This document shows, one piece after another, positions 1 through 64,000 of a stretch of 64,000 bases of DNA. Within the stretch, counting starts at the first letter, position 1. Each line of letters starts with the position of its first letter. This DNA comes from Spirochaetia bacterium (GTDB lineage Bacteria; Spirochaetota; Spirochaetia; DSM-2461). A model generated the notes under the pieces. The model saw nothing but the letters and a program-made list of their open reading frames with translations. It was not told the origin of the DNA and searched no databases. Location of the stretch: assembly GCA_963666985.2 (NCBI GenBank), contig CAXXIA010000002.1, positions 2,240,001-2,304,000 of the forward strand, in the 5' to 3' direction. The position numbers and the translations under genes were made by a program.

Positions 1-1
1 A

Positions 2-319
2 GGCGGTCAGATGCAGCGGGTGGGAATCGCCCGGGCTCTGGTTCAAGATCCGGCGCTTATCCTTTGCGACGAGCCCATCAGTTCTCTGGATCCGAGTTCC
101 GCGAAAATCATTATGGATTACCTGAAAAAGGTTCAGGAGGAATTGGGAATCACCATCCTTGTAAATCTTCATCAGGTGGATGTTGCCAAGAAATACGCGA
201 AAAGAATTCTTGGCTTTAATTCGGGAAAACTGGTTTTCGATAATCGGCCGTCGGAGCTGACGGCGGAAACCATTCATGATATTTACGGGACGGAAGCCGG
301 TGAACTCATCATTGACTGA
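2..319 (+). CDS. phnC: Phosphonate/phosphite ABC transporter ATP-binding protein, 3' part (truncated by window edge)
   Basis: GGQMQRVGIARAL signature, ILCDEP Walker B, NLH switch motif; followed by two PhnE-like permeases. Confidence 0.85.
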   Translation, partial: GGQMQRVGIARALVQDPALILCDEPISSLDPSSAKIIMDYLKKVQEELGITILVNLHQVDVAKKYAKRILGFNSGKLVFDNRPSELTAETIHDIYGTEAGELIID

Positions 320-1097
320 CACCTTTTTTCGCAAGCAGAAGTTCAAGCTGACGCTGTTTATTCTGCTTTTCGCCCTCGTAACCTGGGGAGCCGCCAATCT
401 CACCGGATTTAACCTGATTCGGGCCTTTACCGCCATTCCCAAGGTTGTTCATTGGTTTTTTCATAATCTGATTCCCGATGCCAAGGCCTTCACCCGGTTT
501 CATAAAATTCTGGACAAGCTGATCGATACGATTTTCATGTCCATCATGGCCACGGTGAGTGCGGCGGTTTTTTCGTTTATTTTCGCGCTGATGGGTTCCA
601 CCACCACGCGAAGTACGGCGTTCACGGGAGCGGTTTCCCGATTCACGGCTTCCGTCGGCAGAAACATCCCCGTAGCCGTCTGGGCCATGATTTTTCTGCT
701 TTCGTTCGGACAGAGCGACTTCACCGGATTTCTGGCTTTGTTCTTCTATACGTTCGGCTTTCTGACCAGAGCATTCATCGAAACAATCGATGAAGCTTCC
801 GCTTCTTCGGTGGAAGCCTTAAAGGCCGTCGGAGCCGATTATCCCCAGATTATAACCCAGGCTGTCGTGCCCGCTTCCCTGCCGCAGATGATCAGCTGGA
901 TTCTTTATATGATTGAAACCAATATCCGGAGCGCAACGCTCGTGGGGCTGCTGACCGGCTCGGGAATAGGTTTCATGTTCGATATCTACTACAAGAGTCT
1001 TCAGTTCGGCAGCGCCGGACTGGTGATTTTGATGCTGGTAGTCGTGGTATTGGGCATTGAACTGATTTCCAATGCGCTGAGGAGGCTGATTCTATGA
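300..1097 (+). CDS. phnE: Phosphonate ABC transporter permease (PhnE/PtxC family)
   Basis: Hydrophobic; EALKAVGA EAA loop; ETNIRSATLVG...GIG motif; start codon uncertain (GTG 300). Confidence 0.85.
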   Translation: MNSSLTDTFFRKQKFKLTLFILLFALVTWGAANLTGFNLIRAFTAIPKVVHWFFHNLIPDAKAFTRFHKILDKLIDTIFMSIMATVSAAVFSFIFALMGSTTTRSTAFTGAVSRFTASVGRNIPVAVWAMIFLLSFGQSDFTGFLALFFYTFGFLTRAFIETIDEASASSVEALKAVGADYPQIITQAVVPASLPQMISWILYMIETNIRSATLVGLLTGSGIGFMFDIYYKSLQFGSAGLVILMLVVVVLGIELISNALRRLIL

Positions 1098-1960
1098 GCA
1101 GCGTGAAAAGAACAAAATCCGGTAAAATCATTTTAAAGCGGCCGGGATTGGCGAAATATTCCGTAAACGGCGTTCTTCTTGTTCTGATTCTGTTAACCTT
1201 ATGGGGTTTTTTAACCATTGATACCAAGGGTATCGATTTGGGAGAGGCCGCACGGCAGACAATCCGCTATTTCGGCGTTATGTTCGGAAAGCCGGCGGCG
1301 GTTGCCAGGCATTGGAGTCTGCCGACCGATGCGAATTCCCGGATGGTGTTTCTTACCGCCTGCAGGCAGGTTTTGATAACCCTGGCGTTGGCCTTTCTCA
1401 CGACATTGGTGGGCGGTATCACGGCTCTTATTTTGGGACTGTTCGCCGCTCGGAATCTGACGAACGAGAAAGTCAGCAATGTCATTAAAGGGATTATTGC
1501 CGTAATCCGTGCCATTCCGACGGTTATCTGGGTTCTGATTTTCGCCATCGGCGCGGGGCTGGGCGCCGTTGCCGCCGTTATCGGCATGAGCTTCCATACG
1601 GTGGGGCATTTACTGAAAGCCTATTCGGAATCCTTTGAGGAGCTGGACGAAGGGGTGATTGAAGCGTTAAGGGCTTCCGGGGCGACATGGATGCAGATCG
1701 TCTTTCAGGCCGTTCTTCCTTCGTCCATCACCTACATTCTTTCCTGGACCTTCATCCGTTTTGAAATTAATTTCGCGGTGGCCGTAGCCATGGGTGCGGC
1801 GGCCGGAGCCGGCGGAATCGGATACGAACTGTATATGTCTTCCGGATATTTTTACGACATGCGGGAACTGGGATATATCACATATCTGATTATCGGCGTT
1901 GCTCTGGTTATGGAAGTCATCGCGACCCGGCTGAAAAATCGGTATCACATTCATGAATAA
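1094..1960 (+). CDS. phnE: Phosphonate ABC transporter permease (PhnE/PtxC family), second subunit
   Basis: RAIPTVIW, EALRASGA, RFEINF...GAGGIG motifs; ATGA overlap with previous gene. Confidence 0.85.
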   Translation: MSSVKRTKSGKIILKRPGLAKYSVNGVLLVLILLTLWGFLTIDTKGIDLGEAARQTIRYFGVMFGKPAAVARHWSLPTDANSRMVFLTACRQVLITLALAFLTTLVGGITALILGLFAARNLTNEKVSNVIKGIIAVIRAIPTVIWVLIFAIGAGLGAVAAVIGMSFHTVGHLLKAYSESFEELDEGVIEALRASGATWMQIVFQAVLPSSITYILSWTFIRFEINFAVAVAMGAAAGAGGIGYELYMSSGYFYDMRELGYITYLIIGVALVMEVIATRLKNRYHIHE

Positions 1961-2137
1961 TCTCTGGGCGGCGGCCGGATTAGGATGCGGGTATCTCTCG
2001 GAAGAGGTTTCTTCTCCGATTCGGCGTTTGTTCGGGACATCGGTAAGTGCCGCGGAGGCCTGCCGCCTTCGTTTTGCACGGTTGTGAATCAATTTATAGG
2101 GGTCGTCAGTCTCGGCTCAACATGTTAGCCTGAACCA

Positions 2138-3064
2138 ATGGATTCCGGAATCGCCAGAGGAAACGTCTTCGAGCCTATAGGCAGGGCCTTCGCCGACACA
2201 TGGCTGCAGGTCCGTGCCAAGCCGGTGGTGTATATTTTGATCTGGCTGACCCTTGTTCTGCTTCCCTACGTTGTTTTTGGATTGGCGTTTTCCAGCCCCA
2301 TCTGGACGGCTGTCGGGGAAATGAGTTCCGTGGAACCGCCTCCTTTGGATCAGGTAGCCCTCGACAGCGGCCTTCAAAAGGAGTTCCTTTCCAAGCTGGC
2401 CGCTCCGATGGCCCGTTTCCTCGGCTGGTATGGACTTTTTACGATTCTTAACGCCCTTATGGCCATTTTCACGGCGTCGGTTCTTTCGGGAACCGTGAGA
2501 AAGTTTCGGGATAGGACGTTCCCGAAATACGCGGAGGCCCTGACCGACGGGGCACGGCGGTTCTGGGGATTTCTGAAAGCCGTTCTGTACAGTGCCTGGA
2601 TTATTTTATGGCGTCCGGTGGCGGTGAACCTGATCGGCGGCATCCTCGGATATACTCTGAAGCAGCCGTTCTTGTCGACCGCGGGATTCTTTATCGGCTT
2701 TTTCATGTTTTTCACAAGGCTTTACCGATACGGTCTGGGTCCCTTTATTCACTTGAGCCGGGATGTTCCCGGCCGTGAATCGGTTCGGATCAGCCTGAAT
2801 TATTACATGTCGCGCCGACCTATTGTTTCAATGCTGTTTATGTCGGCCGTCGTGGCGCCGTTTCTTTTATTCATGGTGCTCTTTACAGCCGTGTTTTCTT
2901 CTTTCGGAGGGGCCGGCGGGATTGCCGGAATCGGTTTGTTTCTCGTATGGGTTCTCTGGAGCGTTCTGCAATTCGTCATCATCATGACGCTGCTTAATTT
3001 TTCCATGAATGAAATTGCGGAGGAAACTCCGGTTCGGAACGGGAACGACATTATCAAATCATAA
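2138..3064 (+). CDS. Hypothetical multi-pass membrane protein
   Basis: 308-aa ORF with about six hydrophobic segments; no recognised motif. Confidence 0.6.
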   Translation: MDSGIARGNVFEPIGRAFADTWLQVRAKPVVYILIWLTLVLLPYVVFGLAFSSPIWTAVGEMSSVEPPPLDQVALDSGLQKEFLSKLAAPMARFLGWYGLFTILNALMAIFTASVLSGTVRKFRDRTFPKYAEALTDGARRFWGFLKAVLYSAWIILWRPVAVNLIGGILGYTLKQPFLSTAGFFIGFFMFFTRLYRYGLGPFIHLSRDVPGRESVRISLNYYMSRRPIVSMLFMSAVVAPFLLFMVLFTAVFSSFGGAGGIAGIGLFLVWVLWSVLQFVIIMTLLNFSMNEIAEETPVRNGNDIIKS

Positions 3065-3208
3065 AAAAGGAAAATCGGACCGATCTTTTCTATTGATCGG
3101 GATCTCTTGACATCTCCTATATGTTATATTATCTATATAAAAAGAGTGTAATGAACTGTCCGGTATCGGAAATCGGTGCAATCGAACCGGGCGGTAGAGG
3201 AGATTTTT

Positions 3209-5218
3209 GTGAAGAAGATCCTTATCGTCGGCGGCGTTGCCGCCGGAGCAACCGCCGCCGCCAGAGCCCGGCGTCTTTCAGGGGATGCCGAGATTACCAT
3301 TCTGGAAGCCGGTCCGGATGTCAGTTTTGCCAACTGCGGACTGCCGTATTACATCGGCGGAGATATTCAAAACAGGTCTCAATTGATCCTTCAGAGCCCC
3401 GAAAGCTTTAAAAACCAATATAACGTAACGGTGAAAACCATGACGGAGGTTGTGTCTGTTGATAAGGACGCAAAACTCGTTACGGCTCGGGATAAAGCAA
3501 CCGGAGAAACCGTCGAATATTCTTATGATTCACTTATCTTGGCGCAGGGCGGTAAACCCATCGTTCCCCCTTTGCCCGGTGTTGATAAAGGCCATGTTTT
3601 TTCCCTCTGGACGCTCGAGGATATGGATGCCATTTCTTCCTATCTCGAAGAAGCACAGCCGACGAACGCCGTGGTTGTCGGAGGCGGATTCATCGGCTTG
3701 GAGATGGTTGAGGCGCTGAAAAAGCGGGGCTTGGGAGTAACCGTCGTGGAAAGACTCCCGCAGATTATGCCGAATCTGGAAGGGGAAATCGCCGGTTTCC
3801 TTACCCAAGAACTTGTTTCTTACGGCGTGGATGTCCTTACGGGGCGTTCGGTAACCGAAGTAAAAGATTCTTCGGTAATATTGGACGACGGCCGCGAACT
3901 TCCGGCCGATATGGTCCTGATGTCGGTGGGAGTTCGGCCTACGCTGAAGCTGGCGGAACAGGCCGGCTTAGCCGTCGGTGAGGCCGGCGGACTTCTGGTT
4001 GATGAATATTTGAGAACCGGCGACGCATCCATCTGGGCGGCGGGAGATATGGTGGAGATCGAACACCGCAGTCACGGCGCCAAGGTTCGGATTCCTCTCG
4101 CAGGTCCCGCGAACAGGCAGGGACGGATTGCCGCCACGAACGCACTCGGCGGAAAGAAACCCTATTCGGGATCTTTGGGTACTTCCATTGTTCGGGTTTT
4201 TGAAGCGGTGGCCGGTTCCACGGGTTTGAGTTTGAGCCGGGCCCGTGACGCGGGTCTTCCCGCTGATGCCGTGGTTATTCATAAAGAGAATCATACCTCC
4301 TATTATCCCGGCTCCGAGCAGGTAACCGTCATGGTTGTGTATAATCGGGAGACCGGCGTGATTCTCGGCGGACAAACCGCCGGATACGCCGGTGCCGACA
4401 GGCGCTTGGATGTCTTGGCCACGGCCGCTTCAGCGAAGATGACCGTGGGAGATTTGGCTGATCTCGATTTGGCCTATTCTCCGCCTCTGGGCACCGCCAA
4501 TGATCCGATCAACATGGCGGCCTTTGCGGCCGAGAACCGCCTCAGCGGTTACAGTCCGGCACTTACCGCCGGGGAATTGGACGCCTGGACGGCAAAGAAA
4601 CAGCCTCTGGTTATCGATATTCGGGATACCTTTGCCCGGGAAAAAGCTCATATCGCCGGTTCGGAGCATGTTCCGCTTTCCTATCTGGATGAACATATCA
4701 CGAAGTTTCGCAAAGACAGATCCGTTTTGATTGTGAGCGAGAACGGGAAAAAAGGACATCAGGCGCTTCGCCGTCTGGTACAGGCCGGTTTCACGGAGGC
4801 GGTGAATGCCTCCGGCGGTTATGTCAGTCTGGAACGGCACGCAAGAGCGGTCGGATTCGAGCATCTCGAGGTAGGGCTGCCGTCTCTCGAAGTGAAATCC
4901 TTAGAAACCGGCAGCAGCGGAAAAGTCGAAGACTCGGTTGAAGACGAGGTTACCAATCCCCTTGCCGGCAGCGGTCCCATCGTCCTTGACGTCCGTACTC
5001 CCGAAGAATTCGTTACCGGCGCTTATCAGGGTGCCGTTAATCTGCCGCTGGATGAGTTGGTTCATCGAATTGAAGAACTGGGCGATAAAGAACGCCATAT
5101 AACCGTTTATTGCGCCTCGGGCGCCCGAAGCGCTTATGCACAGCGTCTCCTGATGAAAGTCGGTTATACCCATGTGGAAAACGGCGGCGGCGTAATGGAT
5201 ATGATGTATCGACGATGA
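3209..5218 (+). CDS. CoA-disulfide/persulfide reductase fused to two rhodanese domains
   Basis: GGVAAG FAD motif, SFANCGLPY active site, GGGFIG NAD motif, YSPP, rhodanese YCASGARS; GTG start after GAGGAG. Confidence 0.85.
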   Translation: MKKILIVGGVAAGATAAARARRLSGDAEITILEAGPDVSFANCGLPYYIGGDIQNRSQLILQSPESFKNQYNVTVKTMTEVVSVDKDAKLVTARDKATGETVEYSYDSLILAQGGKPIVPPLPGVDKGHVFSLWTLEDMDAISSYLEEAQPTNAVVVGGGFIGLEMVEALKKRGLGVTVVERLPQIMPNLEGEIAGFLTQELVSYGVDVLTGRSVTEVKDSSVILDDGRELPADMVLMSVGVRPTLKLAEQAGLAVGEAGGLLVDEYLRTGDASIWAAGDMVEIEHRSHGAKVRIPLAGPANRQGRIAATNALGGKKPYSGSLGTSIVRVFEAVAGSTGLSLSRARDAGLPADAVVIHKENHTSYYPGSEQVTVMVVYNRETGVILGGQTAGYAGADRRLDVLATAASAKMTVGDLADLDLAYSPPLGTANDPINMAAFAAENRLSGYSPALTAGELDAWTAKKQPLVIDIRDTFAREKAHIAGSEHVPLSYLDEHITKFRKDRSVLIVSENGKKGHQALRRLVQAGFTEAVNASGGYVSLERHARAVGFEHLEVGLPSLEVKSLETGSSGKVEDSVEDEVTNPLAGSGPIVLDVRTPEEFVTGAYQGAVNLPLDELVHRIEELGDKERHITVYCASGARSAYAQRLLMKVGYTHVENGGGVMDMMYRR

Positions 5219-5289
5219 GAGCGAGGGGAGCGGCTGCGCCGGCGCAGACGGTCCCGAGCCGAAGAAGTCGGCATTTTTCCGCGGATCGG

Positions 5290-6939
5290 CTATTCCCCTG
5301 TTTTCCTACTTTCCTCAACTGTCCTGAGGACTTCGGGCAAGAGCTGTTTTTTCCGCGAAAGGATTCCGGGAAGGCTGAGCACCCCGTTCTGCTGACGTTC
5401 ATAGGGCAGATCGGCAAGCACTTCTTCAAGCCCGTCCATAAGGAGAACACTGTTTTCATTCATTACATCGGTAATCAGAAGCATTGTTCCGTCCAGTGAC
5501 TTTGTTTCTTTGGCTTTCAGGAGTTCCGCTTTCAGCCCCGCCATGGCTTCATCAAGATCCGAGAGTGTCTGGACTTCCACCTGTCCTATTCCGAATCGGA
5601 CGCCGTTTGTATCGTATGTTTTGAAATCTCCGTTAACCGCCGCGGAGGGATCGACATCCGTCAGCCGTGCGCCGGAAGCGAACATCTCGCCTCCCCATTC
5701 AAGCCAATCCACTCCGGCATGCTTGGCCAAACCTTCGGCAGTCTGTCGGTCTTCCTCCGTTGTTGTCGGTGATTTGAGAAGAACGGTATCCGAGAGGATT
5801 GCCGAAAGCATCAGCTTCGCGATTTCCGTAGGAACGGCTATACCATACTGGCGATAGAGCTGGCGCAGTATGGTGCAGGTGCAGCCGACCGGCCGTGTGT
5901 AAAGACTGAAAGGTTCCCGCGACATCACCGAACCGACACGGTGATGGTCGATAATCTCCAGAATCTCCGCGTCGCGGGCGCCGGGTATGCTCTGGTCCAG
6001 TTCGTTATGATCCACAAGGACGAGTTTTTTTCGGGGGCGCTCCAGAAACGATCCCCGGGAAACGATCCCGGCGAACTGATCGGCTTCAAAAACGGGAAGA
6101 CCGCGTAGACCGGAATTGGCGAGTTTCTTCTTCGCATCGTCGAAATCTTCGGCCGTATCAAGCCGTTCCGCGTCTTTATCGATGATGCCGTCAAGAGGAG
6201 TGCTGAAGCGCAGAAGCCGTATGGTCTCGGCCGTATCCACATCCGAAAGGTAAACAGAACCGTCGTAGCGGGAGAAATCGAGTTCCCGTGCTTCCGCTTC
6301 CGTGGCGCCCGTCAGGATAACCGCCGGAAAGCCATGGGTAATGGCGTAGTCCACAAGGTCCCGCCTGAGACCGACGATAAGCATCGGCCGGTTGCTTTCC
6401 AAAGCGGTGATGCGTTCCACGCTGCGTTCAAAGGGCATCGCGCCGATCATAATCGGGGCCGTAAACTCTTCGGAGGTCCCTTTGGCGAGAATTCGGCCCG
6501 GCAGTACTTTCGACAGATTATCGATACGGAACCGGTAGGTGGGGCGGACTCCGAAAGTCTCCCGCATTAAAAAATGACTGACTTCCACGCTGCTGATCGT
6601 TCCTTGGAATTCGCCGTTTTCATCGAAGACCGGAAGAAGGCTCAAACCTGTTTCGTCCAGCATGCTGATGGCCGTCTGCAGGGGAGCTTTGGTCTCAAGC
6701 CTGGGGACATCGCGGTTCACGACGTCGCCGACGATGGTCTTGATGTCTTTCATGTAGCGCGGCGGCTCAAGACCGATTTTTTCAAAGACGATGCGTGTTT
6801 GCTGATTCAGATTGCCGCATCGTACGGCGATATACTTATTATCCTGATCAACGCGGCTTTTAAGATGTGCGTAAACATAAGCCGATGCCACGGAATCGAA
6901 GTCGGGATTACGGTGTCCGGTAACGTAAACGGTGCTCAT
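5290..6939 (-). CDS. ppaC: Mn-dependent family II inorganic pyrophosphatase with CBS and DRTGG insert
   Basis: GHRNPDFDS, DHNE, DHH and SRKKQ motifs with a long regulatory insert. Confidence 0.9.
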   Translation of the reverse strand: MSTVYVTGHRNPDFDSVASAYVYAHLKSRVDQDNKYIAVRCGNLNQQTRIVFEKIGLEPPRYMKDIKTIVGDVVNRDVPRLETKAPLQTAISMLDETGLSLLPVFDENGEFQGTISSVEVSHFLMRETFGVRPTYRFRIDNLSKVLPGRILAKGTSEEFTAPIMIGAMPFERSVERITALESNRPMLIVGLRRDLVDYAITHGFPAVILTGATEAEARELDFSRYDGSVYLSDVDTAETIRLLRFSTPLDGIIDKDAERLDTAEDFDDAKKKLANSGLRGLPVFEADQFAGIVSRGSFLERPRKKLVLVDHNELDQSIPGARDAEILEIIDHHRVGSVMSREPFSLYTRPVGCTCTILRQLYRQYGIAVPTEIAKLMLSAILSDTVLLKSPTTTEEDRQTAEGLAKHAGVDWLEWGGEMFASGARLTDVDPSAAVNGDFKTYDTNGVRFGIGQVEVQTLSDLDEAMAGLKAELLKAKETKSLDGTMLLITDVMNENSVLLMDGLEEVLADLPYERQQNGVLSLPGILSRKKQLLPEVLRTVEESRKTGE

Positions 6940-7084
6940 GAAAAGAATCCTAGCAGAAGCGGCGAATTACGGACACGTACGGAAAAGCACTTTGTACGGA
7001 CAAAATTATATTTGGGCTGATTCCCGCAAACGGATTAGGCGAGATTATTCGCCGGCATTTTATCGTTAGTTTCATTTTTTAAAG

Positions 7085-7156
7085 GAGTTATCAAAAAACG
7101 GCGATTTTGAAACAAAGCCCTTCCAAATCGGATCCGGAGGGTTCCGGCCATCGGTA
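7085..7156. repeat. Dispersed intergenic double-hairpin repeat, copy 1
   Basis: TCAAAAAACGGCGATTTTGAAACAAAGCCCTTCC...GGAGGGTTCCGGCCATCGG resembles 44805-44882 and 46891-46955. Confidence 0.7.
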
Positions 7157-7322
7157 TAAACCATATTCTTGAAGAATGAAATTGCCTCTCTCTGTATGTT
7201 TTTTCTCTATTTTTCCGGAACCGGCGGCAATATAGCGATTAAAATCGTATTAAACTCCTCTTCATTGAATATAATTCAGCCTGCGATTAATCAAACTTAA
7301 AAAAGTCTTAAGGAGACCACTC

Positions 7323-9197
7323 ATGGCTTCTGATTCTCCTGATCTGCGGCGAAATGCGGTGTTCAATTCGATGATCTGTACGGCGCTTCTGCCTGTTTCT
7401 TTATTGATACTTATGGGACCCTTCGGTTATCTGGCCGGATTGATGACATGGGATGAATTGGTAAGGCTCTTTGTCAGCCCTTGGTCGATCGGGACGATAC
7501 TCATCATGATGAGCTTCGGCGCCGTCCTTCAGCTTTCGAGCTGGAAGAAATTCCACCGGCGCTTCAAAGCGGCGAAAGATGATTTCAACAGGGAACAAAC
7601 CATAAAAAAGCGGACTCGATCCGTAATCCTTATTCCCCTTGCCGTGATGTTCGTACATCTATTGATTCTTTTATTGTTTTTCGGAGTCGTTTTTCCCCGC
7701 GATTTCGAGACCTGGTTTATTTATACAACGATGCTCGCTCTGGCATTCGACGCCATGATCGGAAGTATCGCGATCAGTTTTATTATAACAGGAACGGAAA
7801 GGTACATCCGGTCGATTTTCAGCGACCCAAAACCGTTTTATCCCTTGGTCGTGAAGATGTCCTTTATCGTCGCATCGTTTACCGCGGGAGCCGTCGCGAT
7901 GTTCATTACCGTCAACAGCCTGGCCGACGCCGTCGCCGCCACCGGCCGAATCCTTCCGGCATCGTCAATTGTCGCCAATATCCTCGCCGGAGCGGCGGCC
8001 TACGGCTTGATGATCGTTATTCTCGCCAGACTGCGAAATGTCATCATCAAACCTATCCGCAACTTGGTGGATGCGTTTAAAGTTGCCGCGGAAGGGGATT
8101 TCAGAGTTTCCATATCCGTTCCCGCCGGTGACGAGGTTTCGGAGATGGCGGCCATTGCGAATTCCTTTTTTGCCGGGATGAAGGAAAACATCAGGAGTCT
8201 GGGATCCGTCGTCGGGAATCTCACTGAGAATAAAGAAGTCCTGAACGAAAAGGTCCAGGATCTCCTGGCGGCCGTTGAAGAGATCAACGCCAACATCGAG
8301 CAGACAAATAAGCAGATGGAAAACCATAGTACGAACGTCACCGAAACCTCCGCCGCGGTTGAGGAGCTCGCGAGGAATATCGACGCTTTGGGAGAGAACA
8401 TCGCCAGCCAGAACGAGAACGTCGATGAGAGTGATGCTTCGGTAAAGGAAATGCTCGATGCAAGCGCCGATCTCGGATCGTTGACCGGTCAGAGTAAAGA
8501 ACGCGTGAAAGAACTCGTTAAAGCGTCCGAAGGCAACACGAAGGTAATGAAGCAGATGACCGGGCGTATTGAAGAAATCATGGAAAGCTCCGTTATGCTT
8601 CAGGACGCGAATAAACTTATCGCCAATGTCGCGTCCCGAACCAACCTTTTAGCCATGAACGCCGCCATCGAAGCCGCGCATGCCGGAGATGCGGGCCGTG
8701 GATTCTCCGTTGTGGCGGATGAAATCCGGAAACTCGCCGAAACGTCCAGCGAACAATCCAAGTCGATAGGAGAGAGGTTGGACGCCATCGGCCGGTCGAT
8801 CGACAGCTTAGGCGGAGATTCCGCCGATGTACGGGAAGGTTTCGAGACCATGCTTTCCGATATCGGGGATGTGAGCGATTTGAACAACAGACTGTTCGAT
8901 TTCATGATGACGCTGGAATCTTTGGGCAAGGCCGTCTCTTCCTCGCTTTCGACGATGAAGGATATTGCCGGCAACGTCCTTTCGGGCAGCAATGAAATGC
9001 GGGCCGGGAATCGGGAAATAATTACGGCGATTACGAATCTTAACGATATAAGCAGAAACGTAGCCGATGCCGTCGGTGAGATTGCTCAGGGTACGAAAAC
9101 TATGAACTCTTTCACGGCCGAGGTGCGGAATCAGAACAACAGGACCGATAAGGCTTTGCAAACGCTTGAAGCCATTGTAAGTCGGTTCAAGATTTAG
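7323..9197 (+). CDS. Methyl-accepting chemotaxis protein (multi-TM N-terminus, HAMP, signalling domain)
   Basis: [33 protein letters not shown] hairpin tip; GGAG RBS. Confidence 0.95.
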
Positions 9198-9365
9198 CCA
9201 CAATAATGTGAACCGAGTGCCCCCGCCCGCTAGCGACGGCGCTTTTGCGGGGTAAGCGGCGGCAGGGTAATGGAAGAGGGTGAATACGTTTTATCGGTTT
9301 CGTCCGGTACGGCCGCCGAAATCACCCGTTGGGAATCTCCGGAGAATTCGAAGGAGGCGTGTTCG

Positions 9366-9929
9366 ATGCGCATTTTAGTAACGATAGATCACCCGTGGAA
9401 CGGAAGCTTTAATCATGCCGTTCTCGAAAGGGTTGTTCGAACTCTTGAGTCGGAAGGACATGAGGTTGATATTCTCGATCTGCACAAGGACGGCTTTAAT
9501 CCTGTTTTAAGCGAAAAGGAACTTTCTCTCTACACCGCCGGGAAATATCTCGATCCCAAGGTCGGCGAGTATCAGGATCGAATCGGACGGGCGAGTTATC
9601 TTGTTTTTATTTTCCCTGTCTGGTGGGAGGTGATGCCCGCATTGCTTAAGGGTTTTTTCGACAAGGTCTTTCTCCCCGGTTGGGCTTTTCGGGAAGATGA
9701 CGCCTCGCCTTTGCTGTTCTCCGTCGGCGGAGCCACGGTGATAACCACGATGGGAGCGCCGGAATCTCCCCATACTTCCGTGGAACCGGTTCTCTGTCGG
9801 GGTATTCTCGAATTTTGCGGAATAAAAAATAATAAATTGTTCGGCATAAGAGATATAGCGAACAAGCTTCCCGAAGAACGGGCGGCATATCTCGACGATA
9901 TCGAGGCGCATCTGCGGGAATTGGCATAG
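9366..9929 (+). CDS. NAD(P)H-dependent quinone oxidoreductase (flavodoxin-like fold)
   Basis: HPWNGSFN, FPVWWEVMPALLKGFFDKV, TTMG motifs; ATG after AAGGAGG. Confidence 0.85.
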   Translation: MRILVTIDHPWNGSFNHAVLERVVRTLESEGHEVDILDLHKDGFNPVLSEKELSLYTAGKYLDPKVGEYQDRIGRASYLVFIFPVWWEVMPALLKGFFDKVFLPGWAFREDDASPLLFSVGGATVITTMGAPESPHTSVEPVLCRGILEFCGIKNNKLFGIRDIANKLPEERAAYLDDIEAHLRELA

Positions 9930-10006
9930 GAGTTCTTGACCGCCGGATTTGGAAGAATTACGGTTTTTAATAAGCATTAGTAATTTTTCCACCTGAGGAG
10001 ACGGTC

Positions 10007-11881
10007 GTGTCGCCAAAAAACGAAGACAAGCGAAAGAAAGCAGTTGTTCATACCACGGCATTAAGCGCATTGTTTGTAATTTTTGTTTTATTTCTTCTTG
10101 CTCCTTTTTCATACATAACAGGCTTATTTTCGAAAAAGGAGTTTCTCGGTCTCTTTACAGATGTCAGAGTTCTCGGACTTACCGTCTTCCTGAGTTTGTT
10201 GGGTTTGATTTTTCAATTAGGTAATTGGAGACGATTTCATCGGCGATGTAGAAATTTTTCCGAAGGTTCCATCCCCTTTGAATTGATTCGTAATCAGTCT
10301 CGGACTGTTCTCTGGAGTTTCTTTGCCGCCGTATTGGCGCAATTTGTTTTTGTCATATTGCTTTTTTCTTTTGTTTATCCTCTGGAATTGGAATACTGGC
10401 TGGTCTATAACATCTTCGTTAACCTTTCTTTCTGCGCCATGGTCGGAAGCTTTCTTCTCAGTTTTATCATAAGCAGCACCGAGGGTTACCTTCGGACACT
10501 CTATAACGATTCACGGCATCTGTATCCTCTGGTTATGAAAATGTCGGTTCCGCTGGCGACGCTGGTAGCGGGAACCGCGTTAATGTTTATTTCGATCAAC
10601 GCTCTTGCCAAGGCCGCGGGAGATATGGGGCGTGAACTGCCGTTTTCTCCTTTTGTCTTCAACCTTATTGCCGGTATCACGGCTAATGTTTTTAATTATC
10701 TTCTTATCGGTCGAGTGAGAACTGTCATAATTAAGCCGCTCGGTTCTCTGGTTAAAGCGTTCAAAATCGCCGCGAGCGGGGATTTTAGGGTGTCCATTCC
10801 CGTTCCCGGCACCGATGAAGTCTCGGAAATGGCTTTTGTCGCCGCATCCTATTTCGACGGTATGAAGGATATGGTGCGGCGGCTTTCCGCACTTGTCGGG
10901 GATCTGGCCGAAAACAAAAGATCCCTGAACGCTAATGTTCAAGATCTTTTAGCGGCCGTTGAAGAGATAAACGCCAATATCCTTGAAACCAATAAACAGA
11001 TGGATAATCACAACGTTAATGTTACCGAGACAACCGCCGCGGTTGAACAGCTGGCGAGAAACATTGACGCTTTAGGCGGGAATATCAGCAGCCAGAATGA
11101 GAATGTCGATGAAAGTGATTATGCGGTTAATCAGATGCTGAACGCCAGTGAGGACTTGGGAAAATTGACGAACCAAAACAAAGAAAAGGTCGTGGAACTT
11201 GTTTCTGTTTCCGACGGCAACAGAGCGGTGATGGGGCGGATGACCGAACGCATCGAGGAGATTATGAAAAGTTCCGCCATGCTTCAGGATGCCAATAAAC
11301 TTATTGCCAATGTTGCCTCCCGGACCAACCTCTTAGCCATGAACGCGGCCATCGAGGCGGCTCACGCCGGGGAGGCGGGCCGGGGATTCTCCGTCGTGGC
11401 GGATGAAATCCGAAAACTTGCCGAAACATCGAGCGGACAATCAAAAACCATCGGCGAGAGACTGGACGCCATCAGCCGGTCCATCGACAGCCTGGGAGGG
11501 GATTCTGCCGGTGTTCAAGACGGTTTCGAAGAAATGACGAAAGACATTGAGGCCGTGAGTGTGATGAACCGGCAGCTTTCCGAGTTCATGACGACCTTAT
11601 CGAATCTCGGCTCGTCGGTATCGTCTTCACTGATCAAGATGAAAGACATTTCCGGTAACGTGCTCGACGGAAGTAATGAAATGAGGATAGGCAATCAGGA
11701 GATTGTTACGGCCGTTACAAACATGAACGAAATCAGCCATAAGGTTGCCGATGCCATCGGTGAAATCGCCGAGGGGACTAAAGTCATGAACGGCTTTTCT
11801 GTTGAAGTACGCAACCAGAACGACAAAACGGATGAGGCCCTTGAAACGCTCAGGGATATAGTCGGGCGGTTTCAGCTCTGA
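10007..11881 (+). CDS. Methyl-accepting chemotaxis protein, paralog of 7323-9197
   Basis: Same length (624 aa), same architecture and hairpin tip. Confidence 0.95.
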
Positions 11882-11980
11882 CGTCTTGTTCGGCGGGCGG
11901 ATGGGAAACAATTGTAAACACCTGAATCCCGACCGCCGTAAAGTTGGTTCCCGTCGTTAAAAAATCATGTTCGAGGGAAC

Positions 11981-12718
11981 TTAATAATTCCCTTCCGCCG
12001 TTTCTCCGGCCATGACTTTGATGCTTGACCCTATTCCCAGGCGGTCGGCCCCGGCACGGATCATGGATACAGCCGCATCCCAGGTCCGAATCCCGCCGGA
12101 GGCTTTCACGCCCATTTCCGGTCCCACGGTTCGCCGCATCAGGGCGACGTCTTCAACGGTGGCACCGCCGGTGGAGAAGCCGGTGGATGTTTTCACGAAA
12201 TCGGCTCCCGCCTTTTTTGAGAGTTCACAGGCGATAACTTTTTCTTCGTCGGAGAGCATGCAGGTTTCCAGAATCACCTTCAGCACCGTGTTTGTCTTTG
12301 CGGCGCGTCTCACCGTCCGGATGTCTTCTTCTACGGCCGCGTAATCACCCGAACGGAGGGCGCCGACATTGATGACCATATCGATTTCAGTGGCCCCGGC
12401 GGATACGGCGTCACCGGCTTCGAAGGCTTTGCTTTCAGAGGTCATGGCGCCCAGAGGGAATCCCACTACCGAGCACACTTCGATGCCGGAACCTTGGAGT
12501 TTTCGAGCAACGTAGGAGACCCAGTATGAATTGACGCAGATGGACTTGAAATTGTACTGAATGCATTCATTGACGATTTGGTCGTATTGTTCCCGTGTTG
12601 ATTCAGGTTTAAGCAGGGTGTGATCTATGTAGCGGGCCATTTCGGCACGGGAGATGGTTCCCTCCGGTCCGTGGGATTGGTGAGAGGCCGCGTTTATCTC
12701 CGGTTTATTCGTATTCAT
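11981..12718 (-). CDS. deoC: Deoxyribose-phosphate aldolase
   Basis: IDHTLLKP, VVGFPLG, EIDMVIN, FVKTSTGF, VKASGGIR motifs. Confidence 0.95.
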   Translation of the reverse strand: MNTNKPEINAASHQSHGPEGTISRAEMARYIDHTLLKPESTREQYDQIVNECIQYNFKSICVNSYWVSYVARKLQGSGIEVCSVVGFPLGAMTSESKAFEAGDAVSAGATEIDMVINVGALRSGDYAAVEEDIRTVRRAAKTNTVLKVILETCMLSDEEKVIACELSKKAGADFVKTSTGFSTGGATVEDVALMRRTVGPEMGVKASGGIRTWDAAVSMIRAGADRLGIGSSIKVMAGETAEGNY

Positions 12719-12914
12719 GTTAATCTCCTTGTGGATTTACAGCTTCTTATATAATAAACCGAACGCGGATGGAGTTTCAGAATAATTTTTGCCCTCGGCA
12801 TTCATGAAGAGACATCATAGAGGTAACATTGAGCATGAAGCGCCCCGCCGCAATCGGCGGAATTAAGATTAAAGCTCATCGACTTCAGCGCTGTCCGCTG
12901 TATAAAATCCATGC

Positions 12915-13712
12915 ATGTGCGTCCGTGCATTCGAGCCTGCCGATTTAGTCCCTCTGGCGGAACTCCAGCCCGAGGGGTGGACCGACATCGTGCCCATGTT
13001 CAAGTATTATCTTCGTTCCGCTTTCTGCCGCCCGATGAAAATCGAAAAGGACAGCATTCTTGTCGGTGTGTGCGCGGCCATCGTGTTCCCCGGAACCGGC
13101 TGGCTGGCCCACGTTATCGTGCGGGAAAGCTTTCGCGGCGGCGGCTTCGGCCGGCGGCTTATAAAAAAAGCACTATCCGATATGAATTCCATGGGATGCG
13201 GTACGGTGTCTCTGATTGCCACCGACGCGGGACACCCCTTGTATCTTCGGGCCGGTTTTCGGGATCAGATGGAATATATCGTATATCAAGGATCCAGAAT
13301 CCCCCTCTCGGCCGCCTCGGAAGGTGTTCGTCCGCTGACTTTCATCGATATTCCGGAGCTGGAACGACTTGACCGGATTGTTTCGGGAGAACGGCGCCGG
13401 GCTTTAATTCGGGGTTCGGCGGCCGACGCTTCCGTGTACGAGAAAGACGGGCGGATTAAGGGAGCTTATTTACCGGCCCTTGGCGAAGGTTCCGTTATTG
13501 CTGTGAACGCATCTTCGGGTACGGCCCTACTGCGGGAGAAAATCGTCAGAGACGATAAGGTCGTTATTCCGGAGGGGAACGAAACGGCGCGGCGAATCCT
13601 GGGCGGCTGGGGATTTCGGGAAACTTCCCGAATGATAAGGATGGTTCTCGGCCCGGAATTCGCCTGGAAGCCGGATTGCCTTTTCGGCAGGGCGGGAGGC
13701 AATCTCGGATGA
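12915..13712 (+). CDS. GNAT family N-acetyltransferase (two-domain)
   Basis: RGGGFG acetyl-CoA motif and LIATDAGHPLYLRAGF. Confidence 0.8.
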   Translation: MCVRAFEPADLVPLAELQPEGWTDIVPMFKYYLRSAFCRPMKIEKDSILVGVCAAIVFPGTGWLAHVIVRESFRGGGFGRRLIKKALSDMNSMGCGTVSLIATDAGHPLYLRAGFRDQMEYIVYQGSRIPLSAASEGVRPLTFIDIPELERLDRIVSGERRRALIRGSAADASVYEKDGRIKGAYLPALGEGSVIAVNASSGTALLREKIVRDDKVVIPEGNETARRILGGWGFRETSRMIRMVLGPEFAWKPDCLFGRAGGNLG

Positions 13713-13932
13713 GGGCCGGCTGAAAGCCCGTACTCCCGCCGTAAGGCAGACGGTCCTCATGCTGCCGACTGAACGCCGAACGCGAACGTAACGAACGTCG
13801 ATACGGAGTTTGAACCGTCTGCAATCCGGAATTTTGTATAACTTTTTTCTTTTTACAACTTGAGTAAGAAGAACGAGAATTGATTATGGAAGGAGAACTT
13901 CAGGACAATTCGGTTCTCGCTTTGAGTATATT

Positions 13933-15828
13933 GTGACTTTTCGAAGACTGCTGTTTATTATTTTTGTATTGATCTCATTCACGCTTACTTCCTGCAGGGA
14001 ACGAGGAACTCAGCCGCTGGCGAAGAACGGCATTCTGGATCTTCGGGATTGGGATTTCAAGGAAAAGGGAGTTATCCGGCTTAATGGGGAGTGGAATTTT
14101 TATTGGAAAAACTTCATCGATCCCGCGGCGGATTTTTCATCGGAAAGTTCCGGGAAGAATCTTATTTCCGTACCCTCTTTTTGGAACGGCTTCAACGATG
14201 GAAAGGGAAAGGTCGGGGGAAAGGGATATGCCTGTTATCACCTGCGAATCCTTTTGCCGCCGAATCCTCCCCGAATGGCGTTTACAGCGAAAGATATTCA
14301 TTCGGCGTTTAATCTTTATGCCAATGGAGAACTTCTTATTTCAACCGGTACCGTGGGTACGGATCAAGATTCTTCCATTACGAGTTTTTCTCCCTCCTTC
14401 ATCGGCTACACACCGAAATCGGAGATCGTCGATATCGTTGTTCATGTGTCGAATTTTGATTTTCTTCACGGCGGTATGTGGATTCCCATTCATTTTGGTG
14501 AGACGAATCAGCTTCGTGTAAGAGAAGAATCCGACATCATAATAGATTTTCTCATATTGGGTTTTATTCTCACCATGGGCTTTTACCATATGATGCGATT
14601 TATCACCGTTAAGTTTGAATGGATGTCTTTTCATTTCGGGATGATCTGCATATCCGTTGGGTTGTTAACATTTATTCTCGATGATTTGCATGCCTATCGA
14701 TTATTTCCAAACTCGAGTTTCCCGCTTCTCTTTCGAATCGGATTATGGTCCTTCACAACCGCGCTTTCCGCCTTCTTTTCCTTCACTCGGAGTTTGTATA
14801 AAGATCTGATAAATAGGCATGTATTTAACTTTGTTATTCTTGTAAGCGCTTTTTTCTCTCTGATTATTCTTGTTTCACCGTTAAGACTTATTGCATGGGC
14901 TTTAATGGTTTATCAGTTGATTACATTTACGGCCTTCGGCTACATGTGCTTCATTTATATTCGAGCCGTACGCTTGAAGCTTTTCGGTTCCCGAATACTT
15001 ATCGTGGGATTTGCAATTCTCTTCATTGCTTCGGTGAACGATATGCTCTATATGAATCATTTCATTGAAACCGGCTATATATTCAAATGGTCTTTTATTT
15101 TTGTCCTTATTCTTCAGACCTATTTGATTACCCGTATGGTTCTGGAAGATTATCAGAAAATGGCCATACAGAATCGGGATCTTACCGAAACCCGATTGGG
15201 AGTTATCATCGGATTAGCCAAACTGGCCGAATACAGAGACGGAGAAACGGGGGCCCATCTGGATCGCATTCGGGATTACTGTTTCATCTTAGCTGAAGAA
15301 CTGATTCTGCTTCCTCGATTTAAAGACTATATTGACGCAAAGTATGTGGACGATCTTTGCTATTCCTCCATCCTTCATGATATTGGGAAGGTTGGCGTAT
15401 CGGATTCAATCCTGCTGAAACCGGGACGACTGACGGAAGAAGAATTCAGCCAAATAAAAAAGCATACGACGATCGGCGGTGATTCCATAAAAAATGTGGA
15501 AAAAGGTTTGAGCGACCGAACCTTTCTCTCCCTCGGTAAAGAAATCGCCTACTATCATCATGAGAAATGGGACGGAAGCGGTTATCCCGAAGGGAAAAAG
15601 GGAAAAGAAATTCCGTTATCCGCCAGAATCGTTGCTCTTGCGGACGTTTACGACGCATTGACGTCCAAACGTCCCTATAAAGAAGCGTTTTCTCATGAAA
15701 AGGCCCGCAAAATCATTATTGAAGGCCGGGGAATTCATTTTGATCCGGATATTGTTGATGCGTTTTTGTCCAGAGAGAAAGACTTTAAAATTCTCAGAAT
15801 GCGGCTGATTGATGAGCCGGCGGATTAA
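13933..15828 (+). CDS. 7TM-DISM receptor fused to HD-GYP cyclic-dinucleotide phosphodiesterase
   Basis: LNGEWNFYW extracellular motif, 7 TM segments, HDIGK and HHEKWDGSGYP. Confidence 0.9.
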   Translation: MTFRRLLFIIFVLISFTLTSCRERGTQPLAKNGILDLRDWDFKEKGVIRLNGEWNFYWKNFIDPAADFSSESSGKNLISVPSFWNGFNDGKGKVGGKGYACYHLRILLPPNPPRMAFTAKDIHSAFNLYANGELLISTGTVGTDQDSSITSFSPSFIGYTPKSEIVDIVVHVSNFDFLHGGMWIPIHFGETNQLRVREESDIIIDFLILGFILTMGFYHMMRFITVKFEWMSFHFGMICISVGLLTFILDDLHAYRLFPNSSFPLLFRIGLWSFTTALSAFFSFTRSLYKDLINRHVFNFVILVSAFFSLIILVSPLRLIAWALMVYQLITFTAFGYMCFIYIRAVRLKLFGSRILIVGFAILFIASVNDMLYMNHFIETGYIFKWSFIFVLILQTYLITRMVLEDYQKMAIQNRDLTETRLGVIIGLAKLAEYRDGETGAHLDRIRDYCFILAEELILLPRFKDYIDAKYVDDLCYSSILHDIGKVGVSDSILLKPGRLTEEEFSQIKKHTTIGGDSIKNVEKGLSDRTFLSLGKEIAYYHHEKWDGSGYPEGKKGKEIPLSARIVALADVYDALTSKRPYKEAFSHEKARKIIIEGRGIHFDPDIVDAFLSREKDFKILRMRLIDEPAD

Positions 15829-15918
15829 GAATCGGGGTTCCCGGCATCGAAAGAAACATCGGTGCCGTTTTCACGAATCCGCAGTTTCTAAGCGGATTGT
15901 TCCGAACCCCCCGCGTAC

Positions 15919-18900
15919 TTAAATCACATCCTGTTCCCGGAAGCTGGCGATATATTTCATCATTAATTTTTCATCGATTCCGGGGCATTCGATTCCCAGA
16001 GGCCGAAGATTCGCTTCGGTATGAGGAGCAAGCACTTTAGCCTGTCGTTTGGAATACCGGTCGAAGAAGGAAAGTCCTGCGGTATCCTTCCCGCCGATTA
16101 AGTCTTTGAAGTAGTAAAGGATGTTGTCTTCTCCCTGTTTTTCGAAGGCGGACCGCCATGCGTCGAAGGGAACGCGTTTCACATCGATTCCGGCCTTTGA
16201 AAAGAATTCGGTAAGATCGGCGACGGTCTGCTCCTCGGTGTTGAGCAGATGGTAGTTCGTCACGTTCCCGCTTTCCTGGAGCATCAGGGCGACGACGGCT
16301 TTGCCGATATAATCCACCGGAGTCATCGGGACGAATACATCCAAATCAGGAACCATGCCGAGCTGGATACTGGAAATGAGGAATTGGCTTGCGAAATCGG
16401 CGGCTTTCCATATTCCGTTTTCGGTATCGCCGGTGATTTGACCGGGCCGGAAAACCAGGGCGTCCAAACCTTTTTCCCGAGCCGAAGCGATGCATTTTTC
16501 GGCGACCCATTTCGTTTGAGAATAGCCGAGAAGAAAGCCTTCGGAAACGGAAGCTTCGGAGGTTTCATCGACGATTTTTTCGAAGTAGGAGGGAGAATCG
16601 AAGATGCTGTAGGAGGAAATATAGGCAAGGCGTTTGGGCTTTCCCGCCGCGCAGAGACGGATCGCCTCTATGACGGACCCGACATTGGTTTCTTTCATCA
16701 TCTGGTAGGGATAAAGGAAATTCAAATGCGCGCCGTTATGGAGAACGATATCCGCCTCTTCGGCGATTCGTGAGAAATCCTTCGCGGACATTCCGAGGGA
16801 CGGCCGTGACAAATCGCCGAGAATGGGAATAATCCGGTTCCGCATGGATTCGTCCCATGAACGGTAACTTAGGAGATTATTTCGGATGCGCTGCATCCCG
16901 GATTCGGCATCGGCGGCCCTGACATGGCAGAAAAGAACGGAATCCGTTTCCCGAATCAATTCCCGGATGAGATAGGCGCCGAGGAAACCGGTGGCTCCGG
17001 TCAGGAAGATCGCGGACGGTTTGGTGATGTTCGGCCTGCCGGGTGATGCAAAGCGAAGATCATCGGGCAGAACGGCTTCCTTTTTCAGGTCGATACCGCC
17101 GCCGGCCGAGTTTGCCGCTTCACCGTCAAGGAGCGCCCCGATTCGAACCGCGAGGCGCCGCGCCGTCGGACGGCCGATAAACTCGGAAAAGGGAATTTTC
17201 ACGCCGAACATTGCTTCCAGCGCGAAGACGAGCCGCGTAACGGCAAGGGAATCCATACCCGCCGCAAGAAGGTTGTCTTCCGGTCCGGGATTTTTTTTCA
17301 GGTTGAATTTTTCCGTCAGTTCTCGAAGGATGCGTGCTTCAATTTCGTCCGTGGGCGCTTTATGAAGCGCCGATGCTGCGGCGGAAGAACCCGATGCCGG
17401 TCCGGCCTTGGAAGGTCCGGCGGCGCCCTCCGCGGCTTTATCGGCAGGCTTGCCGTTATTCGGCGCCGATGAAGGAATCCTTTCAAGTTTGTCTTTCAGA
17501 TAAAGATCTTTTACGGCGATTCTTCTGATTTTTCTGTTGTCCGTTCGCGGCAGGGAAGCCGAAGTTACGAAGACGATGTCATGGGGAGAAAGGCCGAATT
17601 TCTCCAGAAGTACCGCGGCGATGGCTTCCGACGCGTTCTGCCGATTAATACCGGCGGCGGCTTCAACGCAAAGCACGAACTCTTCTTTTCGATTGTTCGT
17701 TACGGAAAAAGCGGCGAAGTCGCAGTCTTTCATTCCCGGAATTCCGGCGGCCGCCAATTCGAAATCCTGAGGATAGTAGTTTTTACCGGCGACGATTATT
17801 AGCTCCTTGATTCTGCCGGTAACGTAAAGATGTCCTTCGTGGAGAATGCCGAGGTCGCCCGTGCGGAGAAAAAATCCATCTTCGCCGCTTAGCGTGTTAC
17901 GGAAGGTTTTCTGAGTTTCCGCTTCGTTATTCCAGTAACCCTTGGCAACGGCGGGTCCCTGAACCCAAATCTCACCGATTTCTCCCGGCCCGCAGAGCTT
18001 TTCGGTTTCGGGATTAACGATGCGGACCGTAAAGCTGTCCATCACTTCCCCGCAGGACACGAAGGTTCGTTTATCGCGTGAATCGGCGGCGGCTTCTTCA
18101 AAGAAGTTTTCGGCAACTCTTGAAGCCTCCACGACGGCGGTGCGAATCGGCGCGGGCTTTTTCTGGCAGGAAACCAGGATGGTTGTTTCGGACATGCCGT
18201 AACCGGGAGTGAAGCTGTCGATGGAGAAACCGGTGCCGTCCATCAATTCGGCGAAGGCTTCCAGGGTTTCGATATCAATGGCTTCCGATCCGTTTCCCGC
18301 GGCTTTAATGGCCGAAAGATCGAGATCTTTTACCTTTTCTTTGTCCAAAACATCGGCGCAGAGCCTGTAAATGGAATTGGGTGCGGCAATGAGGAACGCG
18401 CCGTATCGGGAGGCGATGTCGAAGAGCCGGAAGGGATCTTCCATGAACGCCGGAGGAGTCATATTAATGCTGTTGTAGCCGACATACACACTGAAAAGGC
18501 CGTGATACACAAGGCCTATGCTATGGAAGAACGGTGCGAATCCCACCGAAGGTTCTCTCATGGGATAGGCCGCTGTTTTCGCGATGTCGCGGATATTGGA
18601 AAGGATGTTCCGATGGCTCAGCATGATGCCCTTGGGCTGGGAGACGGATCCCGAAGTGTACTGCAGAACGGCCGTATCGTTCGGATCGATCGCTTCGGGA
18701 ACATAGTCGTCCGGTTTGCAGCGGCCATTGTCGATGTTGAACAGGGAAAACCCCTTGGCCAATCTGATAAGTCCCTTCATCAGGAATGTGGGAACGGCCT
18801 TCGGATACATCGCTTTTTCAAGGATGGGGGCCAGAAATTTATTGCAGAGTATAAATCGCGGCTTTGCGGATTTTAATACCGATTTGAAGCGGAGTTTTTT

Positions 18901-19206
18901 CTGTGCGTCCACCGGGGGCGGAATGATGACGATGATTCCGCCGGCGTAGAGGGTGCCGAAGAGGGAAAGGATGTTGTCATGGGTTTGCGAGGAGAACACC
19001 AGGACCCTCTGCCCTCTTTTTAATCCCATCCTTTTCAGGTCCGCCGCGATGCGTCGGGCCTCATCATAGACTTCTTTAAAGGTGAACTCGTAGATGTTCT
19101 CTTTGCCGTCCCGGTGATAAATGAACGTGTAGGCTGTTTCGTTCGGGGTGAGTCGTGCTTTTTCTTCGAGCAGTTCGGTTAATGTCCAAGCGCTGCTGTA
19201 TTCCAT
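15919..19206 (-). CDS. Fatty acyl-AMP ligase - ACP - thioester reductase (R domain) fusion
   Basis: QYTSGS, GYGMSE, RTGDLG, GKNYYPQD (FAAL-type); GMDSL carrier Ser; FLTGATGFLG and GYSQTKW (R domain). Start ATG 19206 after GAGG (ORF is open to 19275). Confidence 0.9.
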   Translation of the reverse strand: MEYSSAWTLTELLEEKARLTPNETAYTFIYHRDGKENIYEFTFKEVYDEARRIAADLKRMGLKRGQRVLVFSSQTHDNILSLFGTLYAGGIIVIIPPPVDAQKKLRFKSVLKSAKPRFILCNKFLAPILEKAMYPKAVPTFLMKGLIRLAKGFSLFNIDNGRCKPDDYVPEAIDPNDTAVLQYTSGSVSQPKGIMLSHRNILSNIRDIAKTAAYPMREPSVGFAPFFHSIGLVYHGLFSVYVGYNSINMTPPAFMEDPFRLFDIASRYGAFLIAAPNSIYRLCADVLDKEKVKDLDLSAIKAAGNGSEAIDIETLEAFAELMDGTGFSIDSFTPGYGMSETTILVSCQKKPAPIRTAVVEASRVAENFFEEAAADSRDKRTFVSCGEVMDSFTVRIVNPETEKLCGPGEIGEIWVQGPAVAKGYWNNEAETQKTFRNTLSGEDGFFLRTGDLGILHEGHLYVTGRIKELIIVAGKNYYPQDFELAAAGIPGMKDCDFAAFSVTNNRKEEFVLCVEAAAGINRQNASEAIAAVLLEKFGLSPHDIVFVTSASLPRTDNRKIRRIAVKDLYLKDKLERIPSSAPNNGKPADKAAEGAAGPSKAGPASGSSAAASALHKAPTDEIEARILRELTEKFNLKKNPGPEDNLLAAGMDSLAVTRLVFALEAMFGVKIPFSEFIGRPTARRLAVRIGALLDGEAANSAGGGIDLKKEAVLPDDLRFASPGRPNITKPSAIFLTGATGFLGAYLIRELIRETDSVLFCHVRAADAESGMQRIRNNLLSYRSWDESMRNRIIPILGDLSRPSLGMSAKDFSRIAEEADIVLHNGAHLNFLYPYQMMKETNVGSVIEAIRLCAAGKPKRLAYISSYSIFDSPSYFEKIVDETSEASVSEGFLLGYSQTKWVAEKCIASAREKGLDALVFRPGQITGDTENGIWKAADFASQFLISSIQLGMVPDLDVFVPMTPVDYIGKAVVALMLQESGNVTNYHLLNTEEQTVADLTEFFSKAGIDVKRVPFDAWRSAFEKQGEDNILYYFKDLIGGKDTAGLSFFDRYSKRQAKVLAPHTEANLRPLGIECPGIDEKLMMKYIASFREQDVI

Positions 19207-19274
19207 GGCATCCTCGTGAATTGGGGCTATTCGCCTTCCGTCCGGGAAGAGACGGGCGGAAGGCGTTTTTTGCA

Positions 19275-20024
19275 TTATGAGCTGTGGCGGTTCTTTTTAT
19301 CGGTCTTTTTCGGCGGAGTCTGTCCGCCGGGCAGATTGCAATCGCCGCCGTTTTCATCGATGACATTCTGCATTTCCGCGTGAACCGCCTCCGAGAAGGC
19401 TTTCATCGCTTCTTTTCTGCTTTGTGAGTTTTTAAGATAAGATTCGGGATACAGGGGTTTCCCGATGATGTACTCCACTCGAGGCGGAAGCCAGGGGAAA
19501 ATACGCCAGGCTTTTCGTTCATGGAGAACTTCGGTCATGGGAAGAACCGGAACATCGGCCGCAAGGGCGAAATGGAAAGCACCCGGGAAAAAAGGGGCGA
19601 TATTCTGATTCCTATGATACAAAACCCCTTCGGGATAGATATGGACAACATGTTTTTTCTTCAGGGCTTTCAGAATCGGGGTGGTAACGGATAAAGGCCT
19701 GTCTTCCGGAATTCCGAAAGCGCCCATGATTCTGCACAGCCAGCCGATATACGTTCGTTCCACGTTCTTTTGCTCTGCACAGTACCAGAGACGCCTTGGC
19801 CAGACGGTCATGCCTGCAAAAATTGGTTCACCATAGAGGCAGTGGTTGGAGACGGTTATGAATCCCCGGCGTCCGATTGAACGGAGGTTTTTTCCGCCTT
19901 TAATCCGCATGGCGTAAAGAACGCGGACGACCGGGCAGACCAGGACTTTGGCCAGAAAGGTCATGATGCCGGTAGCGACTGTCCGCGGAAAAGAAAAATT
20001 GATGATGGGGTGATCGGATGCCAT
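19275..20024 (-). CDS. PlsC-family lysophospholipid acyltransferase (NHxxxxE variant)
   Basis: SNHCLYGE motif I, YPEG, GAFHFA...VPVLP. Confidence 0.8.
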   Translation of the reverse strand: MASDHPIINFSFPRTVATGIMTFLAKVLVCPVVRVLYAMRIKGGKNLRSIGRRGFITVSNHCLYGEPIFAGMTVWPRRLWYCAEQKNVERTYIGWLCRIMGAFGIPEDRPLSVTTPILKALKKKHVVHIYPEGVLYHRNQNIAPFFPGAFHFALAADVPVLPMTEVLHERKAWRIFPWLPPRVEYIIGKPLYPESYLKNSQSRKEAMKAFSEAVHAEMQNVIDENGGDCNLPGGQTPPKKTDKKNRHSS

Positions 20025-21175
20025 CAGCCGTCACCCGTGCGGGAGTAGGTTACCACGCGTCCTTTCCAGGAATATCCCCGACCGGAAAATCCGTTGATGA
20101 TGGAACTCAGGCATACCCATGCCATAACGGCGAACTGGACCGGATAAAGGAACGGGACATACCATTTCTGCCTTCTATCCCAAAGAACCGCCGCCCAGGC
20201 GGTCAGGAAGGTTGCCATTCCAATCCAGATTCCGAGGGGCAACGTATGTCCCCGCAGCAGATCGGCGGCCGCGATAAGGGGCGGAGAAAGGATTAATCCG
20301 CCCAACAGGATGATTATCAGGCCGAGCGTCAGGGCGCTGCCGTCGAAGTATTCCAGCTGAATCCGTCGAAGGCCTTTAAAAGCCTCGCCGAAAGAACCGT
20401 AGAGTTCTCCGGAAAGAACGTCTTTTGCGTCCAGGAAGGCATGCCGGAAACCTTTTTCTTTCATACGCCGGGCCATGCAGACATCTTCGTTGATTCTGTT
20501 TTTCACGGCATCGTATCCGCCGGCTTCGTCATAGGCTTTTCGGGTGTAGGCGAAAATTTGGCCTATGGCGTGGCTGTCTTTTGGATTTGTGTTTTCCATA
20601 ACCTTCCAGAGGCGAACGATGTTCATGGTCGGCATGTAGAATACGGGAGCCAGCAGTGCTTCACCGAAGTTCCTCATGGGGTGGCGGGCATAGCCCGAAA
20701 GGGAATCCGCTTCGTGGACCGTCAGATTGGTTGCCGCCCAGGCGATGAGATCGGTTTGAGGAGCCATGTCGGCATCCAGAAAAAGAAGGATATCGCCGCT
20801 TGCGTGTCCGGCCAGCTGCGAGAGGGCCCAGGGTTTGCCGTTCCACCCTTCGGGGATCGGGCCGCCTTCGATAATTTTAAACCGCGAATCACCCTCGGCG
20901 GCTTGGTCCATAAGGGCGCGGGTTCCGTCGGTGGAATGGTCATCCAGAAGGATAACCTCATAATTCGCATAATTTTGGCGCTTCAGGCCTTCCAGACAAG
21001 GACCGATTCGTCTTTCTTCGTTTCGCGCCGGAACCAGGATGGAAACTTTGGGGCCTTCGAAAATCTCAGGTTTTTGAGTTGCCTTTCGCATGAAAAGGAC
21101 ATTCCTGATACCCATCCATAAGAAAAACATGCCCATCCCGATGATGAGGGCGGAGTACAGAGTGATGAAATCCAA
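20024..21175 (-). CDS. Membrane glycosyltransferase family 2 (CrtQ/HpnB-like)
   Basis: VPARNEE, DDHSTDGT, GWNGKPWA, FLDAD, ED and C-terminal WKGR motifs. Confidence 0.85.
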   Translation of the reverse strand: MDFITLYSALIIGMGMFFLWMGIRNVLFMRKATQKPEIFEGPKVSILVPARNEERRIGPCLEGLKRQNYANYEVILLDDHSTDGTRALMDQAAEGDSRFKIIEGGPIPEGWNGKPWALSQLAGHASGDILLFLDADMAPQTDLIAWAATNLTVHEADSLSGYARHPMRNFGEALLAPVFYMPTMNIVRLWKVMENTNPKDSHAIGQIFAYTRKAYDEAGGYDAVKNRINEDVCMARRMKEKGFRHAFLDAKDVLSGELYGSFGEAFKGLRRIQLEYFDGSALTLGLIIILLGGLILSPPLIAAADLLRGHTLPLGIWIGMATFLTAWAAVLWDRRQKWYVPFLYPVQFAVMAWVCLSSIINGFSGRGYSWKGRVVTYSRTGDG

Positions 21176-21420
21176 GCAAACCTCCGGGGCTGAGGGATTA
21201 TAGTCTTAACGCATCGTAACACCGATTAACCGGCCGTCACAGCCTTATCTCGGCCCTGTTTATGGATTTGACTTCTTATTTTGTTATGTTAGGAAATTGT
21301 TAAATTTTATCTTTTTTGTAGATTGACTATCAACATTATATTTTTCGCACTTTTTTTCTTGCGCCGCCATCGAAAGCGCCATAGCGTTTGAGTGAAATCG
21401 ATAACCGCCAGGAGGCCACA

Positions 21421-22413
21421 ATGATTAGAGCCAATTATGAATCGGATGCCGGCAAACGCAAGTTTGTTCCCCACGAACAATTGGGGACCATTCCGCACAT
21501 GCCTTTCGAAGAGTATTCCGAGAAACTGAAGCACTGCTTAATGATGAAAAGAGAAAATGGAATCCTCGAAGCACGGCTTCATACCGACGGCGACTCCATG
21601 CGATGGGGCGCTCCCGCGCATCAGGGACTTCATTACTTCTTCGACTGGGCCGGCAGAGACCCGGAAAATGAAATCATTATTCTCGGAGGCACGGGAAAGG
21701 ATTTCATCAAATCCATGGGCAGACCCAAGGATGAAGACGCCGAACCCGAAGCAGAAGAGTTCAGTTCCAAGGAAAACGAAGCCTGGAAGATGTACGAATA
21801 TCAGTATTACGACGGTATCAACGATATCGAAGGTCAGATTTTCGACATTGAGGTTCCCACCATCGGTGTCTGGAACGGTGCGGCGTTCCACACGGATCTT
21901 GTTCTCTACAACGATATTACCCTTTGTACCGAAGATGCCTGGACCACCGAAATGCATTTCAGGGTGAACATGGTTCCCGGCGACGGAATCCAGCTTGCAT
22001 GGAGAGAATTGATGGGCATGAAGAGATTCTCTTATGCGGAACTCACCGGCGAGATTATCACCGCCCGCAAAGCCCTGGAGCTGGGCATGGTGAACGAAAT
22101 CTGCACCGATACCGAAGCCGCCTATAAAAGAGCCTGGGAAATCGCCGAATTGATTATGCGAACCGGTTCCCGGGTTACCCGCCGCATAACAACTCAGCAG
22201 CTTCGGGCAAAATGGAAAAGCATTATTGCGAATGAAGCACGGAACGCCTTCTCCACCGAGATGTTCGTTACCGCAACCGAGCATTCTCCGCATGACAATT
22301 ATTTCTGGGACTGGGCTCACGAAGAGGCGGAACTGGTGAAGAAAGCCGAGAAGATGGGCAAAGTGGTTCGTCCGCGCGTGAACGGCGGTCAGATGGAAGA
22401 CGAAATCAAGTAA
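21421..22413 (+). CDS. Crotonase-superfamily beta-diketone hydrolase (6-oxocamphor hydrolase-like), copy 1
   Basis: PFEEYSEK, HTDG..W...AH, HF...VPGDG, RAWEIA segments match my recollection of 6-oxocamphor hydrolase; GGAGG RBS. Confidence 0.75.
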   Translation: MIRANYESDAGKRKFVPHEQLGTIPHMPFEEYSEKLKHCLMMKRENGILEARLHTDGDSMRWGAPAHQGLHYFFDWAGRDPENEIIILGGTGKDFIKSMGRPKDEDAEPEAEEFSSKENEAWKMYEYQYYDGINDIEGQIFDIEVPTIGVWNGAAFHTDLVLYNDITLCTEDAWTTEMHFRVNMVPGDGIQLAWRELMGMKRFSYAELTGEIITARKALELGMVNEICTDTEAAYKRAWEIAELIMRTGSRVTRRITTQQLRAKWKSIIANEARNAFSTEMFVTATEHSPHDNYFWDWAHEEAELVKKAEKMGKVVRPRVNGGQMEDEIK

Positions 22414-22435
22414 TTTCAGCCCTAATTTCTTAAGC

Positions 22436-22461
22436 AAAGCCCGGGCTTCTCCGGGCTTTTT
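22436..22461. terminator. Probable bidirectional intrinsic terminator
   Basis: AAAGCCCGG-gcttct-CCGGGCTTTTT between convergent genes. Confidence 0.75.
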
Positions 22462-22463
22462 AA

Positions 22464-24011
22464 TTAACGGTGAAACTTCGGCTGTGAAGATGACATTCTG
22501 GAGACCGCATCGACGATAACCGGTCTGATGCGCCGAACCGCTCCGTCCATCTCTTCATCATCGAGCGCCGTTATTCCAAAGAGCAGTCCTCCATATTTGG
22601 GTTTTACCAAGGCATAAGAGGAGAGGGCGGGCACTTCGTATCCGCGTGTTCGCAGGGCCAGCGATACGATGTTGTCGTCGACTCCTTCGGGCAGCCGGAC
22701 GACGATGTGCAGACCGGCGCCGCAGTCGTTAATACCGATGATATTGCCGAGGTGACCTCGAAGCGCCTTGAGCAGCGCTTCTCTTTTATTCGTGTATATC
22801 TTGCGCATTCGGCGGATATGGCGGGTGAAGTGTCCTTCGCGAATATAATCGTTCAGAACGATTTGTTCGAATGAAGGAGACCCCCTGTCGGCATGAGCTC
22901 TGAGGGCGTGTATGGGTTCCACCAGATTCATGGGAACCACCATGTATCCGAGGCGCAAACCCGGAAAAAGAACCTTGCTGAACGTACCCACGTAAATAAC
23001 GCGTTCCGCCCTGTCTATGCCCTGAAGGGACATCACCGGATCGCCGCTGTAGCGGAACTCGCTGTCGTAGTCGTCTTCGATAATCCAGGACTTGTTTTCT
23101 TCGGCCCACCGCAGGAGCTGAAGGCGGCGATTGAAATCCATGGTAACACCCATCGGGTACTGGTTGGACGGCGAAATGTATGCGGCCCGGCTTGACGGAT
23201 CGGCTTTCAGGGCCGCTTCGACATTAAAGCCTTCTTCATCCACGGGAACGGGAACCAGGCGGGCGGGAACGTTCCGAAACGCCGCCTTGGCACCGTCGTA
23301 GCTGGGATCTTCGATCCAGACGGATTCTCCGGGATTCAGCAGGAGCTGCGAGGTGAGGTTGAGCGCCTGCTGGGCGCCGTCGGTGATGATGACCTGACGG
23401 CTGACGCAGGAAACGCCGCGGGAGGTTCTTAAATAAGATGCGAGGGCTTCGCGAAGCGGGTGGTATCCGAGGGCCGAGGGATATCCGAATTGGTTTCGGG
23501 GCATGCGTCTCCAGGCGCGGTTCATCAGCGTTCCCCAGATGGTGACGAATCGTTCGTCGATATACGGAAACGCCGGAGTGAAGGGCACCAGGCGGGACTG
23601 TTCCATGTAGGGAACGTTCTGGAGGGCTATGGCTCTGTCCGAGATTTTCGGATTTCGTTCTTTCGTTCCCGGACTTCTCCCTCGAGCCGCCGCCTGAAGG
23701 CTTCCTTCGCCGTCGATTCCGTCTCTGAGCAGTTCTTCCGGAAGCGAAGAACTTACGACGGTGCCCGAGCCGATGGAACTTTCAAGGAGACCTTCGGCCA
23801 AAAGCTGGTTGTAGGCGTTCACGACGGTATTGCGGCCGATTCCCGCCTCCTCGGACAAGGCCCGGGTGGAAGGCATGCGGTCGCCGGGAAGCAGATGTCC
23901 CGTTATGATTTTATCCCGGATGGTTCTGTAGAGCTGTCTGTGGAGCGGCGCGGATGCGTTCCGATCCAAATTGATGATTCCGAGAGAGACTTGAGGCGCG
24001 ACTCTGGGCAT
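22464..24011 (-). CDS. MocR/GabR-family PLP-dependent transcriptional regulator
   Basis: GntR wHTH (LPGDRMPSTR..RNTV..AY.QL.AEG), IIEDDYDSEFRY, GTFSK, PGLRLGY. Confidence 0.95.
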   Translation of the reverse strand: MPRVAPQVSLGIINLDRNASAPLHRQLYRTIRDKIITGHLLPGDRMPSTRALSEEAGIGRNTVVNAYNQLLAEGLLESSIGSGTVVSSSLPEELLRDGIDGEGSLQAAARGRSPGTKERNPKISDRAIALQNVPYMEQSRLVPFTPAFPYIDERFVTIWGTLMNRAWRRMPRNQFGYPSALGYHPLREALASYLRTSRGVSCVSRQVIITDGAQQALNLTSQLLLNPGESVWIEDPSYDGAKAAFRNVPARLVPVPVDEEGFNVEAALKADPSSRAAYISPSNQYPMGVTMDFNRRLQLLRWAEENKSWIIEDDYDSEFRYSGDPVMSLQGIDRAERVIYVGTFSKVLFPGLRLGYMVVPMNLVEPIHALRAHADRGSPSFEQIVLNDYIREGHFTRHIRRMRKIYTNKREALLKALRGHLGNIIGINDCGAGLHIVVRLPEGVDDNIVSLALRTRGYEVPALSSYALVKPKYGGLLFGITALDDEEMDGAVRRIRPVIVDAVSRMSSSQPKFHR

Positions 24012-24057
24012 AAGTGGTTCCTTTACCAGCTTAATTTCTGAATCTTGTTTGGTCCAA
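23931..24057. repeat. 127-bp direct repeat, copy 1 (mocR 5' end plus operator region)
   Basis: 8 mismatches by hand alignment versus 36173-36299. Confidence 0.9.
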
Positions 24058-24568
24058 ATGTAAAGCCGCATATCGTTAATGTCTATTGAGTACCGGTATG
24101 ACGAAAAGATTATGTCATTCGCGGCGGCGGGAGAATGAACACAATCCGGAATTTGAACGGAATTGAAAAGATTTTCTCAGGCTGATTTCAAGGGATATCG
24201 TTTCATCGATTTCCCGCTGATCCGTTTTGTGGGAAAATTCTCAAGGAGTATCTCGGAGGCATCTCATTGGAATCTCCTTATTGAGGCTAAGTAACGGGTG
24301 CCCATTCTTCTTCTTGGAGTGATAAAACCGAACCATCCGAAATTTCGCGACCGACAAGATGAAAGCTCCGGAAAAAAGAGCCGAGGAGTATCGGATCACA
24401 CGTTTTCAACATAAGTGTCTTTTTTCGCGAAATGATTCGAAAAAAAGTCCACAAGATAGAAGAAAAGTCGCGTTGTCGTCCCCGATATTGCATTCCTAAA
24501 ATTATGGCTATGGCATGTTTCGGAATACTTTCGAACGCTTGAACATAGATTCCAGGAGGGATTAAGAC

Positions 24569-25732
24569 ATGAAGAAAATGCAAGCCGTCATGTTGTTATG
24601 CGCCGCCGTTGTGTTGTCCTTTACAGGCTGTAAAGGAAAGGATACGGCCGACGCTTCGTCGGGAACCGAGCCGCTCAAGATCGGCGTTGCGGCTCCGATT
24701 ACCGGGAACTACGCCGAGTACGGTTTGGGCTTCCAGGTTGCAACGGCTATGGCCGCCGAGAAAATTAACGCTGAGGGAGGAATCAACGGCCGGCCCATCG
24801 AGCTGGTGGTTATGGACTCCAAGGGAGACGCCAAGGAAGCGACGGCCATTGCTCGGCAATTCGCCGATGATGACGACATCATGGCCGTCGTGGGAGACTT
24901 CTCCAGTACCTGCTGCATGGCTACGGCTCCTATTTATGAAGAAGCCGAGCTCGTTCAGCTTTCACCGACCGCTTCGAACCCGGATTACGCAGGTCTTAAT
25001 AAGTACATGTTCGGCGTCATGGGAGTCCAAAGCGCCGAAGGTCCTTTTGTCGCGGAGTACCTGCTCGGCAAGTACCTCGGTTCCAAGAAAGTTGCCGTTA
25101 TTTACTTGAATAACGACTGGGGAGTCTCGGCGAGTACTTACCTGATTGAGAAGGCAAAGGAAGTCGGCATCGACATTGTCGCCGAGGAAAACCATGTTGA
25201 TGGCGAGAAGGATTTTACCGCTCTCCTCACGAAGGTACAGCAGACTAATCCGGATACTCTGTGTCTGATCACTTTCTATAACGAATGCGCCATCATTGCG
25301 AACCAGGTGGCTCAGATGGGCTGGGACGTCCAGCTCGCCGCGCTGGGACCGGGCGCTTCGGAACAGATTATCGATCTCGGAGGCGCTAATGTCGAAGGCT
25401 TCTTAACCAGTACTCCGTTCTTCGCTCCGAACGAAGGTGATTCTTTGGCCACTCAATTTAAGAAAGCCTTCGAACCCAAAGCGGGATTCACACTGAATGT
25501 CCATTCGGCCTGTGCTTACGATGCTTTGTCTATGGTTGCCGATGCGATGAAAAACTGCGACGAGATCAACAGGAACAACATTCGTGACGAATTGGCGTCC
25601 ATGAAGGGATTTGTCGGAGTAACCGGACCTATCGAGTTTCAACCGGCCGGCGACATTGTGAGGAAGTATCTCATCGTTGGTATTGAAAAAGGCGAGTGGG
25701 TTATTAAGACAAACTACGATTACTCCGACTGA
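24569..25732 (+). CDS. LIV/HAAT-family ABC transporter substrate-binding lipoprotein
   Basis: FTGC lipobox, LKIGVAAPITG, INAEGGINGRPIEL; GGAGG RBS. Confidence 0.9.
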   Translation: MKKMQAVMLLCAAVVLSFTGCKGKDTADASSGTEPLKIGVAAPITGNYAEYGLGFQVATAMAAEKINAEGGINGRPIELVVMDSKGDAKEATAIARQFADDDDIMAVVGDFSSTCCMATAPIYEEAELVQLSPTASNPDYAGLNKYMFGVMGVQSAEGPFVAEYLLGKYLGSKKVAVIYLNNDWGVSASTYLIEKAKEVGIDIVAEENHVDGEKDFTALLTKVQQTNPDTLCLITFYNECAIIANQVAQMGWDVQLAALGPGASEQIIDLGGANVEGFLTSTPFFAPNEGDSLATQFKKAFEPKAGFTLNVHSACAYDALSMVADAMKNCDEINRNNIRDELASMKGFVGVTGPIEFQPAGDIVRKYLIVGIEKGEWVIKTNYDYSD

Positions 25733-25856
25733 CTTTGATTCCGCCTGAGAATTGGAAAGGCTTTGTGATGCAATACGGCGGATCCGGGGAAAAGGAACGA
25801 AGCGAGACGCTTTCGTTCCGGGATCCGCTGAAGATCTGAGAATGTGAGGAGCAGCT

Positions 25857-26354
25857 ATGAGTGAGATTAAAAATACACCGAAGATTACAGACGATGAAAT
25901 CGTCAACAAGGTCCGGGATGCCATAGAGCATCGGGCGACGTGGATGGGATTGATGTTCGACGAAGCCAAGAAGGCAGGTGTCGACTTCGAACCCATCGGA
26001 AGGGCGGCCATCAGCCGCTGCGGTCATTTCCACGGTATTAATTTCAACAGTTTGAAATCCGCCGATACCGTACCGGCTTTCAAAGAAGCCTTTCTGAACG
26101 AACTTGGACAGAAGCTTTTCGAGATGGAAATCACCAAGTGCGATGATGAGGAACTGAAGGTGGAGTTCCATTATTGCGCTTTGGTCAACGCCTGGGTTAA
26201 ACAGGGATTCGATCCGAAGAATATCGAAGTTCTGTGTGACATGGCCATGGACGGCGACAGGGGAATCGCGGCGGAGAACAACCTCGATTTCACCCTCGGC
26301 GACACTATCGCCGCCGGCTGCCCCACCTGCAGTCTGACGTTCAAAAGGAAATAG
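25857..26354 (+). CDS. L-2-amino-thiazoline-4-carboxylate hydrolase-like small protein
   Basis: 165 aa with the Cys pattern YCAL..W, LCD..GD, CPTC typical of that family; GAGGAG RBS. Confidence 0.65.
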   Translation: MSEIKNTPKITDDEIVNKVRDAIEHRATWMGLMFDEAKKAGVDFEPIGRAAISRCGHFHGINFNSLKSADTVPAFKEAFLNELGQKLFEMEITKCDDEELKVEFHYCALVNAWVKQGFDPKNIEVLCDMAMDGDRGIAAENNLDFTLGDTIAAGCPTCSLTFKRK

Positions 26355-26578
26355 GGCTATCGGGGAATAGTGAAAGCTTCCTCCCCGAGACACGGTTTCT
26401 TCCCCTGCGGAATCCTGCGGTTCAAGGAACCGTGTCGATTCGGCCCGCAACCGGATCGAAGCCTCTTTCAATCCGGATTTTTAAATTGTATCGCAAGTTT
26501 TGAAGCGAATAATCGGAACATGGCGCCGCCGTCGTTCGTCGGCGCTTCTCGGAACATTCTGCTCATGGGAGTGTGCAA

Positions 26579-27481
26579 GTGTACATTGTTCAACAGCTGA
26601 TTAACGGTATCTGCCAAGGCTCTATATATGCGCTCATGGCGATCGGCTACGCAATGATATATGGAATCGTCGGCCTTGTAACGTTCACTTATGGTGAAAT
26701 TATCATGATGGGGTCGTTTTCCGCTTTTTACTATTTTATCGTTTTCGGCGACAACCTCGTCATTTCTTTGATTTTCGGTTTCTTCGCCGCCGGTCTGGTG
26801 GGAGTGTTCGTCCACAAGATTTGTTATCAAAGGTTCCTTAACGCTCCCAGGCATATCTCTCTGATATGCACCATCGGAATGAGTATGTTCCTGAAGAATC
26901 TTGCGATTATCGTGTTTGGGAGCACCATGAAAGGACTGCCGATTTTTTTCGAGGGCAAGACTCTTGTTCTTTTCGAGCGGACCACCGAGGGTTTTCGGCA
27001 GCAGCTTTCGCTCACATATCTTCAGCTTATGGTCATAATTACCGTCGTCGTACTTTCACTGGCCCTGTCTCTGTTTCTGAATCAGACACGGGTGGGTATG
27101 CGGCTGAGGGCGGTCAGCCAGGACCGGAAAGCCGCGGCCTTGGTGGGGGTTAACGTTAAAAACACGACGCTGCTTGGCAACAGCATCGGATGCGGACTCG
27201 GCGGTGTTGCCGGTATCCTGCTGGGACTTTATTACAACTCGGTCATTCCGACCATGGGCGGGATGGCGGGAATGAAAGCATTTTCCTCGGTGGTTATCGG
27301 GGGACTTTCGAACATCACCGGCGCGGCATTGGGCGGCGTAAGCATCGGCATTATCGAGAACCTCGGCATCGCATTCATACCCAATGGTTCCGGGTACAGG
27401 GATGTTTTTGCGTTCCTGTTCCTGATTATCGCGCTGCTGATTAAGCCGGAAGGCCTCTTCGTCAGGAAAGGAAGAATCTGA
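26579..27481 (+). CDS. livH: LIV-type ABC permease
   Basis: QQLINGICQGSIYALMAIG, RAVSQD..AA.LVGV, KAF..VVIGG. Confidence 0.9.
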   Translation: MYIVQQLINGICQGSIYALMAIGYAMIYGIVGLVTFTYGEIIMMGSFSAFYYFIVFGDNLVISLIFGFFAAGLVGVFVHKICYQRFLNAPRHISLICTIGMSMFLKNLAIIVFGSTMKGLPIFFEGKTLVLFERTTEGFRQQLSLTYLQLMVIITVVVLSLALSLFLNQTRVGMRLRAVSQDRKAAALVGVNVKNTTLLGNSIGCGLGGVAGILLGLYYNSVIPTMGGMAGMKAFSSVVIGGLSNITGAALGGVSIGIIENLGIAFIPNGSGYRDVFAFLFLIIALLIKPEGLFVRKGRI

Positions 27482-28518
27482 TGAGAGAACGGATCAAGCT
27501 TTTTTTCGCAGAGCATAAGAAAATGATCTACATCGGACTGGGAATTCTGTTCGCAGTGGCTCCTCTGATTGTCGGTCGGACCGTTAATAAATCGAACTAC
27601 GTTATCGATATCATGGTTCGGATTCTCTTCTATGTAATCTTCGCGACTTCACTGAACACCATTAATGGGTATTCGGGCCAGTTTAATATCGGTCACGCGG
27701 GATTCATGCTTATCGGGTCCTACACCGGTGCGATTCTGGCAACGAAACTGGGTATGGGCGGTGCCTGGTATTGGGCCGTTATACCTATCGCCGGGATTTT
27801 CACCGCAATCGTCGGACTCCTCGTTTCACTGCCGACTTTGAAGCTTAAAGGGATTTACCTGGCTATTGTTACGCTTGGATTCAGCGAAATCGTCAGAATC
27901 GTGGCTCTCAACTGGACTGCGGTTACCAACGGTGCTCTGGGGGTGAAGAACATTCCCAAGCTTTGGCTTTTCGGCCTGAAGAAAACCTCCTCGCCGATGG
28001 TGATGTACTATATTGCGTTTTTCTTCGTTATCCTTTGCCTTTACTGTACCTATAAAGTAATAAACTCTCGAATCGGGCGGGCATGGATGAGCATTCGCGA
28101 GGATGCGACGGCGTCGATGTCCTTAGGCGTGGAAGCCCGGAAATATAAGGCCATCAACTTCATGTACGGCGCATTCTGGGCGGGAATCGGCGGTGCCCTC
28201 ATGGCTGTTTACTATCGATTCATTTCTTCGGATATGTTCGTTACCGACGAAGGCTTCAACGTTCTGGCCATGGTTATCGTCGGCGGCCAAGGAACACTGA
28301 TAGGGCCGATTCTCGGTGCAATCATTGTCAACGCCATTACCGAGGTGTTTCGATTCGCGTCGGAATACCGTCTGGTCGTTTACGGCTTGCTGATAATTGT
28401 CATGATGTGGATTCGTCCCCAAGGACTCGCCGGTGCATCCAATTCAATCCTCGCCGGCAAAGGGATCCGGAAAAAGAAAAAGGCCTCGAAAACCGGCCGC
28501 GGGGAGGTTCTCTCGTGA
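27481..28518 (+). CDS. livM: LIV-type ABC permease
   Basis: GYSGQFNIGHAGF, YLAIVTLGF, SIRED, RPQGL. Confidence 0.9.
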   Translation: MRERIKLFFAEHKKMIYIGLGILFAVAPLIVGRTVNKSNYVIDIMVRILFYVIFATSLNTINGYSGQFNIGHAGFMLIGSYTGAILATKLGMGGAWYWAVIPIAGIFTAIVGLLVSLPTLKLKGIYLAIVTLGFSEIVRIVALNWTAVTNGALGVKNIPKLWLFGLKKTSSPMVMYYIAFFFVILCLYCTYKVINSRIGRAWMSIREDATASMSLGVEARKYKAINFMYGAFWAGIGGALMAVYYRFISSDMFVTDEGFNVLAMVIVGGQGTLIGPILGAIIVNAITEVFRFASEYRLVVYGLLIIVMMWIRPQGLAGASNSILAGKGIRKKKKASKTGRGEVLS

Positions 28519-29285
28519 GCGTGATACTTGAAACCAGGAACGTCTCCAAACACTTCGGCGGCGTCAAAGCGGTGAACCATGTCGACATGAGGATCGACGA
28601 GGGCGATATTTTCGGCATCATTGGACCGAACGGCGCAGGAAAGACGACGTTTTTCAACGTTTGCAGCGGGACCATACCGGCTACTGAAGGTGAAGTATTT
28701 CTCGGCGGCGAATGCGTTTCGGGCATGACTTCTCCCCAGATCGCCCGCCGGGGCATGGCCCGAACGTTCCAGAATATCAAGCTCTTTAATTACATGACGG
28801 TTCTCGAGAATGTGAAAATCGGTTTTCACATGCATACCAAGACGAATATTTTTGATGCCGTTTTCAACACGAAGCGTTTCAAGCGCGACGAAGAATTTTC
28901 CCGGGAAGAAGGAAAGAAGATTATAGAGCGTGTGGGACTGACTAAGTTCATGGATGTGCAGGCCGGGAACCTCGCCTACGGTGTTCAGCGGCGGGTTGAG
29001 ATAGCACGGGCTCTGGCTTTGAATCCAAGGATATTGCTTCTGGACGAACCCGCCGCGGGTATGAATCCGAAAGAAACCCGTGAATTGCTTGAGTTCGTGA
29101 AAATGCTTAATGCCGACGGTTACACCGTTGCCGTTATTGAGCACGACATGAAGTTCGTAATGAGTCTCTGCCACAAGATTCTGGTTTTGAACTTCGGCAC
29201 GAAGATCTGCGAAGGCGACGCCGAGCATGTCAAGAATGATCCCTTGGTTCATGAGGCTTACTTCGGCAAGGGAACGACTCTCTAG
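28515..29285 (+). CDS. livG: LIV-type ABC ATP-binding protein
   Basis: GPNGAGKTT, ARTFQNI, LLDEPAAG, IEHDM. Confidence 0.9.
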   Translation: MSVILETRNVSKHFGGVKAVNHVDMRIDEGDIFGIIGPNGAGKTTFFNVCSGTIPATEGEVFLGGECVSGMTSPQIARRGMARTFQNIKLFNYMTVLENVKIGFHMHTKTNIFDAVFNTKRFKRDEEFSREEGKKIIERVGLTKFMDVQAGNLAYGVQRRVEIARALALNPRILLLDEPAAGMNPKETRELLEFVKMLNADGYTVAVIEHDMKFVMSLCHKILVLNFGTKICEGDAEHVKNDPLVHEAYFGKGTTL

Positions 29286-29298
29286 AGGACAAGCAGCG

Positions 29299-30015
29299 AT
29301 GGTAATCAAGATAGATGATTTAGTTGTGAATTACGGATACATCTCGGCATTAAGGGGAATCAGCCTTGAAGTCGAGGCAGGAGAGGTCGTAACTCTGATC
29401 GGCGGTAACGGAGCCGGTAAAACGACGACGCTGATGTCCATCTCCGGCCTTGTAGCCAAAGACTCGGGAACCATTCACTATCGGGAGAAGGACATCACCG
29501 GCGTTGATTCGGACAAAATCGTGAAAATGGGAATCGCCCATGTCCCGGAAGGCCGAAATATTTTCCCCAAACTTTCGGTGGAAGAGAACCTCAAGATGGG
29601 CTGCGCTATGCAGAGGAAGATTTCCAAGGATCAGATCCACAAGAGACTGGAAGAGCAGTACGAGCTGTTCCCGCGGCTCCGGGAACGCCAAAGACAGGCC
29701 GGCGGTACACTTTCCGGCGGTGAGCAGCAGATGCTTGCCATCGGCCGGGGACTCATGTCGGATCCCGATTTGCTGATGCTGGACGAGCCGTCTCTCGGAT
29801 TGGCACCCATCATCATCGAGGAAATCTTCGAGTTGATCGCCCGAATCAAAGAAGAGACGAACAAGACGGTCTTGCTGATCGAACAGAACGCCATGCTGGC
29901 ATTGGGCGTCGCGGACCGGGGATACGTGCTGCAGAACGGAGAGATTGTTTTAACCGGAACCGGCGACGAACTGCTGCACAATAAGGACGTCCGAAAAGCG
30001 TACTTGGGCGAGTAG
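29299..30015 (+). CDS. livF: LIV-type ABC ATP-binding protein
   Basis: GGNGAGKTT, LSGGEQQMLAIGR, LDEPSLGLAP, AYLG. Confidence 0.9.
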   Translation: MVIKIDDLVVNYGYISALRGISLEVEAGEVVTLIGGNGAGKTTTLMSISGLVAKDSGTIHYREKDITGVDSDKIVKMGIAHVPEGRNIFPKLSVEENLKMGCAMQRKISKDQIHKRLEEQYELFPRLRERQRQAGGTLSGGEQQMLAIGRGLMSDPDLLMLDEPSLGLAPIIIEEIFELIARIKEETNKTVLLIEQNAMLALGVADRGYVLQNGEIVLTGTGDELLHNKDVRKAYLGE

Positions 30016-30104
30016 CGCCGGCGTCTTTCGGATTCCGGGATGTTAAGGCTCCCTGCGGGATTAACGCCCGGCGCGAATTTTTTCGGGAAAGTAGATGGGA
30101 AAGG

Positions 30105-31127
30105 ATGGTTGATATGGTAATGAAGAAGATCATGAACAGCGCCGATTCGTTCTGCGATGAGATGCTGGAGGGTATTTATCTTGCCCATGGCGATAAGGTG
30201 AAAGCCTTGGACGGTGATTTGAGGGTTTTGGTCCGGGCCGGATCCCCGCGGGCCGGAAAGGTTGGAATCGTAACCGCGGGCGGCAGCGGTCATCTTCCTG
30301 TTTTCCTGGGTTACGTGGGTGAGGGCATGCTGGATGCCTGTGCCGTCGGGAATGTCTTCGCGTCGCCGTCGGCCAGTAAGATGCAGAAGATGATAGAACA
30401 TGCGGATCAGGGTTCCGGCGTTTTGTGCCTCTATGGAAATTACGGCGGCGACAACATGAATTTCGACATGGCATGTGAGTTCGCAGACATTCAAGGCATT
30501 AAGACTGCACAGATTCGAGTCTGCGACGACGTCGCCAGCGCCCCGTTGGAGAATGCGGAGAAGCGCCGCGGCGTTGCGGGAATGATATACGCCTGGAAGA
30601 TCGCGGCGGCGGCGGCGGATAAGATGATGTCTCTGGATGAAGTTACCGCCGTTACCCGGCGGGCACTCGGGAATATCCGATCCATGGGAATCGCCTTATC
30701 TCCCTGCATTGTCCCTCAAGCCGGAAAGCCGACCTTTGAAATTGCCGCCGACGAGATGGAAATTGGGATGGGAATTCACGGCGAGGTGGGAATTGAAGTC
30801 AGCAAGATGAAAAGCGCCGATGAGATTGTAACGCTGATGATGGATAAGATCGTCGGCGACATGCCCCTCTCCGAAGGGGATAGAATCGCCGTCCTGGTCA
30901 ACGGACTCGGCGGAACACCCATGGAAGAACTGTATATCTGCTACAAGGCGATTACGGAGTATGTCGAAGACATCGGTGCCGTCATCGATTCCCGGTACGT
31001 CGGCGAATACGCGACGTCTATGGAAATGGCGGGGATGTCCATAACAGTCATGAAGCTCGATGACGAACTGAGTGAACTTTTGGATCATCCCGCGAGCACT
31101 CCGTTTTTTACCAATCTCAACATGTAG
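30105..31127 (+). CDS. dhaK: Dihydroxyacetone/tetrose kinase substrate-binding subunit (Dak1)
   Basis: GGSGHLP, GNVFASPS, NYGGD.MNF, GMGIHGE. Confidence 0.85.
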   Translation: MVDMVMKKIMNSADSFCDEMLEGIYLAHGDKVKALDGDLRVLVRAGSPRAGKVGIVTAGGSGHLPVFLGYVGEGMLDACAVGNVFASPSASKMQKMIEHADQGSGVLCLYGNYGGDNMNFDMACEFADIQGIKTAQIRVCDDVASAPLENAEKRRGVAGMIYAWKIAAAAADKMMSLDEVTAVTRRALGNIRSMGIALSPCIVPQAGKPTFEIAADEMEIGMGIHGEVGIEVSKMKSADEIVTLMMDKIVGDMPLSEGDRIAVLVNGLGGTPMEELYICYKAITEYVEDIGAVIDSRYVGEYATSMEMAGMSITVMKLDDELSELLDHPASTPFFTNLNM

Positions 31128-31136
31128 GTGCGATTC

Positions 31137-31781
31137 ATGAATCGAATGACGGGTAATGACATCCTGGAAATATTCAAGTTTATCGAGGTGGAAATGCGGG
31201 AAAACAGCAGCCACCTCATCCACCTCGATTCTTTCGGCGGCGACGGCGATCTTGGTATCAGCATGTGCCAGGGGTTCCGCGGTATCATCGAGGAGCTTTC
31301 GAATCTCGATCTTTCGGATATGGAGTTAAAGGACGTGTTCTTGAAAGCCGCGATGGCCATAAACGAGTATTCTCCTTCCTCTTTGGGCACAATTCTCTGC
31401 GCCGGCATGATAGGGGGTGCCAAGATGATAGGCACCGAGTCGGAGAGTTTTTCAGTCCGGTATCGGAACTTCGTCGCGGGGGCTCTGGACGGCATTATGC
31501 AGCGGGCCGGATCGAAGCGGGGGGAGAAAACAATCCTCGACGCCATCGGCGGTGCCCTTGATGCCCTTGAAAAGAGCATCGCTTCGGGAGATTCTCCGGA
31601 GGATGCCGTTCAAGCCGCCTCCTCCGGCGCTCGAGATGGAATGGAGGCAACCAAGGACATGATAGCGGTTCACGGCCGCGCCGCTTACCGGAAAGAGAAC
31701 TCGCGGGGGTATGTCGACGGCGGCGCCACGGTCGGTATGCTCATTTTTAAGGCCGTCAGTGAGTATGTCGTCGGGAACTGA
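31137..31781 (+). CDS. dhaL: Dihydroxyacetone/tetrose kinase nucleotide-binding subunit (Dak2)
   Basis: LDS.GGDGDLG, GEKTILDA, HGRAAY, DGGA. Confidence 0.85.
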   Translation: MNRMTGNDILEIFKFIEVEMRENSSHLIHLDSFGGDGDLGISMCQGFRGIIEELSNLDLSDMELKDVFLKAAMAINEYSPSSLGTILCAGMIGGAKMIGTESESFSVRYRNFVAGALDGIMQRAGSKRGEKTILDAIGGALDALEKSIASGDSPEDAVQAASSGARDGMEATKDMIAVHGRAAYRKENSRGYVDGGATVGMLIFKAVSEYVVGN

Positions 31782-31855
31782 ATGTCCCTGTGTTTTTTAC
31801 TTCCGGCCGGAAAAGCGGCCGGAGGCCGGCTCATAAGATTTCATTTGGAGTATTC

Positions 31856-33130
31856 ATGATCGATAAGAGGATCTACCGGAAATACGTGAACGTACTTCGC
31901 AAGGAACTCGTTCCCGCCCTCGGCTGCACTGAGCCGATTGCAATCGCATACGCGAGCGCGAAGGCGAGGGAAACCCTCGGCCGTTTCCCCGAAGAAATCG
32001 TCGTCGAATGCTCGGGAAACATCATCAAGAACGTAAAGGGTGTTATCGTTCCCACCACCGAGAACCTCAGAGGGGTTGAGGCCGGCGCCATCCTGGGTGC
32101 CGTAGGAGGAGACGCCGGTAAAAAGCTTGAGGTGCTCTCTTCCGTTAAGGCCGAGGATGTGGAAGAAACCAGGCGGCTGTTGAGCGGGAATCTCTGTACC
32201 GTCGTCCTGAAGAAGAATGTCGAGAACCTGTACATCAACGTAGCAATGAAGAGCGGGGATTCCACCGCATCGGTGCTTATTGTCGATGCTCATACAAATA
32301 TTGTGGAAGTTAAGAAGAACGGAGAAGTTCTCTTCCAGGATGATTATGATCTTTCTTCGGCGGCCGAGCTTTCGAAAGAGGACTTCAACATTGAACGCAT
32401 TTACGAGTTTGCCAATACTGTTCGTATCGAAGATATCGAAAAGATCATCAATGCGCAGATAGAATTGAACTCGGCTATTGCGAATGAAGGACTCAGCCGG
32501 AATTATGGAGCGAACGTCGGAAAAATACTTATCCTCAACGGCAAAAATGATGTTAAGACTTTGGCCAAAGCCTATTCGGCCGCGGGATCGGATGCCAGAA
32601 TGGCCGGATGCACTATGCCGGTTATTATCAACTCCGGCAGCGGGAATCAGGGAATTACCCTTACAATGCCCGTTGTGAAGTACGCCGAGTTTTTGAAGAC
32701 TCCCAGGGAAAAACAGCTCCGGGCACTGGTCTTCGCCAATCTGCTTGCCATTTACCAGAAATCCGGAATCGGGAAATTGTCCGCCTACTGCGGTGCCGTC
32801 AGTGCGGCATGCGGTGCCGGCGCGGCCATTTCCTACCTTTACGATTTGCCTTTGGACACCATAAGAATGACTATCAAGAATGTTCTCGGCAATGTCTCCG
32901 GCATCGTCTGCGACGGGGCCAAGTCCTCTTGCGCAGCGAAAATCGCGTCTTCGGTGGATGCGGCCATCATGGGACACGAGATGGCCATGAGCGGCCAGGT
33001 GTATTCCGGCTGCGAAGGACTTAACGACGAAGATGCCGACATGACTATCGAAAATATCTCACACCTGGCGAAAGAGGGCATGCGGGAAACGGATTACAGC
33101 ATACTGGAGATGATGATCCGGAATAAATAA
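31856..33130 (+). CDS. L-cysteine desulfidase-like protein (CyuA/YhaM, serine dehydratase alpha-like)
   Basis: PALGCTEP, GSDARM.G, GSGNQG, CDGAK.SC motifs. Confidence 0.8.
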   Translation: MIDKRIYRKYVNVLRKELVPALGCTEPIAIAYASAKARETLGRFPEEIVVECSGNIIKNVKGVIVPTTENLRGVEAGAILGAVGGDAGKKLEVLSSVKAEDVEETRRLLSGNLCTVVLKKNVENLYINVAMKSGDSTASVLIVDAHTNIVEVKKNGEVLFQDDYDLSSAAELSKEDFNIERIYEFANTVRIEDIEKIINAQIELNSAIANEGLSRNYGANVGKILILNGKNDVKTLAKAYSAAGSDARMAGCTMPVIINSGSGNQGITLTMPVVKYAEFLKTPREKQLRALVFANLLAIYQKSGIGKLSAYCGAVSAACGAGAAISYLYDLPLDTIRMTIKNVLGNVSGIVCDGAKSSCAAKIASSVDAAIMGHEMAMSGQVYSGCEGLNDEDADMTIENISHLAKEGMRETDYSILEMMIRNK

Positions 33131-33271
33131 CACAGCCGGCCGAAGGAAGCGGATGAATGGTATTTTGCGGGTATCTGAACTGGAATCGAATTTAATGCAT
33201 TCTTTTGTGCCGTCTCTTCATGGAATCCATTTTCCGGCGGCCGGATATTCCATCTGCAAGGAATCGGCATA

Positions 33272-34999
33272 ATGCAGCTGAAGAAACTGATACTGACGAA
33301 TATCCTCATTATCGTTATCGCCCTTCTGATTCTATGGCTCCTGGTTTTTACCACAATCAATTCTACGTTGAAGGACCAATTTATCTTTTCGAACCAGCTG
33401 GTTCTGAGAAACGGAATGGATCTCATCGAGAATTTCATCAAAGAAGGGAAGGACTTGGTTCTGGATATCGCCGTCGATCCCGATATTCAGGACGGTTTGG
33501 ATCGGTTTCAAGCGGAGCAGAATGCAGGAGAGAGGATAGAAAAAATACTGGAACAGAACACCGGATATCTCGGAAAAATGCGTGATTTCGCCGGTTTCGT
33601 CGAATTCTTTCCTTACAAGGATTCCTCTCTGTTCGAGTTCGACGAGGAACGGGATGCGTATGTTCTTATTGAAGCCGCCGATTGGATGAACGAGGTTATC
33701 GCTGCGGACGGCTCATTCATTATCGAGAAAACCGATTTCGGCGGCAATTCTTATATCAGGGTGGCCATGCTCGTTCGGAGTATTAACCATTGGCCTCGGA
33801 AAAGCGCGGTGATGGTTTTCTATATTCGTTTGGAGACACTGCTTTCGCTGTTCTATCAAATCCGTTTGGAAAACTCCAATCAACCCTATCTGGTGAACGA
33901 ATCGGGGGAAATTATACTGCCTTACGAGAACGTGTACCGGATTTCCGAGAACGATTTATTGAGCCGGCAGGAAGGTTGGTTCATTCGGAACGATAGAATA
34001 ATAATCAACGAAGCCTTTCGCATGACGGATTGGAAGCTGATGGGCATCTTCCCCGAGAATAAGCTGATGGAGAAGAGCCGGGATATTCGAAGAACCTTCT
34101 TCATCGTCGGCGGATTGGTCGTGTCTCTGCTTATTCTGGTATCCGTCCTCTTTTCCGTTTGGATTACCAAGCCCATTACGGAGCTCGCCGAAGCTATGTC
34201 GAAGGTTGAGAAGGACGATTTTAAGGAAATCGACCTTGAATTCAGTCGATCATACGGACGTGAAACCCGGCAGCTGTATAGTCAGTACAATTATATGATC
34301 CGACGGATCAACAGTCTCATCGAAGAGATGTATTTGGCGCAGATTCGGGAGAAGGAAGCGGAGCTGCTTGCTCTTCAGCAGCAGATTAACCCCCATTTTC
34401 TGTACAACACCCTCGATTCCATCGCCTGGATGAGTCTTGCTTATAAGGCCGAAGACATCAGGCATATGGTTCTCTCCCTCGCATCCATGATGCGCTACTC
34501 CCTGAACGAAGGGAACAATCTCATACTTGTCAGAGACGAACTGGAGCAGGTAAGGAACTATGTCGGCATCCAGGAAATTCGGTACGACAACAAGTTTTCC
34601 ACGATGATTAAGTGTGATCCTCAAGCTCTCGATTACAAGATCATCAAACTTATCATTCAACCCTTGGTAGAGAATGCCATTGTCCACGGTTTCAAGGATA
34701 CGGGACGATTCGGTAAAATCGATATCAATGTCGTCGTTCAGGAGAAGAATCTCGTCATCGAGGTTATCAACGACGGCGTCGAAATCGATCTTAAGAAGAT
34801 CCGCGATATCTTCAATCCGGATTCGGAATACCGCCCAAGACATTACGGGCTGAAAAACGTGAATGACCGCTTGGTGAAGCGATTCGGAAAGCAGAGCGCC
34901 ATCGTATTTTCGATAGATCAAGAGAGAACCATCGCGCGTATCGTCATTCCTCTGGTAAAGATAGACAATTCCGGTGGGGAGGTCGGTATACGTGGATAG
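33272..34999 (+). CDS. YesM-type sensor histidine kinase
   Basis: Two TM segments, HAMP, QINPHFLYNTL, QPLVENAIVHG. Confidence 0.9.
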   Translation: MQLKKLILTNILIIVIALLILWLLVFTTINSTLKDQFIFSNQLVLRNGMDLIENFIKEGKDLVLDIAVDPDIQDGLDRFQAEQNAGERIEKILEQNTGYLGKMRDFAGFVEFFPYKDSSLFEFDEERDAYVLIEAADWMNEVIAADGSFIIEKTDFGGNSYIRVAMLVRSINHWPRKSAVMVFYIRLETLLSLFYQIRLENSNQPYLVNESGEIILPYENVYRISENDLLSRQEGWFIRNDRIIINEAFRMTDWKLMGIFPENKLMEKSRDIRRTFFIVGGLVVSLLILVSVLFSVWITKPITELAEAMSKVEKDDFKEIDLEFSRSYGRETRQLYSQYNYMIRRINSLIEEMYLAQIREKEAELLALQQQINPHFLYNTLDSIAWMSLAYKAEDIRHMVLSLASMMRYSLNEGNNLILVRDELEQVRNYVGIQEIRYDNKFSTMIKCDPQALDYKIIKLIIQPLVENAIVHGFKDTGRFGKIDINVVVQEKNLVIEVINDGVEIDLKKIRDIFNPDSEYRPRHYGLKNVNDRLVKRFGKQSAIVFSIDQERTIARIVIPLVKIDNSGGEVGIRG

Positions 35000-36104
35000 A
35001 ATCCAAGTTCTTATCGTAGACGATGAAAAAATCGTCCGTGAAGGTCTGTTCCGATATATCGATTGGGACGAATATAACATGCACGTTTTCGCGACTGTTG
35101 AAAACGGCGTTGAAGCACTGGAAATTGTTAACAATCATCCTATTGATTTAGTTATCGCCGATATCCATATGCCTATCATGAACGGAATGGAACTTATCGG
35201 TCGTCTGGAGGGCTTCGAAAAGCCGCCTCTGGTTATATTGATCAGCGGCTTCAGCGATTTTTCTTATGCTCAGGAAGCCGTACGCAGCAACATTGCGCAG
35301 GATTATATCCTCAAGCCCCTTAATTTCGAGCAGATGGACATCGTGCTAACGAAGGTGGGACAGAAAATTGCCCGGGATTATTCCTACGTCTCATTCCCGA
35401 TACTCGATGAAGAAGAATGGAAACTGTTCACCAAAACATACGCCAAGGCCGTTAAAAAGTCCCAGAATGAAATTATCGAGAGGATTAAAGCCGGGGATTT
35501 CGGACAGGCCGTTCTGTTTTTTGAGGACGGTATTCGGGAATGCCGGTGTAATCTTCGCTCCATCAACTATATCTCCCGGTATTGTATCGACATCGCTCTT
35601 GGAATTTGTGAAATTGCTCTTGATGGAATGGACTCTCTGGAACTTCTGGAAAACGATCCGGTCCAATCGATTTCCAGATTGTCTACGGAAATGGAGATTT
35701 TTGATTACGTTAAGGATTTGATGGAGAAGGCCGTCGGCGCGATTAATCGGATAGACCGGATGAAATACTCGCCGCTTATTCATTCGGTAATCAACCGGGT
35801 GAACGACCATTATGACGACAGTTTGCTTTCTCTGAACCTTATTGCCGACGAACACTCCGTTTCTCCAAGCTACCTTTCGATGAAATTCAAAGAAGAAGTA
35901 AAGGTTAATTTCAACAAGTACTTGAACGGCTTACGCATCAAAAGAGCGAAGGAACTCCTGATGGATTTTTCGCTGAAGGTGTATATGGTTTCGGAACGGG
36001 TGGGTTACGGCGATGTCCGTTACTTTTCAAGGATTTTTCGGAAATGCACGGGGTATTCGCCTACCGAATATCAAAAGAATTTCTCGCCGTTTCTTTTCTC
36101 TTGA
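34992..36104 (+). CDS. YesN-type response regulator (receiver + AraC HTH)
   Basis: LIVDDE, ADIHMP, C-terminal YFSRIFRK.TG.SP.EY. Confidence 0.9.
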   Translation: MDRIQVLIVDDEKIVREGLFRYIDWDEYNMHVFATVENGVEALEIVNNHPIDLVIADIHMPIMNGMELIGRLEGFEKPPLVILISGFSDFSYAQEAVRSNIAQDYILKPLNFEQMDIVLTKVGQKIARDYSYVSFPILDEEEWKLFTKTYAKAVKKSQNEIIERIKAGDFGQAVLFFEDGIRECRCNLRSINYISRYCIDIALGICEIALDGMDSLELLENDPVQSISRLSTEMEIFDYVKDLMEKAVGAINRIDRMKYSPLIHSVINRVNDHYDDSLLSLNLIADEHSVSPSYLSMKFKEEVKVNFNKYLNGLRIKRAKELLMDFSLKVYMVSERVGYGDVRYFSRIFRKCTGYSPTEYQKNFSPFLFS

Positions 36105-36172
36105 TTCATGGAAGGCCGCCGGTCTTATGGATAATCTTCAGGCTATAAAAGTGTTTCCCGCGGTGGCCTGCG

Positions 36173-36299
36173 GAGCTGTCTGTGGAACGGCGCGGATGCG
36201 TTCCGATCCAAATTGATGATTCCGAGAGAGACTTGAGGCGCGACTCTGGGCATAAGTGGTTCCTTTACTAACTTGATAAATGGATCTTGTTTGGTCCAA
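36173..36299 (-). pseudogene. Truncated copy of mocR 5' end (27 codons) plus operator region; direct repeat copy 2
   Basis: Encodes MPRVAPQVSLGIINLDRNASAPFHRQL, then diverges and stops at 36143. Confidence 0.85.
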
Positions 36300-36353
36300 T
36301 TATACTCTCGACAATCATAAACATAATCCATCCGTCATACGAGGAGAATTACC

Positions 36354-37691
36354 ATGTCCGCTAACGGAAGAATGGAATCGATCCAGAAGCTGGATCGTGA
36401 ACATGTAGTTTACAGCTGGAAGGCTCAGAAGGGCTTTAAGCCCATCATTATGGATAGGGCCGAGGGCGTATATCAGTGGGATGTCGACGGGAATCGCTTT
36501 ATCGATTTTTCCGCCGGTCTGCTCTGCGTGAACATCGGTCACGGCAACAAGCATGTTCTGGACGCGATGAAGAGCCAAATGGACAAGCTCTGCTACGTCG
36601 GAACATCATTCGGAACCGAGCCCAAGGCCGAACTGGCCCGCATGATCTCGGAAGTCACCCCGGGTGATTTAGACTATGTTTTCTATACCAACGGCGGCGC
36701 CGAAGCGGTTGAGAACGCCATCAAGGCGGCCCGTCTGTACACGGGACGTCATAAAATCTACGCCCGATGGCGCGGTTACCACGGTGCTACCGCCGGCGCG
36801 ATCACCCTCTCCGGCGATCCCCGGCGCTGGGCCGCCGAACCGGGCATTCCCGGCGTGGTTCATTACTTCGGACCTTATCCTTATCACGATCCTTTCGGAA
36901 CGGTGGACGATCCGGAAGAATGCGGAAAGAGAACCCTGGAGGTTCTCAAGACTCAAATCATGCTGGACGGCGCGCATACCGTCGCGGCCATCTTCATGGA
37001 ACCCATCGTGGGAACCAACGGCATCATCATTCCGCCCAAGAGCTATGTTCAGGGCGTCCGCCAGCTTTGCGATGAGAACGGCATTCTGATGATTTCCGAC
37101 GAAGTGATGGCCGGATGGGGACGGACCGGAAAGTGGTTCGGTATTGAAAACTTCGACGTGGTGCCCGATATCATCACCACCGCCAAGGGGCTTACCTCGG
37201 GTTACATTCCCCTGGGCGCCATGATTTGGAACAAGAAGCTCTGGGATTACTTCGGGGATCATCCTTTTGTCGGCGGACTTACCTACGGCGGACATGCTTT
37301 GGCCTGCGCCGCGGGAATCGCCAACATCGAGGTGTATAAGAACGACGGACTGATTGAAAACTCCCGTGTTTTGGGCGAGCATTTTTCCAAGAAGCTTGAG
37401 GAAGTGAAAGAAAAACATCCGAGCGTCGGTGATGTACGGAACAAGGGTCTGTGGGGCTGCATCGAGCTTACCTCCGACAAGAAAACCCATGCGCCGCTGG
37501 CCGGATTCAATAACTCCATCCGCAACGTGGCGCCGGAGTTGAGCAAGCGCATGCAGGACATGGGGCTGACTCTGTTCGCCAAATGGGACTTTATCTTCAT
37601 GGCGCCGCCGCTGTGCATCAACAAGGATCAGCTGGACGAGTCCGTCGCGATTATCGACAAGGCTTTGGAGTACACCGATTCGCTGCTGTAG
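36354..37691 (+). CDS. Class III (omega-amino acid) aminotransferase, taurine/beta-alanine:pyruvate transaminase-like
   Basis: DEVMAGWGRTG, TTAKGLTSG PLP lysine, GLTY.GH; GAGGAG RBS. Confidence 0.85.
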   Translation: MSANGRMESIQKLDREHVVYSWKAQKGFKPIIMDRAEGVYQWDVDGNRFIDFSAGLLCVNIGHGNKHVLDAMKSQMDKLCYVGTSFGTEPKAELARMISEVTPGDLDYVFYTNGGAEAVENAIKAARLYTGRHKIYARWRGYHGATAGAITLSGDPRRWAAEPGIPGVVHYFGPYPYHDPFGTVDDPEECGKRTLEVLKTQIMLDGAHTVAAIFMEPIVGTNGIIIPPKSYVQGVRQLCDENGILMISDEVMAGWGRTGKWFGIENFDVVPDIITTAKGLTSGYIPLGAMIWNKKLWDYFGDHPFVGGLTYGGHALACAAGIANIEVYKNDGLIENSRVLGEHFSKKLEEVKEKHPSVGDVRNKGLWGCIELTSDKKTHAPLAGFNNSIRNVAPELSKRMQDMGLTLFAKWDFIFMAPPLCINKDQLDESVAIIDKALEYTDSLL

Positions 37692-37862
37692 CCTGCGATT
37701 GCGTTAGGGTGATTTCCCGCTTTACGGCGCGGCCGTTTCGGCTGCGAATGTGGAGCGGGATATTCGTTATTAAGGCCGGCGTGAGCCGGCCGCCGATCTC
37801 CGGAGGGGATTGGTGAAGAACTCGCCGGCAGGCGAGATCAACAAAAAAGAAGAGGGAAAACA

Positions 37863-39263
37863 ATGAGTATCGACGCGAAAACGTATATCGCCGATTTGGT
37901 GGCGAAAGCCCGGGCCGCCCAGGCCCAGATTGAGTTTAAAAGCCAGGAAGAAGTGGATGATATCTGCGCACGGCTGACCCGCGCGGGAACCACGGACGCC
38001 TTTGCGAAGAAAATCGCGGAGTTGGCGGTTGAAGAATCCAAAATGGGCCGCGTGGATTCCAAAATCGGCAAGATGATGGTGAAGGTGAAGGGTGTGTATG
38101 CCCAGCTGAAAGACGCGAAGACCGTCGGCATTATCGAGCGCGACGAGGCGAAGGGCCTTGTGAAAATCGCCAAGCCCGTGGGTGTTATCGGCGCCCTGAT
38201 TCCCGTAACCAACTGTGAAGCCACGCCTTTCGGCAAGGCCATCAGCGCCATTAAAACCAGGAACGCCATCATTCTGGCGCCCCATCCCCGTTCCGTGGCC
38301 ACCGGCAAGCTGGCTTCGGACCGCATGAGGGAGGTTCTCAAGCGTCACGGCTGGCCGGTCGATCTGATTCAGACCTTGGATGAAATCTCCGTGGATATCA
38401 CCGGCGAACTGATGAAGCAGAGCGACTTGGTTCTGGCGACCGGAGGAACTCCGATGGTTCGGGCCGCTTATTCCTCGGGTAAGCCCGCTCTGGGCGTGGG
38501 AACCGGCAACGCCGTTACCGTGGTGGACACAACCGCAAATACGGACGAAGTGGCCGATAAAATTATGCGGTCCAATACCTTCGATCATGGAACAAGCTGT
38601 TCCACGGAGAACGAGTGTCTGGTTCACGAGAGCATGCTGGACCGGATGAAAGCCAGCTTCGAAAAAGCCGGGGCCTATATCGTTCCCGCTTCGGAGAAGG
38701 ATAAGCTTCAGAAGACTTACTGGCCCGACGGCGTTCATATCAATAAGGACGTCGTGGCTCAGGATCCCCATAAGATCGCGTCCATGGCGGGCATCAATAT
38801 GCCGGCGGACAAGACCTTCCTGGTTGTGGAAGAAACCGGATACGGCGAGGGCTATCCCTTCTCCGGCGAGAAACTTTCGGCATGTGTGGCTCTCTACACC
38901 TATAAAACTCTTGATCAGGCCATCGAAATGGTCAACGCGATGACGACCTTCTGCGGTCCGGGGCACAGCTGCGGTATTCACACCACCGATAAAGAGAAGG
39001 CCATCAAGCTGGCGACGGCCGTGAAGGTTTCCCGCGTAATGGTGAATCAGCCGCAGGCTTTGGCCAACAGCGGCGCCTGGACCAACGGCATGCCGATGTC
39101 GTTGACTCTGGGATGCGGTACCTGGGGGTATAACAGTGTTTCGGAGAACGTCACGTACAAGTTCCTGATGAACACCACTTGGGTGGCCTGGCCGATTCCC
39201 AGCACCGAGCCGAAAGATGAGGTATTGTTCAGCAAGGACGTTCTTGAGGAAAAGTGGGACTGA
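37863..39263 (+). CDS. CoA-acylating aldehyde dehydrogenase (SauS/SucD/AdhE-N-like)
   Basis: PVGVIGALIPVTN, ATGG, FDHGTSCSTE, GEKLS, LTLGCGTWG. Confidence 0.85.
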   Translation: MSIDAKTYIADLVAKARAAQAQIEFKSQEEVDDICARLTRAGTTDAFAKKIAELAVEESKMGRVDSKIGKMMVKVKGVYAQLKDAKTVGIIERDEAKGLVKIAKPVGVIGALIPVTNCEATPFGKAISAIKTRNAIILAPHPRSVATGKLASDRMREVLKRHGWPVDLIQTLDEISVDITGELMKQSDLVLATGGTPMVRAAYSSGKPALGVGTGNAVTVVDTTANTDEVADKIMRSNTFDHGTSCSTENECLVHESMLDRMKASFEKAGAYIVPASEKDKLQKTYWPDGVHINKDVVAQDPHKIASMAGINMPADKTFLVVEETGYGEGYPFSGEKLSACVALYTYKTLDQAIEMVNAMTTFCGPGHSCGIHTTDKEKAIKLATAVKVSRVMVNQPQALANSGAWTNGMPMSLTLGCGTWGYNSVSENVTYKFLMNTTWVAWPIPSTEPKDEVLFSKDVLEEKWD

Positions 39264-39349
39264 TTACCAAGTGACGCTTGAGAAGGGGAGGATTTCCGCC
39301 GTCTCTCAAGCGTTCAGGGAAAGAAAGGTGTTCGGTTTTGTTTTTATAA

Positions 39350-39372
39350 GTCCCCGCCCTTTGGGCGGGGAC
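39350..39372 (+). terminator. Stem-loop after the aminotransferase-ALDH operon
   Basis: GTCCCCGCCC-ttt-GGGCGGGGAC perfect 10-bp stem; weak U tract. Confidence 0.5.
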
Positions 39373-39656
39373 GGCTTAATGCCTTTCTGTTTTAAGATGT
39401 CGGGATCTGTTCCCGGCAGGACTGTTTACTTAAGCGAGGCGCCGCGGCTTCGGTAGGTCCTTGCCGCCGCGGTGTTCTTCGGGCGATAGGCGTTTTCGGC
39501 AAACTATTAAGGAAATGGAGCCGGAGAAATCCGTATTCGGAGATTTCAGGCAAAAGAACGACGATCTTTATGGACAAAAAGTGTTAATTTGTCTAAAAAG
39601 ATATGGTTAAGCGATCGGCTCAACGAAAAATACCCGATATGGTGGTGGATTAAGAT

Positions 39657-41210
39657 ATGTGGAAAAGCTCGTCATCAACGGAAAACACGGAACTGAAGGG
39701 AAAAATCGAAACGGCTCTGGAAGGCGGCGGGAAAGCCCGGATCGATAAACAGCACGGCCAGGGAAAGCTGACGGCCAGGGAACGTATCGACGAGCTGCTG
39801 GACGAAGGCAGCTTCGAGGAATACGACATGTTCCGAATGCATGTGAATAAGGATTTCGGCGAAACCGAGCAGTATTACGGCGACGGCGTTGTTACCGGCA
39901 GCGGCAAAATCGACGGTCGTCCCGTTTTTCTTTACGCCCAGGATTTCACCATCAACGGAGGCTCTCTTTCCCGCACCCATGCGGAGAAAATCTGCAAGGT
40001 GATGGACATGGCCAAGAAGGCCGGGGTTCCGATTATCGGTCTGAACGACTCGGGCGGTGCGCGCGTGCAGGACGGCATCGACTCTTTGGCCGGTTACGGA
40101 GAAATCTTTCAGCGCAACGTGATGTGTTCCGGAGTTGTTCCGCAGATTACGGCCATCCTCGGTCCCTGCGCGGGGGGGGCCGTCTATTCTCCCGCCATCC
40201 AGGACTTTGTGGTGATGAGCAAAGCCAACAGCTATATGTTCGTTACCGGTCCGAAAGTCGTGAAGCAGGTGATTTACGAAGATGTCACTTCGGCGCAGCT
40301 CGGCGGCGCGGCGGTGCATGCTTCCAAGAGCGGTGTGGCGCATTTTACGGCCGACGACGATAAGCATGCTTTGGCCATTATTCGCCGCATTCTCTCTTAC
40401 ATTCCGTCGAACAACCAAAAGAAGGCGCCGAGCGTTCCGGTGGACAGGAAGGATCGTAACGGTAAGAAAATCGCGACGATCGTGCCCGATGAGAGCAACA
40501 AGCCGTACGATGTGCGTGATGTGGTTGCCGAGGTGGTGGACGCCGGGGATTTCTTCGAGATCGCGGAGGCGTTTGCGCCGAACATCGTTATCGGTTTCGC
40601 GCGGATGAACGGGGATTCGGTCGGTATCGTGGCCAATCAGCCGAAGGTGAAAGCCGGAGTGCTGGATATCGATGCCTCGGTGAAAGCGGCGCGGTTCATT
40701 CGTTTCTGTGATGCGTTCAATATTCCTCTGATAACCTTCGTGGATGTTCCCGGCTTCATGCCCGGAACGCAGCAGGAGCATGGTGGAATCATCCGGAACG
40801 GGGCGAAGATGCTTTATGCCTACGCCGAGGCGACGGTGCCCAAGGTAACGGTGATTCTTCGCAAGGCTTACGGCGGGGCTTATATCATCATGAACTCGCG
40901 TCATTTGCGCGGCGATGTGGTGTACGCGTGGCCGAACGCGGAAATAGCGGTTATGGGAGCTCAGGGCGCGGCGGAAATCATTTTCCGTAAGGATGCGGAT
41001 GCTTCGGCCGACCCGGATCAGTTCCTTCGCGGGAAAGTGAAGGAATACGAGGATCATTTTTCGAATCCGTACCGGGCCGCGGAAAAGGGTTATGCGGATC
41101 ATGTAATTACGCCGGAAGAAACCCGCTCGAAACTCATCCACGCCCTTGAGATGCTCGCCGAGAAAAAGGACGAGGAACCGGTCCGTAAACACGGATGTAT
41201 GCCGTTATAG
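39657..41210 (+). CDS. Acyl-CoA carboxyltransferase subunit (PccB/MmdA family)
   Basis: GKLTARERI, DSGGARVQ, GPCAGGAVY, DVPGF, RKAYGGAY, KHG..PL. Confidence 0.9.
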   Translation: MWKSSSSTENTELKGKIETALEGGGKARIDKQHGQGKLTARERIDELLDEGSFEEYDMFRMHVNKDFGETEQYYGDGVVTGSGKIDGRPVFLYAQDFTINGGSLSRTHAEKICKVMDMAKKAGVPIIGLNDSGGARVQDGIDSLAGYGEIFQRNVMCSGVVPQITAILGPCAGGAVYSPAIQDFVVMSKANSYMFVTGPKVVKQVIYEDVTSAQLGGAAVHASKSGVAHFTADDDKHALAIIRRILSYIPSNNQKKAPSVPVDRKDRNGKKIATIVPDESNKPYDVRDVVAEVVDAGDFFEIAEAFAPNIVIGFARMNGDSVGIVANQPKVKAGVLDIDASVKAARFIRFCDAFNIPLITFVDVPGFMPGTQQEHGGIIRNGAKMLYAYAEATVPKVTVILRKAYGGAYIIMNSRHLRGDVVYAWPNAEIAVMGAQGAAEIIFRKDADASADPDQFLRGKVKEYEDHFSNPYRAAEKGYADHVITPEETRSKLIHALEMLAEKKDEEPVRKHGCMPL

Positions 41211-41387
41211 AAGGTGTAATTCGACTCGACAATTTCTTGAAGTTTCATGGATTAGACCGAAGACCGAGGAGAATGAGGGTGATGGCCGGGTAAATCTGGA
41301 CATCACCGAATCGATAACCGACGAAGTCGAGAGGCGTGTCCAAGGACACTTGGCACTCCCGAGACAAGGAAGGGTAAAGCAACGCTA

Positions 41388-41566
41388 CGAAGGGCGCCGC
41401 CGAAGGCGAAGCCCGCATCCAGCTTTCGCGAAGGTCCTTTCAGTTGAAATCGCAGGATATGCAAACATAGTGTGAGAGAAGCGGACAAGTTTTGACTTGA
41501 TTGCTTCCGAACCGAGGAAGGTCGCAGTAAATAACTCCGAAGGGCGCCGCCGCAGGCGAAGCCCGC
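41388..41566. repeat. Two 29-bp GC-rich direct repeats (41388-41416, 41538-41566)
   Basis: CGAAGGGCGCCGCCG(A/C)AGGCGAAGCCCGC, one mismatch, 150 bp apart. Confidence 0.8.
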
Positions 41567-41615
41567 CTTCGGCCCCCTGCGAAAGATGCCGCCGAAACCG
41601 ATTCGGCATCCCCCC

Positions 41616-42521
41616 TCAGTTCCGTTTTTTCTTAAGGGCCTCCAGTTCCTCCGGCGTCCGAGGCCAGTCGCCTTTTAGAAGTCGAGACAGAGATCGATCG
41701 GCCAGGAGGCGTCCTTCGGTCTGACAGGCTGGGCAGTAGTCCGTTTCGTTGGTGGCGTATCGGATTCGCTGCACGGTCGTGCCGCAGAGAGGACATGGTT
41801 TGCCGAACTTACCATGAACCGCCATCTCCGGTCTGAAGGCCGTGATTTTCGTTGGAAACCGATCCCCCGCTTCGCTGAGAAGCCTTTCGGTCCATTCGTT
41901 CAAGACCGTTCGGCAGGCATCATATAGTCGGCGGATTTCATCTTCGGTCGTTTTTGACGACAGTTTCACCGGAGAAAGACCGGCACGATGAAGTATTTCA
42001 TCGGAATACGTGTTCCCGATGCCGCTTAGGATGGACGGATCGGTCAGAGTTCGTTTGAGCGTATGATTCTCGGCCGTCACCGCGGCGGCAAAAGTATCCG
42101 GGTCGGCCTCAAACACTTCCAATCCTCCTCGATCGAAGTCCGCCAAGGCTTCCGACCCTTTTACCACGTGCAGTGAGGCTCGTTTCTGTGTTGAGGCCTC
42201 GGTGATGAGGAGCGTTCCGTTCGGAAAATCCATTGCCGCCAGCCCCCGTTTCGGAGGAATCTTGCCACCGGGATCGGTCCACTGCAGTCTGCCGCTGATC
42301 ATCAGATGCAGGATGAGATAAAGCCGATTGTCGAAATCGAAAACGATTTGTTTTCCGAGTCGTTCTATTCCGGAGACTTCCAGTCCCTGAAGTTCACCGA
42401 TTGGCGGATTTGCGGTACGCAGCAGGAAAGGGCTTACGATTCGGACGCGGCCGAGCCGCCGGCCGGTCAATCGAATCCGAAGATGCTCGATGTAGACGGT
42501 AATGTCCGGATATTCAGGCAT
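41616..42521 (-). CDS. Fpg/Nei family DNA glycosylase
   Basis: N-terminal MPE, GKQ, HLMISG, GIGN.YSDEIL H2TH motif, CPLC...CPACQ zinc finger. Confidence 0.9.
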   Translation of the reverse strand: MPEYPDITVYIEHLRIRLTGRRLGRVRIVSPFLLRTANPPIGELQGLEVSGIERLGKQIVFDFDNRLYLILHLMISGRLQWTDPGGKIPPKRGLAAMDFPNGTLLITEASTQKRASLHVVKGSEALADFDRGGLEVFEADPDTFAAAVTAENHTLKRTLTDPSILSGIGNTYSDEILHRAGLSPVKLSSKTTEDEIRRLYDACRTVLNEWTERLLSEAGDRFPTKITAFRPEMAVHGKFGKPCPLCGTTVQRIRYATNETDYCPACQTEGRLLADRSLSRLLKGDWPRTPEELEALKKKRN

Positions 42522-42666
42522 GGAACCGCTGTCCTCCGGTCATAATACGGATCCGGCCGATACTTCCGGTATTTTGGAGATTTTGTACCGGTAGTGGAGA
42601 GCGATGAGGAATCCCATAATTGAATCATAACTCAGACAGTGCCGATACGGGGAATGGAATCGTTCC

Positions 42667-44697
42667 TCAGAGAGCCAAAGCCGCCTCGTACGCGGCCCTG
42701 ACGGCTTCAAGCATGTTTCTCCTGCCGGAAGATCCTCCGATGACAGATACCTTTTCGCTGTTTATGGTAAGAAGTTCATTAAGATGGTCTTCTTGAGGAA
42801 GAAACCGAGTTTCCACCACAGCGTCGGCGGGGATTTCCATTTGAGATCCGTCTTCCGCCATAACATCGGCCGATCCGCGGCGAATCCGAAGTATGCGATG
42901 CTTCGTCAGAATTTTCACTCCGAGCTGATCCAATCGAGCTTTGTAAACCCATCGGCTGCTGGGACTGATATGTTCTCCCGTTCCGGAACCTTCCTCAACG
43001 ATGGTAATGTCGCTGCAAACGTCCGTAAGGAGATTCGCCGTCAATTCGGGGCTTTCCGCCTGAAAGAGCGTAAGAAAGTGAAATTGCTCGGCATTCAGCG
43101 CTCCTCGGCCGGCCAGCTTAAGGGCCGTCCAGACTCCCGGAGAATCGCCTCCGGCGATCAGAATTCGCCGCCCGGCAACGGACCGGTCCCGCAGAACATC
43201 GGCGGCGTGGATTACGGGAATGCTTCCGTCCGTCTCCAAATCCGATTCGGCCGCGATATCTCCGGCGGCCAGTACCACCCGGTCGAATTCTCCGGCATTT
43301 AAAGCTTCTCCGACGATTTCCGCAGTCGCCGGTTTTTCGGTGAAAATTGGGATTCGGTGGTTTCTGCAGGAACGGATCAGCCAAGAGATGTACTCGGCGA
43401 TATTTTTTCGTTCCCGAATTCCTGCGGCAAGAAGCGCCTGGCCGCCCAACGTGGAATCCCGTTCCCAGACTGTTGGCCTGTGTCCTCGGGATGCGGCGAT
43501 GAGGGCGTATTCCAGTCCCGCGACTCCTCCGCCGATAACCAGGACGGACTGCGGCGGCCGCTTCGATATTTCGTCGTCGGTGATTTCAGGAAATTCGGAT
43601 TCCCGACCGGCTTCCGGATTCACCAGGTAGGAAATGGTCTTTCCGTAGAAAATCCGGTCCATGCAGCCCTGGTTGCAGCCGATACAGGGACGAATTTCTT
43701 TATAGCGGCCCGAGGCGGCTTTCTTCGGGAAATCGGGATCGGCCAGGAAACTTCTGGCAAAGCCGATGAAATCGACCGAACCGGAATCCACGAGTTCTTC
43801 GGCCGTTTTCGGAGTCATTCTGTTGGAGAGAATAACCGGGATTTTTACGGCCTGTTTAATTCTTTTTTCCTGATAGGCAAGAAATCCGTTGGGGACGTCC
43901 ATGGTAAGCTGCGGAACGCCGCTCTCATGCCATCCGCCCGTAATGCCGAGGGCGTCCGCGCCGAAAGTTTCCAATGCGGATGCAATCCGGAGAGATTCCT
44001 CGGATGTGTTTCCGCCCTTCATGAAGTCGTTGGCCCCCATGCGAACGATGAGAGGGAATTCCTCTCCGGCGGTTTTTCGAACCTCGGCGATGATTTCCCT
44101 GAGAAAGGTCAGGCGATTTTCCAACTCCCCTCCGTATCGGTCACCGCGGAGATTGGTCAGGGGAGAGAGAAATTGAGCGGGAAGATACCCCGATGCCGCG
44201 GTGATTTCCACCCCGTCGAAGCCCGCCTGCAGGGCCCGCCGCGCGGCGGCTCCGTAATACCCGATAATGTCGCCGATTTCATCCTCCGTCAGTTCACGGG
44301 GTGTTTCCCGAGTGAATCGGGACGGAACCGCCGATGGGGCAACCGCGACCTGACCTCCGTATTCGGCGGAACGGGCATAACGTCCGGCATGGAAAAGCTG
44401 GAGAAAGCCGCGGCAGTCATATTCGTGAAGAACGTCCGCGAGACGCTTCAGTCCCGGAATAAAGCGATCGTCGTATACCCCGATGACATTATGGGTGTTG
44501 ATTCGAAGCGGATCGATACCGGAGGCTCCTACGATGAGAAGCCCGCATCCGCCGGCGGCCCGGCGGCGGAAATATTCCAGAAGCGTCGGATTCACTTTTC
44601 CGTCATCGCTTAACGCGGTGTGCATCGCCGTCATCAGAATGCGGTTTTTTATTCTCAATCCGCCGATTTGTCCCGGTGTATAGAGATTGGACAACAT
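42667..44697 (-). CDS. FadH-like (2,4-dienoyl-CoA reductase/enoate reductase) flavoenzyme
   Basis: OYE barrel (QLFHAGR, GYL..QFLSP.TN.R.D.YGG), CIGCNQGC, GGGVAG; GGAG RBS. Confidence 0.85.
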   Translation of the reverse strand: MLSNLYTPGQIGGLRIKNRILMTAMHTALSDDGKVNPTLLEYFRRRAAGGCGLLIVGASGIDPLRINTHNVIGVYDDRFIPGLKRLADVLHEYDCRGFLQLFHAGRYARSAEYGGQVAVAPSAVPSRFTRETPRELTEDEIGDIIGYYGAAARRALQAGFDGVEITAASGYLPAQFLSPLTNLRGDRYGGELENRLTFLREIIAEVRKTAGEEFPLIVRMGANDFMKGGNTSEESLRIASALETFGADALGITGGWHESGVPQLTMDVPNGFLAYQEKRIKQAVKIPVILSNRMTPKTAEELVDSGSVDFIGFARSFLADPDFPKKAASGRYKEIRPCIGCNQGCMDRIFYGKTISYLVNPEAGRESEFPEITDDEISKRPPQSVLVIGGGVAGLEYALIAASRGHRPTVWERDSTLGGQALLAAGIRERKNIAEYISWLIRSCRNHRIPIFTEKPATAEIVGEALNAGEFDRVVLAAGDIAAESDLETDGSIPVIHAADVLRDRSVAGRRILIAGGDSPGVWTALKLAGRGALNAEQFHFLTLFQAESPELTANLLTDVCSDITIVEEGSGTGEHISPSSRWVYKARLDQLGVKILTKHRILRIRRGSADVMAEDGSQMEIPADAVVETRFLPQEDHLNELLTINSEKVSVIGGSSGRRNMLEAVRAAYEAALAL

Positions 44698-44804
44698 AGC
44701 TCCTCCCTTTGCATAGCGGTACTCATTCACGAAGCTGAAAAGACAATCGGGAAAATCCTTTTCTTCTTACAAACCGCCGACGATTAACTATGAATTATAT
44801 ACGT

Positions 44805-44882
44805 GAGGTGATTTCAAAAAACGTTGATTTTTGAAACAAAACCCTTCTAAAACAAAACCGGAAGGATTTCGGCCATCGGATA
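44805..44882. repeat. Dispersed intergenic double-hairpin repeat, copy 2
   Basis: TTTCAAAAAACGTTGATTTTTGAAACAAAACCCTTC...GGAAGGATTTCGGCCATCGG. Confidence 0.7.
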
Positions 44883-44935
44883 TCTCACATGAGATAAGAT
44901 TCCGGGACGCCGAATGACGTCCCGGAAGAGAATTG

Positions 44936-45697
44936 TCAGTAAAGAGTCGTCCCGTGATCCACGTAAAGAATCTGACCGGTTATCGCCTTGGAAGCATCAC
45001 TGGCGAAAAAGAGGATGGCTTCGGCCTGATCTTCAACATGAGCTTCGGGAACGGAAAGGTCGATATGTTTGGCGCAGGCGTCGGCGAATTCCTTATTAAA
45101 TGTTTTAAACGCTTCGGGAGCATTCAGCGGAGTGGGTGTTGGGCCGGGGGCTACGGCGTTGCAGCGAATGGCCGTGGGGGAGTATTGAAGAGCGATGTTC
45201 TTCGTCATGCTGTTCACGGCGGCCTTCGCGGCGCTGTAGGAAATCCCCGCCAAACCCTGGCTTCCGATGGAAGAAATGTTCACGATGGAACCTTCTCCGG
45301 CCTTGGTCATGTGTTCCAGGGCGTATTTGCTCATGTAATAGACCGAATACTGATCGATCTTGCAGACGGTGTCGTACCATTCTTCGGTGCAGAGATCGAT
45401 GGGCATGTGCTTGTCGGCGATTCCCGCATTATTCACCAGAACATCGATGCGTCCGTATTTTTCAATGGCCGCATCGACGATTTTATGACAGTCTTCCGAT
45501 TTGGAGACATCCGCCCGCACCGCGATTCCTTCGCCGCCGAGAGCTTCGACTTCAGCCAGAACTTTTTTGTTCTCTTCATCGCGTCTTCCGCAAAGGACGA
45601 CTTTAGCCCCTTCCTTTGCGAACAATTTGGCCGTTGCGCGACCGATGCCGGAATTGCCGCCGGTAATAATGGCGATTTTATTTTCCAATCTTCCCAT
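44936..45697 (-). CDS. Short-chain dehydrogenase/reductase (probably NADP-preferring)
   Basis: TGGNSGIG, CGRR, NNAG, S...YSAAK; GAGG RBS. Confidence 0.9.
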   Translation of the reverse strand: MGRLENKIAIITGGNSGIGRATAKLFAKEGAKVVLCGRRDEENKKVLAEVEALGGEGIAVRADVSKSEDCHKIVDAAIEKYGRIDVLVNNAGIADKHMPIDLCTEEWYDTVCKIDQYSVYYMSKYALEHMTKAGEGSIVNISSIGSQGLAGISYSAAKAAVNSMTKNIALQYSPTAIRCNAVAPGPTPTPLNAPEAFKTFNKEFADACAKHIDLSVPEAHVEDQAEAILFFASDASKAITGQILYVDHGTTLY

Positions 45698-45887
45698 GCT
45701 GTTAAACCTCATTTAATGTAAATTGATATAAATGTATTATATTGGGTGTCCAATTCGACGGACCTATCATTTTTCGACATACCGATATCGTTTTTTGTTA
45801 TGCATCTTGCGGGCTGGAATTTCATCTTCTATCGTAACATCAGATTAATATACGCGATTCAAAACGAATCGGGAGGTTTTATTATTT

Positions 45888-46883
45888 ATGATTAAAGCTA
45901 ATTACGAATCTGATGCCGGCAAGAGGAAGGAAATCTCTCACGAAGAGCTTTACACGATTCCCCACATGCCCTTCGAAGAGTATTCCGAGAAGTTGAAAGA
46001 CTGTATCAAGATGACGAGAAAAAACGGCATTCTTGAAGCAAGAATGCATACCAACGGCGGACCCGTTCAGTGGGGAGCCGAACTTCATCAGGGCCTTCAC
46101 TACTTTTTTGACTGGGCCGGCCGGGACCCCGATAACGAGGTTATCATCCTTGGCGGAATCGGCCCCGATACCTTCAAGGGAATCGGCCGTATCAATAAGA
46201 AAACCGGCGAGTGGATGCCCGCCCGCGAGTTCGGATCCGAACCTGAAGAATCCTGGAAAATGTACGAGTACCAGTACTATGACGGTACCAACGATATTGA
46301 AGGACAGGTCTTCGATCTTGAAGTTCCTACCATCGGCGTATGGACCGGTGCTTCCTACCATACCGACCTGCTTCTTTTCAGCGATATCACCCTGGCCACC
46401 GCGGATGCGTGGACGACCGAAATGCACTTCCGGACGAACATGGTTCCCGGAGACGGCATCCAGATTGCCTGGCGGGAACTCATGGGCCGCAAGCGCTTTG
46501 CGTACGCCGAGCTTACCGGTCAAATCATCACCGCCAAGAAAGCTCTTGAATACGGGATGATCAATGAAATCTGCGATGATGTCGATGCCGCTTACAAACG
46601 AGCTTGGGAAATCGCCGAACTCATCATGCATGCCGCCGGCCGTGTTACCAGAAGAATGACCACTCAGGTTTTGAGAATGCCTTGGAAAGAGGATATTTCC
46701 AAAGAGCTCAGAAGCAGTTTCGCTACCGAGATGTTTGTTACCGCGACCGATCATTCTCCCCATGAGGCCAAATACTGGGACGATGCTCACGAAGAAGCCG
46801 CGCTCGTTATGGAAGCCGAGAAACAGGGCAAGGTTGTTCGGCCGAAAATCGGCGGCGGCCAGTTTGAAAAAGAAATTAAATAA
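45888..46883 (+). CDS. Beta-diketone hydrolase (6-oxocamphor hydrolase-like), copy 2
   Basis: Close paralog of 21421-22413 with the same HF...VPGDG motif; GGGAGG RBS. Confidence 0.75.
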   Translation: MIKANYESDAGKRKEISHEELYTIPHMPFEEYSEKLKDCIKMTRKNGILEARMHTNGGPVQWGAELHQGLHYFFDWAGRDPDNEVIILGGIGPDTFKGIGRINKKTGEWMPAREFGSEPEESWKMYEYQYYDGTNDIEGQVFDLEVPTIGVWTGASYHTDLLLFSDITLATADAWTTEMHFRTNMVPGDGIQIAWRELMGRKRFAYAELTGQIITAKKALEYGMINEICDDVDAAYKRAWEIAELIMHAAGRVTRRMTTQVLRMPWKEDISKELRSSFATEMFVTATDHSPHEAKYWDDAHEEAALVMEAEKQGKVVRPKIGGGQFEKEIK

Positions 46884-46890
46884 CGCTTAA

Positions 46891-46955
46891 GGCGAGTTCA
46901 AAAAACGGCGTTTTTGAAGAAGCCCTTCTTCAAACGGAAGGGTTCCCGCCGTCGA
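46891..46955. repeat. Dispersed intergenic double-hairpin repeat, copy 3
   Basis: TTCAAAAAACGGCGTTTTTGAAGAAGCCCTTC...GGAAGGGTTCCCGCCGTCG. Confidence 0.65.
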
Positions 46956-46980
46956 ATGTGTTTTCGAGATTATTAAAGGG

Positions 46981-47012
46981 CCGTCGATTTTTTTCTCGAC
47001 GGTCTTTTTTTT
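46981..47012 (+). terminator. Intrinsic terminator
   Basis: CCGTCGA...TCGACGG stem followed by TCTTTTTTTT. Confidence 0.6.
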
Positions 47013-47082
47013 ATGCGACAATAGAGCCGAAATCGCCGGGCCGTCGGGATTTTTCGGTCCGGTTATCGCCGGGGAGCCGCAA

Positions 47083-48846
47083 ATGTCACGAAGAGCCATT
47101 CATTTGAACGTCCTTACCGTGCCGTCGTTCGCTGTTGTTTCTCTTGTCCCTTTTGGAATACTCGTTTTGATGCGGACAGGATCTTTTTTCGAATCCAGCT
47201 TCTTTCTTAAAGAGCCGGTTTACGGATTTCTTTTCGCGGCCGCCGTTTCACTTCTCATCGGCATCGCGGCAGGGTTGATTTATTCGCGATGCATTTCCCG
47301 CGGCTTGCACCGTGTTGAAAGGCTGGTGGAAGAGGCCGGAAAAAACGAGGCCGGAGAATATGCGAAAACAGTATCCCGTATTGGTGAGATTTCCTCCGTG
47401 GCGCGGAGCCTTCGGGGGAAATTGCTGCCGAGGCTGGCGAAAGTGTTCAATGAAATAGGAAATGCCGTGACGCTGAACTCAAAGACTTCGATTGTCGCTA
47501 AGGATTACGCCGGTGATGTTTGGAACATTGCCGACGGAATCTCGCGTGATGTCGGCGGGATTCTTCAAGAAATGTCGGAATTGAAGAATCAGATCGTCAA
47601 TTCTTCATCGGCCGTAGCCGAAATCCAGGCCACTCTGGAAGCATTGATGGGGCATATGAACAGCCAGGACGGGGCTTTGTCCCGGACTTCGCTTTCCGTC
47701 AGACGCATGGATGCTTCCCTTACCGATATATCCGAGGTTTATACGGAGCAGTCCGTTTCCACCGATTCGCTGCTCGGCACCTTGGATGAGGGGAAAAAGG
47801 CCGTTGCCGAATCAAACGAGTGTATCCGCGAGATTTCCGTAAATATCGACGATATGATGAGCATTATCGGTGTAATCAACAGTATCGCGGATCAAACGAA
47901 TCTGTTGGCTATGAACGCCGCCATAGAAGCGGCTCACGCGGGAACCGCCGGCAAAGGTTTTTCCGTTGTGGCCGATGAAATCAGAAAACTCGCCGAATCC
48001 ACAGCCGAAAACTCCCATGTTATTTCATCTTCGCTGACGGCGGTCAACGGTAAAATGAGCCGCGTTCTTCATTCCGGAAAAGAAAGTGAGAAATCTTTCT
48101 CGGACGTAACGGAGAAAGTTTCTGATTTCGTGGCCGCGTTTAAGCGCATCGCCGAGAGCACGGCGGATATTTCCGCGGGAAGCCGCGAAATCTTGTCTTC
48201 CGTTGAACGGCTCAACGCGATGTCCGGCGAGATAACCGCCGGATCGTCCGAAATCACCCAGAGCGCTCATGAGATAAACGATGCCATGAGTAAGGTTCAG
48301 GATTCCTATAATCGGGTAACGGACGAAGTCGCCGTGGTTAATTCCCGCGCTCAAGACATCGGTAAGGCGCAGCGGGATCTGATGAAGATTATCGATTGGG
48401 ATTCGAAGAATATCGCCGAAATCGGCAAGAGTCTCAATACATGTAATTTCGGTTCTTTCGGTGAAACGGTCGGTGAAACAGATATTGCCGATGCCATCGG
48501 CGATATCATGCTGACGATGCTGGCGCGGGTGGAGAATGCGGGAGATTCCATTCGGAGTCTTACTGTTGCCGAAATGAATATTAAGATTGATGTCGATGAT
48601 GTGCGGAACAGCGAAAACTGCGGCGTCGGGCGCTGGCTTTCGGGCGAGGGAGCCCGCCTTTTGGGCTCGTTTCCCGGGTTTGACGAGATTGTCGCGGATC
48701 ATAAGCATTTTCACGAAAGCATTGTTCAAACGGCTTCCAAGATAGAAAACGCAACCTTTAATGAGGCGTTCGCTTCGTTCCGAGTCGCGAGAGGCTATTA
48801 TAATAGGCTGATAACCGGCTTTATCGACATTATTGATCATCTTTGA
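47083..48846 (+). CDS. Methyl-accepting chemotaxis protein with C-terminal CZB-like domain
   Basis: MCP hairpin tip; C-terminal C.VGRWL...H..FH pattern. Confidence 0.9.
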
Positions 48847-48862
48847 AAAGAACGGAAAAATT

Positions 48863-50026
48863 ATGACGCATACCGGTCGAGAGAAACTGTGGACCGGGCA
48901 GTTTATCCTTATTTTAACGGCGAATTTCACCGCTTTGATGGTGAACGCCCTGCTTCTTGTCTCAATACCGCTTTATTTAAGGGCGATGGGAGCTTCCAAT
49001 ACGGCGGCCGGACTGTCGACCGGTCTGTATTCTCTGGCCGCGATGACTCTGAGGCCGATCGTCGGGCATTTTCTTGATTATCGGGGAAGAATCCGGCTGA
49101 TGAGAGGCGGCTTGATTCCCATGATTGTCGGCATCATCCTTTCGAATTTTACCGATGCCGTTCCTCTGCATTTGGCCCTTCGCGTTCTTGAGGGAATCGG
49201 TTTTTCCGTTGTATCCACCGCGGGAGCGACGATCGTTTCGGACTTGGTGCCGGAATCAAGAATAACCGAGGGCATAGGATACAACGGCGCGGTGGCGACT
49301 CTTACCAACGCCGTCGGACCTCTTGTCGGTCTTGTTCTAATCGACGGATTCGGATTTGCCGTTCTTTTCACCTGTCTGATTCCGATGTCGCTGCTTCCTC
49401 TTGCCGTTTCTTTGTTCTTGAAGGAGAGCGTCAATCCCTCCGCGGCATCCGGAGAACGGACCGGATTGAAGCATCTTTTTGATTTGGAAAAAGGAGCATT
49501 GCCGGCTTCTGCCATGATGATTTTTTCCGCCGTATCTTACGGGGCCGTTGTAACATTTCTGGCGGCATTTGGAATGGAACGGGGAGTGGAAAACATGCAG
49601 TTCTTTTTTGTTCTGTTTCCGTGTACGGTGGTTGTTTCCCGCTTTTTTTCCGGCAGGCTTATCGACGGATACGGATATTTGCCGGTTGTTGTTCCTTCCC
49701 TTATCATCGGAGCGTCTTCCCTTGTTCTTATTTTCTTTGCCCGCACCGTGGCGATGTTTTCTCTTGTCGCCGTTTTATACGGATTGGGGTACGGCATTCT
49801 GATGCCGGCCTTTAATGCGCTCGCCGTACGGAATTCATCTCCGAACCGCCGGGGAGCCGCGAACGCCACGTTCTACATCGCGTTGGATTTGGGAATCGGC
49901 GGAGGCGCGATTTTTCTGGGATTGTTTTCAAATTGCTGGGGTTTGGCTTCAACTTTTCTTATTTCGGCGTTCTTCATGATTTTCAGCTTCGCCCTTTTTC
50001 CGTTTCTTGAGCGGAAGCGGCGCTGA
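48863..50026 (+). CDS. MFS transporter
   Basis: About 12 TM segments, G.FLD..GR motif A, RRGAANATF. Confidence 0.9.
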   Translation: MTHTGREKLWTGQFILILTANFTALMVNALLLVSIPLYLRAMGASNTAAGLSTGLYSLAAMTLRPIVGHFLDYRGRIRLMRGGLIPMIVGIILSNFTDAVPLHLALRVLEGIGFSVVSTAGATIVSDLVPESRITEGIGYNGAVATLTNAVGPLVGLVLIDGFGFAVLFTCLIPMSLLPLAVSLFLKESVNPSAASGERTGLKHLFDLEKGALPASAMMIFSAVSYGAVVTFLAAFGMERGVENMQFFFVLFPCTVVVSRFFSGRLIDGYGYLPVVVPSLIIGASSLVLIFFARTVAMFSLVAVLYGLGYGILMPAFNALAVRNSSPNRRGAANATFYIALDLGIGGGAIFLGLFSNCWGLASTFLISAFFMIFSFALFPFLERKRR

Positions 50027-50160
50027 TCGTTAAAGGCCGGAAAGTGAAAAACAATTTCGGAAATTATCGGAATGCGGAATGTATACGGATTTATTTAAAT
50101 GATTCTTGGAGAAGGATATAGTTCATGATTCAGGCGTTGACGCCGGCAATCGTGATTAAC

Positions 50161-50175
50161 CTATAAAACCGACCT
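50161..50175 (+). promoter_or_regulatory. Candidate activator site CTATAAAACCGAC upstream of BKACE operon
   Basis: Identical 13-mer at 61231-61243. Confidence 0.5.
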
Positions 50176-50369
50176 CCGAAAGTACAAATTTGAACGTTGC
50201 CGCCCACTTGCCGACGCAGCATAGTTAATTTATCACTTCAGTTAGGTTGTGCACCCGGGGTTTTATGTATCCCCGCATTACTTGAATTCCGACTGTTGTT
50301 AACCAAAGACCGATAACGCCTGAAACGGTTGGTCTTTGTTCAAAACTCAAAGAATTAGGAGATATCATT

Positions 50370-51197
50370 ATGAGTGAAAAAGTAATTATTTCCGCGGCGT
50401 TGACCGGCGCCGTCACCCCGAAAGAGAAGAATCCTCATGTTCCCATAACTCCCGAGGAAATCGCCGAAGACGCATATAAATGCTGGCAGGCGGGAGCCGC
50501 GATCGTTCACATTCACATGCGCGACGACGACGCCGTCGGAACCATGGATTTGGCGCGGTTTGAGAAAACCGCGGCGCTTATTCGGGAAAAATGTGATGTT
50601 GTTGTAAACATGACCACCTCCGGCGATCATCGGGCAACCGACGAAGACCGCATGGCGCATATCGCCAAGCTGGCGCCGGAAATTGCTTCTTATGATGCCG
50701 GAACCTTCAACTGGATGCCCGCCGGCGTTTTCATGAATTCGCCTCAGTTCCTGGAAAAGCTGGGCCGAATCATGACGGAGAAGAACGTGAAGCCGGAGGT
50801 TGAGGTCTTTGATTCCGGCATGATTGACGTCGCCCAGTATTACGTTACCCAGGGAGTCATTAAGGCGCCTCTTCATTTTCAGTTCTGCCTCGGCGTTCTG
50901 GGAGGCATGCGGGCCACGGTGAAGAATCTCGTGACCCTCCTCGACATGATTCCGGAGGGATCCACTTGGAGTGCTTTCGGCGTCGGTAAGGACCATCTGC
51001 CCATTCTCTACGCCGCGATTGCACTGGGCGGACATGTTCGAGTCGGTCTGGAAGATAATATTTATTACGCAAAAGGTGAGCTGGCTTCCAACGTATCCCT
51101 GGTGGAACGGGCCGCTCGCGTTATCAAAGAATCCAACAAAGAACCCGCCACTCCCGCCGAGGCCAGAAAAATCCTCGGTCTTAAAGGCATGGCATAA
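50370..51197 (+). CDS. Beta-keto acid cleavage enzyme (BKACE/Kce family)
   Basis: ISAALTG, P.TPEEIA, HIH and RVGLEDN Zn-site motifs. Confidence 0.9.
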   Translation: MSEKVIISAALTGAVTPKEKNPHVPITPEEIAEDAYKCWQAGAAIVHIHMRDDDAVGTMDLARFEKTAALIREKCDVVVNMTTSGDHRATDEDRMAHIAKLAPEIASYDAGTFNWMPAGVFMNSPQFLEKLGRIMTEKNVKPEVEVFDSGMIDVAQYYVTQGVIKAPLHFQFCLGVLGGMRATVKNLVTLLDMIPEGSTWSAFGVGKDHLPILYAAIALGGHVRVGLEDNIYYAKGELASNVSLVERAARVIKESNKEPATPAEARKILGLKGMA

Positions 51198-51212
51198 GGA
51201 AGGGGTTGATTT

Positions 51213-52376
51213 ATGAGAGAAGCAGTTATCGTATCCGCCGTCAGGACTCCTGTCGGCCGTGTGGGAGGCGCCCTTGCCTCCGTACCCGCCCAAGATCTCG
51301 GTGCCCTTGTGGTGAAAGAGGCCGTTAAGAGGGCTTCCATCGATCCGAAAGAGATTGACGAGGTGATTTTCAGTAACCTGATGAACACCGACGTGAACAA
51401 TATGGGCCGAATGGTGGCCCTGGGCGCCGGGCTCCCGCTGGAAGTTCCCGGTATCTCCATCGACCGTCAATGCGGCGCTTCCCTTACGGGATTCGCCCAT
51501 GCCGCCATGTCGATTCAGGCCGGTTTCGCCGATATCGTGGTGGCCGGCGGCGTGGAAAGCGATTCCCGACGGAATTACGTTATGGACAAGCCGGAGAAGG
51601 CCTACCAGGTTATGCCGCCGCAATGGTCGACCCTCCGGGTCTGTCCTCCCGAATACGGTCATGATTCCATGGTGGAAACGGCCGAGAATATTGCCCGTCA
51701 GTACGGCATTTCCCGGGAAGAATGCGACGAGTTCGCGGTTTTGAGTCATCAGAAAGCCGCCAAAGCATGGGAAGAAGGGCGTTTCGACGACCAGATCATT
51801 CCCGTCGAGGTGAAAACCCGGAAGGGGATCATTACCGTGGACAGGGATGAGATTGTTCGTCCGGAAACCAGCATGGAAACTCTCGGCCGACTCCGCCCGG
51901 TTATGGGCGAAGGCGTTGTAACGGCCGGAAACAGTTCCCCCATGAGCGACGGCGCCGGTGCGGTGGTTATTGTGGAGAAACAGAAGGCCAAGGATATGGG
52001 GCTGGAAATTCTCGGAACCTTTAAAACGTATGCCGCCGCGGGTGTTGAGCCCCGCATTATGGGAACGGGACCCATCGCCGCCACACGGAGGCTGATGCGG
52101 AAATTCGGCATGACTCTGAAGGATTTCGATCTTATCGAAATGAACGAAGCGTTCGCTTCCCAGTCTCTGGCCTGTATCCGTGAACTGGATATGGGCTATG
52201 ACAATTTGAACGTCAACGGCGGCGCCATTTCCCTGGGGCACCCTCTGGCCGGTACCGGCGCCATTCTTCTTACGAAGATGGTGTACGAACTGGAGCGGCG
52301 GAATCTGAGCACCGGTTTGATTACGTTCTGCTGCGGCGGCGGCCAGGGCGTTTCGGTGGGAATCGAACGCGAGTAG
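51213..52376 (+). CDS. Thiolase (acetyl-CoA acyltransferase)
   Basis: RQCGAS, NEAFA, GHPLAGTG, CCGGG. Confidence 0.9.
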   Translation: MREAVIVSAVRTPVGRVGGALASVPAQDLGALVVKEAVKRASIDPKEIDEVIFSNLMNTDVNNMGRMVALGAGLPLEVPGISIDRQCGASLTGFAHAAMSIQAGFADIVVAGGVESDSRRNYVMDKPEKAYQVMPPQWSTLRVCPPEYGHDSMVETAENIARQYGISREECDEFAVLSHQKAAKAWEEGRFDDQIIPVEVKTRKGIITVDRDEIVRPETSMETLGRLRPVMGEGVVTAGNSSPMSDGAGAVVIVEKQKAKDMGLEILGTFKTYAAAGVEPRIMGTGPIAATRRLMRKFGMTLKDFDLIEMNEAFASQSLACIRELDMGYDNLNVNGGAISLGHPLAGTGAILLTKMVYELERRNLSTGLITFCCGGGQGVSVGIERE

Positions 52377-52386
52377 GGCGGTCGGC

Positions 52387-53295
52387 GTGGTCTATAAGAA
52401 TTTTAAGCAGCTGATCGATACCAACATATCGAAAGCCTCGGCAAAGACGGTCGCCGTAGTATGCGCCGAAGATGATCATTCGGTCGGCGCCGCGATGGAA
52501 GCGGGACGTGAGGGAATAATCCGTCCGCTTCTTATTGCCGGAGAAGAGAAAATTAAACCGCTTCTGGAAACCTATGGTGATTATTGTGATTATGAGCTTC
52601 TTCCGGTTTCCAATCAGGAAGAGGCTGTACAAACCATGGTTGAAGTGGTGAACAGCGGAAAAGCCGACGCCATTATGAAGGGGCTGATTCAAACGGCGGA
52701 CTTCATGAAAGCGGTTGTTTCCAAAGAAAACAACTTGCGAACCGGTCAGCTGATTTCCCACATGGTTGTTATTGAACTGCCCACGTATCACAAGCTTCTC
52801 TGTGTAACCGATCCGGCCATGATGACCTATCCCGATGTCGATCAGAAAAAGCAGATTATCCTTAATGCCGTTGATATGCTTACCCGCATAGGTTTCGACA
52901 CACCCAAAGTCGCGGCGCTGGCTGCCGTTGATTTCATTAATCCCAAGATGCCCGAATCGGTCGATGCCGGTTTGCTGAAAGAGATGTATGAGAGGGGTGA
53001 AATCCCCGGATGTATTCTGGAAGGTCCGATTTCCTACGATTTGGCCGTTCATAAGGAATCGGCGGAGATTAAAGGGTACGATAGTCCGGTTGCCGGTGAC
53101 GCCGATATTCTTCTTGCCCCGAATATTACGGTCGGGAATGTCTTGATTAAAAGTCTGGCGTTTTCGGCGCAAGGGATTCCGGCAAGTATTGTTACCGGCG
53201 CAAAAGTCCCGATTGTATTAACGTCACGAGCGTCCAGCCAGATGGAAAAGTTTCATTCACTTGTTTTAGCCGCATCCCTGAAAGGAGATCACTGA
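52387..53295 (+). CDS. ptb: Phosphate butyryltransferase-like acyltransferase
   Basis: IMKGLIQT, EGPIS.DLA, GNVLIKS, LTSRA. Confidence 0.85.
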   Translation: MVYKNFKQLIDTNISKASAKTVAVVCAEDDHSVGAAMEAGREGIIRPLLIAGEEKIKPLLETYGDYCDYELLPVSNQEEAVQTMVEVVNSGKADAIMKGLIQTADFMKAVVSKENNLRTGQLISHMVVIELPTYHKLLCVTDPAMMTYPDVDQKKQIILNAVDMLTRIGFDTPKVAALAAVDFINPKMPESVDAGLLKEMYERGEIPGCILEGPISYDLAVHKESAEIKGYDSPVAGDADILLAPNITVGNVLIKSLAFSAQGIPASIVTGAKVPIVLTSRASSQMEKFHSLVLAASLKGDH

Positions 53296-54425
53296 TGTCT
53301 TCGATGAAGATTCTGGTGGTAAACCCCGGCTCAACCAGTACGAAAATCGCGGTTTTCGAAGGGGAAGAGAAGGTTTTCGCGGTTGACGTAATCCATGATG
53401 CCGAGACGCTGCAAACCTTTTCCGGGATTCTGGACCAGCTGGAATACCGCAAGGGTATGATTATTGAGAGGCTCAAGGAAGAAGGTTACGCCATCGAGGA
53501 TTTCGATGCCTTTTCCGGCCGCGGCGGCGGGTTGGAGCCCTGTGCGGGCGGTACTTACGGAGTAACTCCCCGGGTTGTCGCCTCCGCCAGGAAGAATGCT
53601 TTTCATCCGGCGATTCTTGGTCCTGTTATCGTGGACTACTTTTCCGGAATTACCGGAAAACCGGCGTTCATCGTGAATCCGCCGGATGTTGATGAACTCC
53701 AGCCGGTGGCGCGGGTAACGGGCCTGGCCGATATCTGCCGGGAAACCCGCACGCATACCTTGAGCCACAAAGAAGTTGCGAAGCGTGTGGCCGCCCAATT
53801 GGGCCGCCGCTACGAAGAGATGAATCTCATCGTGGCCCATATCGGCGGGGGAACCTCCGTGGCGGCCCATCGGGCCGGGCGCATGGTGGATTCCGGCGAT
53901 CTTCTCGGCGGAGACTGCCCCATGGCACCCACCCGGCCGGGTAATTTATCTCCCGGTATTATGGTGGATCTGTGTTTTTCGGGAAAATACGAAAAAAACG
54001 ACATGAAAGATCTTCTTCGAAAGAATGGAGGTTTTGTCAGCCATTTCGGCACCAGCGACGTACTGGAAGTTATGAAGCTGATAGAGAACGGCGATAAACG
54101 GGCCGAACTTGTCTTCAATGGCATGATTTATCAAATAGGAAAATATATCGGCTCCATGGCCGCTGTTCTGCATGGAAAAGTGGACGCCATAGTTCTGACC
54201 GGAGGCATCGCCCGCTCCGAACGTGTCGTTGAGGGTTTGAAGTCGATGGTGGGATTCCTCGCGGACTTTTTCGTGTTCCCGGGGGAACTGGAAATGGAAG
54301 CCCTGGCCGCGGGCGCCCGCCGGGTTCTCAGCGGTGAGGAAGAAATCGCGGTATACACGGGCGAACCCGTATGGAACGGATATGAAGGATATGAAGGATA
54401 TGAAGGAGGCGAGAGTGGAGTTTGA
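53295..54425 (+). CDS. buk: Butyrate kinase-like acyl kinase
   Basis: NPGSTSTK, GRGG, AHIGGG.SV.AH, LTGGIA, PGELEM. Confidence 0.9.
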   Translation: MSSMKILVVNPGSTSTKIAVFEGEEKVFAVDVIHDAETLQTFSGILDQLEYRKGMIIERLKEEGYAIEDFDAFSGRGGGLEPCAGGTYGVTPRVVASARKNAFHPAILGPVIVDYFSGITGKPAFIVNPPDVDELQPVARVTGLADICRETRTHTLSHKEVAKRVAAQLGRRYEEMNLIVAHIGGGTSVAAHRAGRMVDSGDLLGGDCPMAPTRPGNLSPGIMVDLCFSGKYEKNDMKDLLRKNGGFVSHFGTSDVLEVMKLIENGDKRAELVFNGMIYQIGKYIGSMAAVLHGKVDAIVLTGGIARSERVVEGLKSMVGFLADFFVFPGELEMEALAAGARRVLSGEEEIAVYTGEPVWNGYEGYEGYEGGESGV

Positions 54426-55194
54426 AAATATTCTCTATTCGGAAGACGGCGGCATCGTCACGATTACGCTTAATCGTCCCAAGGCCTATAACGCGCTGAA
54501 TACTCGGCTGAACAAGGATTTGGAAGAAGCTCTGAATATAATTGAGGGTAATCCCGACGCCCGAGTGTTGATTATTCAAGGAAGCGAGAAAGTTTTTGCG
54601 GCCGGAGCCGATGTTGCGGAACTTATGGAAGCCGATCCCTGCGGAGCTTACGACAACTGCGGCTTGGCTCATCGGATTTTTCGCCGTTTGGAAAATCTGC
54701 GCATCCCTGTTATCGCCGCTATTTGCGGTCCGGCACTGGGAGGCGGATTGGAATTGGCTTTGAGCTGTGATTTTCGCATCGGCGGGGAAAACGCCGTTTT
54801 CGGACTTCCTGAAATTACCCTGGGCATTATTCCCGGTGCCGGCGGAACGCAGAGACTGGCAAAGCTGATCGGCCTTTCTCGGGCCAAGGAAATGATTTTT
54901 CTCGGGAAGAAGATTAAGTCGGATCAGGCATTGGATTACGGTCTGATAACCGGAAAAGTGCCCGACGCCGAGGTAATGGGTGCCGCCAGAGAACTGGCCG
55001 AAGAGCTCTGCAAACTTTCGGCGCCGGCATTGGCCCGGGCTAAAGAAAGCGTCAATTTCGGATTCTACAGCGGCTTGGATTCCGGTCTGGAGTTTGAAAA
55101 ACGGAATTTTTCCATGGCTTTCGCCACGGAAGATCAGAAAGAGGGAATGAAGGCGTTTTTCGAGAGAAGAAAGCCTGTCTTTACGAATAAATAG
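54415..55194 (+). CDS. Enoyl-CoA hydratase (crotonase)
   Basis: FAAGAD, GGGLELAL.CD, PE..LG..PGAGGTQRL with both catalytic Glu; GTG after GGAGG. Confidence 0.9.
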   Translation: MEFENILYSEDGGIVTITLNRPKAYNALNTRLNKDLEEALNIIEGNPDARVLIIQGSEKVFAAGADVAELMEADPCGAYDNCGLAHRIFRRLENLRIPVIAAICGPALGGGLELALSCDFRIGGENAVFGLPEITLGIIPGAGGTQRLAKLIGLSRAKEMIFLGKKIKSDQALDYGLITGKVPDAEVMGAARELAEELCKLSAPALARAKESVNFGFYSGLDSGLEFEKRNFSMAFATEDQKEGMKAFFERRKPVFTNK

Positions 55195-55210
55195 GGAAGG
55201 AGAACCTCAA

Positions 55211-56806
55211 ATGGGAATAGGAACTTACGACGAATATAAAGAGCGTCTTCTGAAAATGAAGCCCAACGTGTATCTGAACGGAGAGAAAGTCGACCGTTCA
55301 GGAGACTGGATCGACGGCGGCTGCTATGTTATGAAGCAAACTTATGATGCGGCCAACGATCCGGAATATGAAGATTTATGTACGGCCACGTCTCATCTCA
55401 CCGGGAAAAAGATCAGCCGCTGGACCCACATCCATCAGAGTCAGGACGACCTGATGAAGAAGCAGATGATGACCCGTGTTATGTGTCACCGGGTCGGCGG
55501 CTGTACCCAAAGATGTATGGGCACCGATGCCATGAACGCTTTGGCCGTTGTTACTTACGACATGGATCAGGCCTGCGGAACCAAATATCATGAACGTTTT
55601 AACAAGTATCTGGAGTACGCCCAGGAAAAAGACCTTGTAATCAACTGCGCGCAGACCGATGTTAAAGGGTCGCGAAATCCGAAGTATAAAAGAGCCCACA
55701 TGCAGCCGGATCCGGATCAGTTCCTGCATGTTGTTGAAACCAATGTTGACGGCATCGGAATCGATGGAAAACCCTGTAAGGGAATCATCGTTCGCGGCGC
55801 GAAAATCTGTAACTCCAACGCGCCTTATGTTGATGAAATTATCGCCACGCCGACCAAGTTTATGGGCCCGGGCGACGAGGCCTACGCCGTTTCCTTCGCC
55901 ATTCCCGGAGACTGGGACGGAGTTAAGCTGATGGCTCTTCCCGGAAAGCATCATGAAAGAAAGCATATCAAAGCTCCTTTCGCGGACGTCGGCGATGTTG
56001 AATCCTTAACCATTTTTGATGATACGTTTATTCCCGAAGACCGTGTGTTCATGAACGGTTTCGATCAGGAAGACGTGCTGATGTATGCCGGTTATCTTGC
56101 CCTGATGTTCGCTCACTTTCACAGACATTCTTACACCGGATGTAAAACGGCGGTTTCCGAGTGTATCGCCGCGCAGGCCGCGCTTGTCGCCGATGTGAAC
56201 GATATTGCTCAAGAGCACCATGTCAGAGAGAAAATTTCCGACATCGTCGGTACGGCCGAGCTCGTTTTCGCGGCCGGTCAGGCTTCGGCACTCAGGGCAA
56301 CAAAATTCCCCAACGGCTCGTATGTCCCCGACGAAGTTCTCACCAACGCGGGAAGGAAGCTTGCCGGTCAGAAAATTTATCATGAGTATGAAACCCTCGC
56401 CGATCTCACGGGCGGTATCTGCGCTTCGCTGCCTACCGAGGAATCGTTCTATGATCCGGAAACAGCCGACCTCTGCAACAAGTACATCATGCGGAATCCG
56501 GCCTATACCGCCGAGCAGACGCACCGGGTTATGCGGATGATGGAGAACAAACTGTGCGACGCCTTTGAAAGCGCTCAAGCCGTTGCCGGCGTTCACGGAG
56601 GCGGATCTCCCCTTATGGAAACCATCACCATGATGTCCCGCTACGATTTGGAACCGCTCAAGGATATCGCCAAGTATCTGGCCGGATTTGAAGGCTATGA
56701 AAAATGTCCCCGTTATGAGAGGGCCACGGCAACTCCGAGAGCCATGCTGGACAGATTCGCGGCGATCAAAGCTAAGAAAGCGGCCGCGGAAAAGAAAGAT
56801 AAATAG
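55211..56806 (+). CDS. 4-hydroxybutyryl-CoA dehydratase (AbfD)-like protein, copy 1
   Basis: CTQRC and HRHSYTGCK [4Fe-4S]-ligand motifs, TDVKG.R, HGGGSP. Confidence 0.85.
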   Translation: MGIGTYDEYKERLLKMKPNVYLNGEKVDRSGDWIDGGCYVMKQTYDAANDPEYEDLCTATSHLTGKKISRWTHIHQSQDDLMKKQMMTRVMCHRVGGCTQRCMGTDAMNALAVVTYDMDQACGTKYHERFNKYLEYAQEKDLVINCAQTDVKGSRNPKYKRAHMQPDPDQFLHVVETNVDGIGIDGKPCKGIIVRGAKICNSNAPYVDEIIATPTKFMGPGDEAYAVSFAIPGDWDGVKLMALPGKHHERKHIKAPFADVGDVESLTIFDDTFIPEDRVFMNGFDQEDVLMYAGYLALMFAHFHRHSYTGCKTAVSECIAAQAALVADVNDIAQEHHVREKISDIVGTAELVFAAGQASALRATKFPNGSYVPDEVLTNAGRKLAGQKIYHEYETLADLTGGICASLPTEESFYDPETADLCNKYIMRNPAYTAEQTHRVMRMMENKLCDAFESAQAVAGVHGGGSPLMETITMMSRYDLEPLKDIAKYLAGFEGYEKCPRYERATATPRAMLDRFAAIKAKKAAAEKKDK

Positions 56807-57064
56807 TCCGATGCATCAAAGCGGCAAGCCGTGCTGAGGCTTGCCGCCGTTATTGAGAAGGACGGAACCATGCTGATAAAAACGATTCTTTCTTGCGCCG
56901 ATGCCGAGGGCGGAGCTTCCGGCGGTTGGGCCTTTCCGTGACGTTTTTAATGGTTCCGAGAAAAGGCGCGGCCGAGGCTGCGGGAAAAAGGACGGCCGAA
57001 GGCGGCGCCGCCGAAGATGAAAGAAATCAGCCGGTTTGAAAGAACCGGCAGGGAAGTGATTATT

Positions 57065-58609
57065 ATGGGTATTGGAACATACGACGAATACAAGAAACGG
57101 CTTGAGGCGATGAAGCCGAACGTCTATATGGAAGGCAAAAAGCATGACCGGAAAGGCGACTATATGCGGGGCGGTCTGTATGTACTCAAGCATACCTACG
57201 ACTGCGCCAACGATCCTAAGTATGAAGATGTCTGTACGGCCACATCGCATCTTACCGGAGAAAAAATCAATCGCTTTACGCACATTCACCAATCCAAGGA
57301 AGATTTGCTGAATAAGCAGAAGATGACCCGGCTTCTTTGCCACCGTGTGGGAGGCTGCATTCAGCGCTGCATGGGCACCGATGCGCTGAACGCTCTGGCC
57401 GTCGTTACTTACGACTGCGATCAGGCAAACGGTACCGGATATTACGACAGATTTTTAAAATACCTGGAATACGTCCAGAAAAACGATATTGCCGCCAACT
57501 GCGCCCAGACCGACGTGAAAGGCATCCGCGGCGTTCGTCCGGCCGATCAGCCCGATCCCGATCAGTACCTTCGCATCGTGGAAACACGCGAGGACGGCGT
57601 GGTGGTTCGGGGAGCCAAGGTCTGTAATTCGGCCGCTCCTTACATGGACGAGATTATCGCTCTGCCCACGCGCTTTATGGGACCCGGCGAGGAGGAATAT
57701 GCTATTGCCTTCGCCCTGCCCGGCGACTGGGAAGGCATTAAGATCATGGGACTCCCGGGACTCCAGGCCAAAAGGAAGCATCTTGATGCGCCGATTGCCA
57801 ACGTCGGCGACGTGGAGTCCATGACCATCTTCGACGATGTGTTCGTTCCCAACGACCGGATTTTCCTCAACGGACTTGAGAATCCCGACAACACGCAGTA
57901 CGCCGGATACCTGGCGCTGATGTTCGCCCACTTCCACCGCCATTCCTACACCGGCTGTAAAACCGCCGTATCCGAAGTTTTGGCGGCTCAGGCCACTTTG
58001 GTTGCCGATGTGAACGGCGTTCTGAAAAAGAGTCATGTTCAGGAGAAGATTTCTCATATCATCGGAACCGCCGAATTGGTTTTTGCCGCCGGGGAAGCTT
58101 CGGCTCATCGCGCGGTCCGGTTTCCCAACGGTTCCTGGGTTCCCGATGAAATTCTTACCAACGCCGGACGCCGTTTGGCGGGACATGAAATCTACAATGA
58201 ATACTCCATCCTCGCGGATTTGGCCGGCGGAATGAGCGCTTCACTGCCTACGGAGGAATCCTACTACGATCCGGAAACGGCGGAACTGGTGGCCAAGTAC
58301 ACCAAAAGGAATCCTTCCTATTCGGCCGAGGATGCTCACCGGTGTTTCCGGATGATGGAAAACAAGCTCTGTTCGCCTTTTTCCGGCGCGGAGATGGTTG
58401 CGGGCGTTCATGGCGGCGGTTCCCCGCTGATGGAGACCATCACGATGATGGCCCGTTACGATTTGGAGCCGCTTAAGGACATTGCCAAGTATCTCGCGGG
58501 CATCAATGAAGATATCCCCCGGTATGAGCGTCCCACCATGACGCCGCGGGCCATGCTGGACAAGTTCAGGAAAGCCAAAGAAGCCGCTGATAAGAAAGGA
58601 AAGGAATAA
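57065..58609 (+). CDS. 4-hydroxybutyryl-CoA dehydratase (AbfD)-like protein, copy 2
   Basis: CIQRC, HRHSYTGCK; close paralog of copy 1. Confidence 0.85.
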   Translation: MGIGTYDEYKKRLEAMKPNVYMEGKKHDRKGDYMRGGLYVLKHTYDCANDPKYEDVCTATSHLTGEKINRFTHIHQSKEDLLNKQKMTRLLCHRVGGCIQRCMGTDALNALAVVTYDCDQANGTGYYDRFLKYLEYVQKNDIAANCAQTDVKGIRGVRPADQPDPDQYLRIVETREDGVVVRGAKVCNSAAPYMDEIIALPTRFMGPGEEEYAIAFALPGDWEGIKIMGLPGLQAKRKHLDAPIANVGDVESMTIFDDVFVPNDRIFLNGLENPDNTQYAGYLALMFAHFHRHSYTGCKTAVSEVLAAQATLVADVNGVLKKSHVQEKISHIIGTAELVFAAGEASAHRAVRFPNGSWVPDEILTNAGRRLAGHEIYNEYSILADLAGGMSASLPTEESYYDPETAELVAKYTKRNPSYSAEDAHRCFRMMENKLCSPFSGAEMVAGVHGGGSPLMETITMMARYDLEPLKDIAKYLAGINEDIPRYERPTMTPRAMLDKFRKAKEAADKKGKE

Positions 58610-58624
58610 GACGAGGATAACGTT

Positions 58625-59482
58625 ATGGAAATAAAAACGATTGGTGTATTAGGTGCCGGAGCCATGGGCGGAGGTATCGCCCATCAGGCGGCGATGTGCG
58701 GATTTAATGTCATTCTGTGCGATATCGACCAAAAATTTGTCGACGGCGCCGTTGAGCGCGCGGCAAAGCTGATGGACAGAAAGATTGAAAAAGGGAAGAT
58801 GACCGAGGACGAGAAGAAAGACGTTCTCGGCCGCATGACGACAAGCATCGATAAAAAAGATTTTGCCAAGGCCGATTTTATCATTGAGGCAATAATCGAG
58901 GATCTTGAAATTAAGCGGAGTGCGTTCAAGGAACTTGATGAAATTTGCCGGGAAGATGTGATTTTGGCGACCAATTCATCTTCCATGTCCGTAACCACCA
59001 TCGCGGCCGCGACGAAAAGAGCGGACAAAGTCATCGGAATGCATTTCTTTAATCCTCCCCAGGTTATGAAGCTTGTCGAGATTATCAAAGGATATGCCAC
59101 CAGTGACGAAACTCTGGAGAGTGTGAAAAAACTTTCCGAGGCGCTGGGGAAAGTCAGCATTGTCGCTCAGAAGGATACTCCGGGTTTTGTCGTCAACAGA
59201 TTGCTCTTCGCCCTCTTTACGGAAGCCATGAGGATGGTGGATGAAGGTGTTGCGTGTCCGGAGGATATCGATACGGGCCTGAAACTTGGCCTCGGGCATC
59301 CGATGGGTCCCTTTCAGCTTATGGATGAAATCGGCGGATTGGATTTGGCCACCTCCGTTTTGACGTATTTCTATGAAGAAACCAAAGATTCCAAGTGGGC
59401 CATCCCGCATAACATGAAGTCTCTTGTACGCGCGGGAAGATTGGGAAAGAAAACCGGCGCCGGCTGGTACGATTACAGCTGA
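58625..59482 (+). CDS. hbd: 3-hydroxyacyl-CoA dehydrogenase
   Basis: GAGAMG, ATNSS, GMHFFNP, PGFVVNR, HPMGP, G.LGKKTG.G.Y.Y. Confidence 0.9.
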   Translation: MEIKTIGVLGAGAMGGGIAHQAAMCGFNVILCDIDQKFVDGAVERAAKLMDRKIEKGKMTEDEKKDVLGRMTTSIDKKDFAKADFIIEAIIEDLEIKRSAFKELDEICREDVILATNSSSMSVTTIAAATKRADKVIGMHFFNPPQVMKLVEIIKGYATSDETLESVKKLSEALGKVSIVAQKDTPGFVVNRLLFALFTEAMRMVDEGVACPEDIDTGLKLGLGHPMGPFQLMDEIGGLDLATSVLTYFYEETKDSKWAIPHNMKSLVRAGRLGKKTGAGWYDYS

Positions 59483-59539
59483 CGTTTTTTAACTCGTCCT
59501 CTTGCCGGAGTCGTTGACTCCGGCCTTGTGGGTCTCCGT

Positions 59540-59579
59540 GCCGGCCGTGCGGCCGCGAGCCGCAGCGGCCGGTTTTTTT
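59540..59579 (+). terminator. Intrinsic terminator of the catabolic operon
   Basis: GC-rich CCGGCCG...CGGCCGG stem followed by TTTTTTT. Confidence 0.7.
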
Positions 59580-59688
59580 ATCGGACCGTTATCAGTTGAA
59601 ATCTTTACGTACCGCAAATCGGACTTTATCCTTCAAATAACGGGATAGGAGATTGCGGGAATCTGTTATTATATAAAGGGGCTCGCGT

Positions 59689-61203
59689 TTGTTTCGATTG
59701 AATGATAAGGGGAAGTGGACGAATCGATATAAAGCTCTCGGAAGCATCATCGCTGTGTTGGGGGTAGCCGGTATTGCGGGTGTTGTTACCGGAATAATCG
59801 GCCCCGGCGAAACCGGAAATGTTCCGACGGTGGTTTTCGGCGCTTTAACGGCGATTCTCGCCGCCGGCGCTTTATTGCTGCTGATTGAATATCGTAAACT
59901 CGGTTCCCGGGCCCGGGAGCTTGCCAGAAAAGTTAATCTCCACCCCGATATCTCATCCAAACAGGCTTTCTCGGATCTTGACGATGAAATCGGCCGACTC
60001 AATCTCATCGACAGGGACCATTACTTTATCCGGCTGATGAAGGATAGAAGTTCGGATCATCGTCCCATTCTCAAGGAATTGACTTTCTACGGTGTCGATT
60101 TTCCTTATGAGGGATTCATCCTTGTTTCTTTTAATGCCTGCCGCCAGCAGGCAATGAATCCTCCGCAAAACATCAGGACGCGGGATTATCTTGTTCGGGA
60201 TGTTCTTGAAAGGACGCTGCCCGAGGATTTTGTTTCGTATGTTCTGGATTTGGAAGATCTTTATATCTGTCTGTTCAACGTTCCCTATGAAGCGGAGCCC
60301 GCGGGTGTCCGAAAAATAAAGAAAGAAATGGAGGTTTATGCCCTTCGTGTCATAAAGAGGATTGATGAAAGTTTTGACCTTCACACAAGTGCTTCAGTTA
60401 GTGAGCTCCACCGGGGTTTGGAGTCACTTCCGGATGCTTTTCTTGAAGTTCAGGGATTATTTAAATACAGAAACATTACCGGCAACAACGCTTCGGTTCT
60501 GCATTATATGGCTTACTATATCAGCTTCGAGAGCTGGTATGAGTTCGGCAGCACGTATAATAAATTCGACGAAGTTCGTCAGCTGATCACCAGTATTCAG
60601 GTTGGAGACTTTGCGAATGCCAAATTGCTTATCAATGATTTATTCGAGAACGACTACTCCCGCAAATATCCTACGCTGATTCTTGCCCGCTGCAGGCTCT
60701 ACGGCGTTATCGATGCGGCCATCAATGCCATGGGACTATTGAAGGAAGAACTTGACGAGGATTTCTTAAGAGAACTGAATCCGGCAACACGGATTGTAAA
60801 CTGCAATACGTATACCGAGCTTCAGGCGGAACTTGATTCCATTTTTGACGCCATAATCGAATACTATTCCCGGAAGAAGAAGGACAGTCCCCCCGAATGG
60901 TTCGAGACCATTCAGACGTATATTGATAAACACTACAACGACATGGACATCAACGTGGCGACGATTGCGGATCATTTTAAGATCAGTTCGGCCTATTATG
61001 CCCGTGTCTTCAAGAAATACACGGGGATGTCGCCTCTGGATTATATTCATAAGCTCAGAATGCGCAGCGCGAAGCGGCTGATGGGAAAAGGCGTGAGCGT
61101 CAAAGACGCCGCCACCATCGTCGGATACGGCAGTCCCATTACGATGAGCCGTGCTTTTAAGCGTTATGAAGGCGTTACTCCGGGAAGCTACATCAAACGC
61201 TAG
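59689..61203 (+). CDS. AraC-family regulator with two N-terminal TM segments
   Basis: C-terminal double HTH (YYARVFKKYTG.SP; VGY...RAFKRYEGVTPG); TTG start uncertain. Confidence 0.85.
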   Translation: MFRLNDKGKWTNRYKALGSIIAVLGVAGIAGVVTGIIGPGETGNVPTVVFGALTAILAAGALLLLIEYRKLGSRARELARKVNLHPDISSKQAFSDLDDEIGRLNLIDRDHYFIRLMKDRSSDHRPILKELTFYGVDFPYEGFILVSFNACRQQAMNPPQNIRTRDYLVRDVLERTLPEDFVSYVLDLEDLYICLFNVPYEAEPAGVRKIKKEMEVYALRVIKRIDESFDLHTSASVSELHRGLESLPDAFLEVQGLFKYRNITGNNASVLHYMAYYISFESWYEFGSTYNKFDEVRQLITSIQVGDFANAKLLINDLFENDYSRKYPTLILARCRLYGVIDAAINAMGLLKEELDEDFLRELNPATRIVNCNTYTELQAELDSIFDAIIEYYSRKKKDSPPEWFETIQTYIDKHYNDMDINVATIADHFKISSAYYARVFKKYTGMSPLDYIHKLRMRSAKRLMGKGVSVKDAATIVGYGSPITMSRAFKRYEGVTPGSYIKR

Positions 61204-61210
61204 CCGAACG

Positions 61211-61245
61211 TATTAAACCGACCTTCCCATCTATAAAACCGACTC
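61211..61245 (+). promoter_or_regulatory. Tandem direct repeat TAT(T/A)AAACCGAC with 21-bp period; candidate AraC site
   Basis: TATTAAACCGAC at 61211 and TATAAAACCGAC at 61232, upstream of 61298. Confidence 0.55.
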
Positions 61246-61297
61246 TTAAAGAAAGATCTGTATTCCAGTAGTATTTCACTTAGATAACAGGAGTTAG

Positions 61298-63394
61298 GTG
61301 TTGGACGAAATTGTATTGAGCATCGACGGCGTCGAAGTGCCATCACGGAAAGGCCAAAGCATTCTTGATGCGTCCTTGGAAGCCGGAATTTATATTCCTC
61401 ATATTTGTTCTCATCCCGATTTGTCCTCTCAGGGCGAATGCAAGCTTTGCGTGGTGGAAGTCGACGGAGAAACGAAACTCTCGTGTCGGACCGAAGTTCG
61501 GCAGGGTCTGTCGGTTACGACGAAGTCGGATCATCTGCAGCATCTGCGTGTTACGGCGCTGGAACTGATGCTGGCCGGTCATCCTCATGACTGTACGTCC
61601 TGCGTGGTGTATCTCAACTGCGAGCTCCAGGCGATGATGCAGTATCTGGGAGCCGTTCATGCCCGGATGCGGAGTGTTCACAAGAAGAATAACGCGGTTA
61701 ATACGAGAAACCCCATTATCATCCGTGAATTGGAGCGGTGCATTCAGTGCGGACGATGCGTTCGGGCCTGCGAAGAGCTTCGCGGCGTCGGAATTCTTGA
61801 ATACCGAAACAGAGACGGTGAAAGCTACATCGGAACGGCGGACGACAAGCCTTTTATGGAAGCGGATTGCCGGTTTTGCGGGGCCTGTATCGCCGTTTGC
61901 CCGACCGGCGCCCTCAGAATGGATACAAAACTCAGTTCCGAGGCCGTGCCCTGCCGTTCGGAATGCCCCGCTCACGTGGATATCCCCCGTTATGTCCGTT
62001 TCGTGAAGGAAGGCCGTTACGGCGAGGCCGCTGCCGTTGTGCGGGAAAAGGCGCCGCTGCCGCTTTCTCTCGGCTATGTCTGCAGTCATCCCTGCGAAGA
62101 GGTCTGCCGCCGGGAAGAGTTGAATCGGGCCGTTTCCATACGTGAAATCAAGCGTTTCGCCGCCGAGAACGATACGCGGGGATTCTGGAAAGAACACCAT
62201 GTGAAAAAGAGCCCGACCGGAAAAAAAGCCGCGATTATCGGCAGCGGCGCGGCCGGTCTGACGGCGGCCTATTATTTAAGTACGGCCGGACACGATGTGA
62301 CGATTTTTGAACGGCTTCCGGTTGCGGGCGGCATGATGTCCACCGGAATCCCCGAGTATCGTCTGCCGAGAAATGTCGTTCAATCCGAAATCGATGTTAT
62401 TCTTGAAAATGGCGCCCGGCTGGTTACATCGCGGAATATTGAAACGGTTGATGAGCTTTTTAACGAAGGCTTCGATGCCGTTTTGGTTGCCGTCGGCGCT
62501 TCGGTCGGTAAAAAACTCGGTTTCCCCGGTGCGGAGAACGAACAAGTTTATTCCGCCGTTGATGTTCTTCGGGCGGCATCTCTGGGAGAAAAAGTTGCTC
62601 TGGGCAATCGCGTAACCGTTCTCGGCGGAGGGAATGTGGCTTTTGATGCGGCCCGTGTCTGTGTTCGCCTCGGCGTGGAAGAGGTGAATCTTGTCTGCCT
62701 GGAACCCGAGGGGGGGATGCTGGCCGATGAAGAAGAAATCATTCAGGGAAAGGAAGAAGGCATCAACATTCTTAATTCCAAAACGACTTTGGAACTTGAA
62801 ACCGAAAACGGGAACCTGAAAGGTGTTCGGGTTATTGATGTGGCGGAATTTTCCTTCGGTCCGGGAGGAAAACTCGATTTAAAAACCGTGGAAGGTTCGG
62901 AAACCCTGATTCCTTCCGATACGGTGATTTTCGCGGTCGGCCAGAAAACGGACTTGTCGGATGATTTCGGCGTTGAATTAACGCCGTTCGGATATGCGCA
63001 AGTCGCCGAAGGTGCGTTCGCCGCAAGCCGGGAAGGCGTTTTTGCCGCCGGCGATGCCGTTACCGGAACAAAATTCGTTATTTCGGCCATAGCCGGCGGC
63101 CGGAGCGCCGCGGCGGAAATGGATCAGTTCCTGGGCGGAACGGGAGAGATCGACGAGGTGCTGGCTCCTGTTGAAATCCCCGATGGAAAAATCGGAATAC
63201 TCGAAGGTTTTTCCGCATTGCGGCGGGAAGATGTTGATTATATCGGAGCGGACGAACGGAAGGCGGGATTCGCAGAAATCAGCTGCGGCTATGATGAATG
63301 CCGGGCTCGCGATGAAGCTTCGCGATGTCTTCAGTGTGATTTGCGTCTGAATATATCAAAAACCAAGTTATGGACGGACTATATCAAGACATGA
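61298..63394 (+). CDS. Fe-S flavoprotein: NuoG/HydA-type N-terminal Fe-S domains fused to GltD/NfnB-like FAD/NAD(P) domain
   Basis: C..C..C 2Fe-2S, H...C..C....C, two CxxCxxCxxxC, PC..ECP, GSGAAG, GIPEYRLP, GGGNVA, EA.RC..C. Confidence 0.85.
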   Translation: MLDEIVLSIDGVEVPSRKGQSILDASLEAGIYIPHICSHPDLSSQGECKLCVVEVDGETKLSCRTEVRQGLSVTTKSDHLQHLRVTALELMLAGHPHDCTSCVVYLNCELQAMMQYLGAVHARMRSVHKKNNAVNTRNPIIIRELERCIQCGRCVRACEELRGVGILEYRNRDGESYIGTADDKPFMEADCRFCGACIAVCPTGALRMDTKLSSEAVPCRSECPAHVDIPRYVRFVKEGRYGEAAAVVREKAPLPLSLGYVCSHPCEEVCRREELNRAVSIREIKRFAAENDTRGFWKEHHVKKSPTGKKAAIIGSGAAGLTAAYYLSTAGHDVTIFERLPVAGGMMSTGIPEYRLPRNVVQSEIDVILENGARLVTSRNIETVDELFNEGFDAVLVAVGASVGKKLGFPGAENEQVYSAVDVLRAASLGEKVALGNRVTVLGGGNVAFDAARVCVRLGVEEVNLVCLEPEGGMLADEEEIIQGKEEGINILNSKTTLELETENGNLKGVRVIDVAEFSFGPGGKLDLKTVEGSETLIPSDTVIFAVGQKTDLSDDFGVELTPFGYAQVAEGAFAASREGVFAAGDAVTGTKFVISAIAGGRSAAAEMDQFLGGTGEIDEVLAPVEIPDGKIGILEGFSALRREDVDYIGADERKAGFAEISCGYDECRARDEASRCLQCDLRLNISKTKLWTDYIKT

Positions 63395-64000
63395 TTCAGT
63401 GCGAGAAAGAAAAAATCGATTTACCCGATACATCGGAAATCCTCGAAAAGGCCGAAACGGTTTGTCCGGTGGATTGGGCCCTTGCCGTCGCGGATAAAGC
63501 ACGGCGGGAATCCTGCGGGAAATGCGTCATGTGCCGGGAAGGAACTCTTCAGCTGTATACGATCATTTCCGACATCGTGAGCGGTAAAGGTGAATCGGAC
63601 GATCCGGATTTAATCCTCGATTTGTGCGGAGTAATCGGGGAGGCGGCCGATTGTGAAATGGCCCGAGAGGCATCATCGCTGATTCGATTGTCTTTGGAAA
63701 CGCACAGAGACGATTGGAACGCGCATATTCTGCGCAAGCGCTGCCCCGCTCTGGTTTGTTCCGCGTATATCACCATCGCCGTTAAGCCCGATCTCTGTAA
63801 AGGTTCCGGAGAGTGTGCCAAGGTTTGTCCGGAAAATGCCATAGCCGGTTCCGAGGGATTGATTCATGTGGTGGATGCGGCCCTCTGTACGCGGTGCGGG
63901 GCCTGTATCGAGGCGTGTCCCCATGGAGCGGTGGGAAAATTCGGAGTCGTTGTTCCGAAAACACCGGATAAACCTGTTCCGGTCGGTTCTTTCGAGGGGG
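63391..64000 (+). CDS. NuoF/HydB C-terminal-like Fe-S protein with 2[4Fe-4S] ferredoxin domain (runs off window)
   Basis: ATGA overlap with previous stop; hand translation gives CPVD...ESCGKCVMCREG, H...K.C...C and C..C..C...CP motifs. Confidence 0.8.
   Translation, partial: MIQCEKEKIDLPDTSEILEKAETVCPVDWALAVADKARRESCGKCVMCREGTLQLYTIISDIVSGKGESDDPDLILDLCGVIGEAADCEMAREASSLIRLSLETHRDDWNAHILRKRCPALVCSAYITIAVKPDLCKGSGECAKVCPENAIAGSEGLIHVVDAALCTRCGACIEACPHGAVGKFGVVVPKTPDKPVPVGSFEG

Follow-up and report, generated by a model that had tools for sequence, protein, structure and literature searches.

The closest described pathways are those of phloroglucinol degradation and of catechin metabolism in the gut. 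In Clostridium scatologenes, phloroglucinol is degraded by a pathway comprising PGR, DPGC, TfD, TAL, a thiolase and CtfAB (PMC10470551). In the gut, flavan-3-ols are converted to phenyl-gamma-valerolactones by a route that is split among organisms and includes Cber of E. lenta and A-ring fission by Flavonifractor plautii. Three reports give 4-hydroxy-5-(3,4-dihydroxyphenyl)valerate as the F. plautii product and attribute the conversion of 4-hydroxy-arylvalerate to the deoxy acid, arylvalerate, to uncharacterised bacteria (PMC11887054, PMC13674436, PMC13515148). Two reviews from 2026 assign no enzyme to A-ring fission, and Flavonifractor is the only taxon that a review mentions for it. In humans, five-carbon ring-fission products amount to about 42% of the epicatechin taken by mouth.

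Here, we describe a spirochete gene cluster that would probably ferment flavan-3-ols of the catechin type through A-ring opening, trimming and dehydration by a variant (AbfD*) of 4-hydroxybutyryl-CoA dehydratase (AbfD). The cluster occupies positions 42667 to 64000 of the window, the whole 64,000-nucleotide stretch analyzed, and every gene that the original prediction had named there was found, intact and in the order claimed. Ribosome-binding sites were used to refine the starts of the OYE (44697, minus strand), SDR (45697), Crt (54415) and second AbfD (57065) genes. Hairpins lie between OYE and SDR (44927-44900) and, terminator-like, after the Hbd gene (59550-59571); a promoter scan gave chance-level numbers (13 versus 15.9).

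The gene at 45888..46883 (plus strand) encodes a predicted CoA-independent beta-diketone (retro-Claisen) hydrolase of the 6-oxocamphor hydrolase (OCH) kind, here type A. Its best sequence match is OCH (1o8u, E 1e-29), Foldseek ranks 1 to 10 for its predicted fold are all OCH or the Anabaena beta-diketone hydrolase (ABDH), and the crotonase fold of the model (pLDDT 78.7) is nearest OCH/ABDH (TM 0.67/0.88). Residues H67, H158, H180 and D189 align to OCH H45, H122, H145 and D154 and are invariant, together with E281, in 15/15 aligned relatives, yet E281, the candidate counterpart of OCH Glu244, lies past the end of the 1o8u alignment, and the 1o8u and 2j5g registers differ. The functional residues of OCH are the His145/Asp154 dyad with His45 and His122, and Glu244 as well. 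His122 is also named in the title of structure 1szo. Sequence, fold and the His/His/His/Asp set agree with the predicted OCH-like identity, and the protein may serve as a CoA-independent 1,3-diketone C-C hydrolase that opens the A ring. An ESM Atlas search returned generic ECH_1 clusters only, and the open full-text literature in PMC and bioRxiv yielded no OCH-like enzyme tied to phloroglucinol or valerolactones. A second type-A paralog, 71% identical, resides outside the cluster (21421..22413, plus strand).

Orthologs of this hydrolase accompany SDR, BKACE, thiolase and CoA-transferase genes, mostly without AbfD. Among the 17 OCH loci of at least 10 kb, BKACE is present in 13, CoA-transferase in 13, thiolase (orthologs at least 55% identical) in 11 and SDR in 9, and AbfD and 3-hydroxyacyl dehydrogenase were each found in 0/17. 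SDR orthologs at least 50% identical occur in 15 of 60 OCH loci (9 of the 17 long ones), and 11/60 have two thiolases. Because OCH travels with this gene set, which corresponds to the needs of a substituted 3,5-dioxo acid, its product is likely such an acid rather than levulinate. The set also mirrors the phloroglucinol pathway of PMC10470551. Among the named holders of the hydrolase are Lonepinella koalarum, Brenneria spp., Gibbsiella quercinecans and Acerihabitans, whose ties to tannins and bark speak for a catechin-type substrate.

These neighborhoods bear on the route first proposed for the locus, in which a cyclopentane-1,3-dione is cleaved to levulinate, the SDR makes 4-hydroxyvalerate, Buk/Ptb activate it and AbfD yields pentenoyl-CoA. 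That route is chemically coherent, has Ptb/Buk in the operon, and could use the Glu455→Ala change described below to make room for the C4 methyl. We nevertheless regard it as very improbable: levulinate is no 3-keto acid, which leaves BKACE, the most constant OCH neighbor, without a substrate; the long OCH loci carry no AbfD; and it explains neither the F. plautii cluster nor the phenolic-reductase-like partner presented below. Ptb (phosphate butyryltransferase-like; 52387..53295, plus strand; PF01515, NF006045 over cut-off) and Buk (butyrate kinase-like; 53295..54425, plus strand; TIGR02707 and NF002834 over cut-off) more likely release an end product with ATP yield than activate a hydroxy acid.

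The window BKACE (50370..51197, plus strand; PF05853, E 1e-107) carries, in its 2y7d alignment, Val where Kce has Glu14 and triacetate lyase has Trp16, as do most OCH-linked BKACEs. Identity as the Kce of lysine fermentation was rejected on this Val and on a score of 328.6 bits against the NF052387 cut-off of 382. Two other BKACEs of the source genome are Trp-type. The window enzyme would cleave a long 3,5-dioxo acid, and the thiolase next to it (51213..52376, plus strand; Pfam/NCBIfam) would release a 4-hydroxyacyl-CoA. The SDR (44936..45697, minus strand; Pfam adh_short), likely NADP(H)-type, is divergent from OCH and may act as a ring reductase and/or a 3-hydroxy-5-oxo acid dehydrogenase. 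Its PDB matches to 1e-35 do not include phloroglucinol reductase 5g4k, of which by sequence it is not an ortholog. No PDB search gave the SDRs an identity; for the gut SDR beside OCH, 5g4k was only the fourth match.

Downstream of a crotonase gene (Crt; 54415..55194, plus strand; PF00378, E 1e-67) lie two AbfD genes, copy 1 (55211..56806) and copy 2 (57065..58609), both on the plus strand, 70% identical, and followed by a 3-hydroxyacyl-CoA dehydrogenase gene (Hbd; 58625..59482, plus strand; Pfam/NCBIfam). Copy 1, predicted to be a 4Fe-4S/FAD 4-hydroxyacyl-CoA dehydratase variant, best matches 4-hydroxybutyryl-CoA dehydratase 1u8v in sequence (E 1e-84) and in fold (TM 0.85/0.92; pLDDT 94.7), with the changes Glu455→Ala, Ala460→Gly and Thr190→Ser; Glu455 is absent from copy 2 as well. 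By these residues, both belong to an uncharacterized subfamily, AbfD*, in which the Fe-S ligands C99, C103, C299 and H292 are present in 92/92 members, T190 is Ser in 92/92, E257 and Y296 are kept, and position 455 is Ala in 89/92 (gap in 2, Pro in 1). A preprint that cites the mutagenesis of Zhang 2015 describes T190, E257, Y296 and E455 as important for AbfD activity. AbfD* would work like AbfD but is classed apart from it, and may catalyze another reaction, given the reported importance of Glu455 for dehydration. Coupling of beta-diketone cleavage to 4-hydroxyacyl-CoA dehydration, as originally predicted, stands as the best reading, with the dehydration a non-standard one. Searches of open full text in PMC and bioRxiv found no description of a variant with these changes.

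In a FastTree phylogeny of AbfD* (rows with X left out), copy 2 sits on a separate branch from copy 1, and duplications are mostly lineage-specific rather than one ancient alpha/beta pair, for which reason an obligate heteromer was dropped. Crt lies near AbfD* in 30/72 loci and OCH within 10 kb in only 6/72; no 4-hydroxybutyrate dehydrogenase appeared among the annotated recurring neighbor clusters. AbfD* was absent from 40 relatives of the source genome. A region with a third OCH and a third AbfD-like gene (C2:522-530 kb) was rejected as a second coupling, since that AbfD-like protein is without the cysteine ligands.

At the genome level, AbfD* and OCH occur together in 7/7 spirochetes, with either gene in 0/300 sampled genomes of the phylum. 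Among Oscillospiraceae, OCH is found in 29/34 genomes with AbfD* versus 9/267 without, although these genomes are kin and a P value for the association is overstated; canonical AbfD is also linked to OCH, more weakly (5/39 versus 4/228). The two lineages carry different OCH types. Just past the window, the cluster runs on with genes for a FAD_binding_2 flavoprotein, another OYE and an MFS protein (C2:2304151-2308836 of the source genome). Orthologs of the FAD_binding_2 protein, whose best NCBIfam match is vinylphenol reductase (below cut-off), occur in 27/29 genomes with OCH and AbfD*, 1/5 with AbfD* only, 3/9 with OCH only and 0/24 controls.

This co-occurrence argues against two independent modules simply joined here, OCH-SDR-BKACE-thiolase for plain phloroglucinol and AbfD*-Crt-Hbd-Ptb-Buk for unrelated gamma-lactones or 4-hydroxy acids. 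Each module is found without the other, and cyclase genes occasionally adjoin OCH (L087, L157), as that explanation would have it. A second thiolase would, however, be redundant for plain phloroglucinol, cyclase-family genes are present in 5/5 OCH-bearing genomes tested, and the Trp-type BKACEs lie elsewhere in the genome, so we hold it to be improbable. For the same reason, the presence of separate cyclase-family and Trp-type BKACE genes (three cyclases, none within 42667-64000), the earlier suggestion of six-membered phloroglucinol-derived diones names the right class, but plain phloroglucinol is the less likely member of it. The source genome also holds a pyrogallol-transhydroxylase homolog (4v4c, E 2e-140); the queries used found no acyl-CoA dehydrogenase/ETF in it (93% complete).

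The hydrolase, SDR and operon co-occur elsewhere, as had been predicted. Locus L040 is syntenic with the window from the SDR through the Fe-S pair and beyond, with a single AbfD copy; L010, L038 and L061 retain OCH, SDR and AbfD in rearranged order; and a related strain's contig, taken from another study, is collinear with the window from 42680 to 59600. Accessory genes recur too: relatives of the methyl-accepting chemotaxis protein (47083..48846; CZB-like domain, Pfam) beside AbfD*/OCH in L010, L040 and L061, orthologs of the MFS transporter (48833..50026, start uncertain; Pfam MFS_1) in L009 and L040, and, in L040, a 58% ortholog of the AraC-family regulator (59689..61203; hydrophobic N-terminus, Pfam HTH_18) in the same place and a 68% ortholog of the Fe-S flavoprotein (61298..63394; NuoG-like N-terminus and GltD-like domain, Pfam/NCBIfam), all on the plus strand in the window. 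That flavoprotein may transfer electrons from or to NAD(P)H; the NuoF-C-terminal-like Fe-S protein after it (63370..64000, plus strand; Pfam) runs 32 bases beyond the window end.

The link to valerolactones was proposed before the gut OCH type (type C) turned out to include F. plautii proteins. In F. plautii, the OCH ortholog lies in a cluster with BKACE, dehydrogenase, thiolase and CoA-transferase, and AbfD* was not found. The OCH of genome G416 is 100% identical to the F. plautii protein over 235 residues, to an assembly gap, within an OCHx2-BKACE-dehydrogenase-CoA-transferase-thiolase cluster whose BKACE is 57% identical to that of the window (compared by identity and motif, not monophyly, as the tree node joining window and gut enzymes is unsettled). 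The only AbfD of G416 is canonical (36%), which fits an organism stopping at the 4-hydroxy acid; no SDR was found in the 40 kb read around its OCH cluster, nor a FAD_binding_2 ortholog in the genome. None of 60 relatives of genome G271 matched the F. plautii protein at 100%. The F. plautii cluster is a candidate for the missing enzymes that form phenyl-valerolactones out of tea and cocoa compounds. AbfD* holders in which no OCH was found include Sporomusa, Desulfitobacterium and Enterocloster; near their AbfD* lie genes for lactonases, CoA ligases/transferases or acyl-CoA dehydrogenase/ETF, a gene content to be expected of organisms that cross-feed on valerolactones.

From the gene identities, catalytic residues and co-occurrence observed, we infer the following reactions and substrate. 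The FAD_binding_2 reductase would open the C ring of catechin to give a diarylpropan-2-ol; the SDR would reduce the A ring, or its keto tautomer would be cut directly; and OCH would hydrolyze the C-C bond beside the alkylated carbon of this C-alkyl-phloroglucinol ring. Re-oxidation would give HOOC-CH2-CO-CH2-CO-CH2-CH2-CH(OH)-CH2-Ar, which BKACE and acetyl-CoA would convert to acetoacetate and a 3-oxoacyl-CoA, and the thiolase to acetyl-CoA and 4-hydroxy-5-arylvaleryl-CoA, so that the two enzymes together would remove two C2 units. Since BKACE and not AbfD stands beside OCH, BKACE and thiolase likely act between the two, and the 4-hydroxyacyl-CoA is likely the remainder after the thiolase. As F. 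plautii's product and an AbfD-type substrate, this remainder ties A-ring cutting to AbfD*, which would form the enoyl-CoA; Crt, Hbd and thiolase would then yield 3-arylpropionyl-CoA by beta-oxidation, and Ptb/Buk the acid and ATP. By arithmetic, catechin + 4 H2O = 3-(3,4-dihydroxyphenyl)propionate + 3 acetate; either side sums to C15H22O10, which makes the proposed route redox-balanced.

Several observations count against the catechin reading. Type-A modules outside the spirochetes have no 3-hydroxyacyl dehydrogenase, so a single SDR would have to serve for the two redox steps unless the ring is cut unreduced, either being without precedent in the literature found. The SDR's non-orthology to phloroglucinol reductase, the G416 cluster without an SDR, the few AbfD* loci near OCH, the kinship of the genomes and the weaker link of canonical AbfD weigh the same way, as does gut OCH in Coprococcus catus while the review names only Flavonifractor. 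Finally, type A and type C OCH are only 30% identical, so their substrates may differ.

This last point favors a different substrate, be it a phloroglucinol with another C-substituent or a cyclic tricarbonyl (acyl- or methyl-phloroglucinol, a pyrone, a fragment of a phlorotannin), or else catechin left intact and cut with its C ring closed. In the last case, AbfD* without Glu455 could expel a 5-hydroxyl, and the FadH-like OYE could act on the 2,4-dienoyl-CoA so formed. We consider these substrates, taken together, unlikely. The nearest non-spirochete orthologs of the window OCH (75-82% identical) do lie in modules without AbfD or 3-hydroxyacyl dehydrogenase, and both are likewise missing from the type-A modules of Gammaproteobacteria and of high-GC loci. 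FadH-like OYE orthologs (38-48%) adjoin AbfD* in three other taxa (L018, L041, L051). FadH-type 2,4-dienoyl-CoA reductases are marked by a four-cysteine 4Fe-4S motif. The window OYE (42667..44697, minus strand; Pfam Oxidored_FMN and Pyr_redox_2; FadH/BaiCD-type) has Tyr as the fourth ligand, whereas Cys is kept in 3/3 orthologs and a related strain has a Cys codon at 43628. The OYE is thus likely impaired in this strain, and accessory, while the rest is intact, which speaks against this alternative. Moreover, most such substituents yield no 4-hydroxyacyl-CoA, and a separate reason would be needed for AbfD* and the FAD_binding_2 reductase to track OCH in both lineages.

Returning to catechin, we give an even chance to a broader reading that combines a complete, redox-balanced fermentation in one organism with the missing F. 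plautii A-ring enzymes (two OCH-like hydrolases in tandem, a 3-hydroxyacid dehydrogenase, BKACE, thiolase and CoA-transferase) and a new radical dehydratase subfamily, AbfD*, by which Oscillospiraceae, Enterocloster, Sporomusa and sulfate reducers would strip acids derived from phenylvalerolactone of their 4-hydroxyl. It would supply named, clonable candidates for A-ring fission and the 4-hydroxy-arylvalerate to arylvalerate step, possible marker genes by which to tell organisms that produce valerolactones from those that consume them, and a way in which units of condensed tannins may be turned over under anoxia. AbfD* would then carry ketyl-radical dehydration over to 4-hydroxyacyl-CoAs that are secondary and bulky, and do so lacking the Glu455 that such enzymes usually have.

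Compared with known enzymes, the window hydrolase shares fold and His/His/His/Asp set with OCH of Rhodococcus (1o8u, 1szo) and its Anabaena counterpart (2j5g), but shows 29% identity, is about 75 residues longer, and has surroundings that are anaerobic and BKACE-linked, not those of camphor catabolism. AbfD* has the fold of AbfD/4HBD (1u8v, 6vjr) and keeps C99, C103, H292, C299, E257, Y296 and K300 in 92/92, but differs across the subfamily (E455A, A460G, T190S, H188C, Q294H; about 36% identity) and, unlike AbfD/4HBD, is often duplicated. Retro-Claisen ring opening, BKACE acting on a 3,5-dioxo acid, thiolysis and CoA transfer would be common to this locus and the C. scatologenes pathway (PMC10470551), whose ring opener is a Mn2+ cyclase rather than a crotonase-fold OCH relative; the window cluster has no cyclase-family DPGC and no PGR-orthologous SDR, carries Val in place of Trp16 in BKACE, and adds an AbfD*/Crt/Hbd/Ptb/Buk arm that the clostridial pathway lacks. 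With the gut valerolactone route it would share the F. plautii product as its predicted intermediate, and the spirochete would hold in one organism all the steps that the gut divides among several.

The gene series predicted from position 42667 to the end of the window was borne out by ORF listing and family scans, and beyond that end the cluster goes on with an FAD_binding_2 flavoprotein, a second OYE-type flavoprotein (OYE) and an MFS gene. Gene order is identical throughout at one other locus (L040), with one AbfD, while at two more (L038 and L061) the flavoprotein/OYE pair is preserved and the OCH (6-oxocamphor-hydrolase-like), SDR and AbfD genes stand in other orders. The cluster is a real, conserved and uncharacterised pathway. 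In the FadH-like OYE of the window, the codon for the fourth Fe-S ligand (43627-43629, minus strand) reads Tyr in the contigs of this strain, where a related strain has Cys; the ligand was probably lost in this strain specifically. ORF reading also revealed a separate cluster (24569-39263) with a branched-chain-type ABC transporter, a DhaK/DhaL-like pair, a two-component system, and a class III aminotransferase and SauS-like acylating aldehyde dehydrogenase, these last two being what the family scan covered.

The closest solved structure to the window hydrolase is 6-oxocamphor hydrolase (E 1e-29), and OCH and an Anabaena diketone hydrolase rank first for its predicted fold. Residues H67, H158, H180 and D189 align to OCH H45, H122, H145 and D154, residues with catalytic roles in that enzyme, and are invariant in 15 relatives spanning three OCH types: A (window), B and C (gut), with 30% identity between A and C. 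A stand-alone second type-A copy (21421-22413, plus strand) is 71% identical to the cluster copy, and spirochete genomes G452 and G453 also have two. Tandem type-A and type-B genes occur on short contigs (L089, L097-L099, L103, L108, L116, L119 and L120), on which no BKACE (beta-keto acid cleavage enzyme) was seen beside them; the second hydrolase might make a second C-C cut.

A metagenome scan yielded 60 OCH loci, 17 of them at least 10 kb long. Among these 17, BKACE (at least 55% identity) and a two-subunit CoA-transferase each occur in 13, a window-type thiolase in 11 and a window-type SDR in 9; AbfD and 3-hydroxyacyl dehydrogenase occur in none. The module also travels with MFS, LysR and a Phenol_MetA_deg outer-membrane channel. 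For 10 proteins, one of them an AbfD, the protein clusters were looked up, and the source names there comprise Lonepinella koalarum, Brenneria goodwinii, B. nigrifluens, B. tiliae, Gibbsiella quercinecans, Acerihabitans, Sodalis, Tolumonas and Eikenella, among others; Lonepinella, Brenneria, Gibbsiella and Acerihabitans have ties to tannins or bark. Because BKACE requires a 3-keto acid, levulinate, originally put forward as an example of the cleavage product, does not fit, and the ring probably gives a 3,5-dioxo acid, as it does in the known phloroglucinol pathway (PMC10470551). Two thiolases are present at 11 of the 60 loci, and the second suggests a longer 3-oxoacyl-CoA and hence a substituted ring.

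All seven spirochete-titled carriers of AbfD*, the Glu455→Ala subfamily that includes both window AbfDs, have type-A OCH, four within the locus and three elsewhere in the genome; neither gene was found in 300 sampled genomes of the phylum. Among 301 genomes of the family to which G045 belongs (Oscillospiraceae according to the title of its locus), 29 hold both, 5 AbfD* only, 9 OCH only and 258 neither, in a tally made by eye (AbfD* at least 69% identity, type-C OCH at least 73%) that includes non-independent kin and treats as negative two AbfD matches of 59-61% identity and five genomes whose OCH-like matches reach just 33-37%. Among relatives of G271 the trait is scattered (7/61), and canonical AbfD, the 4-hydroxybutyryl-CoA dehydratase type, is more weakly linked to OCH (5/39 versus 4/228). 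A type-A query found no true OCH in five named AbfD* holders.

A GTDB scan, of whose 141 confirmed stretches the best 80 were used, gave 72 AbfD* loci, and among these 72 the neighbors were SDRs (52), Hbd-family proteins (38), Crt (30), acyl-CoA dehydrogenase (14), BKACE (12), PTE-family lactonase (8) and OCH (6). After distant lineages were added by representative search, we compared residues in 175 near-full-length sequences, 92 of which, at >60% identity, formed the AbfD* set. All 92 keep C99, C103, H292, C299, E257, Y296 and K300; Ala replaces E455 in 89, Gly replaces A460 in 90 and Ser replaces T190 in all 92. Four of the remaining 83 sequences, of the canonical type, retain E455, A460 and T190. 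E455 protonates C4, and its missing side chain could leave room for a C4 substituent or alter the product. A preprint reports E455 as important for dehydration. Dozens of uncharacterised AbfD-fold lineages (P0124-P0268) keep the Fe-S ligands and vary at positions 296, 455 and 460, a possible pool of radical dehydratases.

At L036 and L037, type-C OCH adjoins AbfD*, and type-C clusters contain proteins named Flavonifractor plautii and Coprococcus catus. According to two reviews (PMC13674436, PMC13515148), F. plautii opens diarylpropan-2-ols at the A ring with enzymes yet to be identified. In one genome, G416, 235 residues that run up to a 10-base gap are 100% identical to the F. plautii OCH protein. 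The gene order of the G416 cluster is LysR, MFS, a 426-residue protein of unknown function, 3-hydroxyacid dehydrogenase, MFS, CoA-transferase, thiolase, OCH, OCH and BKACE (57% identical to the window BKACE), and the sole AbfD of this genome is canonical (36%). Of the candidate redox genes for ring opening, type-A modules have the SDR without the dehydrogenase and G416 the reverse. The 426-residue protein (L186:1902-3182, minus strand), also in G415, is a candidate for the ring reductase missing from the F. plautii-type cluster.

The host genome, G000, in which the window spans C2:2240001-2304000, encodes a pyrogallol transhydroxylase homolog (E 2e-140). Its locus L181 (G000:C2:2690146-2707304) holds two molybdoenzyme pairs (the one tested is pyrogallol-transhydroxylase-like), a cyclase, 3-hydroxyacyl dehydrogenase, BKACE, thiolase, CoA-transferase and an SDR that is no clear PGR ortholog. 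Two BKACEs on contig C1, one near a cyclase and one adjoining a dehydrogenase, have Trp at the position marking triacetate lyase, where the window BKACE has Val. Given these Trp-type BKACEs and the cyclase cluster, plain phloroglucinol seems, from gene content, to be covered elsewhere in G000. Genome-wide, OYE/FadH-type flavoproteins number about a dozen and BKACEs seven; the queries used found no acyl-CoA dehydrogenase or ETF. At L003 (G000:C2:522324-529700), a type-B OCH has as a near neighbor an AbfD-fold protein without Fe-S cysteines, one of a whole group in the residue comparison, with Glu at the Ala460 position, as in acyl-CoA dehydrogenases.

The best reading of the cluster, and a moderately probable one, is flavan-3-ol A-ring fission. 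Hydrolysis beside the alkylated ring carbon, followed by BKACE and thiolase, would remove two C2 units, and the hydroxyl of the former propanol would end up precisely on C4 of an arylvaleryl-CoA. The balance, diarylpropanol + 3 H2O = 4-hydroxy-arylvalerate + 2 acetate, is redox-neutral, so that ring reduction and re-oxidation would do no more than turn cofactor over. Where the cluster is of the F. plautii type, the CoA-transferase would move CoA onto acetoacetate, setting free the 4-hydroxy acid or lactone. The window cluster would carry on to arylpropionyl-CoA through AbfD*, Crt, Hbd and thiolase; Ptb/Buk would conserve ATP, and the NADH would balance C-ring opening. By its distribution, the downstream FAD_binding_2 flavoprotein may be the C-ring opener: orthologs occur in 27 of 29 genomes with OCH and AbfD*, 1 of 5 with AbfD* only, 3 of 9 with OCH only and 0 of 24 controls. 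No ortholog was found in G416 or G419, and G415 has a 47% homolog; another 47% homolog in G046, which has AbfD* and in which OCH was not found, counts against an upstream role. According to one paper (PMC11887054), catechin and epicatechin give rise to the (S)- and (R)-4-hydroxy acids, and the deoxy acid is credited to uncharacterised bacteria. Orthologs of the two SDRs on either side of gut AbfD* sit at C2:2660-2662 kb; speculatively, these SDRs might interconvert the two 4-hydroxy enantiomers. Compared with known systems, the window pathway works like the phloroglucinol pathway but falls outside it, just as AbfD* works like AbfD without belonging to it.
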